In this document: piece after piece, positions 1 to 64,000 of the stretch | Position numbering within the stretch: the stretch's first letter is position 1 | How the letters are laid out: every line of letters starts with the position of its first letter | Source of the DNA: a virus | Taxonomy: Duplodnaviria > Caudoviricetes | IMG/VR virus record: IMGVR_UViG_3300024322_000001 | DNA: 64,000 nt | Strand: one strand, 5' to 3' | Translations under genes and position numbers: made by a program | The notes under the pieces: model-generated | What the model was told of the DNA's origin: nothing | What the model saw: the letters and a program-made list of their open reading frames with translations, nothing else | The model's database searches: none

Positions 1-658
1 TGTTCATTGCTGCTGCAAGGTGTTGCCCAAATGAGTCCATAAGTACACGTTTCTTAGATAACCCTATTAATATAGCTATACTTCTATAACCATCCATAGC
101 TGCTAATGTATCAGGATATTCATACTGATCCTTTCTTTTTATATGAACAATTGAATAATCATTCTTATAATGCTGTACTAGGCTGTTTACTGTTATTTGT
201 GGAATATCTCTAGTCCAGGCGTATTTATATCCTTGTTGTTGTGGACCACCATTTGGCTGAATAACCATTACTGGTTTATCTGTTTTATAGAATGGAGAAT
301 AATATTCCTTTTCAGGTTCTGTTAAGTAGATTTGAGGCTGTTCGAAATTATAAGTAAGTCCGTAGATCCTACACCACGTCTTTAAGAGGTGTTCTTTTTC
401 AGTTAAAAATGAAGTATTACGGTACGGGTCTTCTACAAAAAGCTTACAGTCTTGATCTTTTACATACTTTAAGTACGCACCATTCATCTGCTCTATTCTG
501 TAACATTCATTAATAAGTGGATTATTAAGAAAGACATCAGGGTAAGCAGATACTACTACTATATGTGCGTTTTTATAGCGTTTTCTTATCACTTTAACTA
601 CTGCCGTAGCCATAATGCTTTTGCCTAGACCGCCGTCTATTTGAAATATGATATTCAT
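1..658 (-). CDS. GT9/heptosyltransferase-like glycosyltransferase (3'-truncated by window edge; not in ORF track)
   Basis: Hand translation from ATG at 658: MNIIFQIDGGLGKSIMATAVV...QPNGG...MDSFGQHLAAAMN. GGLG(D/K) start and DSxxxHLAAA are GT9-like motifs; frame stays open to base 1. Confidence 0.7.
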   Translation of the reverse strand, partial: MNIIFQIDGGLGKSIMATAVVKVIRKRYKNAHIVVVSAYPDVFLNNPLINECYRIEQMNGAYLKYVKDQDCKLFVEDPYRNTSFLTEKEHLLKTWCRIYGLTYNFEQPQIYLTEPEKEYYSPFYKTDKPVMVIQPNGGPQQQGYKYAWTRDIPQITVNSLVQHYKNDYSIVHIKRKDQYEYPDTLAAMDGYRSIAILIGLSKKRVLMDSFGQHLAAAMN

Positions 659-694
659 AAAACTTATTTAATTATAACTAATTTTAACTCTTTA

Positions 695-1003
695 CTACCA
701 AGGTGTACCGGTTGCTGTAGTTTCAGCTGCTATAAGTAGCTTATTGTTGTTGATAGATTCTACCAATTCAGCTTCAATTGCTGCTTTATCAACATTTGAG
801 TCTACCCAACCTAGTACATTACCCTCTGATAAGTCATCATAAGCAATAAATCCATCGTCAGATGCTGCACCTGTTAGTGTAAATTCTCCTATTTTTCTAG
901 CAGAGAAATCACCGTCGTTTGATTCGCATCCGTAAGTTACTTTAGTAACTACTCCATCTGCTTTGAGTCTTTCAAGATCGTATATTTTCCAAGTGTGTGT
1001 CAT
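695..1003 (-). CDS. Small tail-fibre-associated protein (paralog of 6547..6843)
   Basis: xWxIxxLxR...DG.V..V.Y...FI.[YF]xDLxxxxVLGW...xP[WF] pattern shared with 6547..6843; this type is common beside fibre genes of aquatic phages. Confidence 0.5.
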   Translation of the reverse strand: MTHTWKIYDLERLKADGVVTKVTYGCESNDGDFSARKIGEFTLTGAASDDGFIAYDDLSEGNVLGWVDSNVDKAAIEAELVESINNNKLLIAAETTATGTPW

Positions 1004-1024
1004 TGTAAGTGTGTTTTAATTTAT

Positions 1025-1032
1025 TATAAATA
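1025..1032 (-). promoter_or_regulatory. TATTTATA putative phage late-promoter motif
   Basis: One of 13 exact intergenic copies, always on the coding strand just upstream of a start codon. Confidence 0.6.
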
Positions 1033-1034
1033 TG

Positions 1035-1235
1035 CTATTTTTTTAATTTAGTTGATTTTACCCATAGTCTTTCAAATGAAAAGTAGCCTACTGTTTTTAT
1101 GACAGTATCTATGCTCCCAATAGCTAACCCGAATTTCCAATTACCGCTTACTATCCAGCCAGTAAGTATAGTTATCGATGTAGCTATAACTCTCCAAATT
1201 AAAGTCTTAACTATTGTTTCTTTATAACTTGCCAT
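1035..1235 (-). CDS. DUF2061-like small membrane protein
   Basis: KTLIWRVIAT...IDTVIKTVGYFSFERLW matches the DUF2061 pattern (KTxxWRxxxT ... YyxhERxW); the family is often linked to sulfate-activation genes. Confidence 0.7.
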   Translation of the reverse strand: MASYKETIVKTLIWRVIATSITILTGWIVSGNWKFGLAIGSIDTVIKTVGYFSFERLWVKSTKLKK

Positions 1236-1620
1236 CTTTTTTCATTTGTTCTCTAATCTTAGTAGCAGATATATTTTTTACTTCTTCAGGTGGGCAATGT
1301 TCTATAACGTCATATCCTACTCCTCTTCCTATATTGATTGATTCAATATCCGGTACGATAGTACATTTTACTCTACCTTGCTCTATCAAATCTTTTAATT
1401 CACGTTCTAAGTTAGTTAATACCTCCTCAGCAGTCCAAGGGTTTTTTTCGTCTGGTGGTATCTCTCTAATGGCTATCCATACGTTCTTACCTTCTTCTAA
1501 TCTTTGATCAATAAGCCATCTATGACCTGCATGCCAAGGTTGCCATCTTCCAATATACATTGAGTATTTATTCTCATTGAATGAGGACTGGAATGCTGCT
1601 TGTGCTAAATACTTTTTCAT
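1222..1620 (-). CDS. HUP-fold (cytidylyltransferase-like) nucleotidyltransferase; candidate minimal ATP sulfurylase
   Basis: GRWQPWHAGH (HxGH motif) and C-terminal ISATKIR; operonic with APS kinase. Confidence 0.7.
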   Translation of the reverse strand: MKKYLAQAAFQSSFNENKYSMYIGRWQPWHAGHRWLIDQRLEEGKNVWIAIREIPPDEKNPWTAEEVLTNLERELKDLIEQGRVKCTIVPDIESINIGRGVGYDVIEHCPPEEVKNISATKIREQMKKDGKL

Positions 1621-1955
1621 ATACCTTTATCTCTTTCTAAATTTATTGCAATAGCCCGTTCTCCAGGTTTCTTTGGATCCATATCATTGATTAAATAACG
1701 AGGGCCCCTTTCAATACCCATAATTAACCTATGGTACGGTACTTCATTTTCATATAATTCTATTTCAGTATGCATCCTAAGGTATTCAGGACGAGCTGTA
1801 GTTAAAATTATCATATGACCTTCAACTGAAGCTTTGTCTAAATATTCTATAGTAGATTTTATTCCTTCAGCTTTTGTTGTCTCATATGTTTCAAATTTAC
1901 GGTATTTGAATATAGTACCATCTATATCACAAAAGTATGTATTTTTTTTCTCCAT
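1617..1955 (-). CDS. Capless HAD-superfamily phosphatase
   Basis: FCDIDGTI motif I, LTTAR motif II, LIND motif IV. Confidence 0.75.
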   Translation of the reverse strand: MEKKNTYFCDIDGTIFKYRKFETYETTKAEGIKSTIEYLDKASVEGHMIILTTARPEYLRMHTEIELYENEVPYHRLIMGIERGPRYLINDMDPKKPGERAIAINLERDKGI

Positions 1956-1956
1956 A

Positions 1957-2454
1957 TTAGTTATCTAATTGATAATCTGAAGGTGGTAATTCATTTAGTA
2001 AAGACCCTTCAGGGTATTTTTTAGGTAAATTATTGATTATCTTTTGTAAAGATTCTTCAGGTGTATCGTCTGTAGTATCTATATCAATAAAATTACCTTG
2101 AGGGGCAATATACGCAATTGCTTTCCAATGGTCACGTTCTCTTGCTTCTGTTGTGTGAACATATATTTCTTTAATATTATCACCTAAAAGGGTTTTGAAA
2201 TCTTCTCTTTGATCCAAATAAGGTGCTACTAAAGAAACTATAACATCATTTCCTTGATTGTGTAGATAGTGAGCAATACGTTGAGCTGTACCTACATTTT
2301 CAACTCTACCTTTAATAGAGTAGTCTTTATTAGAGAATAATTCTCTCATATCATCTCCATCTATTCTAAAGGCATTAGGTGTGTAACGCTCTTGCAATAA
2401 ATCTCCTAAAATTGTTTTGCCAGCACATGGTTGGCCAGTTAACCAGTATATCAT
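1957..2454 (-). CDS. cysC: Adenylyl-sulfate (APS) kinase
   Basis: WLTGQPCAGKT P-loop, IDGDDMR, DYSxxGRxEN, VIVSLVAPY...R, EIYV: CysC signatures. Confidence 0.85.
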   Translation of the reverse strand: MIYWLTGQPCAGKTILGDLLQERYTPNAFRIDGDDMRELFSNKDYSIKGRVENVGTAQRIAHYLHNQGNDVIVSLVAPYLDQREDFKTLLGDNIKEIYVHTTEARERDHWKAIAYIAPQGNFIDIDTTDDTPEESLQKIINNLPKKYPEGSLLNELPPSDYQLDN

Positions 2455-2460
2455 ATTATC

Positions 2461-2491
2461 AATATAAGAATTATTTTTGAATTATACAACT
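2461..2491 (-). promoter_or_regulatory. Host-type (Bacteroidetes sigma70-like) promoter upstream of cysC
   Basis: Coding strand AGTTG-N20-TATATT; identical architecture at 6470, 46879 and 52063. Confidence 0.6.
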
Positions 2492-3807
2492 ATATCTCCT
2501 ACCTTAATTAACCAGCTCCCATCACAAAAAGTTTTGGTTGGTACTATATTAGTAGGACCATATCCTCCTATAAAGCCTTCTTTATTCATTGCAGGGAGAA
2601 TTGATTCAATTAATTTTTTAACATCTTGTCTTTTTCTATTATTAATATAGGTAAAGAATATATCTGAGAAGCTATCTATAATTTCTTCCGGAAGATTTGT
2701 AAGGTGGTTGACATTATTAAAACTACTTGTATTGTTGCTATAGGCAATTTTAATATCTTCCCAACTTAAATTATTCTTAATATTAAACTCGTCTTCACCT
2801 ACATACGAATCGACAGTGTATATGTTTTTAAACAGACCGCTACATCCGAAGAAAAAAGTTGACTCTCCGGTATGACTGTTTATTTCAATCATTTTAGAAT
2901 TTTCATCTGTAAAATTACCTATATGCTTTAGTAGATCTGATAGACCGAAGAAGCTATCTCTGTTAAATTTTTGTCGTCCGAAATTATACTTCTCTAATAC
3001 TATTTCAACATGCTGATCAATAATATCTTTTGGGTGTTTAATGTACTGAGCTATGCTCTTATTTATTACATTTCCTTCACTATCAAAAGAAATACCTATC
3101 TTACCGCCGCTTTCTCTATAATCGTTATAGTATGTATCAGAATCTGCATTTGCAGCATCTGCAATATCTGATTTTTGTCTTACTAGACTGTTAGAAAGGT
3201 TAATTATATTATGAGTATTGTAGAAAGTTTCTATATATACATCTGCAGCATACTTAACCGGTATACAGTTATCAGAAAGAGTCTTAATCATTTGCTTTGT
3301 AACTCCGTAGCAATGTGCACCGTTAAAATTAGTCCTGTATCTAGGAATTACAAAATTTTTAGATAGTATTATTCCATGTGATTGTTCAGTTTTTTTCCCG
3401 TACTGTACTATATCCCAGTCGATATCGTTCTGTTCTTTTAGTATTTCCTTGTATATAGGTGTTAGCTTGCTATTCTCTATAAAGGGAGTTACAAAGAAAA
3501 TATCGTCTTCTAGAAAAAGTGCATTTTCAACTCCATCCTTTAATGCTTGATCCCAAGCTTTTTTATGTGATAATGCGCAAGCGAAGATACCTGTAGTCAG
3601 CATACCAGTTGGATCAAAAAACGAACTCCCTACTAGACCTTGTTTTTGTAATTCTACTGTTGTTATTTCCTTACCGTCTACAGCTTCAATAAAAGTAAAA
3701 TCAATTTCAGGATTTTCCTTAATTAATATATCTCTTCTATCTTTTCTACGTTTTAAATTTATAACGTATATTTTATCAAATCCTAAAGTACTATTTTTTA
3801 AACTCAT
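2482..3807 (-). CDS. GT25-family glycosyltransferase fused to a degenerate class I SAM methyltransferase-like domain
   Basis: KIYVINLKRRKDRR, EAVDG, ACALSH..AW, LFLEDD are GT25 motifs. The C-terminal MIEINSHTGEST...TVDSY...GFIGG resembles Methyltransf_24. Confidence 0.75.
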   Translation of the reverse strand: MSLKNSTLGFDKIYVINLKRRKDRRDILIKENPEIDFTFIEAVDGKEITTVELQKQGLVGSSFFDPTGMLTTGIFACALSHKKAWDQALKDGVENALFLEDDIFFVTPFIENSKLTPIYKEILKEQNDIDWDIVQYGKKTEQSHGIILSKNFVIPRYRTNFNGAHCYGVTKQMIKTLSDNCIPVKYAADVYIETFYNTHNIINLSNSLVRQKSDIADAANADSDTYYNDYRESGGKIGISFDSEGNVINKSIAQYIKHPKDIIDQHVEIVLEKYNFGRQKFNRDSFFGLSDLLKHIGNFTDENSKMIEINSHTGESTFFFGCSGLFKNIYTVDSYVGEDEFNIKNNLSWEDIKIAYSNNTSSFNNVNHLTNLPEEIIDSFSDIFFTYINNRKRQDVKKLIESILPAMNKEGFIGGYGPTNIVPTKTFCDGSWLIKVGDIVV

Positions 3808-3808
3808 A

Positions 3809-4843
3809 TTATAACTCTCTAATTAGATTCTCATACTTAGAGTATATATTTTCATTACTTAACTCCTTTAAGTTACTTTCTTGGTCTGTAAGTAGTCTTT
3901 TCAGTATATCTAGTTTTGTTTTATGAAAAATATCTAAGGTATATTCTATTTGTTCAGGTTGATTAGAGATAACATATGGATAATTCTTTAAATACTCTAA
4001 TGCAGCGGAGTCTCTTCCTATTATAGGTACTAATCCGTTTAATAGACTCTTAAATGTATAGTAATCGAAGGTATCGTATACTGGGGTATATAGATATGCA
4101 GAATATTTCTTGAAATACTTATTTTCTGAACGTAGTCTTGCTTTAAAAGTAAATTTTGGTATAGTCTGTGTAACGTTGTTAATAAGAAATTGATTAAGAA
4201 AATCCGTTCTTCCGTGAATACCGTAATAGTCTAAACTTAAATTTTCATTCTTCCATATTGTATTTGCAGATATATGAATTCCATTAGCATATGACGGTAC
4301 TCCATTGAAAGTAAAATTTGTACCTTTAGTAACGTTGTCTAAATTTACTTTTAAACTTTTCTCACTACCTAGAGGCGGTGGTATAACTACTTTTTTAATT
4401 CCATCGGGAACTTTATAATAATCTTCAAATAGTTCCTTATCTCTCTTACTAAAGAATACAAATGCATCAGAATGTTTATAGTATAGGGTATTCTGCTTAT
4501 CATTAGATAGAGCTACAAATCCTTCCGAAAAAGAAGGTGCAAATTTCTCTAGACATTCAAGATTTAATTTTCTATGAACTTCTGGTATTGTGTCTATAAT
4601 AAATATTTTAGGAATCGTGACTTCCCTTAGAAACTCATGATACAGCCCTACACTACTAACTTTGTAATCAAAGCTAATAATTAAATGCGAGTAATTCTTA
4701 TTAATAGTATACTGAGCATTTACGTCCCTAAAGCTAAACGTATCTGCTTCAGTTATACCTATAGCTTTATAGATACTAGTAAAAATATTAGTTTCGTTTA
4801 TTAACCCTTTATTTTCATAATTTGTGACTACACATAACTTCAT
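3809..4843 (-). CDS. Divergent GT-B (GT4-like) glycosyltransferase
   Basis: SDAFVFFS, VVIPPP, YLYTPVYDTFDYYTFKSLLNGLVPII resemble the GT4 C-terminal motif region. Start MKLCVV at 4843 chosen to avoid overlap. Confidence 0.5.
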   Translation of the reverse strand: MKLCVVTNYENKGLINETNIFTSIYKAIGITEADTFSFRDVNAQYTINKNYSHLIISFDYKVSSVGLYHEFLREVTIPKIFIIDTIPEVHRKLNLECLEKFAPSFSEGFVALSNDKQNTLYYKHSDAFVFFSKRDKELFEDYYKVPDGIKKVVIPPPLGSEKSLKVNLDNVTKGTNFTFNGVPSYANGIHISANTIWKNENLSLDYYGIHGRTDFLNQFLINNVTQTIPKFTFKARLRSENKYFKKYSAYLYTPVYDTFDYYTFKSLLNGLVPIIGRDSAALEYLKNYPYVISNQPEQIEYTLDIFHKTKLDILKRLLTDQESNLKELSNENIYSKYENLIREL

Positions 4844-4856
4844 CTTACTTGCTGTA

Positions 4857-5600
4857 TTAAATTCCATCCCAGTTTTCATTTTCAGGTGATAGATGCACAC
4901 AGTAGCTATCTAAACATATAACCTGGTAGAATATTTTAGAAAATATCCAATCATCGTGGCCTGCATTTTTAGACATAGAAGGGTATAGGTGGTGTAAATC
5001 GGGGTATACATTTAATAGAGATGGCAAATGAAATAGTTGAAAATAACCATACCCTTTAAACTTCTGTACGATTTCGTCTGTTTTACTAAAATATTGCTGT
5101 GGTATGAATGGGTCAAAATCCTCTTCTTCGTTGACGTTGACTCTTCCCATCGTGTATAGGTTTAATGCTGAGAAGGGTTCGTCTAAATACTCTTCATATA
5201 AACGGTAATAACCTGTTCTTTCCATGTGTTCTGTTTCAACACATTTCAATTTTCTTAACCCTCTAATTTTTATTCTATTAGTCTCTTCATCAACAGGGAA
5301 AGCATCACTAAAGTTATCCGGTAGTAGTACGTCTGCGTCAATATGCAGATACCAATCGTTAGTGTACCCTAATAAATCAAATGCTTCGTTAATGGCTTCA
5401 CCTTTTGAAAATTGACGGTTATAAAGCTTTTCAGAAAATATATACTCTAGGTTATTATCTTCACACAGTTTTATAGTTTCAGTATCTTGCTCGGTAGTAA
5501 CTATAACCCAACGTTTAAAAAAACGATTATTTGCTATACAATACTTAAATAAATGTGCGTAGTTTACACACACAGTAACTGCGTATATATCTATATTCAT
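4857..5600 (-). CDS. GT-A (GT2-like) glycosyltransferase
   Basis: AVTVCVNY, FSKGEAINEAF, WYLHIDADVLLP (DxD), GYFQLF, DWIF. Confidence 0.7.
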   Translation of the reverse strand: MNIDIYAVTVCVNYAHLFKYCIANNRFFKRWVIVTTEQDTETIKLCEDNNLEYIFSEKLYNRQFSKGEAINEAFDLLGYTNDWYLHIDADVLLPDNFSDAFPVDEETNRIKIRGLRKLKCVETEHMERTGYYRLYEEYLDEPFSALNLYTMGRVNVNEEEDFDPFIPQQYFSKTDEIVQKFKGYGYFQLFHLPSLLNVYPDLHHLYPSMSKNAGHDDWIFSKIFYQVICLDSYCVHLSPENENWDGI

Positions 5601-5635
5601 AACTAATTTTTCAATAAACTTTTTTTACTGTACTA

Positions 5636-6463
5636 CTAGTACGTATTCCACTTAGAGTAGTCTAGATCAGGATAAAGTGCTTTGAGTTCATTAACACTAT
5701 CTTTAAAATAAGCCTTTAAAAATTGTTCAGAAGCTGTATCGATAGTTGTGTCGTAAGATGCAGAATGTATATCTCTATATTCTTTATCAAGTGCTAACTC
5801 ATCTACTCCTAAAAAGCTAAACATTTTATTATATTCAACTGCAGGATTAGCTTTGATTTCTTCCTGTATAGCTACATATACGTTTTCCGATCCAAAAGTT
5901 GCTCTATATTTCTTTAAGTTTTCTACGTATTTACTTCTAAGTAGAATAGAGTTTTTAGCTTTATCGTTAGAAACCTGTTCTGTACTTTCGTTGAAGGACT
6001 TTCCTTTAAATCTCAATGCAAAATTCGAATTTGGTCTTTGTATATGATTCCAATGGCTAAAACTTCTAGTGATAGGATCTCTAAGTATAACTATAATCTT
6101 AGGTGTTCCTAAAGTTAATGCCATGTTTTTAGCTGTGCTTTCTTGACCTTTTTCATGTAGGTAGAAATAATTTGGTGATGCTTCTCCTATTGCTTTGGTT
6201 GGTCTTGGAAAATAAGACTCGTATAAATCTCTACCTAAATTAAAATTATGTTCTTTATTAAAAAAGTCCATTTCTTTATTAGTCTCTTCACTTAAGCCTC
6301 CTACAAAGTCAGAAGGTTTATAATTATAATGTGCGTTTACTTTTTCCTTCCAGTAAGGCGTTACACAGAATACATCTTCGTGTAAATTTAAATTTATAGC
6401 AGCAGCAGAGGTGCTACCTTTCATTGCTCCTACTATTATAAAGTTTGGTGTGTTCTTTTTCAT
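5636..6463 (-). CDS. PAPS-dependent sulfotransferase (glycan sulfotransferase-like)
   Basis: PNFIIVGAMKGSTS (5'-phosphosulfate loop), KEMDFF, GEASPNY, IIVILRDPITRSFS (3'-phosphate motif), FLGV. Confidence 0.9.
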   Translation of the reverse strand: MKKNTPNFIIVGAMKGSTSAAAINLNLHEDVFCVTPYWKEKVNAHYNYKPSDFVGGLSEETNKEMDFFNKEHNFNLGRDLYESYFPRPTKAIGEASPNYFYLHEKGQESTAKNMALTLGTPKIIVILRDPITRSFSHWNHIQRPNSNFALRFKGKSFNESTEQVSNDKAKNSILLRSKYVENLKKYRATFGSENVYVAIQEEIKANPAVEYNKMFSFLGVDELALDKEYRDIHSASYDTTIDTASEQFLKAYFKDSVNELKALYPDLDYSKWNTY

Positions 6464-6469
6464 AATTAT

Positions 6470-6500
6470 AATATAATACTTTTCTTTTTAATAAACAACT
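6470..6500 (-). promoter_or_regulatory. Host-type promoter upstream of sulfotransferase
   Basis: AGTTG-N20-TATATT ending 6 nt before the ATG. Confidence 0.6.
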
Positions 6501-6525
6501 TTTAGAGTAATTTTTTTCTATATAA

Positions 6526-6533
6526 TATAAATA
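6526..6533 (-). promoter_or_regulatory. TATTTATA putative late-promoter motif
   Basis: Exact intergenic copy upstream of the sulfotransferase/GT operon. Confidence 0.6.
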
Positions 6534-6546
6534 GATAAAAATAACA

Positions 6547-6843
6547 TTAAAAAGGAGTTTCTTGAATTGATTGACTTGTTATTAATTTATTAATAGAAGA
6601 TGATAATTCTGTTTGGATAGAAGGAATATCAAAACTCCCTGTTATCCACCCTAAAACTATATCTTGAGTTAAATCTTCGAAAGGTATAAACCCGTCTTCA
6701 GATGCGGTCCCTGATATTTCTATGATGCCCCATTTTCGAGCTACAGATCCACTAACGATAGTATCATATGTGTATTCTACATCGTATACTAATCCGTCAG
6801 ATGCGTTTCTAGTTAAGTTATTTATGTGCCAGTTAAATTCCAT
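6547..6843 (-). CDS. Small tail-fibre-associated protein (paralog of 695..1003)
   Basis: MEFNWHINNLTR...GFIPFEDLTQDIVLGW...TPF; preceded by TATTTATA at 6848..6855. Confidence 0.5.
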   Translation of the reverse strand: MEFNWHINNLTRNASDGLVYDVEYTYDTIVSGSVARKWGIIEISGTASEDGFIPFEDLTQDIVLGWITGSFDIPSIQTELSSSINKLITSQSIQETPF

Positions 6844-6855
6844 ATTTTATAAATA

Positions 6856-7563
6856 TTATGATGTTACGTCGAGGTATACTTTAAATGTTCCTACGTTACT
6901 ACCGTAAGAAACAAAACTAAATTCTAAAGTATCAACTAATGCTGTGATTGGGCTTCGTAACCAGAAGTTATAGCCCAACATACTTCCTCCACTAGTTTCT
7001 GCATATACATGATAACCAGTTGATTCAACTGTTGTATCTACTGATGTACCTGTTCCTGAAGATGGAGGAATACTATTAGTTACATTCCACCTACCCCCAC
7101 TTGTACCTGTTCCTAACGAAGTCCAGCTTGCTCCACTATATGTACTGGTATTTGTTGTTGTTGTCTGCCATCCTGTTCTACTTTGAGATAAATCATAAGT
7201 AGTATTACCTAAATATATTGTTGCACCGATTTGAAAATCTCCTCGGTAAGAAGTACTCGCTGTACCGTTAGTATACTGTATTACTAATCTACCGTTTTTA
7301 CCATCGTAATCACTCAACGTAGAAATTTCACCATCACCTTGGAATATATCCCAAGAGGTAGTTGATGATAAATTTTGTGTATATAAAGCTGAGGATAATC
7401 CTAAAGGGATACTTGAGTACCCGTAAAATTCGGATACAGCATCTGGTGTTGATTTCCCAGCTGTACTGCTCATACTACGTAAAGATACGTTTGTACTCGC
7501 GGCACTTAGTTCTGTTCTAATTTGGCTAAAACTAAGCGGATTTCCTGCAGAGGGTAGAGCCAT
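6856..7563 (-). CDS. Fibre-tip adhesin with C-terminal MAM-like domain
   Basis: N-terminal MALPSAG.LSFSQIRTEL...SEFYG is typical of proteins following S74 fibres. C-terminal W...PSSGTG...GYHVYAETS...LRSP...LEF...YGSNVGTFKVY follows the MAM consensus. Confidence 0.55.
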   Translation of the reverse strand: MALPSAGNPLSFSQIRTELSAASTNVSLRSMSSTAGKSTPDAVSEFYGYSSIPLGLSSALYTQNLSSTTSWDIFQGDGEISTLSDYDGKNGRLVIQYTNGTASTSYRGDFQIGATIYLGNTTYDLSQSRTGWQTTTTNTSTYSGASWTSLGTGTSGGRWNVTNSIPPSSGTGTSVDTTVESTGYHVYAETSGGSMLGYNFWLRSPITALVDTLEFSFVSYGSNVGTFKVYLDVTS

Positions 7564-10500
7564 TATACTTTAGATTTAAGTTCGTCGATTTGTTTTTGCT
7601 GTTCTTTAATTGCTTCAATTAATAAAGGAACAATTTTTTCATAGTTAACAGCTTTATATCCATTATCTCTTGTAGTAACAGCTTCTGGTAATATTGATTC
7701 TATTTCTTGGGCTATAACACCTACATCTCTACCTGTATTACCATGTATTGTTTGTATTTCTTCTTTTGATAAAGATTTCCAGTCAAATGTATTACCTGAT
7801 ACTCCTATTACTTTACATAAAGCATTTTCAATAGGTTGAATATTTTCTTTTAATCTTCTATCGGAAGTAGCAAATGCTACAACATCGTTTGTCGCATCAA
7901 TTCTACCGGTTGTTGTATTAAGTGTTGTAGTACCCCCTACTTGTAAATGACATGCTACTGTGGCATTGTTCATGTAAGTAGTTTTTGTTGTAGTAGAAGC
8001 TAAACAACACCCTATAGCGTGAGAATAGTCGTGTTTAACACAGTTGCCTCGCCCGACTGTTGAAGCATAATCTGAGTGACATATATTGTTCATACAGCCT
8101 CCTAGAATAGAGGAATAATTAGAATTAAGGCAAACATTGTTGTACTCACCTCCTATTATGGAAGAAGCATATCCGGTGGCACGATTACAAAATCCTCCAC
8201 CGACAAAAGCAAGTGCTTGATCTTTAATTAAATTACATTTTCCGCCACCTATAGTACTAGCCAAGGCATTGCATATTCTGTTACAACATCCACCTGCAAT
8301 TGTAGCGCCACTGCAATTGCTTCCGCATATACAGTTTTGGATACCACCTCCTATTGTGTTCTGGGAACCATAGCTACAAGTATTTATAACGTTAGTAGAT
8401 CCTCCTGCTATTGTATTGCTAATATATCCGCATATTACATTACTATTTCCACCACCTATGGTATGGTAATTTCCAGCAGTAGAATTTTTAATTTGGTTAG
8501 CATTACCTCCCAGGATTGAACTCAAGTTTTGACATAATATACTATTACTACATCCTCCTGCTATGGTACCGGAATTAGACACTAAGATACAGTTAGATCC
8601 ACCTGAGCCTATAAATGCGAAGCAGGCTCCATCTATTTGATTTCGACAACCTGCTCCTATTATTGCATAGGCAGATCTTGACTCACTTTTAGGGTAATTG
8701 CAAGCTGTATCTAATATCTTGTTTTCATATCCTCCTACAATTGTTTGAATAGTTCCGAATTCCATTTTATTGTAACAACCTCCTCCTATAAAGTTTGCAC
8801 TACACATAGAACCGTTTCCTTTCACGCAGTTTAAAGTACCTCCTACAATTGTATTGTAGTAACCACCACCGGTGGAGATGCAGTTACAATTACCAGATGC
8901 GACTATACTTTGGTTACCGTTTATATAGTTTAAATTACCTCCGACTATGTTACATGAACCGAATGTTGAATTACCAGATGTTTTGTTAAGGAATACATTT
9001 TTATAATTAGCTACCACACAAATAGCAGAATCAAATGGTTCTGTACCTCCATATTCAAAGGTACATGAAGCAACTTTAACAGCTATTGTTTCATCATCAT
9101 CAGTCATTATCCCTAACTCCCCGCCGAAGTTATCATCACTGATATCGATTTTCCCTAAACCAGCATTATTGCATCCAAATTGACTACGATCTGCGAGAAA
9201 GTAGTTTCCTAGTGAATCTACACAGAAAGACTGACCGTCGTAAGTTAATCCTGATTCTCCTATAATACTAGTTGTCCCACCAGCAGTTAGTATCCTATTA
9301 TTAACTCCACCGGACATTGTAACTGTACCAGTACAAGTAGTAAACGCCGTTGAATTAAATGCATTTGAACCTAATTCTCTAGTTCCAACATCTCCACTAC
9401 TGTTAATCATTAATGAAGTTGCTTCTGAATTTTGTGCGGGTTGTAAGGCTATATTCAGCGCAGCAGTCACCAATTTCGTACCATCCCAAATTAATTTGTT
9501 GGTATTACCAAATGATGTAGTTCCGTTATAGAATGGAATATATGTAGATGTACCGTTACCAGTTAATGTACCGGTACAAGTAGTAAATCCGTAAGTGTTA
9601 TCCCAATTGGTATTACCATCTGTTATATACCCACATCCGTTAGCTATTTGATTGTTATTATTTGGTATATCAGAACTTATAGCAATTGTACCAGTTTGAT
9701 CAGGTAAAGTATATGTTCTATCTCCAGTTAATAGTCCTGCTAATAAAGTACCTTCGTATGCATCTGCGGCATTTCCTTCGAATACAACACCATTTGATGT
9801 CGATACAGTTTCTACATTATTAGTTGTTGTTGTTCCTGTTACAACTAAATCACCAGGTATAGTTACTGTATCGGTTGAATCACCAATTTGAACTGCGTTT
9901 GATCCAAAACCACCTGCTAAACGTATTTTTAAATTAGTAATAGAAACATCATCCACTTTCGTGTTACCTGCCAATGCTGTAGTAGATGTTGTACCTAATG
10001 TTAAGTTAGAAGTACCAGTACATGTAGTAAACGCTGTTGAATTAAATGCATTTGAACCTAATTCTCTAGTTCCAACTACATTTGAACCATTTATCATTAC
10101 AGCAGTTGATGCTGATGCTTGATTGGCTAGACCTGTAAGAGATAGAGTAGAGCTAATTGTATTAGTTTCTACATCTAAATTATTTACAAAAGTATAGTTA
10201 GATTTATCTGCTGTTATATCAGAACCTAAAATATGTACATTGGATTTGTCTGCACTAGAGTTATTAAAACCACCTGCTATACTACTAGAAGGGAGTATTA
10301 AACAGTTATTTTTACCTCCACCTATAAAGTTGTGGAGAGAACTTATATAGTTATCTTCACCTGTTACAATACCACTAAAACATGAGCTTAGGGTTATATT
10401 ATTACTACAACCACCTCCTATAAAACTACATGCTCCTGAGCCTGTGTTTAGCATACCGCCTACTATAGTAGCAAAATTACCGTTAGCACAGTTTTTACAC

Positions 10501-11534
10501 CCTCCTACAACAATTGTATGTCCACCATCGGTACCGCCGTTATAAGAAATATTGCAAGAACCTCCAGCTATAACATGCCCCTGATTAGTTGAAGAAACTA
10601 TACAGTTATTATACCCTCCTCCTATAACTGTATATCCTCCTGAGCCATGTATACTGTTATACCTACCGCCTCCAATAAAAGCATTAGTACTTGAGCATAT
10701 TTCGCTATCACGGCCTCCTGCTATTGAAGAAAAATCATCATATTGGATATTATGTCCTGAACCTATTTGTATATTTGTACTACCTGATATACCACCAGTT
10801 ACTGTTAAGCCTATACCTGGTGTGGTCATTGAATTAAATGAAGGGGGTAGAACATACAAACCGTGGGGAGAAAAGTTTGCAGTATCTATAAATACGTTAT
10901 TACATTCTTGTTTAAATGAAATATTACCTTTAGTTTGTCCTGAAGTAGCACAAGCTATTCTACCGTAAATAGCAGCATATAGTTTATTTGCAGCTGTACT
11001 TTTGCCCCAAAATTGAGCTGTTCCTAAAGTATCATTATCCGCTGGGGAAGCTGAATTTCTACAGAAAGTTAAATCTGGTGCAGAAGAAGCACCTGCGTCT
11101 GTAGAAGTTAATCTTAATAGATCGCCTGTACCTGTGTATGTTAAATCTAGGGTAGTACCATCATATGTAAAATTAGATGAACCATCTAAACTAGTAGTAC
11201 CGTTCCAAGTAGTTACTTGATTATTTACACCTGTGCCAGTTACAGTACCAGTACAAGTAGTAAACGCCGTTGAATTAAATGCGTTTGAACCTAAAGAATG
11301 ACGCTCTATCTGACCAGAAGTACTATTTCTTGTTAAAAAGTCTATGCTTGTATTAGCAGTCGAGTCTAGTGATGGTTCTGTACCTAAGGTAACTAGTCTC
11401 TCTAAATAGGTATCTCTTCCTAATTTTGATTCTCTTGAGTATATATCCTGAGCAGAATATATTCCTCCTGAAGATGTTATTTCGTTTAGTACCGCAGTAC
11501 TCCCTGAGGTAATTACTTTTTTCCAGTTTGGCAT
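7563..11534 (-). CDS. Long tail fibre with Cys-rich GG beta-helix repeats and C-terminal peptidase S74 chaperone
   Basis: SDRRLKENI...GVIAQE...AVNYEKIVPLLIEAIKE; many IGGGxxN repeats. Confidence 0.85.
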   Translation of the reverse strand: MPNWKKVITSGSTAVLNEITSSGGIYSAQDIYSRESKLGRDTYLERLVTLGTEPSLDSTANTSIDFLTRNSTSGQIERHSLGSNAFNSTAFTTCTGTVTGTGVNNQVTTWNGTTSLDGSSNFTYDGTTLDLTYTGTGDLLRLTSTDAGASSAPDLTFCRNSASPADNDTLGTAQFWGKSTAANKLYAAIYGRIACATSGQTKGNISFKQECNNVFIDTANFSPHGLYVLPPSFNSMTTPGIGLTVTGGISGSTNIQIGSGHNIQYDDFSSIAGGRDSEICSSTNAFIGGGRYNSIHGSGGYTVIGGGYNNCIVSSTNQGHVIAGGSCNISYNGGTDGGHTIVVGGCKNCANGNFATIVGGMLNTGSGACSFIGGGCSNNITLSSCFSGIVTGEDNYISSLHNFIGGGKNNCLILPSSSIAGGFNNSSADKSNVHILGSDITADKSNYTFVNNLDVETNTISSTLSLTGLANQASASTAVMINGSNVVGTRELGSNAFNSTAFTTCTGTSNLTLGTTSTTALAGNTKVDDVSITNLKIRLAGGFGSNAVQIGDSTDTVTIPGDLVVTGTTTTNNVETVSTSNGVVFEGNAADAYEGTLLAGLLTGDRTYTLPDQTGTIAISSDIPNNNNQIANGCGYITDGNTNWDNTYGFTTCTGTLTGNGTSTYIPFYNGTTSFGNTNKLIWDGTKLVTAALNIALQPAQNSEATSLMINSSGDVGTRELGSNAFNSTAFTTCTGTVTMSGGVNNRILTAGGTTSIIGESGLTYDGQSFCVDSLGNYFLADRSQFGCNNAGLGKIDISDDNFGGELGIMTDDDETIAVKVASCTFEYGGTEPFDSAICVVANYKNVFLNKTSGNSTFGSCNIVGGNLNYINGNQSIVASGNCNCISTGGGYYNTIVGGTLNCVKGNGSMCSANFIGGGCYNKMEFGTIQTIVGGYENKILDTACNYPKSESRSAYAIIGAGCRNQIDGACFAFIGSGGSNCILVSNSGTIAGGCSNSILCQNLSSILGGNANQIKNSTAGNYHTIGGGNSNVICGYISNTIAGGSTNVINTCSYGSQNTIGGGIQNCICGSNCSGATIAGGCCNRICNALASTIGGGKCNLIKDQALAFVGGGFCNRATGYASSIIGGEYNNVCLNSNYSSILGGCMNNICHSDYASTVGRGNCVKHDYSHAIGCCLASTTTKTTYMNNATVACHLQVGGTTTLNTTTGRIDATNDVVAFATSDRRLKENIQPIENALCKVIGVSGNTFDWKSLSKEEIQTIHGNTGRDVGVIAQEIESILPEAVTTRDNGYKAVNYEKIVPLLIEAIKEQQKQIDELKSKV
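9325..11294. repeat. Three near-identical 50-65 bp direct repeats (LGSNAFNSTAFTTCTGT) at about 9325-9389, 10012-10076 and 11245-11294
   Basis: gtaccagtaca(a/t)gtagtaaacgc(c/t)gttgaattaaatgc(a/g)tttgaacctaa seen three times. Confidence 0.9.
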
Positions 11535-11545
11535 ATCTTGTCTAT

Positions 11546-11594
11546 TTACGGTTGGCTACTGACTATTCAGTCCACTTCCCTTACGGGCCAATAA
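11546..11594 (-). ncRNA. Candidate structured cis-regulatory RNA (three-way junction) in the fibre-gene 5' UTR
   Basis: TTATTGG-[CCC GTAA GGG]-AAGTG-[GACT GAAT AGTC]-AGTAG-CCAACCGTAA; GC-rich island between TATTTATA (11604) and the ATG (11534). Confidence 0.5.
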
Positions 11595-11603
11595 TTAGTT
11601 TAA

Positions 11604-11611
11604 TATAAATA
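11604..11611 (-). promoter_or_regulatory. TATTTATA putative late-promoter motif
   Basis: Exact intergenic copy. Confidence 0.6.
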
Positions 11612-11634
11612 GGTAGTATAAGAGGAAAGTATTA

Positions 11635-11820
11635 TTACTTTTTTAACTGTTTAGACAGTTTTGTGAAGATAGAGTAAAACTGTTCAAATTCAGCTCCTGT
11701 AAATTGAGCTGTTTTCATTTTATCTAAAAGAAACTGGATTTCTTTCTTGGTTAGTTCATTATTAACGTTAGAAATAGTAGTTGTCTTTTTATGAATTAAT
11801 TTGTTGCTCTTGATTGGCAT
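11635..11820 (-). CDS. Small hypothetical protein
   Basis: 61-aa ORF filling the gap between fibre genes; LTKKEIQFLL...F.G.E.E helical pattern. Confidence 0.55.
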   Translation of the reverse strand: MPIKSNKLIHKKTTTISNVNNELTKKEIQFLLDKMKTAQFTGAEFEQFYSIFTKLSKQLKK

Positions 11821-11842
11821 AACTTATTCTCTAAGTTTAAGC

Positions 11843-11865
11843 AAGAAAAGGGGGCGTTAGCCCCC
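11843..11865 (-). terminator. Rho-independent terminator
   Basis: GGGGGC-TAAC-GCCCCC followed by TTTTCTT on the minus strand. Confidence 0.8.
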
Positions 11866-11911
11866 CGTTCCTGAATAAAAAATTATTTACTAGCAAAAAA
11901 ACTTGATAGTA

Positions 11912-13480
11912 TTACTCTGTGTAGATGTAAATCTCTCCACCATCTACTCTAATGTTACCATTCTTTCTATAAGCTGCAAGATCTGAAGTAACTACTGCTG
12001 AAGCATAAGCATCTGCTGTAATTGCTGTCTGTCCTTCAGTTGCTCCTGCTGCATCAAATGCCCATCTTTCTTCTGAGTTATCCCATCCGAAAGATACACC
12101 AGCTCCTTCTACAACTATACCACCATCGGCAGCAGAACCACCATCGTTCAAGTTGATGAATTGATCTGTTACATTTAAGTTAGTTACGTCAACAGTAGTA
12201 GTATCACCGCTTACTGTTAAATTACCAGTTACTACTAAATCGTTTCCGATAGTAATAGTATCGTTTGAATCTCCAATAGTTAGAGTACCTAAGTTAGCAT
12301 TAAGAGCGGCTTTTACGTTAGTAGTATCAGTAACGTCTGCATTATCTTCTACACCTGTTGCAGTTGAGTATGTACTGTTATCTACAGTATAAGTACCTGC
12401 ACCAGTTCTTTTCATAAATCCGTTGGATGTAAAATCTCCATCCATAATAGCACCTGCTGCTGCTACATTAGTTGCATCTGTTATATCTGCTAAGGCTTCA
12501 ATATTAGATAATTTGGATCTTTCTGTTGATGTGATAATTGCTCCTGAACCTACAGAACTAACATCTGATAAATCAGTTACACTCTCACCAGAAATATCTT
12601 GTAAAGCAGTATCTGCTCTACCACCTTGTGCTGCTGTTGCAAAAGTTGATTTATCTTCTATTGCTGCTGTTCCTAAACCTAAAGTAGCTCTAGCTGTTCC
12701 AGCATCTACATCATCAACTAAAGTTGCACCGAAAGTACTTACTTTAGATCCAGGAAAAGCATTATCTGCTTTAATTCCTTGTGCTGCAGTTGCATAGTCT
12801 GAAGAATCAAAAGATTTAACCTGTGCAAGGTTAGTTACTTCTGAATCCATTAATGCACCTGAAATATCTAAAGCTAAAGCTCCGGAAACTGCTGATAATT
12901 CTGCATCTGTTGCAAAGTTAGCATCTAATGAACCAGTGAAAGTATTTAATGCTCCAATCGAACCTCTTTCTGCTGCTGTGATTATTTGTCCTGAACCTGC
13001 AGAACTTACATCTGTTAAATCAGTTACACTCTCACCAGAAATATCCTGTAAAGCATTATCTGCTGTATTACCTTGTGCTGCTGTTGCAAAAGCTGATTTA
13101 TCTTCTAATGCTGCTGATCCTAAACCTAAAGTAGTTTGAGCTGCAGTAGCATTTGCATCATCAACTAAGCTAGCACCAAACGTCGATATTGTTGTGTTAG
13201 CTGGTAGAGATAATGTTTTAATATCTGCATCAACTTCTGTGTCCATTAATGCTCCAGCTGCTTGTACATTTGTAAAATCAGTTACGTCTGCGTTATTTTC
13301 AACACCTGTTGCTGTACTATAAGTACCGAAATCACTAATCTGTGATTCAGTAATAGTAATGTCACCTTCATGTGCGGTTACATCTCCTGATGTGACCGTA
13401 TAATCGGTTAAGTAATTTGCATCGTTAGCAAGCTGTGCAACGCCACTGCCTGAAACGATAATTTTTTTCCATTCTGCCAT
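11912..13480 (-). CDS. Fibre/whisker-like structural protein with internal duplications
   Basis: N-terminus MAEWKKIIVSGS resembles 7563..11534; duplicated ~70-aa TFGAxLVDD...ATAAQG...LQDISGESVTDL blocks; GNLTVSG...VTDQFINLN fibre motif. Confidence 0.7.
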   Translation of the reverse strand: MAEWKKIIVSGSGVAQLANDANYLTDYTVTSGDVTAHEGDITITESQISDFGTYSTATGVENNADVTDFTNVQAAGALMDTEVDADIKTLSLPANTTISTFGASLVDDANATAAQTTLGLGSAALEDKSAFATAAQGNTADNALQDISGESVTDLTDVSSAGSGQIITAAERGSIGALNTFTGSLDANFATDAELSAVSGALALDISGALMDSEVTNLAQVKSFDSSDYATAAQGIKADNAFPGSKVSTFGATLVDDVDAGTARATLGLGTAAIEDKSTFATAAQGGRADTALQDISGESVTDLSDVSSVGSGAIITSTERSKLSNIEALADITDATNVAAAGAIMDGDFTSNGFMKRTGAGTYTVDNSTYSTATGVEDNADVTDTTNVKAALNANLGTLTIGDSNDTITIGNDLVVTGNLTVSGDTTTVDVTNLNVTDQFINLNDGGSAADGGIVVEGAGVSFGWDNSEERWAFDAAGATEGQTAITADAYASAVVTSDLAAYRKNGNIRVDGGEIYIYTE

Positions 13481-13537
13481 GTTAAATAATTTTAAATTTT
13501 AATTGTTTTTTGTTACTATAATAAATATGTTATACTT

Positions 13538-14179
13538 CTAAATACCGAAATAAAAATTACCGTCAATATCTCTATACATCCCGCCATCTACCGGTGGTGG
13601 AGTTACTGATTGAGAAGTAAACACTAATACTCCATTTCCTTGAATTGAAAACATTTGTTTAGAACCTGAATTGATAGTTATCGGATCAGATGAACCGTTA
13701 TATTGGAATTCAATTGAACCGGTAACTTGTAAGTCGTTAGTTGTTGAATATGCTGAACCTGTTGCAGTAAATATACCGCTTGTAGCTAATCCATTAATTG
13801 CATTGATAAAGTGACTAGAGCCTGTGTCTAATGATAGAGTAGCAGCACCTGAATTTGCTCCTCCTGATAATCCGTCACCTGCAGTAACAGCAGTTATATC
13901 TCCTGATCCGTCGCCACCTCCTCCAGGCCATGCGAAACTTTCAAATGTATACGTACTAAATGGAAATGAACCGGCAATTACTAATTGGTATAATTCTTCT
14001 GTTCCATTAATATAGAAAATTTGACCATTCGTCAGCTTTCCTTTTAATGTAGCACTACCTGTATAAGCATTCATATCAGCTACAGTATCAACTGTCTGCC
14101 ATCCACCTTGTATTGCGGTAATGTCTGTTAACTTACCGCCTGTGGTTATCGCTATATCTGTACTAATGTTTATTGGCAT
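13538..14179 (-). CDS. Virion structural/fibre protein
   Basis: GDITAVTAGDGLSGG fibre repeat; G/S/T-rich; sits in the fibre cluster. Confidence 0.6.
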   Translation of the reverse strand: MPINISTDIAITTGGKLTDITAIQGGWQTVDTVADMNAYTGSATLKGKLTNGQIFYINGTEELYQLVIAGSFPFSTYTFESFAWPGGGGDGSGDITAVTAGDGLSGGANSGAATLSLDTGSSHFINAINGLATSGIFTATGSAYSTTNDLQVTGSIEFQYNGSSDPITINSGSKQMFSIQGNGVLVFTSQSVTPPPVDGGMYRDIDGNFYFGI

Positions 14180-14191
14180 ATTCTATAGGTA

Positions 14192-17100
14192 TTATTGTGT
14201 TGATGATGGAGCCGAACCACTCGACGCCATTAGAAAATAAGTTATATCAGATGTTGCATCTCCTTGTGTAAATAATACTCCAAATCGATCAATAGAAGTG
14301 TTAGGGTAAGTATTACCGCTGTCAAAGTCAAAATATCTTACATAAGCAGATTGTGGTGCATCATTAATTCCTGTTCCAACCCTATCTGCAAATAGAACAT
14401 ATTCTCCTGCTGTTGCTCCTCCTACACTATTTGCCATTGTTTTAGGTAGAGTAAAGTCTGAACCAGAAGGGAATACAATTACTAAACTTGAATTTCCTTG
14501 TGAACCTGTAGCTTGATTTAAATCACTAAGTAGAGCAGTTGTTCTATCTCCGCTTAATCCTAATCCGCTTCCAACTTCTATTGTCTTAGTAATACCTAGC
14601 CCACTATGTATTGTATGAGTTATGGTACCTTGACCTATATTACCTCCTGCAAAAGCAGCAAATGTACTGTTAGCATCTGTTGTTCCGTCATCGTTTGCAT
14701 CTCCTAACATTGTCAAAGCATTAGCTTCAGATGTAGCATAAACTCCACCTTCATACATATAAGCATACCAGCTCACTGCTGGTGCTGCAACTGTTATACT
14801 ATCACTATCTGTTCCAACTTTATCAAATGAATCAGTTGCATTTGCAGTAAACGAATAAGTGCCAGCTGTTAACGAACTATTTGCTGTAATATTCCAAAGA
14901 GTACCGTTTTCGTTTGCCGATGTTACAGTAAAGTCTGAAGCATCTGTTCCTGATAAAGTTAATGTTATAGGGTAGTCTGATTCAGTATCTCCAACTGAGA
15001 TAGTACCTACATTGGTTCCGTTGCTTATTTCTCCTTCTTTTAATCCGCTAGATAATGATATAGATACTGATGGGGCTAAATTAGCAAATACATTAGCTGT
15101 TACAGTACCAGAGCCTATATTACCAAATTGATCTTGATATGTTATAGTACTTACTATTGTATCACCCGAGCTTGTTGCAGAACCGCTTATATCAACTCCT
15201 AAACTTAAATTACCATTACTATTAATTACTATGGCTGCGTTAGAAGAAGTAAATGCTTGGACTGAAGGTGAACCGTATGACGTTGAATAGCTTACTCCTA
15301 CGTCTGCTGCATTACCGTTATTATATCCAGTTGCATCTCTAAATACGTCTCCTGATTCAGCTGACTCTATTACGTATATTGTTGTGTCACCATTTAAGGT
15401 ACCGTTGTCTGCTTGTGCTACTGTAAATGAATCTGATTCTGTACTAGTAGCAAATCCATGTTCATCTGTTATAGAGACAGAGTATGTATAAGTAGCTGCT
15501 GGTAAATTAGTATTAGGCTGTATAAGGTAACTATTTCCACTTTTTACTGCATTAAGTTTACCTGAAGCATCTGTTAATATAAATGAACCATAATCAATTC
15601 CGTCTCCTTCATTATCTGAGAATGAAACCGTAGTTAAAGTATTGCCTGGTCTTGCTAAGTTCGTATTATGATTGCCAGCAGTATCACTAAAGTATATAGT
15701 TGGTGCTGCATTATCAGTTATATTAACTGTAATTGATCCGCTTCCTATATTACCGTATTGATCTTGGAAATTAATAGTTGATGATATAGTACTACCTCCT
15801 ACATTTCCACTGCCGCTAATATCGTTTCCAACAGTTAAGTTACCATTAGAATTAACAGCAATTAGTGCGTTAGATGAAGTAAATGCTTGCACTGCTTGAC
15901 TACCATATGATGGTGAGTATGCTACGCTTAAATCTCCTTGGGTACCGCTTCTACCGCTTGTACCTAATACTATACTGTCTCCACTTTCTGCTGATTCAAT
16001 TACGTATAAAGTTCCGTTTACACTTAATGAACCAACTACTGCTTGTGCAATAGTAAAGTTGTGAGTAGATGTTCTAGTAGCAAATCCTTGTTGATCTGAT
16101 ATACTTGCTGTAATTTGGTAATTACCTGCTGCAAGCGTATCTGTAGCTCTAATTAAGTAGCTATCTCCTGATTTTACTGCGGTAAGATTAGCGCCTGCAA
16201 AAGTAGCAGAGAATGAGTCATGGTCTAAAGCATTTCCTTCTGGGTCAGAAAATGTAATAGTAACTAAGTTATTACTATTTGCTCTAGCTTTGTTTGTATT
16301 TAAATTAGCACTAGTATTACTAAACGTAATATTAGGTGCTTGATTATCTGTTACGTTAACAGAAAATGCTTGAGTAGAAAATGAACCAAATGAATTAGTT
16401 GCTGTTACTACTCCATCTATTTGGGATCCTCCTGCTGTGGCAGAACCTGAAATATCTCTACCTGCAAATAAGTAACCAGAAGAATCTATAGTAAAGTCGT
16501 TAGATGAGCTGACTGACCATGTTACTGATTGGTTAGATGAGAATATCGAGACAGTACCCGAGTATCCATTACTATTATCGTAAATATTATCTCCATTGAC
16601 TGCAGACTCTATTACATATAATGTTGTGTCTCCACTTATTGAAGGAGTGGTATCATCAGCAATCGGTATACTTATCAGACCTTTATCTGTACCTGTATTA
16701 TATGCGTCAGTTACCCTTACTTCATATATGTACTTATTAATTATATCAGAGTTTAATAGAACTCCAGCTTTCCTTGTTACTACTCCATTAGTAGATATAG
16801 AAAAGGCATCTTCATGTGGATCTGTTGCTGCTGAAGTACCAGAGTAGGAACCAGTTGCTACTGGGTTTCCATCTAGTTCTAAACTATGTAATCTAGCGTT
16901 TGCAAAAGTAATAGTATTTCCTTCTGGATCTGTTGCGGTGATGCTTCCTGCTGTTGTTCCATCGATACTACTTTCATTAACACCAGTAAGTGTTTGGTTA
17001 TTAACAGTTGGCTGTGCATTATCTACTACTGTGATACTTATAGGTAGCATTGTTACTGCATCAGCATCGTCTCCTGCAACTGCATGTTCATCAGAAGCAG

Positions 17101-18685
17101 TTATTGACATGTTGTACGATGTTATACTTTCATAATCTAAAGATGAAGTGACCTGTCTCAATTCTACGTAAGTAGCGTACTTAGTAAGACTAAAATGTCC
17201 TGATGCATCTGAGGCTGATGTGATAGTAATAGAATCGCTTTCTGAATCCGTAAAATATATTCTACTTACTAGCCCAGATACTGCACTTTCATTTCTAGAT
17301 GTGCTAAATGAACTAATTTGATTACCCGATATAGAAGTTTCTCTAAATATAGGGGCAGTGTTAGCAGTAACATTTAAATATATTGTTTTAGTACTAAATC
17401 CTCCAATTGTGTCTGTTGCTCTAATTACGACCGGGTGTGCTAGTGTTCCATCACCTCTATTGTCTGTATTAAAGTTTTCTGCTATCGGTAAAACATTTAG
17501 TTTTAACACTCCATTCTCTATAGTAGCAAAATTCTCTGTATAAGTAGGGTCTATTGTAAAAGTAATAGCTTGAGATTCAGCATCTGAACCTGCTAAAGTT
17601 ACTATTGAACTTCCAGAAGGAGTAAATTCTGCAATTGTTTGATTACCTGTTGTGATAGATGGTGCAGAGTTTGGATAAAACATTGCATCCAAGAAATCTG
17701 TTACTGTTCCTTCACTTCCAGGATTAAATGTATTGAATAAAGGATGAGCTGTGTTAGAAATTATTCTATTACCGTCATATGCAACATCTGAAGATGTTAT
17801 AAACCCAAATTCTTCAATTTGTGCTGATGAGGATACTGTTCCTGAGGGTATACTTGCTCCACTTCCAGCATTTGCTAATTCAACCCACTCTCCGTTATGA
17901 GCAAAGTATGCTTTACCTGTTGCATGTACATGAGCAAACATTCCGTGATATGTAGATGCATTAGGTAAATCTGCTAATTGAGAATATACATTTCCAAATA
18001 GGACTTTGTTACCCCCCATATCTAAATCACCAGAAGTTACTGCTGATAGTATCTGAGTTGAAGATGATACTGTGCCTTCGGGAGTGCTGTCTCCACCTGC
18101 ACCAAATCCTAAAGCAGATATTTGTGCTGAAGATGAAATAATACTTGAAGGTATACCTACTAAGTCATCATATGTACTTCCTGTTATAAATCCTAATTCA
18201 CTTATCTGTAAAGAAGATGATACTGTCCCACTTGGTACTTCTGCATCTACATCAAATCCTAAAGCAGTTATTTGTTCAGAAGATGATATAATAAGTGCTG
18301 GTAACTCATTTAAAAATCCTAATCCTGATATTTGAGCAGAAGAGGATATTACATTACTTAAATCAGAGTCAACTAAATAAGAAGAAGTTGCTGCATTAAG
18401 TCCAGATATAGAGTTATTTAAAGAAGAAGAAAGAACATCTACTTCGTTTGATATAGAACCTGTAAAGTTATTTAAAGGAAGTAAGGAAGTGGTACTGCCA
18501 CCGCCTGATTCTAATGCTTCAATACGATTTATTACATCAGTACCGTTGAAAGTTAATTTAGAACCCGTTATATTTAGAGAACCAGTTAAATGTAGGGATT
18601 CTATACCAGGGATAAGCTGGATAGGAGTTGAGCCGCTTCTTTCGAATGCTAACGAGCCTGATAATTTGCCGGTGAACTTAGTCAT
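14192..18685 (-). CDS. Large virion surface protein with SSSxQI repeats and tandem cadherin/Ig-like domains
   Basis: About seven SSS(A/E/L/T)QI repeats, then repeated D(N/T)xAPxI...DxEG...LDYE cadherin-like units. Confidence 0.7.
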   Translation of the reverse strand: MTKFTGKLSGSLAFERSGSTPIQLIPGIESLHLTGSLNITGSKLTFNGTDVINRIEALESGGGSTTSLLPLNNFTGSISNEVDVLSSSLNNSISGLNAATSSYLVDSDLSNVISSSAQISGLGFLNELPALIISSSEQITALGFDVDAEVPSGTVSSSLQISELGFITGSTYDDLVGIPSSIISSSAQISALGFGAGGDSTPEGTVSSSTQILSAVTSGDLDMGGNKVLFGNVYSQLADLPNASTYHGMFAHVHATGKAYFAHNGEWVELANAGSGASIPSGTVSSSAQIEEFGFITSSDVAYDGNRIISNTAHPLFNTFNPGSEGTVTDFLDAMFYPNSAPSITTGNQTIAEFTPSGSSIVTLAGSDAESQAITFTIDPTYTENFATIENGVLKLNVLPIAENFNTDNRGDGTLAHPVVIRATDTIGGFSTKTIYLNVTANTAPIFRETSISGNQISSFSTSRNESAVSGLVSRIYFTDSESDSITITSASDASGHFSLTKYATYVELRQVTSSLDYESITSYNMSITASDEHAVAGDDADAVTMLPISITVVDNAQPTVNNQTLTGVNESSIDGTTAGSITATDPEGNTITFANARLHSLELDGNPVATGSYSGTSAATDPHEDAFSISTNGVVTRKAGVLLNSDIINKYIYEVRVTDAYNTGTDKGLISIPIADDTTPSISGDTTLYVIESAVNGDNIYDNSNGYSGTVSIFSSNQSVTWSVSSSNDFTIDSSGYLFAGRDISGSATAGGSQIDGVVTATNSFGSFSTQAFSVNVTDNQAPNITFSNTSANLNTNKARANSNNLVTITFSDPEGNALDHDSFSATFAGANLTAVKSGDSYLIRATDTLAAGNYQITASISDQQGFATRTSTHNFTIAQAVVGSLSVNGTLYVIESAESGDSIVLGTSGRSGTQGDLSVAYSPSYGSQAVQAFTSSNALIAVNSNGNLTVGNDISGSGNVGGSTISSTINFQDQYGNIGSGSITVNITDNAAPTIYFSDTAGNHNTNLARPGNTLTTVSFSDNEGDGIDYGSFILTDASGKLNAVKSGNSYLIQPNTNLPAATYTYSVSITDEHGFATSTESDSFTVAQADNGTLNGDTTIYVIESAESGDVFRDATGYNNGNAADVGVSYSTSYGSPSVQAFTSSNAAIVINSNGNLSLGVDISGSATSSGDTIVSTITYQDQFGNIGSGTVTANVFANLAPSVSISLSSGLKEGEISNGTNVGTISVGDTESDYPITLTLSGTDASDFTVTSANENGTLWNITANSSLTAGTYSFTANATDSFDKVGTDSDSITVAAPAVSWYAYMYEGGVYATSEANALTMLGDANDDGTTDANSTFAAFAGGNIGQGTITHTIHSGLGITKTIEVGSGLGLSGDRTTALLSDLNQATGSQGNSSLVIVFPSGSDFTLPKTMANSVGGATAGEYVLFADRVGTGINDAPQSAYVRYFDFDSGNTYPNTSIDRFGVLFTQGDATSDITYFLMASSGSAPSSTQ

Positions 18686-18756
18686 CTACTTTTATTAATT
18701 TTATCTATAGGTATAACCGACGGAATTTCACCCTTTACAATAAATAGGACCTTTCT

Positions 18757-19614
18757 TTAAAGATCAGTCTCTGTTTCTGCACCAAATTTTAACTCAGATT
18801 TAGTATAGAATTTTCTATTATTATGCGGGTGTGCGTTAATTGCGTCAGTTATTATATGTCCTAATAGGTTTATTTGAAATTCTGTTTTTATTATTCTATC
18901 ATTACCTTGTACTATCTCTGCTGATGTAGTATAGTTGTTAATTTGTGCTCTAAATCTAAATTTACTTGGATCTCCCCAGTAGGAATCAGAAGCAAAGTTA
19001 ATACCTTCTATTATTTTGTTGTTTTGTTCAACATAATCGGTAAATATAATACAAGAATATACAATGTTTACATAATCAGGAATAGCAACTGCGTAATATT
19101 CCTCTACAGGCTTTCTACTATTAAGTACACCGAATCTATCGTAAATATTCTTCTTTGAAAATTCTTTTTTGAAGATGCCGAAGTTATTTGGATTATTACC
19201 ATCCATCTTATTACCTAACTGCCTGTTTTTTTCTAAACTATCCCTTCTAAACACAATTAACGGTGCTTGCATTTTACCGTTTTTATCTCTATAGTATCCA
19301 TCTTTCTGCATCGAAGCCCATCTTTCGGGAGATCCATATACAAGTGGTACGTTTATAGTTTTTCCGTTCTGTATTACTTGAGGTCTTAGTATTTCATTAA
19401 AATAAAAGTAAATAGATTCATCTATATCTTTTATCCCGACAGTTATGTTTTTAACTTTATCGTTTTTTCTACTTATTTGATTAGCCCTACTTTTAGTAGA
19501 ATCTACTTCATACTTTCCGTTGATTGGAGCGCCAGTATCTGGATTAACATAGTTTTTTAGGCTATCTTGTGATAACCTTGCTTGACTTTTCGGTGTTGGT
19601 TTATTTCCTGCCAT
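18757..19614 (-). CDS. Tail terminator/completion protein (T4 gp15-like)
   Basis: VPLVYGSPERW...PLIVF...PDYVNIVY...NKIIE pattern; follows the neck genes. Confidence 0.6.
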   Translation of the reverse strand: MAGNKPTPKSQARLSQDSLKNYVNPDTGAPINGKYEVDSTKSRANQISRKNDKVKNITVGIKDIDESIYFYFNEILRPQVIQNGKTINVPLVYGSPERWASMQKDGYYRDKNGKMQAPLIVFRRDSLEKNRQLGNKMDGNNPNNFGIFKKEFSKKNIYDRFGVLNSRKPVEEYYAVAIPDYVNIVYSCIIFTDYVEQNNKIIEGINFASDSYWGDPSKFRFRAQINNYTTSAEIVQGNDRIIKTEFQINLLGHIITDAINAHPHNNRKFYTKSELKFGAETETDL

Positions 19615-19615
19615 A

Positions 19616-20101
19616 TTATCTTACTTCTGTTAGTCCTACTCTATCTGCTCTTGTTAAATGGCAATCAACAGTTATAGAAACTGATGATCCAAATCCAGAA
19701 GCATAGTTAGATAGGTTATACGATTTATCTCTACCTAAGAATAGTTGATTTTCTCTTACTGAATCTACTTCATAGAAGTCATTATGCCATTGAATGATGT
19801 CTCCTACTTCCGGAACTACCTGAGAGTCTGCTAAATCCTGTCTAATAAATGCAAATGATGCTTCTCTACCTAAATCTACACCAAATTCCTGTACATCGTA
19901 TACTTGATCACCTCTGGTTATTAAGCAATACATCTTAATTGCATTCCAATATGTCTTTTCTAATGCTTCTCCGTATAAATTAACGTCTAAATCCTCTAAA
20001 CTGAGTTTATGGTATAGTACTTCCTGTTCAATTATGTCTTTTAAAAGCTCACGATTGATGTTTACAAGTAAATCAAAGTCTCTATTAGATCCAAATAGCA
20101 T
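19616..20101 (-). CDS. Head-closure/neck protein (T4 gp14-like)
   Basis: VNLYGEA, FG.D...F, PEVGDII.W...FYEV motifs; position after the gp13-like gene. Confidence 0.65.
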   Translation of the reverse strand: MLFGSNRDFDLLVNINRELLKDIIEQEVLYHKLSLEDLDVNLYGEALEKTYWNAIKMYCLITRGDQVYDVQEFGVDLGREASFAFIRQDLADSQVVPEVGDIIQWHNDFYEVDSVRENQLFLGRDKSYNLSNYASGFGSSVSITVDCHLTRADRVGLTEVR

Positions 20102-20400
20102 TATTTTTCTTCTATTGTTTGTTCACCTACTTCTATCACAGCTATATCACTGTATTTAGCTTTGGCATTAGTTTTTAAAGCGTCAAAAGCTTCTTTAGCT
20201 TCTTTTTGGCTTATTATCTTTACTTTATAGGTAGCTCTATTATTAGTACTGTCTTTAGAAGCTACAGTACAGGTAGTTACACCAGGTAAAGCACGAATAG
20301 CATCGTCATACCCTTCAGGGCCGTCTTCAGTAAAGGTAACTTGTACCATTGCCTCGTACGTTCTGTACTCTATTTCTAATATAATATCTAATAACTTCAT
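20101..20400 (-). CDS. Small protein with MKLxxIILE leader (putative head-internal)
   Basis: MKLLDIILE leader; DAIRALPGVTT alpha/beta core. Confidence 0.55.
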   Translation of the reverse strand: MKLLDIILEIEYRTYEAMVQVTFTEDGPEGYDDAIRALPGVTTCTVASKDSTNNRATYKVKIISQKEAKEAFDALKTNAKAKYSDIAVIEVGEQTIEEK

Positions 20401-21542
20401 TAACCTACGTATATTGTCATTGGAATTGATTTTAAGATGTTTTCTACATCTTCTGATTCTTTAGCTTGTGCATCCAACTGGGCTGACCTACCTGTTGAGG
20501 TTAAAGTTTCTCTTAATTGAGTTAAGAGTGCTGTTTTTTCTGCCCTAGCATCGGTTAATAAGTCGGCTTGATTGAGAGTCGCTTCAGAACCAGGTACTGG
20601 TACTGTTTGATACTTACCTCTTATATAACCTAGCACCTCTTTTGATAAAGCTAACGTGTAGTTGAATATCCATTGACGTCCTACGCTGTTTATACCTTTA
20701 TATTCTGGGTTAGAGTAAGGTACTTCTCCTATATTTGTTATAAGACCTGGGTCATTGTTAAAGTTTAGCTTAGATTTATCAACATTCTTATAGTATTCGA
20801 AGTGCATCTTACCATTTCGACTAGGTATAGGGAATAATCTAAGAGTATTATTTACTATTTCAAAGGAATAAGTAGATTTTCTTACTTGATCGTTAAATTC
20901 AATAGCTTGAGTCTTTAATATGTCATAAGATGTAGGCATCATTAAGAAATTGACACCGGGACTAAATGATCCGAAGTCAAAAGCTGTCATTAAAGACTGT
21001 ACTCCTGTACCTGTACCGGCATATGGGTCAAAATAACGTAATATTGCTGGTGGTGCTTCGTAATACACCTTTCTTATCTCTATACCACCTGTTATTCCTT
21101 CATTCTCTGCCCATTCATTTAAATCGTAATTCTGTTGATTACCTATAGTATCTATAGAACCTGTATACCTATTTACATTACCGCCAACTCCTGCTTCAGT
21201 CCCGTAATGTCTTGATATTTCAACTATTCTGCTGATGGTAGGATCTACTAATTGATTATTTACTTGACTCCCTGTTGAGACTCCTTCTAGGCTTAGATAA
21301 TTTTCTCTAATCTTATAAGTAAATACTTCATTACCGTAAGTTGTTATTGCTTCTTCAAAGCATGCAAACATTTGTTCTTGCTTTAACTCTACATCCATAA
21401 GAGGGTATCCTAAACGAGTACCCACAAATTTTGCTACTTTTACAGCATCAGATTGAAAAGCCTGATCACTATCGTAGAACCCGAAAGGAGTATCTCCTGG
21501 GGTAAACGTAGCAGTGCCGTCCCATATTTGTATATTTGCCAT
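20400..21542 (-). CDS. Neck/head-tail adaptor protein (T4 gp13-like)
   Basis: RLGYPLMDVEL..EQ...CFEEA; WIFNYTLALSKEVLGYIRGKY...TLN: gp13-like signature. Confidence 0.75.
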   Translation of the reverse strand: MANIQIWDGTATFTPGDTPFGFYDSDQAFQSDAVKVAKFVGTRLGYPLMDVELKQEQMFACFEEAITTYGNEVFTYKIRENYLSLEGVSTGSQVNNQLVDPTISRIVEISRHYGTEAGVGGNVNRYTGSIDTIGNQQNYDLNEWAENEGITGGIEIRKVYYEAPPAILRYFDPYAGTGTGVQSLMTAFDFGSFSPGVNFLMMPTSYDILKTQAIEFNDQVRKSTYSFEIVNNTLRLFPIPSRNGKMHFEYYKNVDKSKLNFNNDPGLITNIGEVPYSNPEYKGINSVGRQWIFNYTLALSKEVLGYIRGKYQTVPVPGSEATLNQADLLTDARAEKTALLTQLRETLTSTGRSAQLDAQAKESEDVENILKSIPMTIYVG

Positions 21543-21568
21543 TACTTAAAGTTTTATATAAATAGCGT

Positions 21569-22255
21569 TTAATCTCTAAAGGTTTTATATACGTTCAATA
21601 GAGGTGCAACTATATCATGTCTGTGGTTCTTAGCTAGTGAATGAGTCACAAAGCCCTCTACTTGTTCTTCTAACCTACTTAGGAAGCTAAATCCTGTATC
21701 TCTTTTGTCTCTTAAGTCGATTTGAGCTAAGTCTCCACATATAGCCATCTTAGAACCTTGCCCTAACCTGCCTATTACTGTTTCCATTTGAGAATGAGTA
21801 ACATTCTGTGCTTCATCTACGATTACAAAAGAATTTAGAAAAGTTCTACCTCTCATAAAAGCAAAAGGTACTATTTCTATATTACCATTATCCATTTCCT
21901 TACGTACCTTTGCCTCATTATACAGCATGAATAAATTATGATAGATTGGTGCTAACCATGGGTCCATTTTTTCACGTATATCTCCTGGTAGAAATCCTAT
22001 CTCTTCTTTAGCTACTGTTGGACGGGTTATTATTATCTTATCTATACGTTTGGTAAATAGTAAATCGAGAGCAACTTGTGTAGCTACTAGAGTTTTTCCG
22101 CTTCCGGCCATTCCTTTCAAAACTGTTACAGGATTTTCTAGTATTAATTTTTTTGCTTTCTTCTGCTCTTCATTAAGTTGGACTTTAAACTTTATTGGAT
22201 TCTTCGGTCTTCTCTTATTTGCGAAAACCTCGTCGTGGTAGTTGTTACTAGCCAT
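21569..22255 (-). CDS. phoH: PhoH-family ATPase
   Basis: GMAGSGKT, ITRP, GFLPGD, PFAFMRGRTF, VDEAQN, GDLAQID, RH. Confidence 0.95.
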   Translation of the reverse strand: MASNNYHDEVFANKRRPKNPIKFKVQLNEEQKKAKKLILENPVTVLKGMAGSGKTLVATQVALDLLFTKRIDKIIITRPTVAKEEIGFLPGDIREKMDPWLAPIYHNLFMLYNEAKVRKEMDNGNIEIVPFAFMRGRTFLNSFVIVDEAQNVTHSQMETVIGRLGQGSKMAICGDLAQIDLRDKRDTGFSFLSRLEEQVEGFVTHSLAKNHRHDIVAPLLNVYKTFRD

Positions 22256-22290
22256 ATATAAGTGTATTAAAACTATTACTGTTTCTTACT

Positions 22291-22298
22291 TATAAATA
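22291..22298 (-). promoter_or_regulatory. TATTTATA putative late-promoter motif re-initiating after the capsid terminator
   Basis: Immediately downstream of the terminator U-tract, upstream of phoH. Confidence 0.6.
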
Positions 22299-22301
22299 GA
22301 C

Positions 22302-22327
22302 AAAAAAAAAGAGGCCCGAAGGCCTCT
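22302..22327 (-). terminator. Rho-independent terminator with cUUCGg loop after the major capsid gene
   Basis: AGAGGCC-TTCG-GGCCTCT followed by 8 T. Confidence 0.9.
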
Positions 22328-22351
22328 CTTTATAAAAAATCTAAGTTTAGA

Positions 22352-23935
22352 TTATACCTGAGCTAAATCAGATACGTAAATCTTACCGTAGAATTCTGGA
22401 CGAATCATCTTCTTAGCATAACGAGTCATCAATCCTTTACGTGGAGTAAAGGTATCTGGATCGTATACTAGAGGAGTCATCATTAATGGTACGTAAGGAG
22501 CATATACTGCACCTGCTTCCAAGAACTGTCCACCTCTATAACCAGTTAAGATTACGTTTTCAGTCATGTAAGGGTTTTTGTATACTTGGAATCTGTTCGC
22601 TAAAGAACCGATTTTCTGTACGCCCATTGCAAATTGAGCTTTATCACCGTCAGTTTGTGCAGCATATCCAGGAATTGATTCTAGGATTGTTGCAACAGAA
22701 GGAGAACATACTACGAAATTTGCTCCACCTCTTAACGTTTTTTGGTGAATCTTGTTAGAAACTTTCTGTAGTTTAGTACCTAAAGTTTGGAACCACTGAC
22801 CTTGAGTGTTGTAGAAATCAGAAGTACCTGTAGACCAAGCTGATCCATCCCATACTTTATTGTTTTCTGCAGACCACTTTTCAGTTGTAGCAGCACCTTG
22901 GATTAACATATCAAGTAATTCAAGATCGATCTCCATAGAGATGTACTCAGATAACATTGAAGTCAATTCTGCTTCAGCGTCAATTGAATGATAAGCATTC
23001 AAATCTTGAGCGAATTCTGGAGTCCACTGTGCTTTTAACTTTCTAGTCTTAGCAACAATCGCCTCAGAAGCTAACTGTACGTCGATTTCTGGAATAGAAA
23101 CTGAAGGACTTACATTGTTACCGTCTGCTCCAGAAGCTTCAAAGTCACCTCTTGTGTTATCACCTGGTTGTACGTGGTATTTGATTTTCTTGTTACCTGA
23201 AGAACCAGCGTCTCCAGTTGCAACAACGAATACGATGTCTGAACCATCTACTCTTGTGTACTGTCCGTAAGAAGCAATACCGTCAAGTTGGAAAGCTCTT
23301 ACACCTTCTAAATCTGCATCAGCAGGAGCTGCTAATGTTACAGTATCGAAAGCAGTTAAGTCTAAACTTGCATCGTATCCTACATCTGCTAATGAAGCAG
23401 TTGCTTGTACAGTTGCAGAAATGTTTCCTGAAGTTTTCTCGTTAATAGAGTAACCGAACTGTCCAGCGCCGTAAAGACCACCAGCAACGTCAGTATCTAC
23501 TGCCATTTTAGATGATGCTTCAGTTACGTTACCGTACATGTTGTCTCCGTCACCTCTACCGTTTACAGCAGAACCATATTTAAAGTCTAGATAAAATACT
23601 AGACCTGAAGGTAGGTTCATTGGTTGTACACTTACAAAGTCTTGCGCTACGATTTGAGCGAATACTTTTCTTACAAGTGGTAAAGCAACACCAGCCCACT
23701 GCTCACCTGCACCAGCTGTAAAGCCAGCACCTGTTCCAGAAGCACCTGTGTTGTTTGCTTCAGCTACGATTTGTTTTGCTTGGTTTTCAAGTACCATTGC
23801 CATGTTGTTTTTGGCTTTTTCGTCTTGAATTCCTTCCAACAAACCAGAAGCTGACCACTTATCAGCCAAACGCGCTGCGTCTGCCTGTAGGCTCTTAAAA
23901 TTGTTAGAGCTTTCTAATAATTGGTTTAATTCCAT
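22352..23935 (-). CDS. gp23: Major capsid protein (T4 gp23-like)
   Basis: VQPMNLPSGLVF, AKTRKLKAQWTPEFAQDLNAYHSIDAEAEL, YAPYVPL, FTPRKGLMTRY. Confidence 0.95.
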   Translation of the reverse strand: MELNQLLESSNNFKSLQADAARLADKWSASGLLEGIQDEKAKNNMAMVLENQAKQIVAEANNTGASGTGAGFTAGAGEQWAGVALPLVRKVFAQIVAQDFVSVQPMNLPSGLVFYLDFKYGSAVNGRGDGDNMYGNVTEASSKMAVDTDVAGGLYGAGQFGYSINEKTSGNISATVQATASLADVGYDASLDLTAFDTVTLAAPADADLEGVRAFQLDGIASYGQYTRVDGSDIVFVVATGDAGSSGNKKIKYHVQPGDNTRGDFEASGADGNNVSPSVSIPEIDVQLASEAIVAKTRKLKAQWTPEFAQDLNAYHSIDAEAELTSMLSEYISMEIDLELLDMLIQGAATTEKWSAENNKVWDGSAWSTGTSDFYNTQGQWFQTLGTKLQKVSNKIHQKTLRGGANFVVCSPSVATILESIPGYAAQTDGDKAQFAMGVQKIGSLANRFQVYKNPYMTENVILTGYRGGQFLEAGAVYAPYVPLMMTPLVYDPDTFTPRKGLMTRYAKKMIRPEFYGKIYVSDLAQV

Positions 23936-23958
23936 GATTTAATTTTTTTTGGATAATG

Positions 23959-24984
23959 TTATTTAATAATTCCAGCTAATTTTTGCATTCTCTGAACTGC
24001 AGAGGAAACTTCGCTAATCACTTCTGGCTTACTTGCTGTAGTTCCAGTTGCTTTGCTTGCTCTTCCTTTGTGTTCTTTGATAGTAGTCTCTTTTTTAATA
24101 ACTACATTTTCGTTAACTGTTTCAAATACTAACTTAACTTCTTTAACTGTTTCAGCTTTATCGAAAGCAGCAATAATGTTTACTTTTTGTGCTTCGTTTA
24201 AGTTGTTAGCTTTGAAAATTTTGTTTACATAAAGTAACTTAGAGTTTAGTAAATTAACTTCGTTAAGTTCACTTCTCAAAGTTTCGATAGTTTCTAAAGC
24301 GCTTTTAAGTTCTTCTTTAGTTTCTTCATTAACAGGAGCTTCAATTGCAACTTCTTCCATTGCATCTTCTTCTTTCTTACCTTCTTCCATTTCTTCTTCG
24401 CTTTCGCCTTCTGAAATAGCATCAAGTTCTGCTAATAATTCGTCTAAGTCAATCTCTTCGTCACCTTCTTCGCCAGCCATAGGATCGCCCTCGCCTGGTT
24501 CTTCTAATTCTGCTCCAGCGTCTAAATCAGCTCCAACTTCAGCTCCCATATCTTCAGCACCTCCGCCCATTTCTTGTGCGATAATGTCTCTGATTAGGTC
24601 TTTGAAATCTTCAACTGAAAGATCTGATAGATCTTCGTCGTCTGCTGGCTCATCCTCAGATGCAACTTCTTCTTCTTCAGCCTCGTCTGCAGCTTCTTCT
24701 GCATCATCCTCAGCTTCTTCCATTGCTTCTTCTTCACTGTAAGATCCTTCTTCTACTTCTTCTTCGGCTACTTCAGTAGTTACTTCTTCTACATCATCTT
24801 CCATTTCGTTTACTACTTCTTCTTCAACAGATGAATCTTCCATCTCTTGTAGTTTAGCAGCTAACATATCTTTTAGATGAGGAGTCAAAGACTCTTCTAA
24901 AGCTTCCTTAGCGTTAGCAATAGCGGCTTCTCTTACAGACTTAGCTTCAGCAATAGCTTGCTTGAATAAATCTTTGTTTGCCAT
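23959..24984 (-). CDS. Prohead scaffold/core protein (gp22-like)
   Basis: Very acidic coiled-coil protein directly upstream of the capsid gene; many xxE protease-type sites; C-terminal RMQKLAGI. Confidence 0.75.
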   Translation of the reverse strand: MANKDLFKQAIAEAKSVREAAIANAKEALEESLTPHLKDMLAAKLQEMEDSSVEEEVVNEMEDDVEEVTTEVAEEEVEEGSYSEEEAMEEAEDDAEEAADEAEEEEVASEDEPADDEDLSDLSVEDFKDLIRDIIAQEMGGGAEDMGAEVGADLDAGAELEEPGEGDPMAGEEGDEEIDLDELLAELDAISEGESEEEMEEGKKEEDAMEEVAIEAPVNEETKEELKSALETIETLRSELNEVNLLNSKLLYVNKIFKANNLNEAQKVNIIAAFDKAETVKEVKLVFETVNENVVIKKETTIKEHKGRASKATGTTASKPEVISEVSSAVQRMQKLAGIIK

Positions 24985-25003
24985 TTTTTAAAATAATTGT
25001 TTG

Positions 25004-25071
25004 ATTTCTGTAGTTATTGAGAACTACAATAGGAAATTTAAATAAAATCGATACAGTATAAGAGACTGTAT
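25004..25071 (-). promoter_or_regulatory. Tandem hairpins in the scaffold/capsid operon 5' UTR
   Basis: ATACAGT-CTCTTAT-ACTGTAT and TGTAGTT-CTCAAT-AACTACA between TATTTATA (25079..25086) and the ATG at 24984. Confidence 0.5.
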
Positions 25072-25113
25072 ATTCTTATATAAATATATACTTTTTCAGA
25101 AAACTGAAAATAT

Positions 25114-25641
25114 TTATGCAGATGCTGCAACAGCACCAGCTATCTCTGCTCCGACTACTGCTATATCTCTTCCTTTTAGTGCTGCTTTTACTGCTCCTAT
25201 AGTAGCGGTTGCTACATTAGCACCTCTAAGAGCTTGCATTGCTCCTATACCTGCTTTGATACCTAATCCTGCTAACATAGCTATAAATAATCCTTTAGCA
25301 ACTAATTCTCTTTTCTTTTCATCTCTTACGAAAGGCTTAATAAAACCTGAGATAGCTTTAACTATGTTAACTTCATTATTATGTGCCCATTTATGAACTG
25401 CATCAGCTTTATCAGCTGCTTTATCTAAACCTAGTTTTTTAAGTCCTTTAGCAGCATACTTACCTAAAACGTCTAGTACTGTATTAGAAGCAAGTGCCCA
25501 TCCTAATATACCTACTACAGATATAACTTCATTAACTTGTCCTTCTTCTCCTTGTTTACCAAACTCGGCTTCCATAGCTTTTGCTAATTCTTGACCTAAT
25601 TGAGTTTCGTCGCTTTCTAATATTATGTGTGCTAATTTCAT
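25114..25641 (-). CDS. Leader-bearing protein with hydrophobic helices (putative ejected membrane-interacting protein)
   Basis: MKLAHIILE, QVNE, then VISVVGILGWALAS and GLFIAMLAGLGIKAGIGAM. Confidence 0.5.
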   Translation of the reverse strand: MKLAHIILESDETQLGQELAKAMEAEFGKQGEEGQVNEVISVVGILGWALASNTVLDVLGKYAAKGLKKLGLDKAADKADAVHKWAHNNEVNIVKAISGFIKPFVRDEKKRELVAKGLFIAMLAGLGIKAGIGAMQALRGANVATATIGAVKAALKGRDIAVVGAEIAGAVAASA

Positions 25642-26219
25642 TATGCTCTTAATATATCATTTATAATAGAATCTAAGTTTTGAAATTTAGATACTTTTAT
25701 TTTACCTTCTGATAATGCTACTGGGTTCATAAATGCACCGTGAGTAGAAGGATTTGAAACAAAATCCCAACATACTAGTTCGAAATCGTCTTGCACTTCT
25801 AATGCACCTTCATTTGTTTGCTGTACTGATCCTGTACCTCTAGATGAGATACCGATTGTATGGCCTGCTTTTATGATTTCTTTTACGATGTTTCCGGAAG
25901 GAGTATTTAATAACTCTACACGTCCCATAAGGTCGTTTCCTTTCCACCATAAGTCTTTTACTATGTGAGAGGCGTTCTTAAGAGAGACAATAGGAGACTC
26001 AGGGTGATCAAGTTCTCCGAATGCATTACCATTCTCTACAAACTCTTTTATGTACTTTGAGCATTCTCTCTCTAAAATAGGCTTACTATATGTACGTCCA
26101 TTTTGGTTTTTAGATACTGCTCTCTGCATAACCCCTTCGACTTCGTATACACCGGGTCTTTCCTTAGATTCTCTAAGAATTGATTTGAATGGTGTTACGT
26201 CTACTAATAATTGTGCCAT
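25641..26219 (-). CDS. gp21: Prohead maturation protease (T4 gp21-like)
   Basis: NQNGRTY, GELDHP, SHIV, TPSG, GISSRGTGS, DFVSNPS. Confidence 0.93.
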   Translation of the reverse strand: MAQLLVDVTPFKSILRESKERPGVYEVEGVMQRAVSKNQNGRTYSKPILERECSKYIKEFVENGNAFGELDHPESPIVSLKNASHIVKDLWWKGNDLMGRVELLNTPSGNIVKEIIKAGHTIGISSRGTGSVQQTNEGALEVQDDFELVCWDFVSNPSTHGAFMNPVALSEGKIKVSKFQNLDSIINDILRA

Positions 26220-26230
26220 GTTGTATTATT

Positions 26231-26641
26231 TTATTGAAAAATATCGTACGCTACTCCTTCGAATACTGAATATGTTAATTTATGTTCAGTTCCTTCTGGG
26301 GTATAGTCCCCATAGAATCCGTCTTCATAGGATACTGGGAATTCTCTGTCTGATTCTTCAGATTTATAATCAGCTACTGTTGATAGTCTGTGTTTCTCTA
26401 ATCGCTTAGCTACTACTGCTGCTGGTTCAGGTTCTCCGATATCTACTTGTCCTCCTCCGAGGCCTGCTGTTCCACCGTCCATTTCAGCTACTATAACATC
26501 TTTAGTTATATCGACACCAAATTTTCGAAAAGCTTGCTCAACAGAGTAATCTGCATCTTCCACTACTTCTTCGTTTAATTGTCTACTGTTAGTAGTTAAG
26601 TTGTTTTCTGTTAAGAACTTTCTTAGGTTAAAATTGTTCAT
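26231..26641 (-). CDS. MNNF-leader protein (putative capsid-internal cargo)
   Basis: MNNFNLRKFLTENNLTTNSRQLNE leader shared with four genes at 35112-37443. Confidence 0.65.
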   Translation of the reverse strand: MNNFNLRKFLTENNLTTNSRQLNEEVVEDADYSVEQAFRKFGVDITKDVIVAEMDGGTAGLGGGQVDIGEPEPAAVVAKRLEKHRLSTVADYKSEESDREFPVSYEDGFYGDYTPEGTEHKLTYSVFEGVAYDIFQ

Positions 26642-26658
26642 TGTGTTTGATTATTAAA

Positions 26659-28968
26659 TTATAATGCTCCGTTGATTGTAGGTGCTGAAAATACTGTTTG
26701 TTTTTCTTCTTCTCCTAAAGGCCTTTCGCCTGAGTTATGAGCATCGATATCTGCTTGAGATATTACTCTAACTTTAGGTTGATCTAATCCTTTAGTAAAC
26801 CCTCCTTTAACAGCAGGTCTTAAATCTTTATTGAATGCTTGTTCAATTGCGGGTGCTAGAAAGCCTCCTACTTTTAAACCTTCTTCATTTCTTATATCTC
26901 CTAGAGTGTTGTATACCTTTTGTATCTTACTTCTAGTTTTATCGTAATAAGATTCAATATCAGTTACAATATCCTGTAGAGCTATAATAGCTTGTTTCAT
27001 TCCTTCGTAGCCTCCGTATGTATCAGAGAATTCTGCTAATGCATTAGTTGCAGCTTCATTTATTACTCCTTCTTCTAATACTTTAAATATAATAGCTTTA
27101 ATATTCTCTTTAACAGCTTCATCTTTACCCATCGCTTTTTTGATAGCTTTGTCTTTAGCTGCCATATAATCATCTTTATCTACATCTCCATCTCCGTCAT
27201 GATCTTTACCTTTAGCTTCTTCTAGGTTCTCAACCATAAATTGAGTTTCTAAATATTCTAATACGTCTTTTTTAGCAAACTCTATCATTCCAGGTTCTGT
27301 CATTGGGCCCATTTTCCATTCTTCCCAAGCTTTAATTAACATATTAACACCTTTGTCAAATAAAGGTCCCATGCTCTCTACATACCCTCCAGTTTCGTAA
27401 TCGTTTTCAGTAACTACTTTACCTCCTTGAGATTTTCTGCGTCTACCTTCGTTTACTCCATTGTCGTCATCCCAAGGACCTTTCATAATATCAACACCAA
27501 TGTTGTAATGATCTCCTATGGCGTACATTACCTCTTCAGCTTCTTCTCTTTCTGAAGTATCGTTTTCTTCAGCTCTGTCTTGAATAAGAGCAATAAACTC
27601 CTGTAGGCTACCTACTCTTTCGTTGATTACTTCTTCAACATCTGCTAAACCTTCATCATCGTCTAAATCTGCTGTCATATCAGTATTAACTGGATCTGAA
27701 CCTTCAAGTTGTTTTCTAACTTTAGAAACACCTTCGTTGAAACTACTTAAAGTCTTTTTAATAGCCGCTCTGAATTTCTTTAAGTTATCTAATACTTCTG
27801 CTTTATTACCTTCTTTAGCAGCATCGATTGCATAAGATAGATGACTACCTTCTGTGTGGTAATTAACATCTTCGAATGAATCAAATAATGCTTGCATTTT
27901 ATCTATCGGTGTGTTTAATCTAACTTTTAATCCTGCTTTGAGCATTCCTTCGTAATCAAAATCACTAGAAAACATTTGACCAAGCTTGTATAACTTGTCA
28001 ATTGATTTCATATCTGTATCTTTACCGTATTTAGCAATTCTAGCCATTTCATCATCAGACATAGCTTCTTTAACAAACTTAGCTTTAGCAGCATCAAAAT
28101 CTCCTTTATGGAGACTATCAACTACTTTTCTACCTAAAGTTTCTAATTGATCTGCATCTAGTGAATGAGGCTTATTAAATCCTTTTAAGTACCCTTGGCC
28201 TATTGCTCCATAATCTGCTGGGTCAATAACATCTTCTGCAGACTTAGCAACTTTTTCTTGCATATAATCAGCTCCTGATTCGTAATTTACTGATAAAAAC
28301 TCTTGAAAGTTATCCATTACGGCTTGCATGCCTTCATCAGAACCATCTGCTTGTTCTTCCCATTCTGGGTGAGTTTTATAAAAGTCGTTAATGATTTCAT
28401 CATCAATTAAACTCTTACCGGTTTTAGGATTAGCATAATATTTTTTAATATAATCAGCTACTGAATCTGCTTGATCATATTCGTTTACTGGTTTAGTATG
28501 ATTTTCTTTTAAATCAGCTTTCTTAAGTCCATTATGAACATCTACTTCATTACCTTTTTTAGGCTCAACCATTTGGTCGTGTTTATCTACCTTAGAAGAT
28601 TCTCCTGCTATTAAGTTAATATAGTGATTAGCATCTTTCTGTAAATTAGCAATTACTTTAATTCTAGCTTTCATGTAATCTTCTTTAGATACATTCCCAG
28701 TAGAGTCTATACCCTGTGCTTCCAGTTCTGCATCAATTCCTCTTTCAACTACATTTATAGGAAATTGATCTGCTAATACATCAATATCTTTCTTAACTTC
28801 TTTCTTTTCAAAAATAAGACTCTTTTGTTTAAGAATAGATACGGAATCTTTATACCCGTTCCATTGAGTGATGAATTGCGGATATGCTTGTCTCATTTGA
28901 CGGACAAATTCTGCTTCTTGAAGTTTACCTTCTAATACCGCATGATATTTTTGTGTTGCTGTTTTCAT
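26659..28968 (-). CDS. Large modular prohead core/internal protein with many [ILVM]xE sites
   Basis: LKE, VNE, MQE, VKE, FNE, INE, VTE, LEE junctions; DHDGDGDVDKDD calcium-binding-type motif. Confidence 0.6.
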   Translation of the reverse strand: MKTATQKYHAVLEGKLQEAEFVRQMRQAYPQFITQWNGYKDSVSILKQKSLIFEKKEVKKDIDVLADQFPINVVERGIDAELEAQGIDSTGNVSKEDYMKARIKVIANLQKDANHYINLIAGESSKVDKHDQMVEPKKGNEVDVHNGLKKADLKENHTKPVNEYDQADSVADYIKKYYANPKTGKSLIDDEIINDFYKTHPEWEEQADGSDEGMQAVMDNFQEFLSVNYESGADYMQEKVAKSAEDVIDPADYGAIGQGYLKGFNKPHSLDADQLETLGRKVVDSLHKGDFDAAKAKFVKEAMSDDEMARIAKYGKDTDMKSIDKLYKLGQMFSSDFDYEGMLKAGLKVRLNTPIDKMQALFDSFEDVNYHTEGSHLSYAIDAAKEGNKAEVLDNLKKFRAAIKKTLSSFNEGVSKVRKQLEGSDPVNTDMTADLDDDEGLADVEEVINERVGSLQEFIALIQDRAEENDTSEREEAEEVMYAIGDHYNIGVDIMKGPWDDDNGVNEGRRRKSQGGKVVTENDYETGGYVESMGPLFDKGVNMLIKAWEEWKMGPMTEPGMIEFAKKDVLEYLETQFMVENLEEAKGKDHDGDGDVDKDDYMAAKDKAIKKAMGKDEAVKENIKAIIFKVLEEGVINEAATNALAEFSDTYGGYEGMKQAIIALQDIVTDIESYYDKTRSKIQKVYNTLGDIRNEEGLKVGGFLAPAIEQAFNKDLRPAVKGGFTKGLDQPKVRVISQADIDAHNSGERPLGEEEKQTVFSAPTINGAL

Positions 28969-29195
28969 AAGTAGTCAACTAATTTAGTATTTGATGGTCG
29001 TTTAGGACGACTAACCTTTTTATATCCTAACTTCTTTAATGCATTTTTAGCTCTATTACCTTTACCAAAAGCAAAGGGTGTAGCATAATTCATTCCCTGT
29101 CCAGGAGTAAATGTAGCTGACCCTCCGGTAACGTTAGCTTCGTCTAACTCAGTCATTACTTCTTTAACTAATGATGTAAGCTCTGATCTTTTCAT
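28965..29195 (-). CDS. Small head-associated protein
   Basis: MKRSELTSLVKEVMTELDE leader, then NYATPFAF and a basic tail; lies between portal and protease. Confidence 0.55.
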   Translation of the reverse strand: MKRSELTSLVKEVMTELDEANVTGGSATFTPGQGMNYATPFAFGKGNRAKNALKKLGYKKVSRPKRPSNTKLVDYL

Positions 29196-30049
29196 TACAG
29201 AGTTTTTAATTCATTAACTAAATCGTAAAATTGCATTAAATTAACCAAGTGGGTGTCGCCAATTTTTTCAGTCTTTTTTACAGGATTGATTGCTTTGGCT
29301 ACTTCCTCTAATTTTATTTTTATTACTTCATCTGTTACTTTAGATGAAAGCTCATTTACCTGAATTCTCAATTTAGTCAATTCTTCATTAACTATAGTGT
29401 GTAAACGTTTTTTTGAATTAACTGAGGTGATAAATTCTTTAAGTATGTTTTTCTGTTCTGGCAGTAAATCTTTATATGTACTGTTAAACTTCTCTAATAA
29501 AATTTTAAACGTTAGTAGTTTAAGATCTTTATCATATTTAGAATACTCTTCGATTAACGTATCTTTAACGTCATTTGTATCTTGAGTTTTATCTGTTAGG
29601 TGTTCTAAAATAGTAACTTTATTGTCTACTAAGTACTTAGGGTCAACTAGCTCTTCATTATTTTGAGCCTCTAATAAACAGTACATAGCAGCTAGTGCTT
29701 TGTAGTCTCTAACTTGGATACTAAAAAACTCATCTACATCATAGTGTTTTTTAATTTCTGATATTAGTTTGTATTTTTGACTTTTGAGAGCATCTTGATT
29801 TAGTTTTCTAGATACTTCAGTAATAGTTGAAACTATTGCTTCTGCTCTTCTCTGTGTTACTCCTTTAGACTTTGTTACTAAGTCGTATAGTTTATATTCT
29901 TTTGCAAGCGAAGTTTTACTTGCATAGAATTCTTTGAGAATACCGACAGCCGGCGATTCTGCTCCAGAGAGAGTATCAGCCGCAATCTGCTTAACTAACA
30001 ATTCAAATATTAGTCCAGTATTTCTATACTTAGAATGCTTTATTTTCAT
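29195..30049 (-). CDS. Prohead core-associated protein (hypothetical)
   Basis: Helical protein directly after portal; own TATTTATA at 30067..30074. Confidence 0.55.
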   Translation of the reverse strand: MKIKHSKYRNTGLIFELLVKQIAADTLSGAESPAVGILKEFYASKTSLAKEYKLYDLVTKSKGVTQRRAEAIVSTITEVSRKLNQDALKSQKYKLISEIKKHYDVDEFFSIQVRDYKALAAMYCLLEAQNNEELVDPKYLVDNKVTILEHLTDKTQDTNDVKDTLIEEYSKYDKDLKLLTFKILLEKFNSTYKDLLPEQKNILKEFITSVNSKKRLHTIVNEELTKLRIQVNELSSKVTDEVIKIKLEEVAKAINPVKKTEKIGDTHLVNLMQFYDLVNELKTL

Positions 30050-30078
30050 CTTATACGTTTACTATATATAAATATGCA

Positions 30079-31968
30079 CTACTTACCTAAATCCTTTATT
30101 TGATCTTCGTTTAATAGTCCCTCGTTGTCCTCACTCGTATCTTTAGTAAAAACAATTTTCTTTAAAAGATCTTCGTTTTTAGCTAAAATAGTCTTTGCTA
30201 CTGTGTTTTCATTGACATTATCGGCATCGCTAGGAAAACCACCTTTCATACCATGTTGACCTAAAGGATCACGTCCTCCTAGTCCTGCTGTAGTACCGTA
30301 TACAGAAGCTTTTTCTTTTGGTCTTCCGCCTTCTGGGCCTGGCTGTCCCCATTCGCTATACCCTGCTGGTAGATTAGCTTGTTCTCCACCTTTTGGTGTA
30401 GCTGTTGCTCTTCTACCGTACATAGAGGCTAAGTCGTGTGGTGTACCGTAAGTTACTCCAGATGAAGCTGGGTCGTTACCTTCTGCTTCTATCTGTGCTC
30501 TTCTAAATTTACGTTTTTCATCTTCTACCATTAGATCTCTCATTTCCATATAAGCATCTTCTGATAAGTCAAATATATTTTCGTAAATATAATCTGTAGA
30601 GAATAATTTAGAATCCTTCATTTGAGTAGCTAAATCTACTTTTTCTTTAAGTAGTGCAACTTTCTCTTGTTCAAATATAATAGAAGGAGTAGTTAACTTG
30701 ATTTCAAAGTTAGTAAGTGATTCACCTGAGAATCCTTGAGTGTATAAGTGAACTAGAGCTATCTTAGTAAGCTCTGATTCCATGATTCTTTGAATACGTT
30801 CTACTGTTCTTGCAAATCTAATATCTTCTGCAGCTAAAGTAGCTTTACCACTTAAGTCACCTTCGTAGCCAAAGTATGCTTTAGGTATCTTTAATGCTGC
30901 AAATAACTTAGATTGTAAGTATTGAACGTCATTAGTACCATCGTAATCTAATCCTTTGGTAGTTTCTATTTTAGTAGCTGTATCTCCTCCTCGTACAGGT
31001 AGATAGAAATCTTCCATCATATTCTGCATATTGAACTTCAAGTTATATTGACCTGTTTCTGGATCAACATAAGGAGTTTTCTTCATTCCATTGATAGTCT
31101 TTTGCATAAACTGCTCAACTTCATTTGGAGGAATAGAACCTACATTAATATAAAACATTCTCTTTTCTGGTGCTCTCATGATTCTATGAATCAACATTGC
31201 ATCTTCCATTAAAGAGGTTTGTTTAAATATTTTTCTAGCTGGCTCTAAATAAGATCTACCGTAAGGTAGGTAATGAGTATCAGATATTAATCTGAAGTGA
31301 GCCATTTCGTAATTATCAATCGTAATATTATTATTACGTTTTCTTCCTCCAGGCATATAGTTAGAATCAGTAGATGCTGCTATACCGTCAGGATCTAATT
31401 CAAATTCTACTTTTTGAGGATTTTCAGGATCGTTACCTTCATGTCTAGCGATGTGGTAAACTGTATAGGGTAAGACGTTATAAACACCGTACTTCTCTGC
31501 TATCTCTAGCTTTAAGAAAAAGTCTCCGTATTTAACCATATTTCTAGTCCAAGACCAGAGGTTAAACTCAATATTTAAAACGTCATAAAATAAGTTGTAA
31601 AGTACTCTTTGAATATTTTCATCAGAAGATTTAATTCCTAGTACTTCATTTTGATCATTCTTTACTGTTGCTTCATCTGCTATAATATCGAGTGCAGAAG
31701 CTATAATTGGATCAGTATCCATTGCCTCGTAATCAGAATATAATTGAATACGTAGAGTCTGATAATTAAGGTTTGGATTAAATATGTTTGCTTTGTTGTA
31801 AGTATATAAACGAGTAAACCTATCCATTAAAGAATTGGTTTGATACTTACCTGTCGTCTGTATATTATTTGTGTCTACAACTTTTAGTTGTGTTCCACCC
31901 ACATTACGTATTACTACGTCGGTAGAAAAAAGTCTTTGTAAACGTCCAAATAGCGATTTATCTGCCAT
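30079..31968 (-). CDS. gp20: Portal protein (T4 gp20-like)
   Basis: MEDAMLIHRIMRAPEKRMFYINVG, MMEDFYLPVRG, LFAALKIP, EDIRF. Confidence 0.93.
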   Translation of the reverse strand: MADKSLFGRLQRLFSTDVVIRNVGGTQLKVVDTNNIQTTGKYQTNSLMDRFTRLYTYNKANIFNPNLNYQTLRIQLYSDYEAMDTDPIIASALDIIADEATVKNDQNEVLGIKSSDENIQRVLYNLFYDVLNIEFNLWSWTRNMVKYGDFFLKLEIAEKYGVYNVLPYTVYHIARHEGNDPENPQKVEFELDPDGIAASTDSNYMPGGRKRNNNITIDNYEMAHFRLISDTHYLPYGRSYLEPARKIFKQTSLMEDAMLIHRIMRAPEKRMFYINVGSIPPNEVEQFMQKTINGMKKTPYVDPETGQYNLKFNMQNMMEDFYLPVRGGDTATKIETTKGLDYDGTNDVQYLQSKLFAALKIPKAYFGYEGDLSGKATLAAEDIRFARTVERIQRIMESELTKIALVHLYTQGFSGESLTNFEIKLTTPSIIFEQEKVALLKEKVDLATQMKDSKLFSTDYIYENIFDLSEDAYMEMRDLMVEDEKRKFRRAQIEAEGNDPASSGVTYGTPHDLASMYGRRATATPKGGEQANLPAGYSEWGQPGPEGGRPKEKASVYGTTAGLGGRDPLGQHGMKGGFPSDADNVNENTVAKTILAKNEDLLKKIVFTKDTSEDNEGLLNEDQIKDLGK

Positions 31969-31993
31969 TAATGTGTATTTTTATATAAATAGT

Positions 31994-33568
31994 CTATTTT
32001 AATAACCACGAAATATCTTCTGTGGTTCGTCCATTATCTATAATATAAGGATTATTTTGCGGACTTCCAACTGATTTTATTATAGCTTTATTCTTAGCAT
32101 TTAGATTAGTAAATGAAGATAATTGAGCTCTAGCTAGGTCCATCCCTTGTTGTCTTAATCTTAATGCAGTATCTCTAACATATAGAGCAGTTGCTGCAGA
32201 GATAAGTAAATCATCATTATAATTAGTTTGTGCTTGAGGTTTTCCGTTTTTCCATACAAATACTCTCATCTCTCCTAAAAGCCTTTTAGACTGTATAGTA
32301 ACGCCTCTTTCTCTAATATACTCAATCATCTTAGCAATTACTAAAGGTCTTGTTCTTACGGACATAGTAAAGCCTGGGACTAATTTATCTCTTTCATACT
32401 TGCTCATATAAGACTCTACAGTTTCCATTTGAGATGTAGAACTATAGTATAAATTACTATATTGACGTTCCATCACCTGTTCTATTGTAGCCCATCCTAT
32501 ATTTGCGTTTTCTATTACTAACAATGCTTGATTGTATTCTGTCGCTATTCCTACTAAGACATTTCCGTAATCCTTAGGAGATAATTTACCTTTATATTCT
32601 GCTACTTGAGTACAAGTTTCTACGTCAAATACGTGAAATGCAGAATAATCCGCAGAGTCTCCTCTAGCAACATCTGCTACTACCATATATGATTTTGTGT
32701 AGTCAACTCCTTCCCATATCCATAAATTACCATCTACACCTCTTCTCTCTAAAGGATCTTTTAAGTATGTTTGTTCATAAAACATCATGTCGTCTGGTTC
32801 AAATACTGTATCACCAGAAGCTAAGAAATCGCAATCACATTCCTGTCCTGCCATTCTAGGACCTAAATCTGAGTCTTGTTTTTCTCGCCATTCTTGGTCC
32901 CTTTCAGGATGTACTGTCCATGGTAATCTTATAGGTAAAAATGAATTCTCACCACTTTCTGCTTTATCCCAAGTCTGATGAAACCAGTTACCAATTCCGT
33001 TAGGAGTTGATAATGCCATACACTGTCCACCTGTTGCTAAGGTTTGTTGTGCTGCTGTAAACGTTTCTTGAATGTTATCAATAAAGGCTGCTTCATCGAT
33101 AAGCAGTAGTGATACTGCCTCTGACCTTGCGGCATCGGCGTTAGAAGATTTAGCTGTAATTTTCGATCCATTCTTTAGTCTAAGTGATAATTTATTTTTC
33201 TCTACTGCTGGTAATCTTAACCATTTAGGTAGTTGATCATACATAAACATAGTCTTAGATACTAAGTTTCTTGCAGTAGCTTGAGTTGTTGCTAGAGCAA
33301 GTACGTTCTTATCCTTATGAAACAACATAAGCCACAGAGAGTAACCTGCAGCTAAAGTGGATATACCTAACTGTCTTGACTTGAGAGTAATTAGATATTG
33401 ATGATCTCTAAATAAATGTAATACTTTATCCTGAAATGGATATAAATTAAATAATATACGTCCTCTTGTAGGATGCTGTATATAGCAATACTTCCTCATG
33501 AAGTAGGCCGGATCTTTAGCACACTTAAAGTACTCTTGTGCTATTATTTTTTTTATATCTTTTGCCAT
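31994..33568 (-). CDS. gp17: Terminase large subunit (T4 gp17-like)
   Basis: KSRQLGIST, LLIDEAAF, STPNG, ADVARG...DYSA, NDDL. Confidence 0.95.
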   Translation of the reverse strand: MAKDIKKIIAQEYFKCAKDPAYFMRKYCYIQHPTRGRILFNLYPFQDKVLHLFRDHQYLITLKSRQLGISTLAAGYSLWLMLFHKDKNVLALATTQATARNLVSKTMFMYDQLPKWLRLPAVEKNKLSLRLKNGSKITAKSSNADAARSEAVSLLLIDEAAFIDNIQETFTAAQQTLATGGQCMALSTPNGIGNWFHQTWDKAESGENSFLPIRLPWTVHPERDQEWREKQDSDLGPRMAGQECDCDFLASGDTVFEPDDMMFYEQTYLKDPLERRGVDGNLWIWEGVDYTKSYMVVADVARGDSADYSAFHVFDVETCTQVAEYKGKLSPKDYGNVLVGIATEYNQALLVIENANIGWATIEQVMERQYSNLYYSSTSQMETVESYMSKYERDKLVPGFTMSVRTRPLVIAKMIEYIRERGVTIQSKRLLGEMRVFVWKNGKPQAQTNYNDDLLISAATALYVRDTALRLRQQGMDLARAQLSSFTNLNAKNKAIIKSVGSPQNNPYIIDNGRTTEDISWLLK

Positions 33569-33575
33569 AACTATC

Positions 33576-35099
33576 CTATATTGGATTTATTTTTTCTATT
33601 TCTAAAGTGCCTTGAGTATTACCATTGTTCCTTGCACTTATCTGGACGAAGTGTGGTTTACCTCGTTTTAGTATGTGAAATAATATTCTTACTCCTCCGT
33701 AACTATCTGTATCTAATATCTTAATATCTTTATAATCCCCTTCTTTATTGTAGAGAACTATATTAGTACCTTGAGGGTATGATTCTACTGTAGCATTAGT
33801 TCCTGATGAGTTACCAATTATTTTAAAAAAACCAGGGTTAACATCAGTTAAAGACATTGCAAAGCCTGCTAATGCAACTACTGCGTCAGCTATTTTACCC
33901 GGTGGAAACTTCTTAAATAGGAATTCAATAGCTTTCAAAGCCGCATATTTTCCTCTAAGTTGATCTATATCAAAATCTTCTAAACTTATACTTTCTAAGC
34001 TGTACGACACATTATCTGCAGATCCAACTAAAGAGCTTATTTTACTCCTTAATGGTACGATTGCTTCTTTAAACTGATCTACATCGTACCCTTTTTCATC
34101 ATTAGTTAAATTATAATCTGATCTAACTTTAGAGTATTTAGCAAGAAGACCTTTTGCTTTTCCACCTTGTGCTTTTTGCTGTTTTAAAGAAACTGCTACT
34201 AAAGAAGCTTCTTCACCTGCTACGTTTGTAGTACCTCCCCATTCTTGCACAAAGAAATTATTAATTATTTCAATATTGTCTGCAGAATTAATATCGGGTA
34301 TACCTTTTAATTGTACGTATAAATCTCCGGGGCACCATTTGTCTTTATCATATCCGGTAAGTTGTTTGGCCTTACTTCTTATCTCATCAAATTTTCCTGA
34401 ACGTATAAGTTTAGCTTTAGGGTATTTTTCCTTAATAGCAAGAGCACTAGATAGAGGTTGGTTAACAAAGTTTACATGCGAGTTTTTAGGTTCAAGCGCT
34501 GATAAGTATGAAACAATTTTTTTGGTGCTAGTTGAATCTTCTCCAGGAATTTCTGCTGGCATTGTACTTATTAAACGTTCTGCTCTTTCTGAAATGTTTT
34601 CTACTGTAAATGGTGAAGTAATATCACTAACATAGAATAAAGAAACTAAACCTTCTTTTACATCTGTATCTGCACTATCTTCTGCTGCTGTTCCTTTTAC
34701 TATAATCGAATAATCATTTCCCCTAAACGTGAGTAATGATTGTCCTACTGAAGAACTCGATGATCTGGCTTTAGTGTAAGAGGTTATGTCTTCTTCTTGG
34801 TTAGCTAGTTTTTCTAATTCTGTAAATACCTCTCCTCTAAGTGTGCTTGAACTTGCTCCTCTAGATGGAATTTCAGAAAATTTTAAAACAATCTTAGATG
34901 TACCTGCAGTAGCTTCTATATCACCGTATCTGTTTATTTTACTCTTAATAAGGTTTACTAGATCTTTATTTTCATTTAATAAAGGAATAAAACCAAACAT
35001 AGATTCAAACAAAGCCATATCCTCTTGACTATTAATGTCAGGATATCCTTTTTTGGTCTTATATGACCATTCTAATATGACTCTATCGATAAGATTCAT
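33576..35099 (-). CDS. Putative PD-(D/E)XK nuclease-like protein with xILE leader
   Basis: DKWCPGDLY...VAVSLKQ resembles a PD...(S/E)xK catalytic core; N-terminal RVILE and PLLNE sites. Confidence 0.45.
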   Translation of the reverse strand: MNLIDRVILEWSYKTKKGYPDINSQEDMALFESMFGFIPLLNENKDLVNLIKSKINRYGDIEATAGTSKIVLKFSEIPSRGASSSTLRGEVFTELEKLANQEEDITSYTKARSSSSSVGQSLLTFRGNDYSIIVKGTAAEDSADTDVKEGLVSLFYVSDITSPFTVENISERAERLISTMPAEIPGEDSTSTKKIVSYLSALEPKNSHVNFVNQPLSSALAIKEKYPKAKLIRSGKFDEIRSKAKQLTGYDKDKWCPGDLYVQLKGIPDINSADNIEIINNFFVQEWGGTTNVAGEEASLVAVSLKQQKAQGGKAKGLLAKYSKVRSDYNLTNDEKGYDVDQFKEAIVPLRSKISSLVGSADNVSYSLESISLEDFDIDQLRGKYAALKAIEFLFKKFPPGKIADAVVALAGFAMSLTDVNPGFFKIIGNSSGTNATVESYPQGTNIVLYNKEGDYKDIKILDTDSYGGVRILFHILKRGKPHFVQISARNNGNTQGTLEIEKINPI

Positions 35100-35111
35100 T
35101 ATATTTACTTT

Positions 35112-36110
35112 TTAATGATCGTCTTCGTCTTCGTCTTCATCATCACTATAAAATTGGTCATAATCAGTTCCAAAACTCATAGCAAGATCTTGCATAAGCC
35201 AATTAGGTACCTCATCACCTTCGAATTTACCTCCTTTAGCATAAGATCTTAAATCATTTTGAAAAGATTCAACTGTATCATAATACTGTTCTATACTTTC
35301 ATACTCGTGTCCCTGTTCATCAGCAAGACCTAATAATTCTTGGGTAGCAGTAAGGTACTTATTATAATTAGGATCAAGTACATAATGTTCAAAGCTTTTA
35401 TCATTTTCAAAATCATATCCACTTACATAAAAAGCACCTTCTTGTGGTTTATCGCCTAATACTTTATATCCCTTACCGTGTGAAGGGCTAGAGGGATCAA
35501 ACCATTGTTCTTCTTCAAATAAGAGGCCTTCAGCTAAATAAGCTTTTTTCAATTGATGTTGCATAGCTTCTCTTTCTTCCCTGTCATACTGAAATGAATT
35601 GGGGATTATATGATCAAAATCGTATGCATTTTTTATTTTTCCAAATTGTCTAACGTAGCGTTCTAAATCTTCTTGTGTATCAGTAACACCGTAAGGGTTA
35701 AGGTAAACATCTACAAATTTATCAAAAGCTTTTTTTTGACCTTTATCTAACCCACTTAAATCAACATTAGATAAATCATGTCTTTTTCTTGGTGCTGATG
35801 GGTTACTGTCTCCAGCCATTTCATCGTTATAGTAATCAACTGCCATATCTACGATATCACCAGAAGGTACATCTTCTTCTTTTTCATCAGAGTAATATTC
35901 TACAGAACTATCTATGATTGCTTTTAAATCTTTATCAGAAATATCTGGTAATTGTCTTTTAATACCTGCTTCTACTTCTGCTTTATAAGCAGGATCATAG
36001 ATGGCATCATTAACCTCATCAAAATCGTAAGTTAATTCTTCTTTTAATAGCTTACTATTAGAAGTAAGTTTATTTTCTTTTAAAAATTTTCTTAGGTTAA
36101 AGTTATTCAT
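35112..36110 (-). CDS. MNNF-leader cassette gene 4 (acidic, probably multi-domain)
   Basis: MNNFNLRKFLKENKLTSNSKLLKE; internal YLAEGLLFEE site. Confidence 0.7.
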   Translation of the reverse strand: MNNFNLRKFLKENKLTSNSKLLKEELTYDFDEVNDAIYDPAYKAEVEAGIKRQLPDISDKDLKAIIDSSVEYYSDEKEEDVPSGDIVDMAVDYYNDEMAGDSNPSAPRKRHDLSNVDLSGLDKGQKKAFDKFVDVYLNPYGVTDTQEDLERYVRQFGKIKNAYDFDHIIPNSFQYDREEREAMQHQLKKAYLAEGLLFEEEQWFDPSSPSHGKGYKVLGDKPQEGAFYVSGYDFENDKSFEHYVLDPNYNKYLTATQELLGLADEQGHEYESIEQYYDTVESFQNDLRSYAKGGKFEGDEVPNWLMQDLAMSFGTDYDQFYSDDEDEDEDDH

Positions 36111-36129
36111 TGTATTTGCTTTAAATCTT

Positions 36130-36426
36130 TTAATATTCTACTTCTTTTCCTTCAGCGTTAAATTTATATATAACTGCATTATCTCCATCTCTCATTTCGA
36201 TAGCTACTACTTCATCCTCTTCTCTCTCATTTTCTGGGACTGGTGTGATAGTATCTATTCTCATACCGTCGTAGTTGGTGTATTCTCCTACTGTATATAC
36301 CTCTCCGGTTGGAAAAGTAACAGAATTAATAATTTCTTTTTTAGTAAATTTTACTTCACTTAAAAGTTTAGTAGAGTTAGTATCTCTATTTTCTATTAAA
36401 AATTTTCTTAAATCAAAGTTATTCAT
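36130..36426 (-). CDS. MNNF-leader cassette gene 3
   Basis: MNNFDLRKFLIENRDTNSTKLLSE. Confidence 0.7.
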   Translation of the reverse strand: MNNFDLRKFLIENRDTNSTKLLSEVKFTKKEIINSVTFPTGEVYTVGEYTNYDGMRIDTITPVPENEREEDEVVAIEMRDGDNAVIYKFNAEGKEVEY

Positions 36427-36462
36427 TGTATTTGTTTTTATATATTTAGACTACTAATTATC

Positions 36463-36726
36463 TTAATCCTCAGGACCTTCGATCTTATCTCCTTTTCTAA
36501 CTACAAGCCAATCTTTAATTCTATCATGGTACTTATCATCTACATCATCCAATGCAACTAATTTACCGTGTTTATCAGAATAGTATAGATCTGCAGGGGC
36601 AATTTCGCCAGGGAAATAAAGTGTTATTCCTGGGGTTTCATTAAGTTCATCTTCATTTTCTACTGCTCTACTATTAGAGGTAAGTTTATTTTCAGTTAAA
36701 AATTTTCTTAAATCAAAGTTATTCAT
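36463..36726 (-). CDS. MNNF-leader cassette gene 2
   Basis: MNNFDLRKFLTENKLTSNS...ELNE. Confidence 0.7.
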   Translation of the reverse strand: MNNFDLRKFLTENKLTSNSRAVENEDELNETPGITLYFPGEIAPADLYYSDKHGKLVALDDVDDKYHDRIKDWLVVRKGDKIEGPED

Positions 36727-36753
36727 TTTATTTATTTTTATTTGATGTTTATA

Positions 36754-37443
36754 CTAATCTAAATCTCCTAAAGAGTTGAGAAAGTAATTAGCTATTTCAA
36801 TTCCATCTTCATCGTCTCTCTCTTCAAAGTATTCTAAGTATTGATCTGCAGAAAGAATAAGAGCTTGGACATCATCAATACCGTCTTTTCTAAACGGCTT
36901 AGTTCCCATTATAATTTTTCTTCCTTGAGGTGTAGACTTATACATATCGGTTAACTTTTTAGCTACTTTCAAGTATTTCGGATCTCCAGTCTCTGGTTGA
37001 TGTACAGGTTTCACTGGTTTACTTGCTTTTTTCCAAACTTTAACAGCTCGTGTAATCCACAAACGATTACCATAGTTGTCTAATCCATCAAAATATTTTA
37101 CTTCTCCATTTTCATCTTTTACTAAATCCCTTGTTCCTGTGTGACCAATTTTTTTAGTATGTGATTCTTTCCTTTTATTTTTATAATAATCTCTTACTTC
37201 TTCTTCTGAATTCAACTTCATAATTTCATCAGCATAGAATTGATAATCATACTTAGAATTGTACGGAACTGGGAATGCACGGCCGTAACTTTCATCTTCC
37301 CACTTAATCAGCGCTATTTGTTGAGGTGTTGCTCCTGAGATATTTACTGTATAATCTGCAATACCACTAGACGTATATGTATCTGCACTATTAGAAGTAA
37401 GTCTATTTTCTGTTAAGAATTTTCTTAAATCAAAGTTATTCAT
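36754..37443 (-). CDS. MNNF-leader cassette gene 1
   Basis: MNNFDLRKFLTENRLTSNS. Confidence 0.7.
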   Translation of the reverse strand: MNNFDLRKFLTENRLTSNSADTYTSSGIADYTVNISGATPQQIALIKWEDESYGRAFPVPYNSKYDYQFYADEIMKLNSEEEVRDYYKNKRKESHTKKIGHTGTRDLVKDENGEVKYFDGLDNYGNRLWITRAVKVWKKASKPVKPVHQPETGDPKYLKVAKKLTDMYKSTPQGRKIIMGTKPFRKDGIDDVQALILSADQYLEYFEERDDEDGIEIANYFLNSLGDLD

Positions 37444-37458
37444 TTTATTAATTTTATA

Positions 37459-39747
37459 TTAAGCTTCTGGATCTTCTCCTGGTTCTTCAAAGTCTATTGG
37501 TTCTCCGCCTAAGTCTGCACCTCCGGCATCATCTGCTGGTGCTTCATCTCCTCCAGCGTCTCCACCAAGAGCATCAACTCCTGCATCATCTCCTCCGCCT
37601 CCTGCATCAGAACCAGGGAAGTCGCCTCCTCCACCTCCACCGGAACTTCCAGTATCGGTATCAGCAGCTTCTGCATCTCCAGACCCGCCCATTGGTCCTT
37701 CTTTGTAAAGCCTAGCCAACTTATCTAAAGCTTGTTGATAATCATCTATCTTATCGATGTAATAGCGTTTACCTAGTATCTGAGCTTCAAATGCTGTTCC
37801 AGTCCACTTAAGAATATAAGATTGACCGTTTTTAATGTTCACCCTAAATGATGATGGTCTAGGCGAAATCCAGTCAATACTGGTTACAAATTCTTTAAAC
37901 TGATCAGTTTGTAGCTTGATTATAGCTTTTTTTAATGTTGGGAACTTCCCTAGTATAATATCTGTTGCATCCTCTAATATAGTCTCTTTAGGAGCATCCA
38001 TATCAGGTTCTTCTTCTGGTACTGTTTCTTCTTTTATTACTCCTTCTTGATAATACTCATCATCGTCGTAATCATCATAGTCATCGTAATCATCTTCTTC
38101 TTCAAATTCAGGCTCATAATCAAATATACCTCCTAAAGTATTCTTGGTGTACTCTCCTTCTTTTGACTCTATATAGTCTAAGATAGAAATTAGCACATCT
38201 TTGATTGTTTTTTCGTAATCAGTACCTTCTTTAAATATTTTTGCTACTACAGCTCTTAATGGATGATTTGCGTTAACTAAAAATGAGTGAGCAGGTCCGG
38301 CAGTTTCAATACCATATCCTGTAAAATATTCATCACCGTCGTTATAGTATCTATAAATAATTCTATTGATAGCTCTTAACATTTCACCTTCTACTGTTTC
38401 TGCATCTCCGTTTCCAGGTACTAACTTATCGTATAAAGGTTCGTTTCTATCTTCTAATTCTTTACCTACAAATTCAGTAACTACATCTTCAGTAGTATAA
38501 GCATCGTATCTATCTTGATCACTTTGTGCTGCATTTAGCATATCGTTTAGGTCATGATCTTTTTGGAAAGCAGAATTTTTTAAAGTTACTGCGTTAGGTA
38601 AATCATCTCCTCTACCTATGTGGAGTTCAAAATCCTGTCCTTCTTTATAGTTAGATTGTAAATGATCAACTACATCCTGTATTCTATCTAAATCGTACCC
38701 AAAGGTAACTAATTCCTCATATGCTTCATTTATCTTTCCTACTGCTTGATCATACGACATATTCTTGTTATATACTGATGCTGCTTTTTCAATAGCATTA
38801 TCAATCTTATTTAATTGATCACCGTACATATCAGCTACTGGTCCTCCTGTTGGTTCGATTTCTGGATCGTTTTCCATATCGCTCATTACTTGAGCTCTTT
38901 TAATCTTTAACTTACGAACAATCTCTCTTGCTTTCTCTTCTTTTCTTTGTCCGCTAGCATATGCTCTTGCAGCTGCTTTGCCTTCAGGAGATTTTTTATA
39001 AGCGTCTAATTTTTTCATATCATCAGCTCTCATCTTAGCAACTCTTGCTCTCATAAGAACTGGATCGTTATAGTCTAATGCTTCTTGTACAGGTTTTACT
39101 CTGTCGCTAGGAAATCTTTTAACTGTGCTACCGTCGAATCGTACAAAGGTTTTGTCACCTTCTACTTTTTCAACAGAACCAGTACCGAACATTCTACCGT
39201 CTTTATCGTATACATGAACTAAGTCATAATGATCGTTGATACCTTCTTCTATTGAAGTAAAAGCTTTCTCAATACCTTCCATCATTCTCTGCATCTTAAG
39301 CAGATTATACTGTTCAGGTCTCTCTGTTCTTAAGTATCTTTGTAATTTTCTGAAATTAGTTCTGGTTAACTCGAAAAACTCTCTAGCTGCTTCATCTTTT
39401 CTAATATCATCAGACCCCATTAACTTTTTAATATCGCCTATAATATCTGAGAAATTTTTATAAAGAGAACCAAATGAAGGTAGTGTTATTACCTTATGTC
39501 CAATAGTACCTGTTGTAGTATTTTTCTCTGAAGCTTTAAAGTATGTTGACATATCACTACTAAAGAAATCGTGTTTACCATCAAACTTTGGTTCACCATA
39601 CCTTTTGACGATACCTGCTCTTTGCTTATCCGTAAGATCCTCCCATTGAGTAGTTCTGTTACCAGTCTCTTTTTCAATTTGAGCTTTTGACATTTCATCA
39701 ATGACTTCGCTGTACGATTCTAATATTAGTTTTTCAAGCTTATGCAT
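37459..39747 (-). CDS. Modular polyprotein-like head-internal protein
   Basis: MHKLEKLILE leader; IDE, IEE, VQE, INE, VTE, IKE, ILE junctions; Gly/Asp-rich tail. Confidence 0.6.
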   Translation of the reverse strand: MHKLEKLILESYSEVIDEMSKAQIEKETGNRTTQWEDLTDKQRAGIVKRYGEPKFDGKHDFFSSDMSTYFKASEKNTTTGTIGHKVITLPSFGSLYKNFSDIIGDIKKLMGSDDIRKDEAAREFFELTRTNFRKLQRYLRTERPEQYNLLKMQRMMEGIEKAFTSIEEGINDHYDLVHVYDKDGRMFGTGSVEKVEGDKTFVRFDGSTVKRFPSDRVKPVQEALDYNDPVLMRARVAKMRADDMKKLDAYKKSPEGKAAARAYASGQRKEEKAREIVRKLKIKRAQVMSDMENDPEIEPTGGPVADMYGDQLNKIDNAIEKAASVYNKNMSYDQAVGKINEAYEELVTFGYDLDRIQDVVDHLQSNYKEGQDFELHIGRGDDLPNAVTLKNSAFQKDHDLNDMLNAAQSDQDRYDAYTTEDVVTEFVGKELEDRNEPLYDKLVPGNGDAETVEGEMLRAINRIIYRYYNDGDEYFTGYGIETAGPAHSFLVNANHPLRAVVAKIFKEGTDYEKTIKDVLISILDYIESKEGEYTKNTLGGIFDYEPEFEEEDDYDDYDDYDDDEYYQEGVIKEETVPEEEPDMDAPKETILEDATDIILGKFPTLKKAIIKLQTDQFKEFVTSIDWISPRPSSFRVNIKNGQSYILKWTGTAFEAQILGKRYYIDKIDDYQQALDKLARLYKEGPMGGSGDAEAADTDTGSSGGGGGGDFPGSDAGGGGDDAGVDALGGDAGGDEAPADDAGGADLGGEPIDFEEPGEDPEA

Positions 39748-39750
39748 ATC

Positions 39751-42700
39751 TTATTTATTTCTACAGTGAGACTTTCCTTTTAAAAAAGGTCTTTTACAGT
39801 TTCCTTTAACATGTACTCTACCGCATTTACCGCAGCATGTTGCTCCTTCAGTTAATTCGTCCTTGTTTACTAAGGTTAATTTAAAAGAGTCATGTAAGCC
39901 AGTTTTCCTTTTACCTGGTTTGCCGTTAATAACTCTAACATAAGCATCATGTCTTCCAACTTTTCCATCTACTCTTTGATAAATATTACCGTGTTGATTT
40001 TTAACATAATCTCCAGGCATAATTTGACCTCCTTTAGCTTCGTTTATATCAGCATCTAATTCAAACTTCTTAAATTTATTTAAATCGTTTAAACTTTTCA
40101 ATTCAACTCTTTTGCCGTCATTATCTAATCCGTAAATATTACCATCATACTTACCCATTCCATCAGAACGTTTACCTGCTAATTTTTGTTTTAATTCAGC
40201 TCCTGCTCTACGTTTAGATACTGATGAAGTCATTCCTAGGTCTTGTCTAGTAGCTTCTTCCATATGCCTCTTTCCTAGTCCAGGTAAGTTTCTTAGATCT
40301 TGTACATATTGATCTGTTTTAACTAAAATAGTACCTAAATTATGACCCTCATCATTTTCATCTACTTTCATTAAGGTAATTTCTGATACGCCAGGATTAA
40401 AGTCTGGATCTTTATCTTTAAAGTTACTATTGTAGTATTGTTTTTGATGCATTCTATATTTTTGACCTTCATGCTCTAAATTATGATATTGCATGTGAAC
40501 AAACATTGGTGCGTATTGACCCATTCTAGCTTTGATACCACTCTTATCATGTTTCTTTAAAGCTTCAAATGCATCGTTTTCACTAGCTACCCCTTTAGGT
40601 AATAGATCTGCAAATAATTGTTTACCGAACATATCAGGCGCTCTTTTGTTAGCATCGTCGATTACTTCTGAACCTTTAAATCTATCATCAGTAAATTCTT
40701 TTAATACTGATTCGTTAGTATATACTTCTCCGTCTTCGATTTCATATCCTTCTTCTTCTAATCTGTCTACAAAGCCTCCTAGAGTGACATCGTATCTATT
40801 ACCTGAATACATGTTATTAAAAGCACCGTAAGCATCTAATCTTGATAGCTCGTTAGGAAATGTATGTCTAACTACTTCTCTTGCTTCTTCTCCTTTAGAC
40901 TCGATTTCATCGATTAAATCTCTTAACTCTCTAATTGCATCTTGAACTTCGTCTTCAGTAACTTCTGTTAGTTCCTGACTATGGTGTGTACCGGCTACTG
41001 CTCTTTCTAATTCAGCTTCTAGTTTCTTTTTAGTTATAGTAAGAGATCTAAGTTGGTCAACAACTGATTTATCACCTGCTTTGTATTTCTTAGCAAGATC
41101 TTTCATTATACTAATTACCTTACCGTAAGCTGTTTGAATCTTAGCAGCGGATGCTTCGTCCATATTTTTACGTCTAGGTATTTGAGTTGACATATCCTTT
41201 AAGTCACCTTGTACCGATTGCATTGCTCTAGCTAATGTTGAAAACTCTTCTGCAGGAACATGAATATAATCCCCACCGTAAGTAATCTGTACCATTAATC
41301 CTCTTTTACCGCCAGAGAATCTTTTTATATTGATACCATTTTTATCATATAATTCAGTACCTTCATTCATTGCATGCTCTAAAGCTAGTTTATCAATAAG
41401 AGGTTGTTTTTCTTCTGAATCTAAATAATGGTAAGCTGCAGACATATAGTCTCTAGCTAAGATTAATTTCTTTTGCCACCAGTTAGGAAAATCTACTTCT
41501 CCATCTACTTGATCATATTGAGCTAATTTCTTTGCTAATTTAGCAGCATAAGTAGCTGTTTCAAAAGCAGATGACTTTAACATACTAGGCTCATCATCTT
41601 GATGTCCTATGTCTAAATCTTCTCCTAAAGGTCTTCCGTCATCATCATATGCTACTCCATGATCTTCTTCATCATCTTTCTGTTCTTGATCAGGATCGTA
41701 GTTTTCATCCATATCAGCAGATGAATCTACTACTGTGATATCGTTAGCTCGTAAATCCATTACTACATCGTACATAAATGCACTTGGATCTTCATCTGGT
41801 TCTTGGTAGAATTCTGGGTTTTCTTTTCCTTCTGGATCGTCGTACATATCGTCAAATCCATATTCGTGTCTAAATACAAAGTATATAATTACATTTCCAG
41901 CTCCGTCATTGTCAACAACCTCCATTTTAACATAAGTTGGATCTACATTTTGATCTAAGATAGACATAGCTTTCTTATAATCTCCTCTAGATACTTTTAA
42001 GTAGTGGTGATCGTCTCCTTCTCCTTCTTTAACTCCTACTTTATCTCTTTTGGCAAATACCTTTTCTTTATCTTTATCAGATAATTTACTGAAGCTTACA
42101 CCATCGAATTCACGATGTGCAATTAAATCTAATCTATCTTCTTCTTCGTGGCTTAATTTTCTGCCTTTGAAATTATACTCTTCAGATAATGATTTAAAGT
42201 GTTTTAATAGTTCATTTGCTAGTACATCCCTGTTAATGATTGCCTCTCCCGAAGGTTTAACACCTACCTCTACTAATTCTTTATCGAAGGAAAAATCTAC
42301 TAAATGTAATGCATCATCTATAATATAGAAAGAGAATTCATCCATATTACCTTCTGCTTTATACTCTACGTGTATATCAAAGCTGTTTGGCTCTATATGA
42401 TGAGCTTTCATTGATTCTAACTCATCTCCACCTTTCTTTAACGCTATAGCTAAAGATTTACCTACTTCTTTTGCTATCTTCTTAGTTTCGTTTTGATCAA
42501 ACTCTACTCCGTTATTTTTCTTAAAAAGACTATTTTCTTTAACTTCTTCTCCTGCTGCTGTCTTTATCTTATCGACATCATCGGAAGATTTAAGTGCAGT
42601 AACTTCGTCATCTGATAGTTTAGCTAATGTAGGTTTACCTCCTTTTGGTGTGAGTAGGTAGGATTCTTCTTCTTTAAGTATTTTTTTATATTTCTTGATG

Positions 42701-42837
42701 CTTTCTTTAAGTACTTTAATTACTTTGTTTACATCTTTAGAATCGCCTTTGTCCTTAGTAGACACTCCTTTGGTTTGTATTAACTCTAAAGTCACTTGAC
42801 ATTTGTTAAGGCGCTTTTTTATTTCCTCGTAGTTCAT
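39751..42837 (-). CDS. Modular polyprotein-like head-internal protein with C-terminal Cys/His cluster
   Basis: About 12 [ILVM]xE junctions; ends CCGKCGRVH...C...HC; TATTTATA at 42867..42874. Confidence 0.6.
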   Translation of the reverse strand: MNYEEIKKRLNKCQVTLELIQTKGVSTKDKGDSKDVNKVIKVLKESIKKYKKILKEEESYLLTPKGGKPTLAKLSDDEVTALKSSDDVDKIKTAAGEEVKENSLFKKNNGVEFDQNETKKIAKEVGKSLAIALKKGGDELESMKAHHIEPNSFDIHVEYKAEGNMDEFSFYIIDDALHLVDFSFDKELVEVGVKPSGEAIINRDVLANELLKHFKSLSEEYNFKGRKLSHEEEDRLDLIAHREFDGVSFSKLSDKDKEKVFAKRDKVGVKEGEGDDHHYLKVSRGDYKKAMSILDQNVDPTYVKMEVVDNDGAGNVIIYFVFRHEYGFDDMYDDPEGKENPEFYQEPDEDPSAFMYDVVMDLRANDITVVDSSADMDENYDPDQEQKDDEEDHGVAYDDDGRPLGEDLDIGHQDDEPSMLKSSAFETATYAAKLAKKLAQYDQVDGEVDFPNWWQKKLILARDYMSAAYHYLDSEEKQPLIDKLALEHAMNEGTELYDKNGINIKRFSGGKRGLMVQITYGGDYIHVPAEEFSTLARAMQSVQGDLKDMSTQIPRRKNMDEASAAKIQTAYGKVISIMKDLAKKYKAGDKSVVDQLRSLTITKKKLEAELERAVAGTHHSQELTEVTEDEVQDAIRELRDLIDEIESKGEEAREVVRHTFPNELSRLDAYGAFNNMYSGNRYDVTLGGFVDRLEEEGYEIEDGEVYTNESVLKEFTDDRFKGSEVIDDANKRAPDMFGKQLFADLLPKGVASENDAFEALKKHDKSGIKARMGQYAPMFVHMQYHNLEHEGQKYRMHQKQYYNSNFKDKDPDFNPGVSEITLMKVDENDEGHNLGTILVKTDQYVQDLRNLPGLGKRHMEEATRQDLGMTSSVSKRRAGAELKQKLAGKRSDGMGKYDGNIYGLDNDGKRVELKSLNDLNKFKKFELDADINEAKGGQIMPGDYVKNQHGNIYQRVDGKVGRHDAYVRVINGKPGKRKTGLHDSFKLTLVNKDELTEGATCCGKCGRVHVKGNCKRPFLKGKSHCRNK

Positions 42838-42876
42838 ATAATATAAATTTTATATACGTATATAATTATAAATAGA

Positions 42877-43506
42877 TCAATTACTCCAAATAACGTTTTT
42901 GAATTTCTCAGGAGAGAGACCAAAATAGTTAGTTCTCCATTGAGTCTGTTCAAAAAAATCTAAGTCGTACCACTGGTCACGTATACTCCATAAAGACTTT
43001 GCTACATCGTCCCAATCTAATTTAAGAATAAATTCTTCAATTTCCAACTTTTTTTCAATAACTGCATCATAGTCAAAGCTATCCCATTCATAATGGAATA
43101 CTTCAAATACTGCATCTTTAGAAACATAATCTATTGATATATCGATTCCCCATTTAGGTTTCATTTTCACAAGTTTATATAACATCGGATTATATTCCTG
43201 AGCAATTGCTTCGATTTGTTCTTTAGCTACAGATTTAAATCCTTTTCTTTCAAATAAATCAGAATGATTAATATGAGCACCGTCTTTCTTATCCCAGGTA
43301 AACCAATCGTACCTCATACAATCTTCATGGCGACGTTCGAATTGTTTATAACCATTACAAACCAAAAAAGCCTGTTCGGCTTTTGTTAAGTGGTAACCAT
43401 TTTGGTCAAATAAATCTACAGAGTTAGTATTTTTTAAAACGTCTATGTCTTCTGTTGGGTCTAAAAAATAAGCTTCCTTATGTAGTTTATTATCTGATAA
43501 TATCAT
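42877..43506 (-). CDS. Hypothetical protein
   Basis: 209-aa ORF in operon; FDQNGY and PKWGIDISIDY look like conserved motifs but were not assigned. Confidence 0.6.
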   Translation of the reverse strand: MILSDNKLHKEAYFLDPTEDIDVLKNTNSVDLFDQNGYHLTKAEQAFLVCNGYKQFERRHEDCMRYDWFTWDKKDGAHINHSDLFERKGFKSVAKEQIEAIAQEYNPMLYKLVKMKPKWGIDISIDYVSKDAVFEVFHYEWDSFDYDAVIEKKLEIEEFILKLDWDDVAKSLWSIRDQWYDLDFFEQTQWRTNYFGLSPEKFKNVIWSN

Positions 43507-43724
43507 TTTTTACCTGATTTCATATTAGCGCACCAGTGATACATCTTACCTTTTTCTCCTCCGTACTTTTTTGCTTTCGCTCTTAACGAAGTAACTGAAC
43601 CTTTACAGGAGGCTCCTGATTTTTTAACTCTACCGGGTTTAGACTTACCTTTAACTTTACCGTCTTTAAAGTTTTCTACGGTAAGTACTTCTCTTATTAA
43701 TTCTGTAAGTTGAGTTCTAGTCAT
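43503..43724 (-). CDS. Small basic leader-bearing protein
   Basis: MTRTQLTELIREVLTVE then a Lys-rich domain ending HWCANM. Confidence 0.6.
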   Translation of the reverse strand: MTRTQLTELIREVLTVENFKDGKVKGKSKPGRVKKSGASCKGSVTSLRAKAKKYGGEKGKMYHWCANMKSGKK

Positions 43725-44130
43725 TTCTTTCTTGCCAATCCAGTGATACTTCGTTCTTTGTAATCGGTCCTCCTTTAGCCCATGTTCTACAACTACGAGC
43801 AGAGTGACATTTAAAATGATGCATCCAGCAGTACCCTAATCTACCTTCATCATCAGAAGTAACTCCTGGCATACAATCGTCCATTCTAGGAGAAATGTCA
43901 AAAGCAACACAGTTACTACAATTAGTTCCTTTTGCTGCTTCTTCAGTTGTATTCCAGTATTTAGCTATATCTTTCCAATAACTACCAGGTTCAGATACAT
44001 TTAAAGGACCATATTGAATATGCTCTGCTTTGATAGCTGAATCTCTATTTTTAGTATTGAGTTCGAGATCTTGAGTGGCTGCTGGGCATGCTTCTCTTTT
44101 CATCTCTTTTAAAATTCTACTAAGTTTCAT
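43717..44130 (-). CDS. Cys-rich metal-binding (HiPIP-like pattern) protein with leader
   Basis: Likely start MKLSRILKE at 44130; CSNC...GYC...FKC...CRTW. Confidence 0.5.
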   Translation of the reverse strand: MKLSRILKEMKREACPAATQDLELNTKNRDSAIKAEHIQYGPLNVSEPGSYWKDIAKYWNTTEEAAKGTNCSNCVAFDISPRMDDCMPGVTSDDEGRLGYCWMHHFKCHSARSCRTWAKGGPITKNEVSLDWQERND

Positions 44131-44131
44131 A

Positions 44132-44974
44132 TTACTTCTTTTTCCAGATTTCACCTCTTCTACATCTAACTACTGCTCCTGAAGCATAAGCTGATGGCCA
44201 TGTATCGTATTTACTTTTAGCTAATCTAGTACATCTATCGTCTTTCTCCATTAGTACCTCGTTAGTCCCAATGAACTTTATAATATCATCATTCTGATCT
44301 GCCCAAGCTAGTGCTCTTTCAGGGTCTTCATAGTACATGTCCTCAAAAACATCTAAAAGCTCGTTTGCAGTTTTGTAAACTGCTAAGTTGTCTGGGCTGC
44401 GCTGTAATCCGTGGTGTCCTAATTGATTTAAATCAGTAAATAAATCATCTGATGGAAGGTACCTATAATAAGGTCCTTTTTTTAATACCTTAAAGTTAGT
44501 ATTTTGCATTTCATGTACCATTCCAACCACTAAGTTTTGAATATCTTCTTTTGTCTGTTTCTTCCAATCAAAACCTGTGCCTTTAATTGTAGAACCAGCT
44601 TTAGGATCTGAACCGGCAAATTTGTCCGCTTCTTTTCTATCTTTTGTCGCTTGTGACATTGGCCATTTATAATTACTGCCTTGATGTTTACCTTTATACT
44701 CTTCTTTTTTTACTGTTGCTTTTTTTGTATTTTTCACGACTGTCTTTCCTTTTTTACCTGCCTTCTTTTTCTTAGCTGCGGTTGCTGCTCTTTCACCTTT
44801 AGTTAAACTTTGTGCTTTTGCTTTCGGTAAGCATCTATCAGGATTCTTCTTATTTTTAGAAGTACCGCATGGGCCAGCTATATTACCAGAAGAAGAGATG
44901 CGTACCCACTTCTCTTTCTTAAACCAGTCTCTTAAAGACTCTGATACTATATTTGCTATCTCCTTATTTGTCAT
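44132..44974 (-). CDS. Basic multi-module head-internal protein
   Basis: IVSE|SLRDWFKKEKWV...CLP module and LME|KDDRC...WPSAYASGAVVRC module, both types seen in aquatic T4-like phages. Confidence 0.55.
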   Translation of the reverse strand: MTNKEIANIVSESLRDWFKKEKWVRISSSGNIAGPCGTSKNKKNPDRCLPKAKAQSLTKGERAATAAKKKKAGKKGKTVVKNTKKATVKKEEYKGKHQGSNYKWPMSQATKDRKEADKFAGSDPKAGSTIKGTGFDWKKQTKEDIQNLVVGMVHEMQNTNFKVLKKGPYYRYLPSDDLFTDLNQLGHHGLQRSPDNLAVYKTANELLDVFEDMYYEDPERALAWADQNDDIIKFIGTNEVLMEKDDRCTRLAKSKYDTWPSAYASGAVVRCRRGEIWKKK

Positions 44975-45327
44975 TGCTGTTTTAATACTTCGGAAAGTAA
45001 TTTAATTATTACTCCTGCTAATCCTGTAAATAATATCCAAAGAGCTTTAGTTACACCTTCCTTCCATCTTTTAAGCTCTTCTACCTCTATCATCTTAGTA
45101 ACAAAGTCTTTATCACCTTGCTGCATTTTGCGTCTAAAAGCTGTGTTTTGATTAGTCTTTACTATAACACCATCTTCTGGGTTGAGTAGCGTATATTTGA
45201 GATCGGAGAGATCTTCTTTAAGACCTTCCATATCCTTTTGCATTTGGATAAGTTCTCCATTGGGCATGCTCTTCTTAATAGAGCTAAGTTCTTTGAGTAC
45301 TGACTCAAGTAGTTGCTTCTGTGTCAT
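44971..45327 (-). CDS. Coiled-coil protein with C-terminal transmembrane helix
   Basis: KALWILFTGLAGVIIKLL; TATTTATA at 45343..45350. Confidence 0.55.
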   Translation of the reverse strand: MTQKQLLESVLKELSSIKKSMPNGELIQMQKDMEGLKEDLSDLKYTLLNPEDGVIVKTNQNTAFRRKMQQGDKDFVTKMIEVEELKRWKEGVTKALWILFTGLAGVIIKLLSEVLKQQ

Positions 45328-45359
45328 CGATAAGACTTTAACTATAAATAGAGCTAATT

Positions 45360-45938
45360 TTACTTAGTATGGTCTTTAAGTAGGCTAATATAGTTTCTTA
45401 AGTCTTCAGTAATTCTACTTTTGTAATCTTTAGATACATCACCCCAATCTTCCTTGTCACCTGCTTCTGTAACCATTGAAATGTTATCCTGTAGGCTTTC
45501 TGTAACCCATGCTTCTAGGTTTACAATAAATGCTTCAATATTTCCTTTGGTCATTTGCTTTTCATACTCATCATAAAGACCTGCATGTTTCAAGCTTGTT
45601 TCATATACCACTACACAGTCTAAACAAAATCCATGTATCTTATACATTTTTTCATCTAAACGTTTTTTCATTCTAGTACCACACTTAGGGCAGCATAACG
45701 GCATTCTTATAGCTTTTTTGGCTTTATCTAACTTTGTAATATTCTGCTTAATGCCATTTTTTATAGTCCATTGCTTACCGCCTTCTTCCCAAATGTCACC
45801 TTCTTTGTAATGAGAGTATTTTTTTTGATATCCGGTTTGAGATTTAGTTTTTGCAGAGAAGTCTTTATTTACTATATTTCTAACTCTTTGTACATCTGCT
45901 TGCTTAAACTCTTTTTTAAGTAGAGATTCTTTACTCAT
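45360..45938 (-). CDS. Zn-finger-containing hypothetical protein
   Basis: CPKC...CLDC. Confidence 0.6.
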   Translation of the reverse strand: MSKESLLKKEFKQADVQRVRNIVNKDFSAKTKSQTGYQKKYSHYKEGDIWEEGGKQWTIKNGIKQNITKLDKAKKAIRMPLCCPKCGTRMKKRLDEKMYKIHGFCLDCVVVYETSLKHAGLYDEYEKQMTKGNIEAFIVNLEAWVTESLQDNISMVTEAGDKEDWGDVSKDYKSRITEDLRNYISLLKDHTK

Positions 45939-46476
45939 ATCCTAATTCTTTTAATCCTTCGATTGCAGGACCGATATCACCGCCTTTTACTCTAAAAGCT
46001 ATTCCACCAGAAGCAATCCATTCTTTTATATTTGATTTTTTATCGTCTATTAATATACTGTTAGGATTAGCGTACCTTTGTTTATCTGCTGAGTATGCAA
46101 ATATAACTTTAGGGTTAGGAGATAGATTGTCCTTAGCCCACATATTTTTACCCAGCCTAGATCCATTATCTCTAGAAGGGGAGGTAAGTAGTGATGGATT
46201 ATACTTAGAAATAAAGCTCCATAACTCTTGACCTCTTGGCATCCATGGCATTTTACTCCAAAACTTGATACCTACTTTTACGTCTATAAGATTCCAGAAT
46301 CCAGTGGTACCGTATTTATTTTCATACTCTTTAGGAGTCATTCCAGTGTAATGATCAAATCTACTTTCGAAGTCAGTTAATACTCCGTCCATATCGCAGT
46401 ATATTTTATACTTCGGTAATTCTTTTTTTTCCGGTATTGGATAAGCTTCCAATAAGTCTACTATACTATTTTTCAT
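45931..46476 (-). CDS. HAD 5'(3')-nucleotidase-like phosphatase
   Basis: IYCDMDGVLTDF, LLTSP, GKNMW, LIDD..NI..W...GG; leader MKNSIVDLLE. Confidence 0.8.
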   Translation of the reverse strand: MKNSIVDLLEAYPIPEKKELPKYKIYCDMDGVLTDFESRFDHYTGMTPKEYENKYGTTGFWNLIDVKVGIKFWSKMPWMPRGQELWSFISKYNPSLLTSPSRDNGSRLGKNMWAKDNLSPNPKVIFAYSADKQRYANPNSILIDDKKSNIKEWIASGGIAFRVKGGDIGPAIEGLKELGYE

Positions 46477-46859
46477 GCAAATATTTTATAATTTTTTTCT
46501 TCGTTATAAGCAGCTACTTCATACGGGTGATTATTATAATCATAACCCATAGAGTAGTACCTTTTCATCCATAACGGAGACTGTAAATAATGTTGGTATT
46601 CATGAATAAGAGTTTCGATAATATGTTTTCTACTCTTCATATTAGGATAGTATACAACTATACTATTATCAGTATTATCAAACTCAGCATGACAACCATC
46701 TTCATCTCCTTGAGCATCTTCTTCTCCGCTATATCTAGCATAAATGTTATGATGTAACTCTACATAAGGAGTACAGTCGTAGAACTTAGAATACCCATAG
46801 TACTTTTCAATCTTAGGATAAACTTCTTTAATAATACTGTTTACTTGTTCTCTAGTCAT
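46473..46859 (-). CDS. Zincin-like HExxH metallopeptidase
   Basis: TLIHEYQHYLQ...YNNHPYEVAA. Confidence 0.75.
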   Translation of the reverse strand: MTREQVNSIIKEVYPKIEKYYGYSKFYDCTPYVELHHNIYARYSGEEDAQGDEDGCHAEFDNTDNSIVVYYPNMKSRKHIIETLIHEYQHYLQSPLWMKRYYSMGYDYNNHPYEVAAYNEEKNYKIFA

Positions 46860-46878
46860 AACCTTTATTTTATATATA

Positions 46879-46909
46879 AATATACGAAAAAATTAGGTAG
46901 TCTCCAACT
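46879..46909 (-). promoter_or_regulatory. Host-type promoter overlapping a TATTTATA motif (46875..46882)
   Basis: AGTTG-N20-TATATTTATA. Confidence 0.6.
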
Positions 46910-47465
46910 TTTCCAGTATGTCTTTTGAATTTATTTTTACTTTATATTGAATTTGAAGCTGCTTTATAACTGCTTCTTTTGCCCTATTGTTACCTTTAAA
47001 AAAACTAAATACTAATGAAGATTGTAATTTATTTACTTTTCCTTCTATTGCAGAACAGCTATCTTCTAATAGTTTAGAATCCTCTTCTGTAATATCTACT
47101 TCTATATCGTTTTGAGTAGCATAGTTAATCAATCCCAAGTAATCATTATCTTCATAGTAAGTTTTAACAGTATTAAATTCATCTACATTACCTCCTTTAT
47201 CTGGATGTGCTTTTACTGATACTTTCCTGTATAATTTTTTTATTCTTTCTGGAGTTTTAGGTTTCGTAACTACTTCCTCGGGTTTATCTTGTCTTATTTC
47301 TCCAGTTTCTTCGTTTCTCCAAAACTCTTTTTGAATATTATTAAAGTACTTACCAAATATATCTGTCCATTCTGTATGGTAATTATCAAATTCTTTTTGT
47401 AAGTCTTCTAACTCTAACTTTAAAAATTCGTACTTATAGGAGTATTTCTTGAGTATACGAGACAT
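46893..47465 (-). CDS. J-domain (DnaJ-like) protein
   Basis: IKKLYRKVSVKAHPDKGGNVDEF, with an intact HPD motif. Confidence 0.75.
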   Translation of the reverse strand: MSRILKKYSYKYEFLKLELEDLQKEFDNYHTEWTDIFGKYFNNIQKEFWRNEETGEIRQDKPEEVVTKPKTPERIKKLYRKVSVKAHPDKGGNVDEFNTVKTYYEDNDYLGLINYATQNDIEVDITEEDSKLLEDSCSAIEGKVNKLQSSLVFSFFKGNNRAKEAVIKQLQIQYKVKINSKDILEKLETT

Positions 47466-47470
47466 ACATC

Positions 47471-48799
47471 TTAATTAATATGTCCGTTAATTAACTTAGC
47501 AAGACCTTCTGCTAATAACTTAGCTTCATCCTGGAGTGGGTATATAGGGGTAGGTGTTTTTAGGGCTTCTTTAGGTTTGGTGGTATTTTCATTTAAAGCA
47601 TCATCTCCGTTTTTTAAACTATCTTCCCAATTTCTAAAGGTAATATTTCCGATTAGGTATGCTTCTTTTTCTATTTCAAGCAAGCTATCATCCTCGTTGG
47701 TATTTGTTGTACCGTACGTCTTTAGCCTACCTTCTATGTTTTGCATATGATGAACCATTTCATGTGAAAAGGATCTTACTATATCTTTATTATGTCTACC
47801 TTTAACGTATAAAACGATTTCCTTATTATTCGGATCATAATATGCTGTTTTACCAAAAAAGTTATTTGCAGCTACATCATCTTTTCTAAGCTTAACTTCA
47901 GGTAGAGGAACTATATTCATTTTCTGATCAAGCATATACTCTAATAAAGATGCTATATACTCTTTAAGTTTTGGAGCTCTCAACTCATCATCATTGTTAG
48001 ATTCTGTAATTGGTACGTCAAACTTAACTACTATATTATCACTGTTAAGGTTTATATTAGTACCGCTAGGAATTAATCGAGATATATAATCATAAAGAAA
48101 GTTAAGTTTCTTTTTATCTACTGAACGAGTTATTTCTTCTATAGAGGTATCTTCTTTTTCAAAGTAACCTTCTACAAATCCAGATAAATTACTACTTAAT
48201 ATTTCTGCAACTATTTTATCTTTTAAATCTGATAGTATGTTTAGGATTTCTTCTCTAGATAAAACTTCAGGAAAAAAATCTATAATATTATCTAAATCAC
48301 CGGCTAAAATACTTTTTCTAAAATCTGTTGCTCTTACTCCTGATCCGGGTGCTGCTGCTAATGCTAATCCTTGTACGTTAGGTGCATTTTTAAAAGTTGT
48401 TACTCTTCTTAAGTCAACAAAATCTTTATCTCCTCTAATACCGGTTACAGATACAAACTCTTGATCAGGGTTAGCTTGTGCATAATCTTTTGCAGCAAAC
48501 ATTGGATTAGATTCTCCATCGCGTATTTCAACATTACCTAAGTACTTAGAGTATACCTCCCATATAGACATTGATTCTTCCTTACTTATACCGTTTCTCT
48601 CACCTGCTCCAACAAATACTATAACTTTATCTATCTTAGGTTTTTCACTACTTCTGCCTTTAAGAAGTTCTGCACCTGTTTCTTTGTAATTATCTTTATT
48701 GTATACAGAACCATTATAAGATCCATCTAGTAAAGATTTCACTACATTGAAATGACCTCTGTGAGGTGGTTTATATGCTCCTGGATATAATGCTATCAT
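47471..48799 (-). CDS. HxGH nucleotidyltransferase fused to an HExxH metallopeptidase-like domain
   Basis: ALYPGAYKPPHRGH...VRATDFR; C-terminal TAYYDP...DIVRSFSHEMVHH...EKEAY. Confidence 0.7.
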   Translation of the reverse strand: MIALYPGAYKPPHRGHFNVVKSLLDGSYNGSVYNKDNYKETGAELLKGRSSEKPKIDKVIVFVGAGERNGISKEESMSIWEVYSKYLGNVEIRDGESNPMFAAKDYAQANPDQEFVSVTGIRGDKDFVDLRRVTTFKNAPNVQGLALAAAPGSGVRATDFRKSILAGDLDNIIDFFPEVLSREEILNILSDLKDKIVAEILSSNLSGFVEGYFEKEDTSIEEITRSVDKKKLNFLYDYISRLIPSGTNINLNSDNIVVKFDVPITESNNDDELRAPKLKEYIASLLEYMLDQKMNIVPLPEVKLRKDDVAANNFFGKTAYYDPNNKEIVLYVKGRHNKDIVRSFSHEMVHHMQNIEGRLKTYGTTNTNEDDSLLEIEKEAYLIGNITFRNWEDSLKNGDDALNENTTKPKEALKTPTPIYPLQDEAKLLAEGLAKLINGHIN

Positions 48800-49737
48800 G
48801 CTAAAAATGCTTGTACTTTTGTATTTATTTCTGCTACTGAGGAATGTTTTAATTTTTCTTGAAATGTTGGGTTATAAATCATTTCTACAATATTATCTAG
48901 TACTTGATCTGCTTTTTCTTTTCTTTTTTTACTACTCTCTCTGTACTTATCAACTGTAGCTTTGAGTTTATCTTGCCCTGGGCCTACTCCGTTTTTTCTG
49001 TAAGCTTTTAAAAATGCTATTTTTATAGCTTTATCTTCTGATCTGTTCTCTTTATCCCAACTTATACTACCTACATGTTTTATAAATTCTTGTTCTTCCT
49101 CAGGTGTCATTTCTACTGGTACAAAGAATGAAGATCCTCCAACGTTATTATCTTCGTTAAATTTTTCTAAGTAATCTTTTACTCCACTTAAGCCGGTTTT
49201 AGCAGCTTTGTCAAATCCTTCAACTTCTTTTTTGTACTTTCCTCCTCTATCACTAACGAATATAGATAAATTACCTTTTAATTGTCCATTAAAATCTTCT
49301 ATTTTAGCATACACGTTTCTCCAGGTTGCAAAAACAGAGTCTCCAGGTATATTTCTTTCTCTAGCCATAAAGTTAGATACGTATGAGATCATAGGATGAG
49401 CATACACCATAACCATATAGACTTCATACCCTAAAGCAAGTAGTTTATCTAAGTTTTTTTGGAAACCTGCTCCTGATGCGGTAGTGTCCCAAACAAAGCT
49501 AATTTTTTCTTCTGCTGCTGCCATTGCGTCTTTGGACGTTTGGTTGGCTGCTGGTCCTAGTTTGTTGTAGTACGGGTGATCTTTGTCCTCCACGTACTTG
49601 TCTGGGTTGAATTGTATTAGGCTGTCTAGGGACAGTTGGTTTAATAAGTATGTTTTCCCTGACCCTGCTCCTCCTGCCATTATTACTGCCTTCGGGGACG
49701 ACTTGTCTTCTAGTATTAGTGTTGATAGCTTTATCAT
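48796..49737 (-). CDS. Zeta-toxin-like P-loop kinase with MIKLSTLILE leader
   Basis: MAGGAGSGKT, NPD, VWDTT, GYEVYMVMV, RERNIP. Confidence 0.7.
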   Translation of the reverse strand: MIKLSTLILEDKSSPKAVIMAGGAGSGKTYLLNQLSLDSLIQFNPDKYVEDKDHPYYNKLGPAANQTSKDAMAAAEEKISFVWDTTASGAGFQKNLDKLLALGYEVYMVMVYAHPMISYVSNFMARERNIPGDSVFATWRNVYAKIEDFNGQLKGNLSIFVSDRGGKYKKEVEGFDKAAKTGLSGVKDYLEKFNEDNNVGGSSFFVPVEMTPEEEQEFIKHVGSISWDKENRSEDKAIKIAFLKAYRKNGVGPGQDKLKATVDKYRESSKKRKEKADQVLDNIVEMIYNPTFQEKLKHSSVAEINTKVQAFLA

Positions 49738-50329
49738 TGTTATTAAGTATTACTCTTTTATTATAATTAGTTCTTCTATTAGTATTACTACTACTATTAC
49801 GGCTAGTTGATAATCTAGAAGTTCTATATCCGTTAATATATGAAATATTTTCTCTTCTACTGTTATTCCATATTACATTATATCCTGGGTTGTTCCAAGG
49901 GCTTTGGTACCAATTCCTATAACCACTCCACCAATAGCTATTACTTCTCCAATAAGGTCTATTCCAACTATGCCAATTATTATAAGGGTACCCCCATACC
50001 CAATCATTCCACATTTGTGTTCTATCCCAATAGTAACTATAACCCCAATAGGGTCTATTCCAGTTATATCTATTACCTAGTAAACGATTATTCCAATCAA
50101 ATGAAGCTGGTTGGGATAAAGCATATTGTGCAAAATCGTATCTAAAATTAAAATCAGTTCTTAATTTATTCCGAACTTGAAATTCATTTAGAGTATCTAC
50201 TGTATAGTCTCCAGAAGAATAAATACCGTCTATATGACCAGCATGGTTTAATGCTGTATATTTAAATTGAACACCACAGCTAGTTAGTACTGATGTAATA
50301 AATAATGCTAATAGTATTCCTTTTTTCAT
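49499..50329 (-). CDS. Lipoprotein with Trp/Tyr/Asn-rich core and Arg-rich tail overlapping the kinase gene
   Basis: MKKGILLALFITSVLTSC lipobox; codon bias in the overlap supports the full-length frame. Confidence 0.7.
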   Translation of the reverse strand: MKKGILLALFITSVLTSCGVQFKYTALNHAGHIDGIYSSGDYTVDTLNEFQVRNKLRTDFNFRYDFAQYALSQPASFDWNNRLLGNRYNWNRPYWGYSYYWDRTQMWNDWVWGYPYNNWHSWNRPYWRSNSYWWSGYRNWYQSPWNNPGYNVIWNNSRRENISYINGYRTSRLSTSRNSSSNTNRRTNYNKRVILNNNDKAINTNTRRQVVPEGSNNGRRSRVRENILIKPTVPRQPNTIQPRQVRGGQRSPVLQQTRTSSQPNVQRRNGSSRRKN

Positions 50330-50332
50330 ATA

Positions 50333-51115
50333 TTATAATTTTAGAGTTGTAGGGTAACTATTATAAATAGGTTCAACAACAGGATGTTCTAAACTATATA
50401 ATTTATATATCATTTTAAATAGTTCAAAATTCTTTTCAATTTCATCTATTTGAAGTACTTTCCATCCTTTTCCTTGGATAACATTTTTCTGTTTAGAAGG
50501 TCCTCTAGAATGAGCTTTTAACCATACGATACCTGTTCTTTCTATCTTTACTCCTTTTGATTCTTCTAACGCTTTAGCATAAGATGCTAACTGTAAATCA
50601 TAAGACTTATGAATAGAATTAGAAGTTTTAATATCTAGTAGCCAAACTTCTCCGTCAATCTTACATACTATATCTGCAGTTCCTGCATACTTATGTTCGT
50701 CAGACCATACAAATTCTTCTGCTGATATAAGTTCAGGTTTATATGTAGTCCAGAAATCATGAAACTTTAAAATCATTTCCCATACTATTTGAGAGTATTT
50801 AGCATTTCCGTAATCATCCATCCAAGATACCTCTTCTCCTAGTATAAGTTTTTCACAAGCTTCATGTACTTGAGTTCCTTGTTTTCCTGCTCTTCGCATA
50901 ATAAGATCGGCGTTATGCCCAACGTCTTTAAGCCAAGACTCAAAAAACTTATTTTTGGGCATATACTGGAGTATAGTGGTTACGGAAGGATAGTATACTC
51001 CTTCGCCTCTCTTATAAACTCTTCTATCTAAGAAATTAATCTGTTTAAGTTGTGGATTAAAATCTAATCTTTTCTTCTCATTTTGTTCAAGAATATTCAT
51101 TCCTTGTTTTATCAT
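50333..51115 (-). CDS. PD-(D/E)XK exonuclease (Cas4/lambda-exo superfamily)
   Basis: YPSVTTIL, GTQVH, YAGTADIV, LLDIKTS, QLASY. Confidence 0.8.
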   Translation of the reverse strand: MIKQGMNILEQNEKKRLDFNPQLKQINFLDRRVYKRGEGVYYPSVTTILQYMPKNKFFESWLKDVGHNADLIMRRAGKQGTQVHEACEKLILGEEVSWMDDYGNAKYSQIVWEMILKFHDFWTTYKPELISAEEFVWSDEHKYAGTADIVCKIDGEVWLLDIKTSNSIHKSYDLQLASYAKALEESKGVKIERTGIVWLKAHSRGPSKQKNVIQGKGWKVLQIDEIEKNFELFKMIYKLYSLEHPVVEPIYNSYPTTLKL

Positions 51116-52035
51116 AGGTCTAGTTTTTGCAACATTATTTTAGTAAAATCTAATTCTGTTGCATGCTGTACTAATTCGGTGAAGGCTTTAAAACCCATAT
51201 CGGACGGGTCCTTACCGTTTAGCTCAATTAAAAATACTCTAAATCCTGCTGCTATAAGTTTTTCAGCTATCTCTAAAGCTTGGGTTTGTGCATCAGTATC
51301 CAATGCAATGTAAATATCTGTTAATTTTCCTGTAAGTAGTTTTTTCCATAACGATTTAGATAAGCTTTTACCTAAAATAGGTATAGCATTTCTCTTTATT
51401 GCCATAGCATCAAATGCACCTTCACAGAGTATAATAGGTGCATCCCAGTTAATAAAGTTTTCAAAAAAGATTATGTCTTTGGAAGCTTCCGGGTTTTTAT
51501 ATTTATAGTAGTTGCCGTCATAACTTCTTCCAACAAAATAGTTGAGGTGATTGGATGAAGAATAACTTGGGATAATAACTCGTCCTCCATACTCTCCACT
51601 TGTGCAATATCCAATACTATATTTAATAAAATCATTGTCGCAAAGTCCTCTCTCATATAAGTATTTTTTTACTAAGTTTGCAACTACAGATGTAGTAGAA
51701 GCTGAGTGTAGTAGTTGGAACTCTTTTGGTAGTTCTACTATAGATAGTTGTTTATACCCTATATTCGTCCCTTTCGGTAGGTACTTTAGTATTTCATTAG
51801 CTTGATCTCGAGGTGTTTTTAACTGCTTAAGGAGAGAGCGTATTGTTCGTCCTCTAGTTTGACACACCCAACATTCCCAAGGGTTATGCCCTTCTTCATT
51901 GGTTGCCATATTAATCTCCAACTTAGGCTTTCTATGATTGCAGAAAGGACAGTGGAAGGCGTGATTTTCTCTAGCTTTTTTATGAGATTTACCTAGTAAA
52001 TTTTCAATAGAGCCTAGTAAGAATGTATAATCCAT
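51112..52035 (-). CDS. DNA primase-like protein (Zn finger + TOPRIM)
   Basis: CPFCNH...CWVC, YLYERG, GRVIIP, KYKNP, CEGAFDA, LDTDA, KDPSD. Confidence 0.85.
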   Translation of the reverse strand: MDYTFLLGSIENLLGKSHKKARENHAFHCPFCNHRKPKLEINMATNEEGHNPWECWVCQTRGRTIRSLLKQLKTPRDQANEILKYLPKGTNIGYKQLSIVELPKEFQLLHSASTTSVVANLVKKYLYERGLCDNDFIKYSIGYCTSGEYGGRVIIPSYSSSNHLNYFVGRSYDGNYYKYKNPEASKDIIFFENFINWDAPIILCEGAFDAMAIKRNAIPILGKSLSKSLWKKLLTGKLTDIYIALDTDAQTQALEIAEKLIAAGFRVFLIELNGKDPSDMGFKAFTELVQHATELDFTKIMLQKLDL

Positions 52036-52062
52036 ACAGTTATTCCGTAACTATTAATTAAT

Positions 52063-52093
52063 AATATACGAAAAATAATTCTAAATATCAACT
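52063..52093 (-). promoter_or_regulatory. Host-type promoter upstream of primase
   Basis: AGTTG-N20-TATATT; the -33 element lies in the last codons of the upstream kinase gene. Confidence 0.6.
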
Positions 52094-52509
52094 AATTTAA
52101 GGTTATTTTTTTGATTTACCATAATGTTAGAAGGTCTAATATCAAGCTCGTCAGGATCTATACCGTGCTGTTCTGCTTCTCTATTGACATTTTCTACCCA
52201 TTCATCTGGTATCTCGCCTCTAAACTCTCCTAAAACCTCCATTTGTATAATTCCTAATTTAGGATTAATAACTTCTACTTCGTATATTCTAGCAAAGTTA
52301 TTTGTTTTTTTACCTTTAAGTATTTCAGCATGTTCTAACTCGATTTCGTCAGTAGTGACTTTATAAACTCTTCCATTAAGTAGGTAAGCTGATCCGTAAT
52401 CTCCAGAGCCTAAATGTTTACCTCCTAGATCTACTATCTTATCTACCTCTTTTTCAAATTCTGGATCGTAGTAAAGAATCTCTCCTAATATGACGTGTGA
52501 AAGTCTCAT
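52081..52509 (-). CDS. Minimal protein-kinase-like (PKL fold) protein with leader
   Basis: LGSGDYGSAY, VYKVT, IIQMEVL, DIRPSNIM, KLVDI; leader MRLSHVILGE. Confidence 0.75.
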   Translation of the reverse strand: MRLSHVILGEILYYDPEFEKEVDKIVDLGGKHLGSGDYGSAYLLNGRVYKVTTDEIELEHAEILKGKKTNNFARIYEVEVINPKLGIIQMEVLGEFRGEIPDEWVENVNREAEQHGIDPDELDIRPSNIMVNQKNNLKLVDI

Positions 52510-52515
52510 ACATGA

Positions 52516-52860
52516 TTAATTAGAAGGTCTTTTGAAATGGAACTTTATTTTTGGGTAGTAGTACCTCTCACCTGGGTCCTCTTCAAAGTAGTTAGAATCA
52601 GATTGAATATCGTAGCCTAATGATTTTACATAGTCGAGTATTTTATTCCACACTCCTTTTTCAAAATCAGAATTAACTAAGAAAGTAATGCTACCGAAAC
52701 TCATATCTTTTAATGGGTCATCATCAGAACGTCCACCAGCATAATCTCCTAGAGAAACCATAACTCTATCGATATTAAACTTATTGCTTATATCTTTCTC
52801 TAGAGCTTTTTCCTCTGCTTTGTACTCTCCAACTTCTAATATGATACTTGTTAATTTCAT
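52516..52860 (-). CDS. Leader-bearing hypothetical protein
   Basis: MKLTSIILE leader. Confidence 0.6.
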   Translation of the reverse strand: MKLTSIILEVGEYKAEEKALEKDISNKFNIDRVMVSLGDYAGGRSDDDPLKDMSFGSITFLVNSDFEKGVWNKILDYVKSLGYDIQSDSNYFEEDPGERYYYPKIKFHFKRPSN

Positions 52861-52994
52861 CTTCCTTGTCCTCTATACGCTTTTACGTAGTGTTTAGAAC
52901 CTTTAGAGCTTGAGTTCTTTGTTTTAGCATGAACGCCTGGTCTCTTCTTTTTTGATTCTCCTTTATAATTACCTAAGTTTAATACTTTTGCCAT
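52857..52994 (-). CDS. 45-aa basic peptide ending YRGQGR (not in ORF track)
   Basis: Hand translation MAKVLNLGNYKGESKKKRPGVHAKTKNSSSKGSKHYVKAYRGQGR; fills the gap exactly, with ATGA coupling to the next gene. Confidence 0.75.
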   Translation of the reverse strand: MAKVLNLGNYKGESKKKRPGVHAKTKNSSSKGSKHYVKAYRGQGR

Positions 52995-53242
52995 ATCTTT
53001 ACAACTAAATCACCTGTTCCTTTTATTAATCGGTGATATGTTCCTTTGGATATAAATAGCTTAGATTCATATAAAGATACAGGTAATTGATTGTCTAATT
53101 GAAATTTCCAGTCTGTAGTGTTAATTGCTTCAATCCATCTATCTTCTCTATCCCTATGCCAAACAAATTCATCTTCAGGCGTATCTTGACTAAACTCCCT
53201 AATTAAATAACCATCTTTTGTTTCCTGTGTATAGGGTCGCAT
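52979..53242 (-). CDS. Small cupin-fold protein
   Basis: WHRDRE...WKFQLD...I.KG.YHRLIKG...L.VKI. Confidence 0.65.
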   Translation of the reverse strand: MRPYTQETKDGYLIREFSQDTPEDEFVWHRDREDRWIEAINTTDWKFQLDNQLPVSLYESKLFISKGTYHRLIKGTGDLVVKIWQKY

Positions 53243-53769
53243 TATGCTTTAGTTTGTATACGAATCCACCTAGTACCGTCAGACCATACCATGATACCTT
53301 CGTGTGCTTTATCTAAGGTATACCCGTCTGGGTATTCATCGTTATCTAAAAACTGTCCCGGTGGTGCCATTAGTACTGCCTTAGTATTGGCTTCAAATTG
53401 ACTCCCCATAACAAATCTTATAGAACGGTAAGTACTAGTTTCTGATGTTGCATCAGGTAGTACTATATGTGCTTCGCCATTACCTCCAGACCAATTTACA
53501 TCTATCATTGAAGTATTTTCGTAGGTAGAGCCTGTAACGTAGTATTCCGGGTAGGGAGATGAACTCGACCCAGCTACTGTAATGAAGACTGGTACTAAGT
53601 AAGTATTTCCTGTGTTGGTTTGATTATAGTTATTTATAGAACTAGTTACGTAGTTATTAACTTGATCTAAAGTAGTATACTTAGTTACCCCATTCTGAAC
53701 ATCGACAAACAGTTCGTCACCTTGAAGTTCGGTAGATTGAGGTAGCCTTGAAATAGGTAGATTAGGCAT
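53242..53769 (-). CDS. Virion structural protein
   Basis: PISRLP...GDE...VQNGVT N-terminal anchor-like motif; IVLPDA...WSDGTRW C-terminal fibre-like domain. Confidence 0.5.
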   Translation of the reverse strand: MPNLPISRLPQSTELQGDELFVDVQNGVTKYTTLDQVNNYVTSSINNYNQTNTGNTYLVPVFITVAGSSSSPYPEYYVTGSTYENTSMIDVNWSGGNGEAHIVLPDATSETSTYRSIRFVMGSQFEANTKAVLMAPPGQFLDNDEYPDGYTLDKAHEGIMVWSDGTRWIRIQTKA

Positions 53770-53983
53770 GTCGAGTAGTTATATATATTCCTGAGTTATT
53801 TTCTTGTAAAATAGTAAATAGGTCTTCCTGTAGAAGGAATCCATCTATTCTTGGTCCTTTATTCTGTCTTATCAATTCATTTGACAGAGCATCGAGATAA
53901 AATCTATAATGTCGTATCTGTTCACTTTCATTTAAGATACGAATATGATTTTGATTTCGAAACTGTTTCCAAGTTAATTCCAT
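53762..53983 (-). CDS. Small hypothetical protein
   Basis: WKQF...ILNE leader-like region; FLLQED..ILQE motif. Confidence 0.5.
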   Translation of the reverse strand: MELTWKQFRNQNHIRILNESEQIRHYRFYLDALSNELIRQNKGPRIDGFLLQEDLFTILQENNSGIYITTRHA

Positions 53984-53986
53984 GTT

Positions 53987-54550
53987 TTACCAATACCCTG
54001 AAAAGTTTTTAGAGCCTCCTAAGGACTTCCAATAGCGTCCTATATTACAAGACCAGTATCCTGGTTTAGTTTTATCCTTCTTAGTAGAACATTTATGTCT
54101 AGCTGCAAATGAAGCTCTAGCTCCTGGTTCTTTTATTTTAACTGATAAGTTACCGCTATCGCCAAAATTTACTTTCTTTACATTTCCTGTTTTAGGGTTC
54201 TTAACATATACAAAGAATTTTTTAGGTCCGCCTCTTTTAGGTTTATTTAAGGGTACTTCTCTTCCTTTATATTCAGCTTCATCAATGTCTTCTTCAGCTA
54301 CCATGGGTAAATCTAATGGTACTTTTTCTCCTTCAAATACTCCGTACTCTCCTATATCTGTAGATTCTAGTAAATTTATGTCTTGTTCGTTTAGTTCTAT
54401 GAGACCGTCTCTCCAAGCGTCTCTCGCTTCAGCAAATAATTGTATAAAGTTATCACTAGAGTAACGGTAGACATTCTCATATAAAGAGAGACTGTTATCT
54501 ACATGGTACTGTAGAGATGGTAATCCGACTAAGTCTTTAATTTTTATCAT
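53987..54550 (-). CDS. Two-module protein with basic C-terminal domain common in aquatic T4-like phages
   Basis: IDE|AEYKGREVPLNKP...KKFFVYV...VKKVNFGD...SFAARHKC...GYWSC. Confidence 0.6.
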   Translation of the reverse strand: MIKIKDLVGLPSLQYHVDNSLSLYENVYRYSSDNFIQLFAEARDAWRDGLIELNEQDINLLESTDIGEYGVFEGEKVPLDLPMVAEEDIDEAEYKGREVPLNKPKRGGPKKFFVYVKNPKTGNVKKVNFGDSGNLSVKIKEPGARASFAARHKCSTKKDKTKPGYWSCNIGRYWKSLGGSKNFSGYW

Positions 54551-55016
54551 TTATAAAATCTTTTTTATAGAACTTACCTAAAATATTATCGTTTATAAAG
54601 TTATTTCTATCTTCTAATACTTCGTTTATAAATAGGTACTTGCATTCATAATATGTTAGTAGCTTTTTATTAGGTACGAAGCTGAGAATTTTTCTTGAAA
54701 ATTCAAATTGGTTGCCAGACTTTATTATGTCTAATATTTCCTTATGAGAACCATAGTAATCTTTCCAATCAGATTCCTTAACAACTTTCTTCTTTAGCGG
54801 TACTCTGCCTCCGATTCCTTTAGCTTTTCTCTCTTCTTTTAACAATTGAGATTCTTTTTTACCAATCTTAACATTACGTTCAAAAAAGAGTACTTTCTTA
54901 CCGATATACTTTCTACCAGTAGGGGTATGAGTAGTCTGGTATATAAATCCGTAAGTGCCATCAGGCATGTCGGAAATATCTGTTACAATTTTTCCGTCAT
55001 ACCACCATGAAGGCAT
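54537..55016 (-). CDS. GIY-YIG-family endonuclease
   Basis: GFIY...GRKYIGKK...ESDWKDYYGS...E...N; ATG at 55016 (the track uses GTG 55025). Confidence 0.7.
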   Translation of the reverse strand: MPSWWYDGKIVTDISDMPDGTYGFIYQTTHTPTGRKYIGKKVLFFERNVKIGKKESQLLKEERKAKGIGGRVPLKKKVVKESDWKDYYGSHKEILDIIKSGNQFEFSRKILSFVPNKKLLTYYECKYLFINEVLEDRNNFINDNILGKFYKKDFINDKN

Positions 55017-55033
55017 AGTTACCACTGGCTCTT

Positions 55034-58000
55034 CTATTTTTGTTTGAGTATCGATATTTCTGCTTTTAATGCTTCTACTTCTAATTTCAATTCTTTAATT
55101 GCATTTACTGTAGATGCCCAAACTGCGTCTTTATCAAATTGAAGAACTGGATCACCGTCAACTGTTTGTGTAGGGTGAGTAGATACCAACTCTGGCATTA
55201 CTTCCTGTACACATTGAGCTATGAATCCATATTTAGTTTGCTTACTCTCATCATCTTTGAAAGTAAAACTTACAGGATCTAATTGAGATACCTGCGATAA
55301 ACCGTAAGGTATATTTACTACATTCTCTTTAAGCCTAGAATCGGAAACACCTCCGCCAACATTACATAAGTTATTTACAAATGTGTAGTTATCAGCTGTT
55401 GTAGTTAACCCGTTACCTATTACGAAAGAGCAGGTATGGGCTACTGTGTTATTTTGACCTCCAAGAATTCCTGAGTAGTATGTGTTAATTGTGTTATTAC
55501 ATCCTCCAACAATGGCAGACGCTTGACCTGTTATACAGTTGTTACATCCACCTCCTACAAAAGAAAAGCAAGCTGCTTCGTTAAACTTTCCACCTGTTAT
55601 TACACTAAAGTGGCCAGGATTTATAGCTATGTTATTAGAACCTCCTCCTATAAAGCTACAGTTCGCAGTGCTTACAGAGTTACTAGCACCTCCTCCTATT
55701 ACACTACCTTGTGAATTTGTCGTAGTATTGCTTATTCCACCTCCTATAATAGAGTAGTCACTGCATTTTACACAACTGTTAGTACCTGCTACGATACCAC
55801 TATACCTAGAACCTGTTATTCTATTGTATGATCCATTTACTATAGTATTCCTAGAATCAAATTGTTCGTTTTGTATAACGTTAAAACATCCTCCTAAAAT
55901 AGAATCGTTACACCCTTGCGTTATTCTATTGCCTTGTCCTCCTAGTATAGAAGCTGCACAAGTAGAACCATATATTTTGTTACAAGCGCCTCCGCCTATA
56001 TTACCGTAATTTCCTGAACCAGAAATCACATTTTCGAAACCTCCTAAAATAGAAGTACTGGATACTCCATTGATACAGTTAAAAGCCCCACCGGCAATAT
56101 TGCTACAGATAGCTTTAACTGTATTTGAACGCCCGCCGTTTACTGAAGAAAGCTGGTAGCATGATGTATTACTTGATCCTCCGCTTATAGTAGAGCAGCT
56201 ACCAACTGTAAGGTTATTAGCACCTCCTGCTATAACCGAGTAGCTACCAAGTGAACGGTTATTATTACCCCCTACTACCGTAGAGTGATCACATGAACTT
56301 GAGTTGTAACTACCTCCTAATACAGAAGCATATGGGGCTGATGTTACGTTAAGAGCTCCTCCTCCAATAAACTGGCCTAGACAACTGCTACCGCCATCTA
56401 TTTTGTTTCTATAACCTCCAGTTAGTGTGTTATATGAAGAGCCTAATGTACCTGTAATAGTGTTAAAACACCCTCCTCCGATAAATGAATTACAGTGTTT
56501 ACCGGTTATCGAATTTCCACAACCTCCAACAATTGAAGAACAGGCTGAATAGTCAGATATTGAGTTGCAAGATCCTCCAACTATTGCTCCATAGTAGGCG
56601 AATACACAGTTGCCTGCTCCACCTCCAACAACACCGGCGTAACTTCCATTTGTGCAGTTAATGAGACCTCCTAGTATAGAAGACCATGGTGAATAATTAT
56701 AATTACCTTGACCTGATACTATAGATGAGAAGCTACCGTAATTTTTATTATCTTTTCCTGCTCCGATGATAGAGAAGGCGCCTTGTTGAATATTTTCTGC
56801 TCCACCTGCAATAGAAGAAGAGAAGTTATTCATATAATTTTCATTGGTACTATTACCAATAGTAAGTGAGTCAGCAAATATATCTCCGTTTACTGTTAGT
56901 TTAGAGTTACTACCAGAATTGATTGGATCTAATCTCATTGACTCATATGTGCCTCCTGCTGTTGTATGAGTCCATTTAAAGTATTCGTTATTATTATCTC
57001 TAGTATTAAACTCTAATCTAGAATCTGTATCTCCATCTTCTGAATTATAGAATCTAATAGAAGCACCGTCTGTGTTCATTGACCATACTATCCCACAAGC
57101 AGTGGTTGAAAATGTTGTACTGCCGGCTTGAGATAAATTACCCCCTATAAGAACATCTGAGTTAAATTTAGATGTACCGACTACGTTAAGTTTATATCCT
57201 GTATCAGTATCAGTAGCAGCTGTTCCTCCTATCTGCCAGTTGTTACTTCCGCTATGTATTACTCCTGCAAAACCTGTTGCATTGCTGGTATCCATATTAG
57301 AACCTGCGAAGAAAGCGAGATCACCAGTAGTTAGTATTTCTGAAGATGTTGTGCCTGCTACCATTCCGATGGCATGAGTACCTAAATCTGTTGCTCCATC
57401 TACAATTTTTACTCTGGAAATAATACCGCCTGCACCTTGAGAAGGAGGATATTCTGATACATCTACATATCCGTATGCAGCTAAAGTATAATCTGTTGTT
57501 GTATTTTCTGTTCTATCATCATAAACTTCAAATTGAGAACCTAGTACTTTATCGTAATGGTCGTTAGGGTGTCCGAATAAACCTTTACCGTCACCTCTAA
57601 TCATGAATCTAGCAATAGCGTTATCCCATCCATCAACTTGTGCAGTACCAAAAGTAATACCGCTTTCGCCTACGTTATCATCCATGGCATTAACAATCCA
57701 GAATCTGTTTCCAGTACCTGCAATAGTTCCGTTTGATGTGTCATCAATTATATTGAAACCAACTGCTGCATTTTTAGCACCTCCATCTTGTTTAAATAAT
57801 ATAGATGGATTATCATTCTCACCCGTAATCTCTGTGTTCTTAGTATCTGCCTCTAATGTTAAAGTTGCGTCTCCTCCTGATATGTTTCTTATCTCTAAAG
57901 CTTCATTGAAGACTGATTTACTACTACCTATAGTTAATGCTTGAGTAGCACCAAACATAAAAGAAAATTCATCTCCATGATTCCTTAAATATGCTCCATC

Positions 58001-58657
58001 GCCTATATTATTTACATCACCTATAGAAAAAGCACCTTCATCATTTATGTTAAAAAGAGTAGCGTTACCGTTTGTAAATCTAACAAATTCTTTGCTGCCA
58101 TCAAAGCTATTAACAGCAACATGAAAAGAACCAGATGGGGATTCGGTTCCTATACCAACACGATTATTACTATCTGTCGTTAAAGTAATCTTTCGATCAT
58201 TCTTTATTTTTATAGTAGAAGAATTGCCGATGATTTGAGCAGAATCACCTAAGCCTTGGGTATCCCCTATTGTAAAAGTACCATTTAATGGATTTGCAAT
58301 CAATACATCTTCACCTGCATTTGTAACTTTAAATTCACCGCCTTGAACACCTAATGAGCCTGTAAATCCGTGATTATCATCTGAAGTATCTCCAAACTTA
58401 GTAGAGCCGTCTTCAAATACTACTGAGGCATTATCGAACTCTGTGCGAACTTCTTGTGCTGTTAATGTTCCTCCTACAGTTAGATCTCCCTCTACTGTTG
58501 TTGCTCCTTTAAATACTGTGCTGCCACTTAGAATATTGGTACCTGATAAGGTAGTATGTCCGTTATGTACAAGTGAACCAGTAATAGTAGTATTCCCATC
58601 AATGCTTATATGGTTACTAGAGTTAGGTTGTATTTTGTTTACTTTTAATGTGCTCAT
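55034..58657 (-). CDS. Tail fibre with Cys-rich GG repeats and peptidase S74 chaperone
   Basis: SDSRLKENV...YGFIAQ...PELV; many IxGGxxN repeats. Confidence 0.85.
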   Translation of the reverse strand: MSTLKVNKIQPNSSNHISIDGNTTITGSLVHNGHTTLSGTNILSGSTVFKGATTVEGDLTVGGTLTAQEVRTEFDNASVVFEDGSTKFGDTSDDNHGFTGSLGVQGGEFKVTNAGEDVLIANPLNGTFTIGDTQGLGDSAQIIGNSSTIKIKNDRKITLTTDSNNRVGIGTESPSGSFHVAVNSFDGSKEFVRFTNGNATLFNINDEGAFSIGDVNNIGDGAYLRNHGDEFSFMFGATQALTIGSSKSVFNEALEIRNISGGDATLTLEADTKNTEITGENDNPSILFKQDGGAKNAAVGFNIIDDTSNGTIAGTGNRFWIVNAMDDNVGESGITFGTAQVDGWDNAIARFMIRGDGKGLFGHPNDHYDKVLGSQFEVYDDRTENTTTDYTLAAYGYVDVSEYPPSQGAGGIISRVKIVDGATDLGTHAIGMVAGTTSSEILTTGDLAFFAGSNMDTSNATGFAGVIHSGSNNWQIGGTAATDTDTGYKLNVVGTSKFNSDVLIGGNLSQAGSTTFSTTACGIVWSMNTDGASIRFYNSEDGDTDSRLEFNTRDNNNEYFKWTHTTAGGTYESMRLDPINSGSNSKLTVNGDIFADSLTIGNSTNENYMNNFSSSIAGGAENIQQGAFSIIGAGKDNKNYGSFSSIVSGQGNYNYSPWSSILGGLINCTNGSYAGVVGGGAGNCVFAYYGAIVGGSCNSISDYSACSSIVGGCGNSITGKHCNSFIGGGCFNTITGTLGSSYNTLTGGYRNKIDGGSSCLGQFIGGGALNVTSAPYASVLGGSYNSSSCDHSTVVGGNNNRSLGSYSVIAGGANNLTVGSCSTISGGSSNTSCYQLSSVNGGRSNTVKAICSNIAGGAFNCINGVSSTSILGGFENVISGSGNYGNIGGGACNKIYGSTCAASILGGQGNRITQGCNDSILGGCFNVIQNEQFDSRNTIVNGSYNRITGSRYSGIVAGTNSCVKCSDYSIIGGGISNTTTNSQGSVIGGGASNSVSTANCSFIGGGSNNIAINPGHFSVITGGKFNEAACFSFVGGGCNNCITGQASAIVGGCNNTINTYYSGILGGQNNTVAHTCSFVIGNGLTTTADNYTFVNNLCNVGGGVSDSRLKENVVNIPYGLSQVSQLDPVSFTFKDDESKQTKYGFIAQCVQEVMPELVSTHPTQTVDGDPVLQFDKDAVWASTVNAIKELKLEVEALKAEISILKQK

Positions 58658-58962
58658 TTTAAATAATTGTTAGTGTTGCGTTATCGTCTACTTCGATTAA
58701 TGATGAATTAGTTATTGGTCCGAAAAGTCCTGCATTATAATTAGACGGGACTTTAAAATGTTTTGTTACTGTGTCTGGGTTCATAAATGCACCCTCTATA
58801 ACTGTTAGGTTACCTGTTACTGATTGGCTACCTGTAACTTCTAAACTACCTGTAAAGGTATGTCTATCTTCTAATGTATCTCCAAATTTTGTAGAACCTG
58901 ATTCAAATATTACTGCGGCGTTTTGAAATTCTGTGCGAACTTCTTGTGCAGTTAATGTTCCT
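58441..58962. repeat. 32-bp direct repeat shared by adjacent fibre genes (58441-58472 and 58931-58962)
   Basis: ctgtgcgaacttcttgtgc(t/a)gttaatgttcct, encoding GTLTAQEVRT. Confidence 0.85.
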
Positions 58963-59465
58963 GTAACGGTTAAGTCTCCGTCTACATTCATATCCCCAGC
59001 AGTATTAACTGTACCTGTAAACTTGTGAGTATCATCTGGGGTATCTCCAAATTGTGTTGAACCTGATTGATATACAACAGATGAAGATACTAATTGAGTA
59101 TGAAATTCTTTACCTGTAATTGTTCCTGTAACTGTAACATTACCGTCAACATGGTGATCACCTATAGTAATTAGAGAACCGGTTAACTTAAGTTTATTCT
59201 GTCTATAGTCAAATATAAAGTTTGGGGTAGAGCCAAATAAAGCGTTTGAACCAGAATCTGCATTTCCTACCTTATATTGAATATTGTAATCACTTCCCGA
59301 GGGTGCGCCTCCGGGGAATTGTAATTCATTACAGAGAGATGCGGTTGTAAAGAGACTAATAGCAGTACCGGAAATAGATGACGAATAGACAAACTGTCTA
59401 AAGTTATTATCTAGTTCTTGATGGCTTAATGCCGAGCCTTTATCTCCTCTTAATATAATTGCCAT
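58659..59465 (-). CDS. Short fibre/baseplate-attached protein
   Basis: KGSALSHQELDNNF anchor; two SGST.FGD..DD.H.FTG repeats. Confidence 0.65.
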   Translation of the reverse strand: MAIILRGDKGSALSHQELDNNFRQFVYSSSISGTAISLFTTASLCNELQFPGGAPSGSDYNIQYKVGNADSGSNALFGSTPNFIFDYRQNKLKLTGSLITIGDHHVDGNVTVTGTITGKEFHTQLVSSSVVYQSGSTQFGDTPDDTHKFTGTVNTAGDMNVDGDLTVTGTLTAQEVRTEFQNAAVIFESGSTKFGDTLEDRHTFTGSLEVTGSQSVTGNLTVIEGAFMNPDTVTKHFKVPSNYNAGLFGPITNSSLIEVDDNATLTII

Positions 59466-59466
59466 T

Positions 59467-60108
59467 TTATTCTTCTAGTTTAGCGATTCTTTTTTCAAGC
59501 TCTCCTATAATACTACTCTGTTCATTAACTGCTTCAATCAAAAGAGGAACAAGTTTAGAGTAGTCTACAGAAAGATATGAATTTATATCTTCAGAAACAA
59601 CTTCCGGAAGAACTTCTTTTACCTGTTGAGCTATTACTCCAACTTGACTCTCTTCTTTATCTTTCCAGTTAAAGTAAACTCCTTCTATTTGATTAACTCT
59701 CGAGAGAGCATTGTCTATAGGATAAATATTCTCCTTTAGCCTTTTGTCGGAATTAGATAGTAGTCCTTCTGATGCTCTAATACTACCTGAAACTTCTAGA
59801 TTATATGTTAAATTATCTGCTAAAGTATTGATCCCGACTTTTGATGCAGAGTATACTAAGCCTTCAGCTCCTGCTAGGTTACCGTTATTGTTATATTGAA
59901 CTTGTGTATTATCTCCCTGAACTGTTCCTGTTGTCAGAGGAATAACATGAGATTCTCTGTTGATTGGAACTTCAAGACTTCCCGTGTAATGTAGTATTAA
60001 TTCATTTGCATTAGATATAGAACTAGAATAGAAAAATGAACCTAAGTTCTGATCCATCTCTTTATACGATAGTGCTTTTTTCTTTTGTGCTCTAAACTGT
60101 ATTTGCAT
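59467..60108 (-). CDS. Short fibre with peptidase S74 chaperone
   Basis: KKKALSYKEMDQN anchor; SDKRLKENI...GVIAQ...SVDYSKLVPLLIEAV. Confidence 0.8.
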   Translation of the reverse strand: MQIQFRAQKKKALSYKEMDQNLGSFFYSSSISNANELILHYTGSLEVPINRESHVIPLTTGTVQGDNTQVQYNNNGNLAGAEGLVYSASKVGINTLADNLTYNLEVSGSIRASEGLLSNSDKRLKENIYPIDNALSRVNQIEGVYFNWKDKEESQVGVIAQQVKEVLPEVVSEDINSYLSVDYSKLVPLLIEAVNEQSSIIGELEKRIAKLEE

Positions 60109-61142
60109 TATATGTCTATTTTTACTACGAAAGTCATATCTGTATGATGTGTCTTTTGTATTGGTCTATTTGTTTTTGCTACTGCTAATAATTCATTTGC
60201 AGCATTATAAAGTCCAACTGTTGTTATATAGGGAGTAAAATTACTACCTGTTATATTGTTTCTCCTATTACCTAAAGAACCTGAAAGAGCTGAACGATTG
60301 TATGTATAGTTATATTCAGAATCCTTAACAGTACAGTGTACATTATATGTATAAATAGGTTGGTTTGATTTCCATCGCAATTTATGTCTAGAATAAGTAC
60401 TAAAGTACCTTGCTGCTACTTCATCTGTTATTATAGCTAGGCCTTTATTATAAATAATATCACCTACAACTTTCTTAGGCTCCGTCCATAGGTGGTGAGA
60501 ACCTGAGTGTATTAATGATCCTTCACCGTCATCTATAATTGTTAGGCTTTGTTGTTTCCTATTTATATCAACGTATTGGTAATCTTCTCCCGGTGATATT
60601 GATTCAGTTACAAAATCACTTTCATTTTCTACATAATCATCGTCATCTAAAGGATTAGAACCGTACCAGTATTCTAAGTTCTCGATAAATTGATTCTCAC
60701 CGCTTATACAATCCACCATATAATCATCTGCAATATATAGATCTTCCTGTTCAACGAGTGGTCTAAGAGAGAATGTGTTAGGTTCAATATGTGTACCTGT
60801 TACTCCTCTAGGTATAGATATTACTGCTACTTCTGATTTTAAATCTCTAGATCCACTTAATGTTAATGTGGATTGAAGAGATAAGTCACTAGAGCCAGAT
60901 GTTAGTCCGTTACCGATTCCGTCTCTATAGAAATTTTGATTTACACTATCCCAAGTTAATTTCTCATATCTATTGTTACGAAAATCTAAAGGGTAAGGGT
61001 AAAATGGTGTAGAACCAGAAAAACCTCTTAATGTAGAAATATCATAGGTCTCAATTAAGCTACCTGATGCTTCCCATTGTTTACGTGCTGAGTAATCAGA
61101 TACGTATACGTTTTGTCTGTTCAGTTTTTTGTAAGCACTCAT
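60108..61142 (-). CDS. Baseplate/tail structural protein
   Basis: C-terminal PYITTVGLYN..NELLAVAK...P..K domain, paralogous to 61146..62222. Confidence 0.6.
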   Translation of the reverse strand: MSAYKKLNRQNVYVSDYSARKQWEASGSLIETYDISTLRGFSGSTPFYPYPLDFRNNRYEKLTWDSVNQNFYRDGIGNGLTSGSSDLSLQSTLTLSGSRDLKSEVAVISIPRGVTGTHIEPNTFSLRPLVEQEDLYIADDYMVDCISGENQFIENLEYWYGSNPLDDDDYVENESDFVTESISPGEDYQYVDINRKQQSLTIIDDGEGSLIHSGSHHLWTEPKKVVGDIIYNKGLAIITDEVAARYFSTYSRHKLRWKSNQPIYTYNVHCTVKDSEYNYTYNRSALSGSLGNRRNNITGSNFTPYITTVGLYNAANELLAVAKTNRPIQKTHHTDMTFVVKIDI

Positions 61143-61145
61143 TCA

Positions 61146-62222
61146 TTAATAATCAAGCTTAACGCGGATTAGCGATTCCTTTGTAAAATCTTTTAATAGA
61201 GGTCTAGATAATTTTGCGATTGCTAATAAGTCGTTATTATCGTTATATAGCCCCACAGAAGTTACATATGACTGTGGAGAGTTAATCATAACATTATGTC
61301 TAATTTCTCCAGAACCAGTTATTAGAGACGGGTTACTAGAGTAATTAAATTCATTATTTCTAGCTCTAACAAATACAAAGTTAGATGATACTGTTTCTTC
61401 TGATTGTATTCTGAAAGAATTACCTTTTTCAAATAGATCATACCCTAACTGTATATTAGTGGTTATTCCATCGGGATGAAGAACAGACGAACCTGTGTTT
61501 ATATCCATTTCCATTCCTCCATCATTAACAGGTGCTTCTAGTGCATTAGCATTTAATAGTAAAATTCCGATATCCGGGTATAGCTTTCCGTAGGAACCGT
61601 TATTTAAGGTATATCCATTTACATTGTTGCCTGTATATACCTTACCTAGAGAACCGGAAACTAATTCATACTCCCTTCCTGCATCAGTAAAAGTAACTGT
61701 TGACGCTACTTGGCTATTATCTGTAAGTCTAATGTCAATATAATCTTTAGTACCTGAACCATCTAAAGGAATTGCTAATCCTGAACGTTGGTACTTTAGT
61801 TTTAAATCTAAAGTTCCTGGTAGTAGTTTTTCTTTATACCTTGCTCTATCTATGGCTATAGCATAGAAGTGATCAGAAGGTATATTACCGAAACTAAAAT
61901 CAGTATCTTCGTCTCCTAATACTAAAGACCTGTATTGTCCGTATATGGTAGAAGATGGAGATTTTCCGGGTACTATAGGGTTGTAAGGTAAACTACCGTA
62001 ACCGCTTTTATTTCCGTATGTTAAGGAAAATTGAACTCTAGCTGACTCTGCTGAGGCAGATGCTTGATATACATTGTAATAATACTCTCCAGAAGGACCA
62101 CCTATTTGAGTTGAAGAAGTAACAAAGTTATCTAATGTTGTTACGTTTCCTGACCATACCGGTGTTGAAATTGATTCAGCACTTATTACTACGTCTTGTG
62201 GATCGAATCTTTTAAATGACAT
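61146..62222 (-). CDS. Baseplate/tail structural protein
   Basis: EFNYSSNPS...YVTSVGLYND.NDLLAIAKLSRP..K...VKLDY. Confidence 0.6.
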   Translation of the reverse strand: MSFKRFDPQDVVISAESISTPVWSGNVTTLDNFVTSSTQIGGPSGEYYYNVYQASASAESARVQFSLTYGNKSGYGSLPYNPIVPGKSPSSTIYGQYRSLVLGDEDTDFSFGNIPSDHFYAIAIDRARYKEKLLPGTLDLKLKYQRSGLAIPLDGSGTKDYIDIRLTDNSQVASTVTFTDAGREYELVSGSLGKVYTGNNVNGYTLNNGSYGKLYPDIGILLLNANALEAPVNDGGMEMDINTGSSVLHPDGITTNIQLGYDLFEKGNSFRIQSEETVSSNFVFVRARNNEFNYSSNPSLITGSGEIRHNVMINSPQSYVTSVGLYNDNNDLLAIAKLSRPLLKDFTKESLIRVKLDY

Positions 62223-62224
62223 AA

Positions 62225-62881
62225 TTAATTAGTTTTTGTTATGGTTACAGGAATAGTTAATCTTGCTCCAGAATCTCTACCTATTACTGTTAATGTAGTT
62301 TGTAGTTTTGTTCTTGAACCAAATAACGTGTTGATTGTTGTTGATGTTAAGTTGATAGTTGTACCAATTACATTTTTAGATACATTGGTACCTAATGTAG
62401 TAGTAGAATTTAACTGCTCGGCTTCTTCTGTGTTTACTCCAACTCCTGAAAAGGAATTTAGTACCCTAACATCTGCTATGGTAGCTGTATAACCAGAAGC
62501 TTCGAATGTAGATGTTGCTCCTTGGAAGTTTAAAGTCTGAGGTGTTATTGCTACAGATGCTCCTTGTTTTAAAGTAATTGCACTAAATCCTAAATCTAAT
62601 ATCGGTAATTTAGAAGTACCTCTTGGAAGGGTTACTAGCTTGTACTTCATGATTTGTGTCTCATCCGGAAAGGCTTCTAACAATGGCATGTTTTCTATAG
62701 CTTCACCGTAGAGTGCAGAACCTGAGGGATGTTGTGGATTATACAAGGTGTAGTCAATTTCGTCATCTGCTAATGCAAATTGAGTAATTTTGAAAGAACC
62801 GTCCCCTCTAGCTAACAGCTCTCTTCCTTTTTTTGTTAAAATCGCATCCACTGTTACGATCGAATTATCTAAATATCCCAT
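62225..62881 (-). CDS. Conserved-looking virion structural (baseplate-region) protein
   Basis: MGYLDN...VDAILTKKGRELLA...FKITQFALADDEIDY; TATTTATA at 62901..62908. Confidence 0.6.
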   Translation of the reverse strand: MGYLDNSIVTVDAILTKKGRELLARGDGSFKITQFALADDEIDYTLYNPQHPSGSALYGEAIENMPLLEAFPDETQIMKYKLVTLPRGTSKLPILDLGFSAITLKQGASVAITPQTLNFQGATSTFEASGYTATIADVRVLNSFSGVGVNTEEAEQLNSTTTLGTNVSKNVIGTTINLTSTTINTLFGSRTKLQTTLTVIGRDSGARLTIPVTITKTN

Positions 62882-62939
62882 TTTGTTTTATTGTGTTTTA
62901 TATAAATATGTAATAATCTTATTTTATTTAACTTCTAGT

Positions 62940-64000
62940 TTAAGCATCTGATGATGCTGTTACTTCATTTACTGCTATACCAAATTCATCTGTGGTATAT
63001 ACTGATCCCTTGTCTATCGCATGTATTTTACTAGATACAACTCTTACAAGTTTATTTCCTTCTTCCCTGTAGATTACACTACCTGCATATAATGCGGTAG
63101 TACCTGAGTATATAACGCTAGTGTCTATTTCAATTAAATCTGCTTCAAAATCTGTACTTTTTGCAATGGGTGTTCCTTTAACTATAGGAAATGTTGAGTC
63201 AATTAATAGGTTAGATCCTGAAGGTATAAGATCGGTAGGTCTAGATTCTATGTTAAAGTATAGCTTAGATTTATCTGGATCTCCTGCTCCGAGAGCTTGT
63301 AGTGTTGTTGTATTAGCATCCACTGGGTGAATTGCTCCTTCGAACATTATGTATGACTGTGCAGGTAAATCTCTTTCCTGTATTGGGGTGTTAAGACTTC
63401 CTTCGTACCTAGCATTAGTCCAGCCTGAGGTAGTATAGTTACTGTATTGAACTTCTGCTGGGGAAGCTGTTTCTGTAATGATTGCTGATAAATTTGACGG
63501 GGATGCAGCATCTGTATTTCTATCAACTTGAATTGCACCTTTACTAGTTTTTAATCTTAGTGCGTTACCTAGTAGTACATCGAATTCACTATTAGTAAAA
63601 TTTCCAGAGAGGTAATCTATAAAGTTTACTTCTACGTTAAAATCTATGGGTACTCCAGAGGAATCTGTTGAGCCTGGCATCGAAGTAAACACTGTAGGTT
63701 CTACCTGTAAGTAGTAGTAGCCTGTTAGTTTTGATATAGCTAGAACTTTAACTTTTATTCTATCGGAACCTACTGAAAATGTTAAGAATTTAATCTGTTT
63801 TATTGTATCTTCTAATTTAACACTATTTAAACTATTATACGATATAGTCACCCCTATAACTGAGTATGGTGGGAAAAATGCATTTTCTAACTCATAGAAG
63901 TACTCATGTGTATCTATTTCAGGATTGTATTTAAGGTTACGTGTTACGTTATCGTATATACCGCCATCTGCACTACTGCTAGGAATACTAGGATCTGGTA
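62940..64000 (-). CDS. Structural protein, 5'-truncated by the window edge
   Basis: The frame stays open upstream of the track's GTG (63851) to base 64000 (PDPSIPSSSADGGIYDN...); WTNARYEGS motif. Confidence 0.6.
   Translation of the reverse strand, partial: PDPSIPSSSADGGIYDNVTRNLKYNPEIDTHEYFYELENAFFPPYSVIGVTISYNSLNSVKLEDTIKQIKFLTFSVGSDRIKVKVLAISKLTGYYYLQVEPTVFTSMPGSTDSSGVPIDFNVEVNFIDYLSGNFTNSEFDVLLGNALRLKTSKGAIQVDRNTDAASPSNLSAIITETASPAEVQYSNYTTSGWTNARYEGSLNTPIQERDLPAQSYIMFEGAIHPVDANTTTLQALGAGDPDKSKLYFNIESRPTDLIPSGSNLLIDSTFPIVKGTPIAKSTDFEADLIEIDTSVIYSGTTALYAGSVIYREEGNKLVRVVSSKIHAIDKGSVYTTDEFGIAVNEVTASSDA

Follow-up and report, generated by a model that had tools for sequence, protein, structure and literature searches.

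A candidate glycan-sulfation cassette with its own putative sulfate-activation module beside the tail-fibre genes of a marine T4-like phage

Organization of the locus

The window analysed here, a stretch of 64,000 nucleotides, belongs to a large marine T4-like phage of ~173 kb. From the fibre genes to the window edge runs a tightly packed, operon-like block of genes, all on the minus strand, which the window annotation places between the fibre and sheath genes. Comparisons with Pfam, the PDB and the ESM Atlas, together with AF2/Foldseek, confirmed every gene named in the initial annotation at its place and on the minus strand. The block does come after fibre genes, represented by a distal tail-fibre protein of 1323 aa (7563..11534, minus strand) that matches Peptidase_S74 and long-tail-fibre PHROGs. 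The two paralogous genes interleaved with it encode DUF7936 proteins (PF25590) that are 40% identical: paralogue a with 102 aa (695..1003, minus strand, E 3.1e-21) and paralogue b with 98 aa (6547..6843, minus strand, E 5.1e-15). In relatives, paralogue a comes after a fibre gene or DUF2061.

Block and structural genes also share a promoter-like motif, TATTTATA in gene sense and TATAAATA in its plus-strand form. It occurs 26 times against 14.7 expected, a number reached in none of 100 shuffles, and 21 of the 26 copies are on the plus strand, the majority lying 5-95 nt ahead of starts on the minus strand. Copies in the block lie upstream of DUF7936 paralogue a (1025..1032, minus strand), 63 nt upstream of the sulfotransferase start (6526..6533, minus strand) and before DUF7936 paralogue b (6848-6855). 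Judging from this motif, the cassette is probably expressed late.

Glycosyltransferases and their possible acceptor

Four genes of the block, all on the minus strand, encode glycosyltransferases (GTs). The GT2-like protein (GT-A; 4857..5600) matches Glyco_tranf_2_4 below the cut-off (E 0.018) and its AF2 model is poor (pLDDT 50) with weak GT-A matches; a HIDAD motif is invariant in the family, and distant homologues carry PF00535. The GT4/GT1-like protein of GT-B fold (3809..4879) has no Pfam or PHROG match and is assigned through the ESM Atlas, where it reaches a feature score of 0.98 and TM values of 0.73-0.80 to Glycos_transf_1/GT4 clusters. For this gene the ATG at 4879 is a likelier start than the disfavoured GTG at 4900; the Atlas record begins at residue 8. 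The third enzyme (2482..3807) combines a GT25 domain (PF01755 Glyco_transf_25, E 7.5e-23), confined to residues 11-191 at the N-terminus, with a conserved C-terminal domain of ~240 aa that has no PDB or Pfam match, and this two-domain form is kept in most of the 65 homologue clusters. The last, GT9-like gene (2..658) is cut by the left window edge after 219 N-terminal residues; since full-length homologues have ~292 aa, it should extend ~218 nt further. It has no Pfam match; its Atlas neighbours include PF01075 clusters. An AF2 model built for a full-length homologue with 63% identity (L014:9123-10001, pLDDT 87) gives 3tov (3.5e-10), WaaF (1psw), WaaC (2h1h) and TibC (4rb4) as top Foldseek matches, spanning E 3.5e-10 to 1e-6.

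The four enzymes, named together in the initial annotation, are not supported as a conserved unit. None of the 83 fetched viral loci contains the GT25 or the GT4-like gene, which makes the cassette a mosaic.

As acceptor of the glycan, our leading guess is a virion protein, either the distal fibre, which is rich in cysteine and encoded just upstream, or one of its small neighbours. A sulfated coat might there mimic algal polysaccharides, as the initial annotation suggested. The fibre contains 51 cysteines (3.9%, versus 0-0.4% in most other structural proteins), placed in recurring (I/V)GGG-C-xN-xI and AFTTCTGT contexts, and its homologues beside DUF7936 and GT9-like genes in relatives contain 2.1-7.3% Cys. 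Of 14 loci with a GT9-like gene, 9 contain a long ORF whose Cys content is 2% or higher, versus 4 of 62 others. The cysteine-rich repeat may be purely structural. Behind the fibre gene, a protein of 235 aa that is 32% Ser+Thr and has a MAM-like C-terminus (6856..7563, minus strand) is a possible acceptor or fibre-tip protein.

The same chemistry could instead be directed at the host envelope, placing sugars and sulfate on capsule or LPS core, either to exclude superinfecting phages or to keep progeny from sticking to debris. We consider this target conceivable though unlikely. GT9 and GT25 are classically LPS-core families, WaaC and WaaF are among the top fold matches, and bacterial counterparts of the kinase-nucleotidyltransferase pair discussed below lie in capsule/EPS clusters with a Wzx-like flippase, Poly_export and Wzi. 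Against this, the annotated genes of the block include no flippase, polymerase, initiating transferase or exporter, its GTs have no membrane segments, and both its position and its motif tie it to structural genes. Moreover, both families also contain protein-glycosylating enzymes, TibC/AAH in GT9 and, within GT25, the collagen galactosyltransferases.

For a virion target, mycobacteriophage virions and chlorovirus capsids provide a model, as virus-encoded GTs decorate the viruses' own structural proteins (for mycobacteriophages, Freeman et al. 2023, PMC10527164). Those systems come without sulfation or a donor-synthesis module; virion glycosylation in the phage described here is putative. A second parallel is offered by the bacterial autotransporter heptosyltransferases TibC/AAH, which count among the GT9-like protein glycosyltransferases and modify beta-helical adhesins. 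The predicted fold of the phage GT9-like protein matches TibC (4rb4, 4rap) with E about 1e-6, and its gene lies beside a long repetitive fibre as TibC does beside TibA, although WaaC, WaaF and 3tov match better and identity is only 9-14%.

The sulfotransferase and its link to the kinase

The gene at 5636..6463 (minus strand) encodes a PAPS-dependent sulfotransferase (Sulfotransfer_1, PF00685; 31.6 bits versus a cut-off of 22). Its family profile matches 3rnl (2e-19), the heparan-sulfate enzymes 3-OST-5/3A1/1 and NDST1, and K15/T18 (5'-PSB), R128...S136 (3'-PB) and E94 in GE(A/S)SPNYF are invariant in the family. These signatures place it with the carbohydrate sulfotransferases of heparan-sulfate type and show its PAPS motifs to be intact.

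This type of sulfotransferase was found in six viral loci (L001, L002, L003, L005, L009, L015), and in all six the GT2-like gene adjoins it. All but L003 have enough flank, and in each of these five a module of APS kinase and nucleotidyltransferase (NT) lies ~5 kb or less downstream, either directly after the sulfotransferase/GT2-like pair (L001, L002, L015) or four genes beyond it (L005, L009). Similarly, of the 18 loci with a second family, Sulfotransfer_3, 16 have its gene immediately before the kinase. Overall, 27 of 82 viral loci have a sulfotransferase-like gene no more than 7 kb from the kinase, often directly upstream of it; among the 45 loci whose upstream flank spans 3 kb or more, 20 have one. 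Four families (ST1, ST3, c82, c44) abut the kinase in several independent contexts. Kinase module and sulfotransferases are thus linked in phages. Of the proposed co-occurrence of cysC, sulfotransferase and GTs, the linkage of kinase and sulfotransferase recurs in part of the viral loci, and the set of four GTs is not conserved.

It is improbable that kinase, NT and DUF2061 act as a general auxiliary module of metabolism, boosting sulfate assimilation by the host with PAPS destined for cysteine, and merely lie beside unrelated glycan genes in a mosaic region. Such a role would fit the wide occurrence of the kinase-NT pair, present in ~190 viral contigs, many with no sulfotransferase in view, and at least four differing gene contexts, and the membership of DUF2061 in assimilatory cysDN operons of Flavobacteriia. 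In over half of the viral loci that carry the module, no sulfotransferase is visible nearby; of two viral records estimated complete, one (G130) has no Sulfotransfer_1 or Sulfotransfer_3 match and the other (G126) has borderline matches only. However, PAPS reductase and sulfite reductase are absent from the block and, in the viral loci, from the neighbour clusters that were annotated, and the recurrent association with several sulfotransferase families speaks for a different use. The initial idea that the kinase belongs to a dedicated sulfation kit, and is no stray sulfur-assimilation gene, is supported by the five flanked loci, by the Sulfotransfer_3 arrangement and by bacterial counterparts of the module in sulfated-polysaccharide clusters.

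A probable compact sulfate-activation module

The gene first labelled cysC (1957..2454, minus strand) encodes a short APS-kinase relative of 165 aa (PF01583, E 2.6e-14, 53.9 bits versus a cut-off of 21.1). All 20 of its PDB sequence matches are APS kinases; P-loop, DGDxxR, R50, N53 and (S/A)PY are invariant in the family and the APS-binding residues are kept, while its scores stay under every NCBIfam CysC cut-off (58.9 versus 127; 50.5 versus 138.7). A HAD phosphatase of 112 aa follows (1617..1955, minus strand), with motifs I-IV invariant in seven homologues and a weak HAD_PNKP match; its sole PDB profile match is the Pnkp1 phosphatase domain (E 1.3e-3). We infer a role as 3'-phosphatase removing PAP. 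This gene is optional, being found between the kinase and NT genes of 22 viral loci.

The 132-aa NT (1222..1620, minus strand) is an HxGH nucleotidyltransferase of NadM-like type and a candidate non-canonical ATP sulfurylase. Its family keeps GRxQxxHxGH, R52, GRGxGY and ISxT..R invariant, and the phage protein shows no similarity to PF01747 in Pfam. Of the 80 viral loci fetched with the kinase, 79 have NT next to it, and DUF2061, a small membrane protein with two helices and ties to sulfate activation (1035..1235, minus strand; PF09834, E 4.6e-18), comes after NT in 48 of 82. Three Sat/CysD/CysN signature strings searched in the window gave no match.

The cellular relatives place these genes in sulfate metabolism. 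Among the more than 516 NT matches in cellular genomes, NT lies directly downstream of canonical CysC (TIGR00455, 250-277 bits) in L085, L108, L149 and L129, is fused to canonical CysC in L150 and to the short kinase in L112, L117, L124 and L132, and adjoins CysH in L128 and AprB/AprA in Pelagibacteraceae (SAR11). Some clusters contain Sulfotransfer_5, others three Sulfotransfer_1 genes with a CysQ-like phosphatase and a flippase. In a Marinimicrobia family, NT occurs in 20 of 38 genomes, all 20 with an adjacent APS kinase, and neither Sat nor CysD was found in any of the 38. Of 121 SAR11 genomes, 41 carry NT and AprA, 6 AprA only, 12 NT only and 62 neither (Fisher p 5e-15, with shared ancestry ignored and most tested cellular genomes being incomplete MAGs or SAGs). 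Sat is present in just 3 of the 47 AprA-positive genomes, which agrees with a statement in the literature that ATP sulfurylase is missing from most SAR11 (10.1101/2022.09.23.509140). A Nitrospiraceae genome (G004) encodes both Sat-CysC and NT.

DUF2061 behaves in the same way. In 80 bacterial loci the gene directly after it is cysC (61) or cysH (11), cysD is present in 66 and cysN in 63, and in 66 of them it heads cysC/cysH-cysD-cysN operons, an arrangement seen in Flavobacteriia; in L182, L202, L203 and L219 the short phage-type kinase fills the CysC slot of DUF2061-cysD-cysN operons. Kinase, NT and DUF2061 are hence linked to sulfate genes in cells, and DUF2061 is most likely a sulfate-activation accessory. 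Because of these ties, the module is most likely self-sufficient for PAPS, with NT as a non-canonical ATP sulfurylase, a catalytic activity we infer from context.

A product other than PAPS is very unlikely, be it an ADP-heptose-like nucleotide sugar made by kinase, phosphatase and adenylyltransferase for the GT9-like enzyme, NAD made by NR kinase and NMNAT, or a cofactor resembling PAPS, for which the phosphoramidate pathway of Campylobacter (Cj1415/Cj1416) is the example. The kinase-HAD-NT order does parallel HldA-GmhB-HldC with a GT9-like gene following, the HAD protein matches a PHROG named phosphoheptose isomerase, and NT is nearest by sequence to NMN adenylyltransferases, which make up its closest solved relatives and its NCBIfam matches. 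Yet the PDB profile alignment to NMNATs covers only the N-terminal ~70 residues and the NMNAT middle segment is absent, the kinase is a P-loop enzyme and no pfkB sugar kinase, the HAD gene is optional, and the partners of NT in cells are canonical CysC, CysH and AprBA, not NAD or heptose genes.

We know of no sulfated DNA. Hypermodification of the phage DNA by GTs and sulfotransferase, as in glucosyl-hmC-type systems, is next to negligible, although the GT25 domain matches PHROG 2835, labelled glucosyltransferase, and phage GTs glycosylate DNA in T4-like and other phages (Pyle et al. 2024, as cited in PMC12619734), for the block lies in the structural region under the structural-gene motif, the sulfotransferase is nearest to heparan-sulfate enzymes, and the block showed neither a hydroxymethylase nor any gene for DNA modification.

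Relation to known sulfation systems

The closest cellular parallel is found in bacterial sulfated-polysaccharide/PAPS clusters (cysDN/sat, cysC, cysQ, Sulfotransfer-family genes and GTs), including those of Flavobacteriales and Marinimicrobia (L149, L160, L099). Like the phage block, they combine APS kinase, carbohydrate sulfotransferases, a slot for a PAP-removing phosphatase and GTs, and in the clusters found here the same NT family adjoins CysC. Unlike them, the block is free of flippase, exporter and polymerase, sits in the virion-structure region, and uses the trimmed kinase and a HAD protein in place of a CysQ-type phosphatase.

Sat-type ATP sulfurylases and NT both belong to the HxxH nucleotidyltransferase superfamily. 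With Sat and the bifunctional PAPS synthases (PF01747; 2gks Sat-CysC, human PAPSS1), NT shares the proposed reaction and the obligatory pairing or fusion with APS kinase. It differs in size, 132 aa versus roughly 350-400 aa, and in origin, coming from the NadM/archaeal NMNAT branch outside the Sat family. Our literature search found no published description of such a mini ATP sulfurylase or of fibre sulfation. In their titles and abstracts, viromic surveys list viral cysC and sulfotransferase genes of these Pfam families, carried on phage contigs, as auxiliary metabolic genes of their own, and our searches found no description of a linkage to NT, DUF2061, GTs and fibre genes.

A possible pathway and its meaning

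Taken together, we favour, with a probability of roughly 60%, that the cassette builds and sulfates a short glycan from its own supply of activated sulfate. NT would adenylylate sulfate (ATP + sulfate -> APS + PPi) in place of Sat or CysDN, and the short kinase would convert APS to PAPS. The sulfotransferase would then move sulfate from PAPS onto a sugar placed by the GT2-like enzyme, its constant partner, and by the GT4-like, GT25-fusion and GT9-like enzymes, while the HAD phosphatase probably clears the inhibitory by-product PAP and DUF2061 would assist sulfate activation. NT and DUF2061 would accordingly be no bystanders in this phage: they most likely provide the first step that PAPS synthesis would otherwise lack, and an accessory to sulfate activation.

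Organization of the gene block

The window comes from a T4-like phage: it encodes a gp23 major capsid protein (22352-23935) and long-tail-fibre proteins (7563-18685), and a GT25 protein identical to the one described here is recorded on a contig of 172,715 bp. Downstream of the distal fibre gene (7563-11534), and like it on the minus strand, lie genes for a 235-aa Ser/Thr-rich protein, DUF7936b (6547-6843), a sulfotransferase (5636-6463), a GT2-like protein (4857-5600), a GT4-like protein (3809-4879), a 441-aa GT25 fusion (2482-3807), a short APS kinase (1957-2454), a HAD protein (1617-1955), an HxGH nucleotidyltransferase (NT, 1222-1620), DUF2061 (1035-1235), DUF7936a (695-1003) and a GT9-like protein that runs from 658 past the window edge. 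The genes overlap or are separated by 1-36 nt, and a terminator scan found no convincing terminator between them; scanning for sigma-70 promoters and terminators gave results no better than shuffles.

The motif TATTTATA (gene sense), the T4 late-promoter word TATAAATA in complement orientation, occurs 26 times against 14.7 expected and shows a strong strand bias. It is found mostly just upstream of structural genes, and within the block its occurrences lie ahead of the sulfotransferase gene and of each DUF7936 gene. Across the window many structural genes on the minus strand have the octamer 5-95 nt upstream, for example at 21557-21564, 22291-22298, 30067-30074 and 42867-42874. The initial annotation had described such a block after the fibre genes, sharing a motif with structural genes, and strand, gene order and motif positions all bear this out. 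The two DUF7936 paralogues (695-1003 and 6547-6843; 40% identical) flank the stretch from sulfotransferase to DUF2061, and in relatives DUF7936 follows a fibre gene or DUF2061, as if marking cassette borders. A DNA search of phage genomes with window positions 1-8000 returned short fibre matches only.

Sulfotransferase and glycosyltransferases

The sulfotransferase passes the Pfam Sulfotransfer_1 gathering cut-off (31.6 versus 22 bits). A profile built from seven homologues matches the bacterial sulfotransferase 3rnl (2e-19) as well as heparan sulfate (HS) 3-O-sulfotransferases and the N-sulfotransferase domain of NDST1 (1e-10 to 1e-17). K15/T18, R128/R133/S136 and E94 within GE(A/S)SPNYF are invariant in the seven sequences; from what is known of HS sulfotransferases, we take K-x-x-T to be the 5'-phosphosulfate loop, R...S the 3'-phosphate motif and E94 the catalytic base. 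Because of this Pfam score, the HS-type profile matches and the invariant PAPS motifs, the protein looks like an active carbohydrate-type enzyme. A tblastn search of cultured phages with it gave no match.

The glycosyltransferases are assigned with differing clarity. The GT25 identity of the N-terminal 190 residues of the fusion is clear (PF01755, 81.9 bits versus a cut-off of 24, residues 11-191 of 441). The remaining C-terminal part of about 240 aa (2482-3210) matches nothing in Pfam or in PDB sequence searches; it is a conserved domain, and most of the 65 clusters of homologues, which come from marine metagenomes, keep the fusion; one relative adds a PhyH dioxygenase domain. For the GT4-like ORF of 363 aa, which has no Pfam match, an ESM Atlas feature score of 0.98, ten best named matches that are all GT1/GT4 and structural TM scores of 0.73-0.80 are leads only, as the tool itself warns. 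The GT9-like protein matches no Pfam family, PF01075 included, either as the fragment in the window or as its homologue in L014, a fetched viral locus. An AF2 model of a full-length homologue 63% identical to the window protein, rather than of that protein itself, reached pLDDT 87, and its Foldseek matches are 3tov (3.5e-10, TM 0.69), 1psw (3e-8), 2h1h (3e-7) and 4rb4 (6e-7). The best fold matches of the model are GT9 enzymes, among them WaaC, WaaF and the protein heptosyltransferase TibC, and its GT-B fold is closest to that family. The GT2-like call is the weakest of the set: its Pfam score is sub-threshold (15.9 versus 27.5 bits), a DAD motif is invariant in homologues and distant homologues carry PF00535. 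Its AF2 model is poor (pLDDT 50) and gave weak GT-A matches, so that the fold search is not evidence. PDB sequence searches with the GT9-like and GT2-like proteins found no matches.

A probable miniature pathway for PAPS supply

The kinase passes the PF01583 gathering cut-off (53.9 versus 21.1 bits), and all 20 of its PDB matches are APS kinases. It is about 35 aa shorter than canonical CysC and scores below the NCBIfam CysC cut-offs (58.9 versus 127 for NF004041; 50.5 versus 138.7 for TIGR00455). Across 26 viral sequences the P-loop (G7-T14), the DGDxxR motif (D32-G33-D34-R37), Y45, R50, N53 and an (S/A)PY motif are invariant and align to canonical motifs; the Arg, Asn and aromatic residues are those that bind APS in canonical enzymes. 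Only five weak matches were obtained by tblastn against cultured phages.

The NT protein, of 132 aa, keeps the NadM-type motifs GRxQxxHxGH (as GRWQPWHAGH) and ISxT..R (as ISATKIR) and fails the NMNAT family cut-off (35.8 versus 127 bits). Similarity to NMNATs is limited to about its first 70 residues, with PDB profile matches ending at about residue 75-92; in place of the NMN-binding middle segment of NMNAT, NT has an invariant Arg52 and an invariant GRGxGY stretch. It has no PF01747 match, and so is not a member of the Sat family, and it has neither the CysD PP-loop nor the CysN GTPase fold. The search for Sat, CysD and CysN in the phage was limited to three signature strings within the window: neither QxRNPxHxxH nor GRDHAG (Sat) occurs in its six-frame translation, and SGGKDS and GSVDDGKST (CysDN) are absent from it. 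NT stands outside the Sat and CysDN families and below the thresholds of NMNAT; as an ATP sulfurylase it would represent a third type. None of the literature searched describes an ATP sulfurylase of a non-canonical type.

The cellular relatives of NT, more than 516 in bacterial and archaeal genomes, place it in sulfur metabolism. Canonical CysC (TIGR00455, 250-277 bits versus a cut-off of 138.7) is encoded directly upstream of NT in Marinimicrobia, Flavobacteriales and other Bacteroidota, and the two form a single polypeptide in a Saccharibacteria MAG (L150:7422-8411). Fusions of NT to the short kinase occur in MAGs of Saprospiraceae (L112:7548-8333), Bacteroidetes (L117) and Nomurabacteria of the CPR (L124), and in a further Saprospiraceae fusion (L132) the kinase part matches more weakly. 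The neighbour is an APS/PAPS reductase (CysH) in Nitrospiraceae, and AprB and AprA in Pelagibacteraceae. The surroundings also include either Sulfotransfer_5 or a trio of Sulfotransfer_1 genes together with a CysQ-like phosphatase and a flippase.

The distribution of NT follows the same line. A phylum-wide sample of Marinimicrobia (3 of 101 positive) was too broad and was narrowed to the family of one NT-bearing genome, in which NT is present in 20 of 38 genomes with an APS kinase beside it in all 20, a 21st kinase lying at a contig edge; Sat and CysD were each found in none of the 38. Among 121 Pelagibacteraceae genomes, 41 have NT and AprA, six AprA alone, 12 NT alone and 62 neither, with Sat in three of the 47 AprA-positive genomes; the genomes in both tests are incomplete and mutually related, so that p-values overstate their independence. 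This is the pattern of an enzyme filling the sulfurylase slot. According to a published paper, most SAR11 are without ATP sulfurylase (10.1101/2022.09.23.509140). Their NT homologue is a candidate for this absent enzyme in sulfite oxidation. In SAR11 loci (L130-L163, for example L161:6362-6709) it lies beside aprB/aprA; in some larger genomes it is about 400 kb from aprA.

DUF2061 leads to the same pathway. In 80 bacterial loci, mostly from Flavobacteriia, it is directly followed by cysC (61) or cysH (11) and then by cysD (66) and cysN (63), which gives this uncharacterized domain a functional setting. It is the first gene of the operon in most Flavobacteriia sampled (L164-L243, for example L170:5001-5174). 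Looking for DUF2061 in longer, fused proteins yielded a single uninformative match. In four of these loci (L182, L202, L203 and L219) a short phage-type kinase, 43-46% identical, fills the CysC position and precedes DUF2061-cysD-cysN, and NT in the phage module occupies the place that CysDN has in the host-type operon. Kinase, NT and DUF2061 are each independently tied to sulfate activation by their cellular neighbourhoods. Since all three conserved genes share this link and NT stands in the place of CysDN, the module probably makes PAPS by itself, a supply that would be complete and non-canonical. Routes of an ADP-heptose-like, NAD-salvage, CoA-like (PPAT and DPCK) or Cj1415/1416-like type for kinase, HAD and NT were considered and rejected on the cellular gene contexts.

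The HAD protein has invariant residues D10/D12/T14, T52-T53, R83/R86 and N90-D91-D93, corresponding to motifs I-IV (DxDGT, T/S, K/R, DD), and specific Pfam families all score below cut-off. Its only solved relative is a polynucleotide 3'-phosphatase domain, and a Flavobacteriales cluster has a CysQ-like phosphatase in a place similar to that of the phage HAD, which together suggests a role in the removal of PAP.

The module in other viral contigs

About 190 relatives of the kinase are found in viral contigs. NT follows the kinase, directly or with HAD between them, in 79 of 80 loci fetched with the kinase; DUF2061 follows in 48 of 82 viral loci, and HAD is present in 22. The sulfotransferase of the window type is accompanied by a GT2-like gene in every locus that holds it and, where the flank suffices, the kinase module is found downstream within about 5 kb. 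In L001, L002 and L015 it immediately follows the pair; in L005 and L009 it lies four genes further on. A Sulfotransfer_3 family has 18 loci from several lineages, and in 16 of them it immediately precedes the kinase; two more neighbour families are sulfotransferase-like by hhalign (c82, 95.5%; c44, 69.8%). Altogether a sulfotransferase-like gene lies within 7 kb in 27 of 82 loci; among the 45 loci with 3 kb or more of upstream flank, the number is 20. The link between module and sulfotransferase in phages is frequent, not universal.

GT4, GT11 and GT9-like enzymes, carbamoyltransferases and P4H-like 2OG oxygenases are further neighbours. In the fibre-to-sheath context the recurring partners of the PAPS module are a sulfotransferase and, in 14 loci, a GT9-like gene, whereas the GT25 and GT4-like genes occur in none of the 83 fetched viral loci; the cassette is a mosaic. 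The initial proposal of a sulfated-glycan pathway, to be checked by co-occurrence in related phages, is therefore upheld in part: a sulfotransferase with PAPS motifs and a kinase module linked to sulfotransferases support it, but the glycosyltransferases do not travel as a set.

Other contexts look different. Jumbo-phage contigs of up to 321 kb (L046-L083) have a kinase-NT pair without DUF2061. Its neighbours there are an N6/N4 DNA methylase, a SET-DHH protein, DUF5856 and Nudix; upstream lies a GT11-like gene, and no clear sulfotransferase is nearby. No sulfotransferase-like family was detected by hhalign in these methylase/SET-DHH or in PDDEXK/GT4 contexts; whole-record Pfam searches of the jumbo phages found Sulfotransfer_1 ORFs elsewhere in the genome, borderline only. 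In one phage lineage (L016, L019-L024, L034-L038) kinase-HAD-NT-DUF2061 lies among carbamoyltransferases, a QueC-like ATP-PPase and P4H-like 2OG-Fe(II) oxygenases, and these genes sometimes interrupt the module. Such neighbours point to other tailoring chemistry on what may be the same product.

Target of the glycan

We prefer a virion protein as the putative target. The block lies between fibre and sheath genes and carries the motif common to structural genes; genes for a flippase, an exporter or an initiating transferase are absent from it. Both GT9 and GT25 have members that glycosylate proteins. The fibre directly upstream (7563-11534) contains 51 Cys (3.9%), compared with 0-0.4% in most other structural proteins of the window, and in relatives those of its homologues that are encoded next to DUF7936 and GT9-like genes have 2.1-7.3%. 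The cysteines occur in recurring (I/V)GGG-C-xN-xI repeats and a four-fold AFTTCTGT motif. A second Cys-rich fibre-like protein (55034-58657; 28 Cys, 2.3%) also has (I/V)GGG-C-xN-xI repeats. Remodelling of the host envelope by the cassette has real support of its own, as GT9 and GT25 are of LPS-core ancestry and the bacterial counterparts of the module are housed in capsule clusters; the lack of export and initiation genes in the block counts for the virion.

The phage cassette resembles a bacterial cluster for sulfated polysaccharides from which export has been stripped, leaving donor synthesis and transferases. With a virion protein as target it would resemble the virion glycosylation of mycobacteriophages with sulfation added. 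In the most far-reaching view, the phage would put a sulfated glycan on its own Cys-rich tail fibre, or on a small protein associated with the fibre, drawing PAPS from a third, miniature class of ATP sulfurylase; the same enzyme would then be the sulfurylase that is missing in SAR11, in streamlined Marinimicrobia and in other microbes of the sea. We give this whole combination a tentative probability of roughly three in ten. The literature searched held no description of sulfated glycans made by bacteriophages.

Implications

Should the 132-aa NT be an ATP sulfurylase, a textbook reaction would have a third solution, and the PAPS module would be relevant beyond phages. A true sulfurylase here would explain how SAR11 with APS reductase and without Sat complete sulfite oxidation, and by what means streamlined Marinimicrobia with CysC and sulfotransferases, but without Sat or CysDN, make APS. 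It would also correct two routine labels, that of NT as an NMN adenylyltransferase and that of phage cysC as an auxiliary gene of sulfur assimilation. For the phage itself, a sulfated, polyanionic fibre or particle would, if true, offer a new view of adsorption, of stickiness to algal and mucus polymers, and of immune or enzyme evasion at sea.

Follow-up and report, generated by a model that had tools for sequence, protein, structure and literature searches.

Gene layout of the module

The window, by which we mean the entire 64-kb stretch of DNA from a marine phage that was analyzed, contains four small minus-strand genes in a head-to-tail arrangement that either overlap or are separated by a single base. 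The first gene (positions 1957–2454) encodes an APS-kinase-like P-loop protein of 165 amino acids (Pfam APS_kinase, 2.6e-14) of the phage type with a deleted lid. It is followed by the genes for a minimal, capless HAD phosphatase of 112 amino acids with DIDGT, TTAR, and NDMD motifs (1617–1955), a nucleotidyltransferase (NT) of 132 amino acids with HxGH and ISxTxxR motifs (1222–1620; PF01467, CTP_transf_like, 1.4e-5), and a DUF2061 small membrane protein of 66 amino acids (1035–1235; PF09834, 4.6e-18). All four open reading frames had been proposed in the first-pass annotation and were found to be present, as were the two motifs quoted there for the NT (GRWQPWHAGH at residues 24–33 and ISATKIR at residues 117–123). 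The tight coupling it described was borne out by the overlaps, which are read from the sequence as 4 nt (ATGA) at the HAD/NT junction and 14 nt at the NT/DUF2061 junction, but the gap given as 2 nt between the kinase and HAD genes is one base, located between the TAA stop codon of the former and the ATG of the latter. A scan of the coding strand found no terminator-like sites within the module, and promoter-like sites were no more common than in shuffled sequence.

The surroundings of the module are a glycosyltransferase island. The gene for a GT25-family glycosyltransferase with a C-terminal extension (2482–3807, minus strand; Pfam Glyco_transf_25, 7.5e-23) lies upstream of the kinase gene, with 27 nt between them, and is part of the glycan island. 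A sulfotransferase of 275 amino acids is encoded at 5636–6463 on the minus strand (Pfam Sulfotransfer_1, 1.4e-7, and Sulfotransfer_3, 6e-4), and it retains the PAPS-binding motifs GAMKGSTS and RDPITRSFS. A blastn search of positions 1–8000 against cultured phages returned tail-fibre fragments only. The major head protein shares 70% identity with its counterpart in Flavobacterium phage immuto. In agreement with the earlier statement that sat, cysD, and cysN are missing from the window, no homologues of Sat, CysD, or CysN were found by phmmer, using real proteins as queries, among the open reading frames of at least 60 amino acids in all six frames of the 64 kb. The sole match to these queries was the kinase, through the fused APS-kinase parts of the queries.

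Of 80 related viral loci, 76 contain both the kinase and the NT genes, and the order kinase-HAD-NT-DUF2061 was the same in all 36 viral loci that were found via the HAD and were long enough to be judged. The four-gene arrangement is therefore not due to chance. DUF2061 accompanies the NT in 51 of the 80 viral loci.

Properties of the four proteins

The kinase scores 53.9 bits against Pfam APS_kinase (gathering score of 21.1) and 50.5 bits against the NCBIfam apsK model TIGR00455, for which the equivalog cut-off is 138.7. Its best solved relatives are APS kinases. The P-loop, DGD, R37, Y-S, G-R, and N53 are retained, and residues G7, G12, K13, D32-G33-D34, R37, and Y45-S46, together with R50, N53, P78, R83, and R105, align with those of the canonical APS kinases. 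The residues that are invariant across the canonical and phage APS kinases are thus present in the protein from the window. The lid (KGxYxKAR...FTGI) is affected by a deletion of approximately 20 residues, and this deletion is found in other phage copies as well.

The HAD phosphatase gives only weak Pfam matches, to HAD_PNKP and Hydrolase_3, that fall just below the cut-offs. Residues D10-I-D12-G-T14, T52-T53, and N90-D91-M-D93 are conserved across 15 homologues. The closest fold is that of AfhF from phage HY126 (9iqw, Z = 11.5), followed by 1xpj (Z = 10.7) and the phosphatase domain of T4 Pnkp (5uj0, Z = 9.3). AfhF has been reported to be an arabinose-1,5-bisphosphate phosphatase (PMC13326640). 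The HAD from the window shares with AfhF and the 3′-phosphatase domain of T4 Pnkp a capless fold of about 115–125 residues and the DxDGT motif, at an identity of only 14–20%. AfhF is found next to an AfhE-type kinase/pyrophosphorylase (PMC13326640), whereas the HAD adjoins an APS-kinase-like gene and the NT. It lies between these two genes in 36 of 36 viral loci, and it occurs in only 13 of the 80 viral NT loci and in none of the cellular ones. The HAD is dedicated to the module, with PAP, PPi, or a sugar phosphate as candidate substrates.

The DUF2061 protein matches its profile over positions 1–51 of 52 with 65.8 bits (cut-off of 23.1). DUF2061 genes of the Flavobacteriaceae were located in cysH-cysD or cysC-cysD operons in each of the 20 loci inspected, and the protein from the window is closest to the tandem form that is linked to cysC. 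DUF2061 is an accessory of sulfate-activation operons, and this tie is independent of the NT. The earlier proposal that DUF2061 moves sulfate or PAPS is pure conjecture. A search for longer DUF2061 fusions gave one uninformative protein.

PF01467 is the sole Pfam family reported for the NT, and no match to PF01747 (Sat) was obtained for this protein with Pfam; a marginal match to PF01747 (1.6e-4) was found in one of 39 longer relatives. A profile of the NT family did not match any of the Sat chains in the PDB at E values up to 10. The HxGH and ISxTxxR motifs (H30-A-G-H33 and I117-SATKIR123 in the NT) are found throughout the family, and H30, H33, and R123 show little or no variation among 29 members. 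The HxxH and ISxTxxR motifs are common to the whole superfamily and so do not discriminate for Sat. The QxRNP and GRDHAG loops, which are the sulfate/phosphosulfate loops of Sat, are absent from the NT, as is the PUA-like N-terminal domain of the Sat structures. The sequences GRWQP and GRGVGY are found in place of the two loops.

The first 80 or so residues of the NT are homologous to NadM/archaeal NMNAT (E ≈ 1e-12 with the profile), and in both profile and single-sequence searches these matches end at approximately residues 76–93. The unaligned half of NMNAT is the part that holds NMN. All of the NMNAT models, TIGR01527 and NF002243 among them, score the NT far below their cut-offs (32.7 bits versus 181.2 and 35.8 versus 127). 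An AF2 model of the NT (pLDDT of 87) resembles PPAT and NMNAT most closely (Z = 10.2), followed by Sat (Z = 7.9, over 116 residues of 1v47) and by HldC and TagD (Z = 6.4–7.9). Foldseek against the PDB returned NMNAT and PPAT only, with modest scores, and the similarity to Sat surfaced only in the exhaustive VIA search, so that the substrate cannot be read off the predicted fold. The likeness to Sat anticipated in the first-pass annotation does exist in the model, but PPAT and NMNAT are nearer. A predicted complex of the kinase and NT, computed without controls, scored 0.02, a value that carries no weight for or against an interaction.

The NT is not a shortened form of Sat: its sequence places its origin in the lineage of NadM and archaeal NMNAT, although it lies outside the Sat, CysD, and NMNAT families. 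The NT shares with NadM/archaeal NMNAT (TIGR01527, NF002243; 1f9a, 1ej2, 2qjo) the GRxQPxHxGH motif and, jointly with PPAT, the best fold match, but it is about 40 residues shorter and the C-terminal half is unaligned. The reaction proposed below is that of Sat, of bifunctional Sat-APS kinase, and of PAPS synthase (PF01747; 1v47, 2gks, 1x6v), and the NT resembles these proteins in its pairing or fusion with APS kinase, its HxxH fold class, and its C-terminal ISxTxxR-type motif. Unlike Sat, the NT is approximately one-third the size, has no PUA-like N-domain, and belongs to a family with conserved RD and GRxVGY motifs rather than QxRNP and GRDHAG. CysDN, which is composed of a PAPS_reduct-like ATP pyrophosphatase and a GTPase, also catalyzes the same reaction, and DUF2061 accompanies cysD in the Flavobacteriaceae as it accompanies the NT in phages. 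The NT is from an unrelated family, however, and the phage module is without a GTPase partner. No close homologue of the NT was found in cultured phages, and no description of such an enzyme was found in the literature on DUF2061, on novel or alternative ATP sulfurylases, or on phage PAPS pathways.

Gene context of the NT family

Fusion or adjacency of the NT family with APS kinase is seen in bacteria, archaea, and viruses. An APS_kinase domain was found in 28 of 39 longer representatives of the family (best 9.5e-69) in both domain orders, and seven of the fusions have full-length domains (1e-25 to 1e-56). A genome scan with a narrow alignment of the family gave 30 loci at which an NT was called, and at 26 of them it was fused or adjacent to the kinase. 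These loci represent Omnitrophota, Planctomycetota, Acidobacteriota, CPR, DPANN, Marinimicrobia, Chlamydiota, Pelagibacteraceae, Flavobacteriaceae, and Rhodospirillaceae. Nine of the ten cellular partner kinases that were tested pass the NCBIfam apsK equivalog cut-off.

Sulfotransferases are the commonest neighbors in cells within three genes of the NT (Sulfotransfer_3 in 10 and Sulfotransfer_1 in 5 of 142) and in viruses within five genes (7 each of 148 after dereplication). Examples include the arrangements Polysacc_synt, NT-APSK, sulfotransferase and Sulfotransfer_5, APSK, NT. The families for NAD salvage are not among the 25 commonest in either tally. In phages of Xylella and Stenotrophomonas, a fused kinase-NT is found among genes for DNA metabolism, and no sulfotransferase is annotated near it. 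Neither Sat nor CysD was found in 23 of 30 NT-bearing genomes, with Sat in 1 and CysD or a CysD-like protein in 6; the carriers are mostly incomplete MAGs and the complementarity is imperfect. In three viral genomes with an NT that are estimated to be 94–100% complete, neither Sat nor PAPS_reduct/CysD was detected.

Most SAR11, which are abundant ocean bacteria, are reported to be without an ATP sulfurylase (PMC10356861; PMC12636525), the enzyme being described as missing (PMC10356861) and the pathway as incomplete (PMC12636525). Among 101 genomes of the Pelagibacteraceae, we found the NT in 44, AprA in 37, and Sat in 4. Of the 37 genomes with AprA, 33 have the NT and 3 have Sat, and the odds ratio for the co-occurrence of NT and AprA is approximately 40 when shared ancestry is ignored. 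The NT is within 6 kb of aprA in 15 of the genomes, and in all six apr loci that were inspected it is located upstream of aprB-aprA and is co-directional with these genes. The order in the three simplest loci is NT, an unknown protein of 264 amino acids, AprB, and AprA, and in the one annotated locus a TauE-family gene then follows. The sat gene usually sits upstream of aprBA. In many SAR11 genomes, the NT and a more divergent kinase of 135 amino acids are encoded beside genes for Rieske, ECH, and CoA-binding proteins rather than apr. A role as PPAT/dephospho-CoA kinase, which was prompted by these CoA-related neighbors, was rejected, canonical CoaD being encoded elsewhere in 85 of the 101 genomes.

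Proposed function and alternatives

The gene context of the module points to APS chemistry. We propose that the 132-residue NT is probably a miniature ATP sulfurylase of a previously undescribed kind, and that the phage-borne unit probably supplies PAPS for the phage's own sulfotransferase, 3 kb away. The catalytic steps are assigned here through guilt by association. The NT would convert ATP and sulfate to APS and PPi, and the lid-less APS-kinase-like protein would phosphorylate the 3′-OH of APS to form PAPS, which would pull the unfavorable sulfurylase step forward. The HAD encoded between them would most likely remove a product, either PAP or PPi, and DUF2061 would serve as the membrane accessory that also travels with the cellular sulfate-activation operons. 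The sulfotransferase encoded 3 kb upstream would then use PAPS to modify a glycan made by the neighboring glycosyltransferases. The suggestion that the small enzyme makes APS for the kinase next to it is supported by the fusion or adjacency of the family with APS kinase, by the sulfotransferases nearby, by its location at aprBA in SAR11, and by the lack of Sat and CysD in most genomes that carry it. By established biochemistry, the sulfurylase step is the only nucleotidyl transfer in PAPS metabolism. Among the findings that count against a sulfurylase, the phage kinase is without a lid and falls far below the apsK cut-off, and the NT matches no Sat model by sequence and is closest to NMNAT and PPAT in both sequence and fold. 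The sugar-bisphosphate phosphatase fold of the HAD, the carriers that do have Sat or CysD-like genes, and the NT loci of Xylella and Stenotrophomonas phages and of many SAR11 that have other neighbors also weigh against it.

It is unlikely that the kinase, HAD, and NT instead constitute a nucleotide-sugar pathway serving the neighboring glycosyltransferases, in which a sugar phosphate would be converted to a bisphosphate by the kinase, to a sugar-1-phosphate by the HAD, and to an NDP-sugar by the NT. This possibility stays alive because the nearest fold to the HAD is that of a phage sugar-bisphosphate phosphatase, AfhF from HY126 (PMC13326640). Such a pathway would have its parallels in the heptose (HldE/GmhB/HldC) and arabinose (AfhE/AfhF) routes, the kinase-HAD-NT gene order and the location inside a glycosyltransferase island are consistent with it, and HldC and TagD are within the fold class of the NT. 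However, most of the NT-kinase units have no HAD, nine of the ten cellular partner kinases tested exceed the apsK cut-off, and the associations with aprBA, with DUF2061 and cys genes, and with sulfotransferases are left unexplained. We know of no sugar kinase in the APS-kinase family.

We consider it very unlikely that the NT has a role other than that of a sulfurylase in the metabolism of adenine nucleotides or of APS and PAPS, for example in a sulfate release resembling that of APS:phosphate adenylyltransferase, in the recycling of PAPS or APS, or as a noncatalytic partner of the kinase. The context identifies only APS or PAPS as the shared metabolite, and some carriers do have Sat or CysD-like genes, but the near-invariance of HxGH and ISxTxxR argues for a real transferase acting at the α-phosphate of ATP, and APS would otherwise lack a source in most carriers. 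That the NT is a small NMN/NaMN adenylyltransferase for NAD salvage or replenishment during infection, like NadR/NadM, is highly improbable: public pipelines give it the name NMNAT and its best relatives are of that kind, but the curated models reject it, the profile match ends at about residue 82, before the NMN-holding half, and the neighbors of the family are APS kinase (rather than ribosylnicotinamide kinase), sulfotransferases, and aprBA rather than NAD genes.

Returning to the sulfurylase, we think it reasonably likely that the NT family as a whole, with members of 115–135 residues, is a third and miniature class of ATP sulfurylase that arose from NMNAT-like ancestors and now occurs in phages, SAR11, Marinimicrobia, CPR bacteria, DPANN archaea, and others. 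Together with APS kinase it would form a two-domain mini PAPS synthase, and beside aprBA of SAR11 it would be the missing enzyme for the conversion of APS to sulfate and ATP. Sulfate assimilation, sulfation, and dissimilatory sulfate metabolism are all entered through ATP sulfurylase, and to our knowledge only Sat and CysDN are generally used for its annotation. If the proposal is true, a third and tiny type of sulfurylase would alter the interpretation of sulfur pathways in metagenomic data, and APS kinases and reductases that look like orphans would become components of full pathways in phages, in CPR and DPANN organisms with their tiny genomes, and in SAR11. A sulfurylase of 115–135 residues could also serve in the enzymatic regeneration of PAPS. 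Marine phages would, in addition, carry a self-sufficient supply of the sulfate donor for the sulfation of glycans.

The four-gene unit and its phage setting

With the open reading frames (ORFs) and junctions read directly, the four-gene minus-strand unit proposed by the first-pass annotation at positions 1035-2454 of the window is real. The ORF listing gives, in consecutive order, a kinase (165 aa, 1957-2454), a HAD protein (112 aa, 1617-1955), a nucleotidyltransferase (132 aa, 1222-1620; NT, also used here for its family), and a DUF2061 protein (66 aa, 1035-1235). The kinase and HAD genes are separated by a single base (TAA-t-ATG) rather than by the 2-nt gap claimed previously. The HAD and NT genes share an ATGA overlap, the NT and DUF2061 genes overlap by 14 nt, and no terminator-like site was found on the coding strand within the unit. 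A search of the window also bore out the claim that it contains no Sat, CysD, or CysN.

The only real relatives of the kinase are APS kinases (Pfam, 2.6e-14), and its best solved relatives are the Aquifex, Synechocystis-type, and archaeal enzymes. Aligned with canonical APS kinases, it retains the P-loop, DGD, Arg, Tyr-Ser, Arg, and Asn, and lacks ~20 lid residues (KGxYxKAR...FTGI). Its score of 50.5 bits is far short of the NCBIfam equivalog cut-off of 138.7 bits.

NT has more than 4000 relatives, found in metagenomes that are mostly marine. Among 80 IMG/VR loci, NT is accompanied by the kinase in 76, by DUF2061 in 51, and by the HAD protein in 13. A search seeded with the HAD protein returned 38 loci, and the order kinase-HAD-NT-DUF2061 was found in all 36 that were long enough for gene order to be judged.

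The window is dense in genes, which lie on one strand, with ~32% G+C and T4-like head, portal, and terminase genes. The major head protein (22352-23935) shares 53% identity with a Microcystis phage homologue and 70% with its counterpart in Flavobacterium phage vB_FspM_immuto; the latter identity suggests a host within the Flavobacteriia, with the Flavobacteriaceae as the likely lineage. The module sits in a glycan-modification island (2-658, 695-1003, and 2482-6463) that adjoins the tail-fibre genes. On the 5' side of the module are a GT25 glycosyltransferase, two ORFs without assignment, and a sulfotransferase in which both PAPS-binding motifs are conserved; the island also holds a DUF7936 gene and a 219-aa ORF, and 17 of 80 related loci have this ORF as well. 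In the islands of related phages, swapped-in genes encode carbamoyltransferases, 2OG oxygenases, FkbM methyltransferases, and pyruvyl transferases. The tail-fibre gene at 7563-11534 has short stretches in common with cyanophage long tail fibres.

Sequence and fold of the nucleotidyltransferase

The HxGH and ISxTxxR motifs of NT are those of the cytidylyltransferase-like superfamily, and public annotation labels the protein an NMNAT or a cytidyltransferase-like protein. Its sequence is nearest to NadM and archaeal NMNAT, with scores 3-5 times below the family cut-offs. The NT family profile matches NMNAT over the first ~80 residues only and matched no Sat; NT lies outside the Sat family. In an AlphaFold model (pLDDT 87), the nearest folds are PPAT and NMNAT (Z 10.2). 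The fold class shared with Sat, on which the first-pass proposal drew, was recovered (Thermus ATP sulfurylase, Z 7.9), but PPAT and NMNAT are closer, and the modeled fold is thus compatible with a sulfurylase without singling one out. Two conserved arginines, R52 (RD motif) and R99 (GRxVGY), are specific to the NT family, and two others, R25 and R123, are common to it and NMNAT. All four are candidate residues for the sulfate site.

Partners of NT in cells and viruses

An exhaustive search provided 1068 representatives of the NT family, of which 39 are longer proteins; 28 of these carry an APS_kinase domain and one a DUF2061 domain. The NT-kinase fusions occur in either domain order with full-length kinase halves, and nine of ten cellular partner kinases tested passed the apsK equivalog cut-off. 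A scan of species-representative genomes found NT spread over many bacterial and archaeal phyla; in 26 of the 30 loci with a callable NT gene, NT and the kinase are either fused or direct neighbors. The commonest family near NT, in cells and viruses alike, is the sulfotransferases. Examples are an operon of Polysacc_synt, NT-APSK, and sulfotransferase genes and a Marinimicrobia operon of Sulfotransfer_5, APSK, and NT, whose NT is very close to the phage protein.

Sat was found in one of 30 NT-carrier genomes and CysD above the cut-off in one, with CysD-like matches in five more; the one such match inspected lies within a cysH-like/cysD-like/cysN-like cluster. Neither Sat nor CysD or a CysD-like protein was found in 23 of the 30, many of these genomes being small or incomplete. 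Sat and PAPS_reduct/CysD are also absent from three NT-carrying viral genomes with estimated completeness of 94-100%, one of which has a sulfotransferase ~1 kb from the module.

PHROG 10255 is a kinase-NT fusion of Xylella and Stenotrophomonas phages (Salvo, locus L001, 4983-5729; DLP6, locus L002, 3638-4369). It is surrounded by genes for MazG, a topoisomerase, a ligase, and a helicase loader, and none of the flanking genes is annotated as a sulfotransferase. The kinase half of the fusion resembles the small-kinase type of SAR11 (DWDFS.EGR.RQ).

We sampled 101 genomes of the Pelagibacteraceae (SAR11). One of them, G161, is unpublished; it gave neither an NT match nor an above-cut-off match to AprA, and none of our conclusions depends on it. 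NT is present in 44 of the 101 genomes, AprA above the cut-off in 37, and Sat in 4. AprA was found in 33 genomes with NT and was absent from 11; among genomes lacking NT, the corresponding numbers are 4 and 53 (odds ratio ~40, ignoring kinship). NT is within 6 kb of aprA in 15 genomes, and in all six SAR11 loci inspected (L234-L239) it precedes aprB-aprA in the same orientation. This slot is usually taken by sat in other organisms. The annotated locus runs from a Cys/Met PLP enzyme, an MFS protein, and a TenA/PQQC-like protein to NT, followed by a 264-aa unknown protein, AprB, AprA, a 116-aa protein, and TauE; an example is L236, 1844-10190. The 264-aa protein is possibly the Apr membrane anchor. 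In some apr loci a 135-aa kinase is inserted ahead of NT.

A second arrangement, in complete SAR11 genomes (L226-L231), pairs NT with a divergent 135-aa kinase in which NAD replaces DGD and RQ replaces EN. The neighboring genes encode a Rieske oxygenase, enoyl-CoA hydratase, a CoA-binding protein, and dimethylglycine-dehydrogenase-like proteins. In SAR11 single-cell genomes, a barrel-only pyruvate kinase protein of ~330 aa adjoins APSK-NT (L111, 10337-11335; L115, 10840-11820); PF00224 occurs in 3 of 142 cellular neighbor proteins.

Proposed function and the link to sulfate activation

APS is the one metabolite common to APS kinase, APS reductase, PAPS-dependent sulfotransferases, and cys operons, and the sulfurylase step is the one nucleotidyl-transfer reaction around it. 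The most economical reading, which we consider probable, is that the members of the NT family are miniature ATP sulfurylases of an undescribed kind, forming APS, and that the phage sulfotransferase receives its PAPS from the window unit.

The HAD protein contains all four HAD motifs, and its fixed position inside the module suggests that it clears a pathway product, either PAP or PPi. The nearest fold to its model (pLDDT 73.5, last 29 residues uncertain) is AfhF of phage HY126 (Z 11.5), an arabinose-1,5-bisphosphate phosphatase (PMC13326640), followed by an uncharacterised Vibrio protein (Z 10.7) and the T4 Pnkp 3'-phosphatase (Z 9.3). The match to a sugar-bisphosphate phosphatase would also fit a nucleotide-sugar pathway for kinase, HAD, and NT, an alternative that we regard as improbable. 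A PPAT/dephospho-CoA-kinase pair, considered because of the enoyl-CoA hydratase and CoA-binding neighbors in some SAR11 genomes, was rejected, as a canonical CoaD is found elsewhere in 85 of the 101. A closely related phage encodes a second small HAD, a distant paralogue (33% identical; L003, 3567-3887), 4 kb from the module.

DUF2061 was found in 49 of 61 Flavobacteriaceae genomes, and sulfate-activation genes are immediately adjacent in the best 20 loci (L206-L225). The single-domain form precedes cysH-cysD: cysH adjoins it in 18 of 18 loci, and cysD follows in all 15 for which the 3-kb window reached that far. The tandem-domain form adjoins cysC in both of its loci among these 20, with cysD next in one, and the DUF2061 protein of the phage is most similar to this cysC-linked form. 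The fourth gene of the module is therefore tied to sulfate activation independently of NT. In the Flavobacteriaceae, cys operons thus regularly include DUF2061, which offers a clue to the function of a family listed as unknown.

Returning to the miniature sulfurylase, our literature searches found no published description of an enzyme of the NT type. What would be new is the type of enzyme for a known reaction, PAPS synthesis itself being known. If confirmed by assay, an NT sulfurylase would be potentially of great interest for the marine sulfur cycle.

Follow-up and report, generated by a model that had tools for sequence, protein, structure and literature searches.

The analysed window is a 64,000-nt stretch of DNA from an uncultured T4-like phage of the Flavobacterium type; within the collection, the immuto phages alone represent its lineage in culture. 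Its genes raise the question why about 15 otherwise unrelated proteins begin with a tag of 9–13 residues that ends in Ile/Leu-x-Glu. The original prediction took these leaders for T4-like capsid-targeting signals.

A shared N-terminal tag

All 14 N-termini quoted in that prediction were found at their gene starts, each on the minus strand. We scored the motif as originally defined, [IL][ILV]xE or [IL]LE, within the first 13 residues of the 67 window genes: 16 genes matched compared with 48 of 1449 internal 13-residue windows (3.3%; binomial p 4.7e-10), which makes the claim of about 15 further motif-bearing genes stronger than originally put. The Glu of the matching genes always falls at residue 8–12, and [ILV]ILE occurs at 6 of 67 N-termini versus one of the 1449 internal windows. 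A strict rule, which required a hydrophobic residue at P4, Ile, Leu or Val at P3 and Glu between residues 7 and 14, returned 20 of the 67 genes versus 4.9% of internal windows; about 3 chance matches are expected in the window and about 8 in the complete 168-kb relative G001. As predicted for fibre, glycosyltransferase and primase genes, positions 1–20100 hold no match and primase has none; the motif is also absent from all genes at 53000–64000 (tail, baseplate), from portal and from terminase.

The tag is preserved in orthologues from 160 metagenomic relatives and from G001. When families in the 160 related loci were clustered on protein bodies, conservation of the site was bimodal: it is present in 78% or more of the members in about 28 families and in 20% or less in about 38. 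Two window matches failed the conservation test. Among distinct N-termini that fit the pattern MK[LI]xx[ILV][ILV][ILF], termed class A, Glu follows in 151 of 151 (position 9, n = 108; position 10, n = 43), with neither Asp nor Gln at P1 in any of them; P3 is Ile or Leu in 93%, P2 is free and the registers are I-L-E or L-x-E. This tag heads about 18 unrelated families, and the bodies of the tagged window proteins show no relationship to each other. Codons in the tag match genome usage, so selection acts on the peptide and not on the DNA.

Under the strict rule 25 of 194 G001 genes matched versus 4.0% of internal windows. By region, the motif was counted in 14 of 41 G001 genes at 60–100 kb, 4 of 25 at 30–40 kb and 4 of 128 elsewhere. 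T4 showed a smaller enrichment (22 of 285 genes versus 4.0%), and seven of its matches are the known gp21 substrates IPII, IPIII, gp68, gp21, gp22, gp24 and Alt. The T4-like cyanophage S-PM2 gave no significant excess (13 of 269 versus 3.5%). The original prediction was to fall if the motif were equally frequent in non-late genes: immuto genes 1–156 (early) showed no enrichment (5.4% versus 3.7% internal, p 0.19), whereas the structural half did (10.7% versus 3.1%, p 0.002). The enrichment is no general N-terminal bias. Chance or composition is a scarcely credible source of the motif. AT-rich codons could favour Lys, Leu, Ile and Glu at gene starts, the genome has 31–39% G+C and the strict rule matches about 5% of internal windows; however, binomial p values run from 5e-10 to 4e-11, and the bimodal conservation, the unfailing class A Glu and the unenriched immuto early genes and S-PM2 all speak against it. 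For the whole set this explanation is refuted; individual weak members may still be chance.

The same site on protease, scaffold and capsid protein

The window encodes the head proteins on which such a site is known from T4:

25641..26219, minus strand: prohead protease, T4 gp21 homologue (phrog_207, E 5.7e-54; 41% identity to the T4 gene)
23959..24984, minus strand: acidic scaffold protein in the gp22 position (gene order protease–scaffold–capsid protein)
22352..23935, minus strand: major capsid protein, gp23-like (phrog_138)

The protease aligned with the T4 gp21 structure 5JBL (E 1.3e-24) including the His and Ser motifs; after the immuto phages, the next-nearest proteases, from cyanophages and T-evens, are about 37–42% identical. 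Its own N-terminus reads SILRE17/S (a slash marks the putative cut) and is kept in relatives. The scaffold N-terminus ends in AIAE13/A, with P3–P1 identical to the T4 targeting sequence; it is near-invariant in 63 relatives, and the mature protein would have a pI of 4.1 and 31% Asp plus Glu. Four [ILV]xE sites occur in the N-terminal 58 residues of the capsid protein (LLE8, LLE34, VLE50 and VAE58), all kept in 30 relatives. Alignment to T4 gp23 and gp23* pairs residue 64 with mature residue 10, and by correspondence to T4 Glu65/Ala66 the maturation cut is probably IVAE58/A, giving Ala59 as the mature N-terminus. MELNQLLE, previously listed as a leader, probably does not mark the maturation site: LLE8 sits inside the 58-residue propeptide homologous to that of T4 gp23.

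Substrates of T4 gp21 follow the rule L/I-x-E and carry propeptides of 7–19 residues (PMC9026906, sections 2.5 and 2.6). Since the tags end in Ile/Leu-x-Glu, the cutting rule of the T4 head protease, the tagged proteins probably enter the capsid and are trimmed there in the manner of the T4 internal proteins; IVAE58/A, AIAE13/A and ILRE17/S belong to known substrate types, and the recurrence of the site on them supports the propeptide reading. On sequence grounds we therefore favour, with moderate confidence, N-terminal T4-type capsid-targeting propeptides. The tag would be an amphipathic helix of 9–13 residues that binds its protein to the scaffolding core during prohead building; the gp21-family protease (25641–26219) would then remove it, cutting after the Glu of [I/L/V]-x-E, and the trimmed protein would remain in the head with the DNA and might be ejected into the host. 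By comparison, the earlier interpretation is supported as regards cutting rule, propeptide length, gp21 homologue, modularity, interchange of tag classes, peptide-level selection and absence from early genes; it is not supported for the capsid LLE8 or for a 507-aa gene, a nuclease and a second kinase treated below.

The tag could instead be an uncut docking helix for another shared partner, such as phage-encoded GroEL/GroES, a site on the membrane or a factory for replication or assembly, with Glu as a contact residue. Genes for GroES and GroEL are present in immuto, some of the tagged proteins are enzymes encoded beside replication genes, and conservation at times runs beyond the Glu; Snyder and Tarkowski reportedly found in 2005 that the N-terminus of T4 gp23 directs proteins to GroEL (reference 29 of PMC10052503). 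We know of no short chaperonin tag of such a kind, however, and the tag motif is an exact copy of the gp21 rule: in none of the 151 class A tags is P1 Asp or Gln, and I/L-x-E persists while the register shifts. The same site also recurs at the homology-predicted capsid maturation cut, in the scaffold and in the protease, and tagged genes cluster around the head module. We regard a docking helix as unlikely.

Interchangeable tag classes

We distinguished three tag classes of apparently equivalent function: class A (MK-L-x-x-I-I-L-(x)-E), class B (M-K/T-R/K-S/T-E/Q-L-x-x-L-I/V-K/R-E) and class C (MNNFDLRKFLxE). They substitute for each other or stack on one orthologous gene, the gene after the protease:

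25114..25641, minus strand: 175-aa hydrophobic/amphipathic protein directly after the protease, class A tag MKLAHIILE/S, maximum hydropathy 1.73
35112..37443, minus strand: four tandem class C genes, MNNF[DN]LRKFLxE/N, which swaps with class A
26231..26641, minus strand: fifth class C gene, adjoining the protease

In different relatives the orthologues of the 175-aa protein, with bodies up to 83% identical, carry A, C+A or B+A tags: class A itself, class C followed by a relic ILKE (L005–L007, bodies 83% identical) or class B followed by VILE (L083). The class C tag of immuto sits on non-orthologous genes.

Further genes carry comparable leaders:

28965..29195, minus strand: basic 76-aa protein in the gp67 position, class B tag MKRSELTSLVKE/V
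26659..28968, minus strand: acidic 769-aa protein between portal and protease, tag MKTATQKYHAVLE/G, absent from the original list
20101..20400, minus strand: ferredoxin-like 99-aa protein after the head-completion gene, class A tag MKLLDIILE/I
37459..39747, minus strand: acidic 762-aa protein, class A tag MHKLEKLILE/S
33576..35099, minus strand: 507-aa gene just upstream of the large terminase, MNLIDRVILE/W, doubtful member

The 76-aa protein keeps [ILV]-[KR]-E in 30 of 30 distinct orthologue N-termini, mostly at residue 12, and immuto has MKKSQIVKAVQE. Relatives of the 769-aa protein mostly read AV[LVQ]E/G and some VLNE/T (immuto ...NAIQE/G); those of the 762-aa protein show ILE/[AS]Y after leaders of variable length (Glu 9–12), a few having IVLQ without the Glu. 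For the ferredoxin-like protein [IL]xE ends at residue 8, 9 or 10 in 26 of 26 aligned relatives, the columns themselves being variable, and AlphaFold placed a helix at residues 3–8 (pLDDT about 63) ahead of a core from residue 13 (80–87). The leader of the 507-aa gene, originally counted as a tag, looks like part of a conserved 45-residue N-domain on hypervariable bodies: conservation extends 45 residues beyond the Glu, and P3 is often Tyr (LYTEW in many orthologues).

A recognition sequence for a modifying enzyme, such as a RiPP-like or radical-SAM/SPASM maturase, is a very improbable role for these tags. The single radical-SAM ORF of G001 (157589–158377) lies about 60 kb from the tag genes and is 84% identical to an immuto gene annotated QueE; among 30 window proteins scanned none was maturase-like.

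Tagged enzymes and small proteins at 43–53 kb

A second group of tagged genes contains two enzymes:

48796..49737, minus strand: zeta-toxin-like P-loop kinase or ATPase, 313 aa, class A tag MIKLSTLILE/D (PF06414, E 3.4e-12, residues 11–130)
45931..46476, minus strand: HAD-type 5'(3')-deoxyribonucleotidase, 181 aa, MKNSIVDLLE/A (phrog_2643, E 1.7e-24)
52516..52860, minus strand: acidic 114-aa protein, class A tag MKLTSIILE/V
52081..52509, minus strand: 142-aa protein, class A tag MRLSHVILGE/I (variant in relatives MKLSQIILE/G)
46473..46859, minus strand: 128-aa protein, class B tag MTREQVNSIIKE/V
44971..45327, minus strand: 118-aa protein with a hydrophobic segment, MTQKQLLE/S and a second site VLKE13
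44132..44974, minus strand: basic 280-aa protein, class B tag MTNKEIANIVSE/S, mature pI 9.7
43717..44130, minus strand: 137-aa protein, class A tag MKLSRILKE/M
43503..43724, minus strand: very basic 73-aa protein, class B tag MTRTQLTELIRE/V, mature pI 10.3

Two tagged kinases had been claimed: one kinase-like protein was verified, the second was not. In 33 relatives of the former E10 is invariant and K3, L4 and I8 are at least 90% conserved, while P2 varies (L, R, I, A, Q, K). Its AlphaFold model (mean pLDDT 89, residues 1–11 below 50) has an isolated helix at 4–12 and the first strand at 16; the tag is thus predicted to lie outside the folded body, though it is among the best-conserved residues. 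No deposited phage genome in the collection matched the kinase family, which leaves it without functional context from that source. The family profile phrog_2643 begins at residue 22 of the nucleotidase, which makes the tag an N-terminal extension; LLE is retained in 92% of 50 distinct N-termini, and the immuto orthologue reads ...DLLLE.

Retention is similar in the small proteins. Orthologues of the 114-aa protein end in ILE, IFE or LLNE in 13 of 13; the 142-aa protein has the site at residue 9 or 10 in 18 of 18 distinct N-termini (immuto MISIYNILKE), the 118-aa protein in 88% of 48 and the 128-aa protein, as a class B tag, in 86% of 22. The gene at 43717–44154 was re-set to an ATG at 44130, a start backed by orthologues, and 93% of 14 distinct N-termini carry a site (MKLRDILLKE in G001). 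Relatives of the 73-aa protein show MIGE, IVRE and LILE variants, and those of the 280-aa protein ...LTLE/SLRDWFK or ...ITLE/SLRDWFK. In several families conservation extends past the Glu (LLE-AYPIPE in the nucleotidase; E-SLRDWF), which could reflect a structural or other N-terminal role.

A PD-(D/E)XK-like nuclease (50333..51115, minus strand; MIKQGMNILE/Q), with weak PF12705 and Cas4 matches, was rejected as a member. It had been proposed as possible tagged cargo, and its window N-terminus fits the motif; the Glu, however, varies among orthologues, many of which read NILKQ or NILKE. Around primase and a nuclease lie the kinase, the nucleotidase and two of the small class A genes, all tagged, a block that could be early or middle.

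These enzymes bear on a mixed case, in which only head-module proteins (capsid protein, scaffold, the 76-aa, 175-aa and 769-aa proteins and the class C genes) are protease substrates, acting as scaffold or core components destined for degradation and expulsion, and no enzyme toolkit is injected; tags of the kinase, the nucleotidase and the small 43–53 kb genes would have another role or be cut without protein delivery. We judge it unlikely. It agrees with the fate of the T4 core proteins gp22, gp67 and gp68, whose cleavage fragments for the most part exit the head (PMC9026906, section 2.5), with the missing phage match of the kinase family and with a late timing at 47–53 kb that is read only from promoter-like motifs inside upstream genes. 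However, class A tags of the kinase and the 175-aa head-module protein are indistinguishable, and the kinase tag combines an invariant Glu10 outside the fold with a free P2. In T4 an enzyme, Alt, is packaged in this way (PMC9026906, sections 2.3 and 2.5). Cargo bodies, unlike other proteins, lack enrichment of internal sites; depletion of such sites in them is weak (31 observed versus 36 expected, z -1). Under the propeptide reading, tags of head-module genes and of small class A and B proteins are the strongest cases, those of kinase and nucleotidase weaker; a packaged and injected toolkit may follow from it.

Late-promoter-like motifs near tagged genes

A T4-late-like motif, [AC]TATTTATA, is strongly strand-biased and precedes portal, scaffold and fibre genes as well as tagged gene blocks:

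42867..42875, minus strand: late-promoter-like [AC]TATTTATA, one of 17 minus-strand copies
21557, 22291, 25079, 30067, 31984, 45343, 46875, 50362, 53051 and 54627, minus strand: other copies of [AC]TATTTATA
53051–53059, minus strand: CTATTTATA, linked to the tagged gene 52516..52860
45343–45351, minus strand: CTATTTATA, directly upstream of 44971..45327
46875–46883, minus strand: ATATTTATA, directly upstream of 46473..46859

CTATTTATA has 11 copies on the minus and one on the plus strand, with 2.95 expected for both strands together, and ATATTTATA has six and one. The motif is a consensus match only, and the non-structural half of immuto also has it (9 of 28 copies). In G001 tagged genes lie nearer to it (median 639 nt versus 2017 nt, p 0.005). 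The pattern suggests late expression of the tagged genes.

Comparison with known systems

In the giant phages phiKZ and SPN3US a diverged gp21-like protease processes many head and ejection proteins after a short Glu-ending motif (PMC9026906, Figure 3 legend; PMC10052503). Many head proteins per virion with N-terminal propeptides cut after Glu, and there a cargo that includes ejected proteins, resemble the arrangement proposed here. In contrast, their propeptides are long and share no short tag, their motif is not I/L-x-E, genome size and head architecture differ, and most head proteins of SPN3US (42) are uncut.

In T4, the gp21 prohead protease takes off all the tags by cutting after L/I-x-E. 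Shared with T4 are homology of the protease, a roughly 10-residue tag with M-K at its start and I/L-x-Glu at its end, its occurrence on unrelated fast-evolving small proteins and at least one enzyme, and the same site on scaffold, protease and capsid protein, whose homologous propeptide has 65 residues in T4 versus 58 here. Unlike T4, the consensus is MKLxxIIL(x)E, tags fall into three classes that are exchanged or stacked, and the excess of tagged genes is roughly double (about 17 per genome versus about 8–10). The putative cargo also differs: it would comprise a kinase of the zeta-like type, a HAD nucleotidase and acidic proteins as large as 760–1030 aa.

Genome setting and the head protease

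All real genes in the window are encoded on the minus strand, and its head module is T4-like, with genes for fibres and glycosyltransferases below 20 kb and those for tail and baseplate above 55 kb. The principal head genes are:

22352-23935, minus strand, major capsid protein (phrog_138)
23959-24984, minus strand, acidic scaffold
25641-26219, minus strand, gp21-type prohead protease (phrog_207)
30079-31968, minus strand, portal
31994-33568, minus strand, large terminase

Cultured relatives are limited to the Flavobacterium phages 'immuto' (160 kb; host Flavobacterium sp. LMO8), whose core proteins share about 70-76% identity with those of the window in the same gene order; the nearest cultured phages after them, T4-like cyanophages and T-evens, reach about 37-42% in the protease. 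Uncultured relatives in IMG/VR number in the hundreds (379 protease loci, 213 nucleotidase loci) and include a complete genome of 167,696 bp, G001, the whole sequence of which was used.

By homology, the phage encodes a serine protease of the gp21 (T4 prohead core) family: the predicted product matches phrog_207 (E 5.7e-54), aligns its His and Ser motifs with those of the T4 gp21 structure 5JBL (E 1.3e-24) and is 41% identical to T4 gp21. In T4, gp21 cleaves after L/I-x-Glu, virion proteins shed 7-65 N-terminal residues as propeptides, and as little as the first 10 residues of IPIII suffices to target a protein into the head, residues 4 and 7 serving targeting and residues 8 and 10 processing (PMC9026906, PMC3012670). 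Putative sites kept across relatives are present in the scaffold (AIAE13↓A, the arrow marking the proposed cut), in the protease itself (ILRE17↓S, where T4 gp21 has LIE9), in the 76-aa protein that occupies the gp67 position (LVKE12↓V) and in a 769-aa protein encoded between portal and protease (AVLE13↓G). Residues 1-58 of the capsid protein are homologous to the T4 gp23 propeptide, and residue 64 pairs with residue 10 of mature gp23, so that the T4 cut Glu65↓Ala66 falls at IVAE58↓A59, a site kept in 30/30 relatives. The capsid's LLE8, originally counted as a further example of the tag, belongs to a group of four [ILV]xE sites within this 58-residue propeptide, and the predicted cut lies at IVAE58↓A59 instead. 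Judged by this homology, the same cleavage motif would serve at the maturation sites of capsid, scaffold and core proteins.

The density of internal [ILV]xE sites was discarded as an indicator of substrates: enrichment was seen overall in proteins belonging to neither the cargo nor the core set, the scaffold reached a z of 1.4 only and the top scorers were untagged. Cargo bodies show a weak trend towards depletion of internal sites (z about -1). A conserved 284-aa protein beside the portal (29195-30049) has no N-terminal tag but 15 internal [ILV]xE sites, where shuffled sequences would give 6.9 (z 3.9), and may be a part of the core or scaffold that undergoes internal cleavage.

Enrichment of the N-terminal motif

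The N-termini quoted in the original prediction, which described short helices ending in [IL][ILV]xE or [IL]LE, were all found in the window sequence. This motif occurs within the first 13 residues in 16 of the 67 genes scored, against a background of 3.3% for internal 13-residue windows taken from these proteins (p 4.7e-10), and [ILV]ILE in 6/67 N-termini versus 1/1449 internal windows. Its Glu always falls at residue 8-12 (8-13 over all listed genes). Fibre, glycosyltransferase and primase genes are free of the motif, as had been claimed, and so are the portal, terminase and baseplate genes. The expectation that it should be no commoner than background in non-late genes was borne out in immuto genes 1-156, which cover replication, nucleotide metabolism and sugar metabolism (5.4% of N-termini versus 3.7% internally, p 0.19), whereas the immuto structural half shows 10.7% versus 3.1% (p 0.002). 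Within G001, motif genes make up 14/41 at 60-100 kb, the region corresponding to window 20-54 kb, 4/25 at 30-40 kb and 4/128 elsewhere. A recognition leader of the radical-SAM/RiPP type is not supported: none of the 30 window proteins scanned resembled a maturase, and the only radical-SAM ORF of G001 lies about 60 kb away from the tagged genes and is 84% identical to an immuto gene annotated as QueE.

In order to compare genomes we applied one strict rule throughout, with a hydrophobic residue at P4, [ILV] at P3 and Glu (P1, the residue before the proposed cut) at residue 7-14. It is satisfied by 20/67 N-termini in the window (4.9% internally), 25/194 in G001 (4.0%) and 22/285 in T4 (4.0%); the T4-like cyanophage S-PM2 lacks a comparable enrichment (13/269 versus 3.5%, not significant). 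Seven of the T4 matches are the known gp21 substrates IPII, IPIII, gp68, gp21, gp22, gp24 and Alt, so the rule picks the right proteins in the reference phage. About 17 genes per genome here stand above chance, compared with about 8-10 in T4. A general leaning of N-termini in an AT-rich genome does not account for the motif. For the set taken together chance is ruled out, while individual weak members may still owe their match to it.

Genes that belong to the set

Of the genes listed originally, 13 are conserved in orthologues and fit I/L/V-x-E:

Robust members, all on the minus strand
20101-20400, minus strand, 99-aa protein
25114-25641, minus strand, tagged gene just downstream of the protease
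28965-29195, minus strand, tagged gene
37459-39747, minus strand, tagged gene
43503-43724, minus strand, tagged gene
43717-44130, minus strand, tagged gene
44132-44974, minus strand, tagged gene
44971-45327, minus strand, tagged gene
45931-46476, minus strand, nucleotidase
46473-46859, minus strand, tagged gene
48796-49737, minus strand, kinase
52081-52509, minus strand, tagged gene
52516-52860, minus strand, tagged gene

Genes of the same kind outside the original list are 26659-28968, the scaffold and five genes carrying the class C tag MNNFDLRKFLxE (four within 35112-37443, and 26231-26641). The listed genes share a predicted N-terminal propeptide of about 7-19 residues ending in L/I-x-Glu. 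Two entries of the original list fared less well: 33576-35099 is doubtful, and the proposed tagged nuclease, the PD-(D/E)XK-like 50333-51115, was rejected, its orthologues often reading NILKQ. In 33576-35099 the first 45 residues (MNLIDxxxLEWSYKTKKGYPD...) form a conserved domain on hypervariable bodies, and Tyr occupies P3 in many orthologues (LYTEW); the gene product looks like a modular protein of another kind than the tagged cargo. This gene lies directly upstream of the large terminase, and its bodies, which fall into at least eight families, differ completely between close relatives.

With respect to the predicted cargo, one HAD nucleotidase could be verified (phrog_2643). Of two expected kinases a single tagged kinase-like protein was recovered (PF06414, E 3.4e-12); the second was not found in the window, where a cysC-like kinase (1957-2454) carries no tag. 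The kinase had no match among deposited phage genomes, and in a large protein search the best 120 matches listed were all relatives, 63-100% identical. Hydrophobic segments are present in two tagged proteins (25114-25641 and 44971-45327), and three are basic: the 73-aa (mature pI 10.3), 76-aa (10.1) and 280-aa (9.7) proteins. A lipoprotein-like ORF upstream (49499-50329) overlaps the kinase tag and P-loop by 239 nt (49499-49737). Some public kinase calls (P0031, P0032, P0040) are 242 aa long, 77% of the window protein, and may use a downstream start.

Orthologues in immuto have comparable N-termini: the nucleotidase, gene 184, ends its tag in ...DLLLE, gene 178 starts MISIYNILKE, gene 192 MKKLIRIVE, gene 176 MKKSELVKLIKE and gene 199 MKKSQIVKAVQE, and the capsid protein site reads IVSE. 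A few small tag-bearing genes are also found in the immuto non-structural half (L002 1803-2318, 24569-24994 and 25061-25456; L003 10009-10353), where one class C gene adjoins the DNA polymerase.

Conservation and shape of the tag

Genes were called in 160 related loci, and proteins clustered without their first 25 residues gave 74 families with at least three members. The families split cleanly, about 28 having the site in 78% or more of their distinct members and about 38 in 20% or less. The class A tag, MK[LI]xx[IL][IL][LF](x)E, is common to about 18 mutually unrelated families, many of them small (66-207 aa) and lacking a window counterpart. Weighted by family, P3 is Ile (0.49), Leu (0.44) or Val (0.06), next to a hydrophobic P4; Leu occupies P2 in half of the cases, the remainder having K, F, A, S, N or R there, and P1', the residue after the cut, is variable. 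Among 151 distinct N-termini with MK[LI]xx and a hydrophobic triplet, Glu stands at position 9 in 108 and at position 10 in the other 43. Asp was found at the cut position in 0/151 of them, although the protein bodies contain almost as much Asp as Glu. The tag may alternatively be a docking helix that stays uncleaved, for instance for the phage GroEL, which immuto encodes; such a helix leaves both the exact copy of the gp21 rule and the constant avoidance of Asp at P1 unexplained.

Within the 99-aa family, Glu occupies residue 8, 9 or 10 depending on the member, and [IL]-x-E is present in 26/26 aligned relatives; within the kinase family Glu10 is invariant and P2 is L, R, I, A, Q or K. This floating register and free P2 point to a short linear recognition motif rather than a packed structural residue. 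The K, L, I and E codons inside the tag mirror genome-wide usage, which indicates selection on the peptide, not on DNA or RNA.

Relation of the tag to fold and to other tags

Structure predictions place the tag outside the cargo fold. The AlphaFold model of the kinase (33 sequences) has a mean pLDDT of 89 but values below 50 for residues 1-11, with an isolated helix predicted at 4-12 and the first strand from residue 16; K3, L4, I8 and E10 rank with the best-conserved positions despite lying outside the modelled fold. The 99-aa protein is modelled with a short helix at 3-8 (pLDDT about 63) before a ferredoxin-like core that begins at residue 13. The AlphaFold model and the floating Glu register rule out its N-terminus as a core strand, and a fold search returned a generic ferredoxin-like fold with no E-value of 0.001 or below and pointed to no function. 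The nucleotidase tag stands ahead of the family profile, which starts at residue 22, and is thus an N-terminal extension. On these predictions the tag is dispensable for folding of the cargo.

The tagged window proteins show no similarity body-to-body, which fits one predicted tag placed over unrelated mature parts. Furthermore, tags are exchanged on a given body: 25114-25641 carries a class A tag in the window, its orthologues in the closest relatives L005-L007 (bodies 83% identical) start with the class C sequence MENSFNLRKFLSE followed by a relic ILKE, and that in the related locus L083 with class B MKRSQLHELVKE followed by VILE; the best immuto homologue also has a class B tag (M-K/T-R/K-S/T-E/Q-L-x-x-L-I/V-K/R-E). 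That the three classes replace and stack on each other argues for one function for all of them. Separately, an 841-aa immuto protein (L001 32025-34550) matches the middle of a 1028-aa window protein and the C-terminal segment of a 762-aa one (window 37459-42837), so modules are reshuffled among the large head-region proteins.

Expression timing

The late promoter of T4 is TATAAATA. A similar sequence, [AC]TATTTATA, occurs 17 times on the coding strand of the window and twice on the other, usually 15-40 nt ahead of a start codon; copies include:

31984-31992, minus strand, late-promoter-like motif
42867-42875, minus strand, late-promoter-like motif
45343-45351, minus strand, late-promoter-like motif
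46875-46883, minus strand, late-promoter-like motif
50362-50370, minus strand, late-promoter-like motif
53051-53059, minus strand, late-promoter-like motif

The strand bias recurs in G001 (39 versus 5, with 28/39 at most 80 nt upstream of a start codon) and in immuto (28 versus 3), where the structural half has four times as many copies per gene as the rest. It precedes portal, scaffold, head-completion, fibre and baseplate genes as well as the tagged-gene blocks starting at 54550, 52994, 50329, 46859, 45327 and 42837. From the consensus match it is probably the late promoter of this clade; another candidate, TATATAAAA, proved to be part of this better-defined motif. In G001 the median distance to it is 639 nt for tagged genes versus 2017 nt for the others (p 0.005). 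As matches to a consensus, these copies would fit late expression of the tagged genes. The block at 47-53 kb includes the primase together with tagged genes, and because tagged enzymes adjoin replication genes it is possible that the head-module proteins alone are real substrates.

In immuto, a late-promoter-like motif immediately precedes at least three of the non-structural tag genes (record positions 1336, 25037 and 59990). GC-rich hairpins followed by T runs, resembling intrinsic terminators, were found at 22256-22351, directly 3' of the capsid gene, and at 11821-11911, directly 3' of the fibre gene 11912-13480; in the gap 3' of the capsid gene the late-promoter-like motif comes after the hairpin.

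Comparison with T4

Judged from sequence analysis, the tag would work like the T4 capsid targeting sequence: both go with a gp21-family protease, have a similar predicted length and L/I-x-Glu ending, head proteins with unrelated bodies, share their motif with the predicted maturation sites of head proteins and, by prediction here, lie outside the cargo fold. It differs from T4 in its own consensus, its three interchangeable classes, the number of tagged genes and the cargo, a set that looks about twice the size of that in T4. We consider it slightly less than an even chance that MKLxxIIL(x)E (9-10 residues) and its two interchangeable sister tags are, jointly, a portable address for capsid loading in a large aquatic T4-like clade, nearly all of it uncultured, whose only cultured members infect Flavobacterium. 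On this reading each virion would take up about 20 proteins, drawn from no fewer than 18 unrelated families and including a zeta-toxin-like kinase and a deoxyribonucleotidase, and these would enter the host along with the DNA. A literature search found work on T4, SPN3US and phiKZ and nothing on tags or virion proteomes of immuto-like phages, and we know of no role for nucleotide-metabolism and kinase enzymes of this kind in any virion.

Injected phage proteins act first in infection, often against host defences, and those of T4 are few and well studied. If the tags act as in T4, the proteins injected with the phage DNA could be listed from sequence for hundreds of uncultured marine and freshwater immuto relatives, and under the portable-address reading injected host-takeover and anti-defence proteins would be readable directly from metagenomes. 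The T4 targeting sequence has already been used for loading foreign proteins, and the present tag could serve likewise in these phages.

Two GenBank names in immuto MW353175 (L001 21689-22930 and 29924-30925) look wrong. The 'DNA polymerase phi-like protein' corresponds to the head scaffold, with 72% identity across the last 110 residues and the same N-terminus, and the 'cob(I)alamin adenosyltransferase' begins with a class C tag and resembles the window class C proteins in the tag region only.
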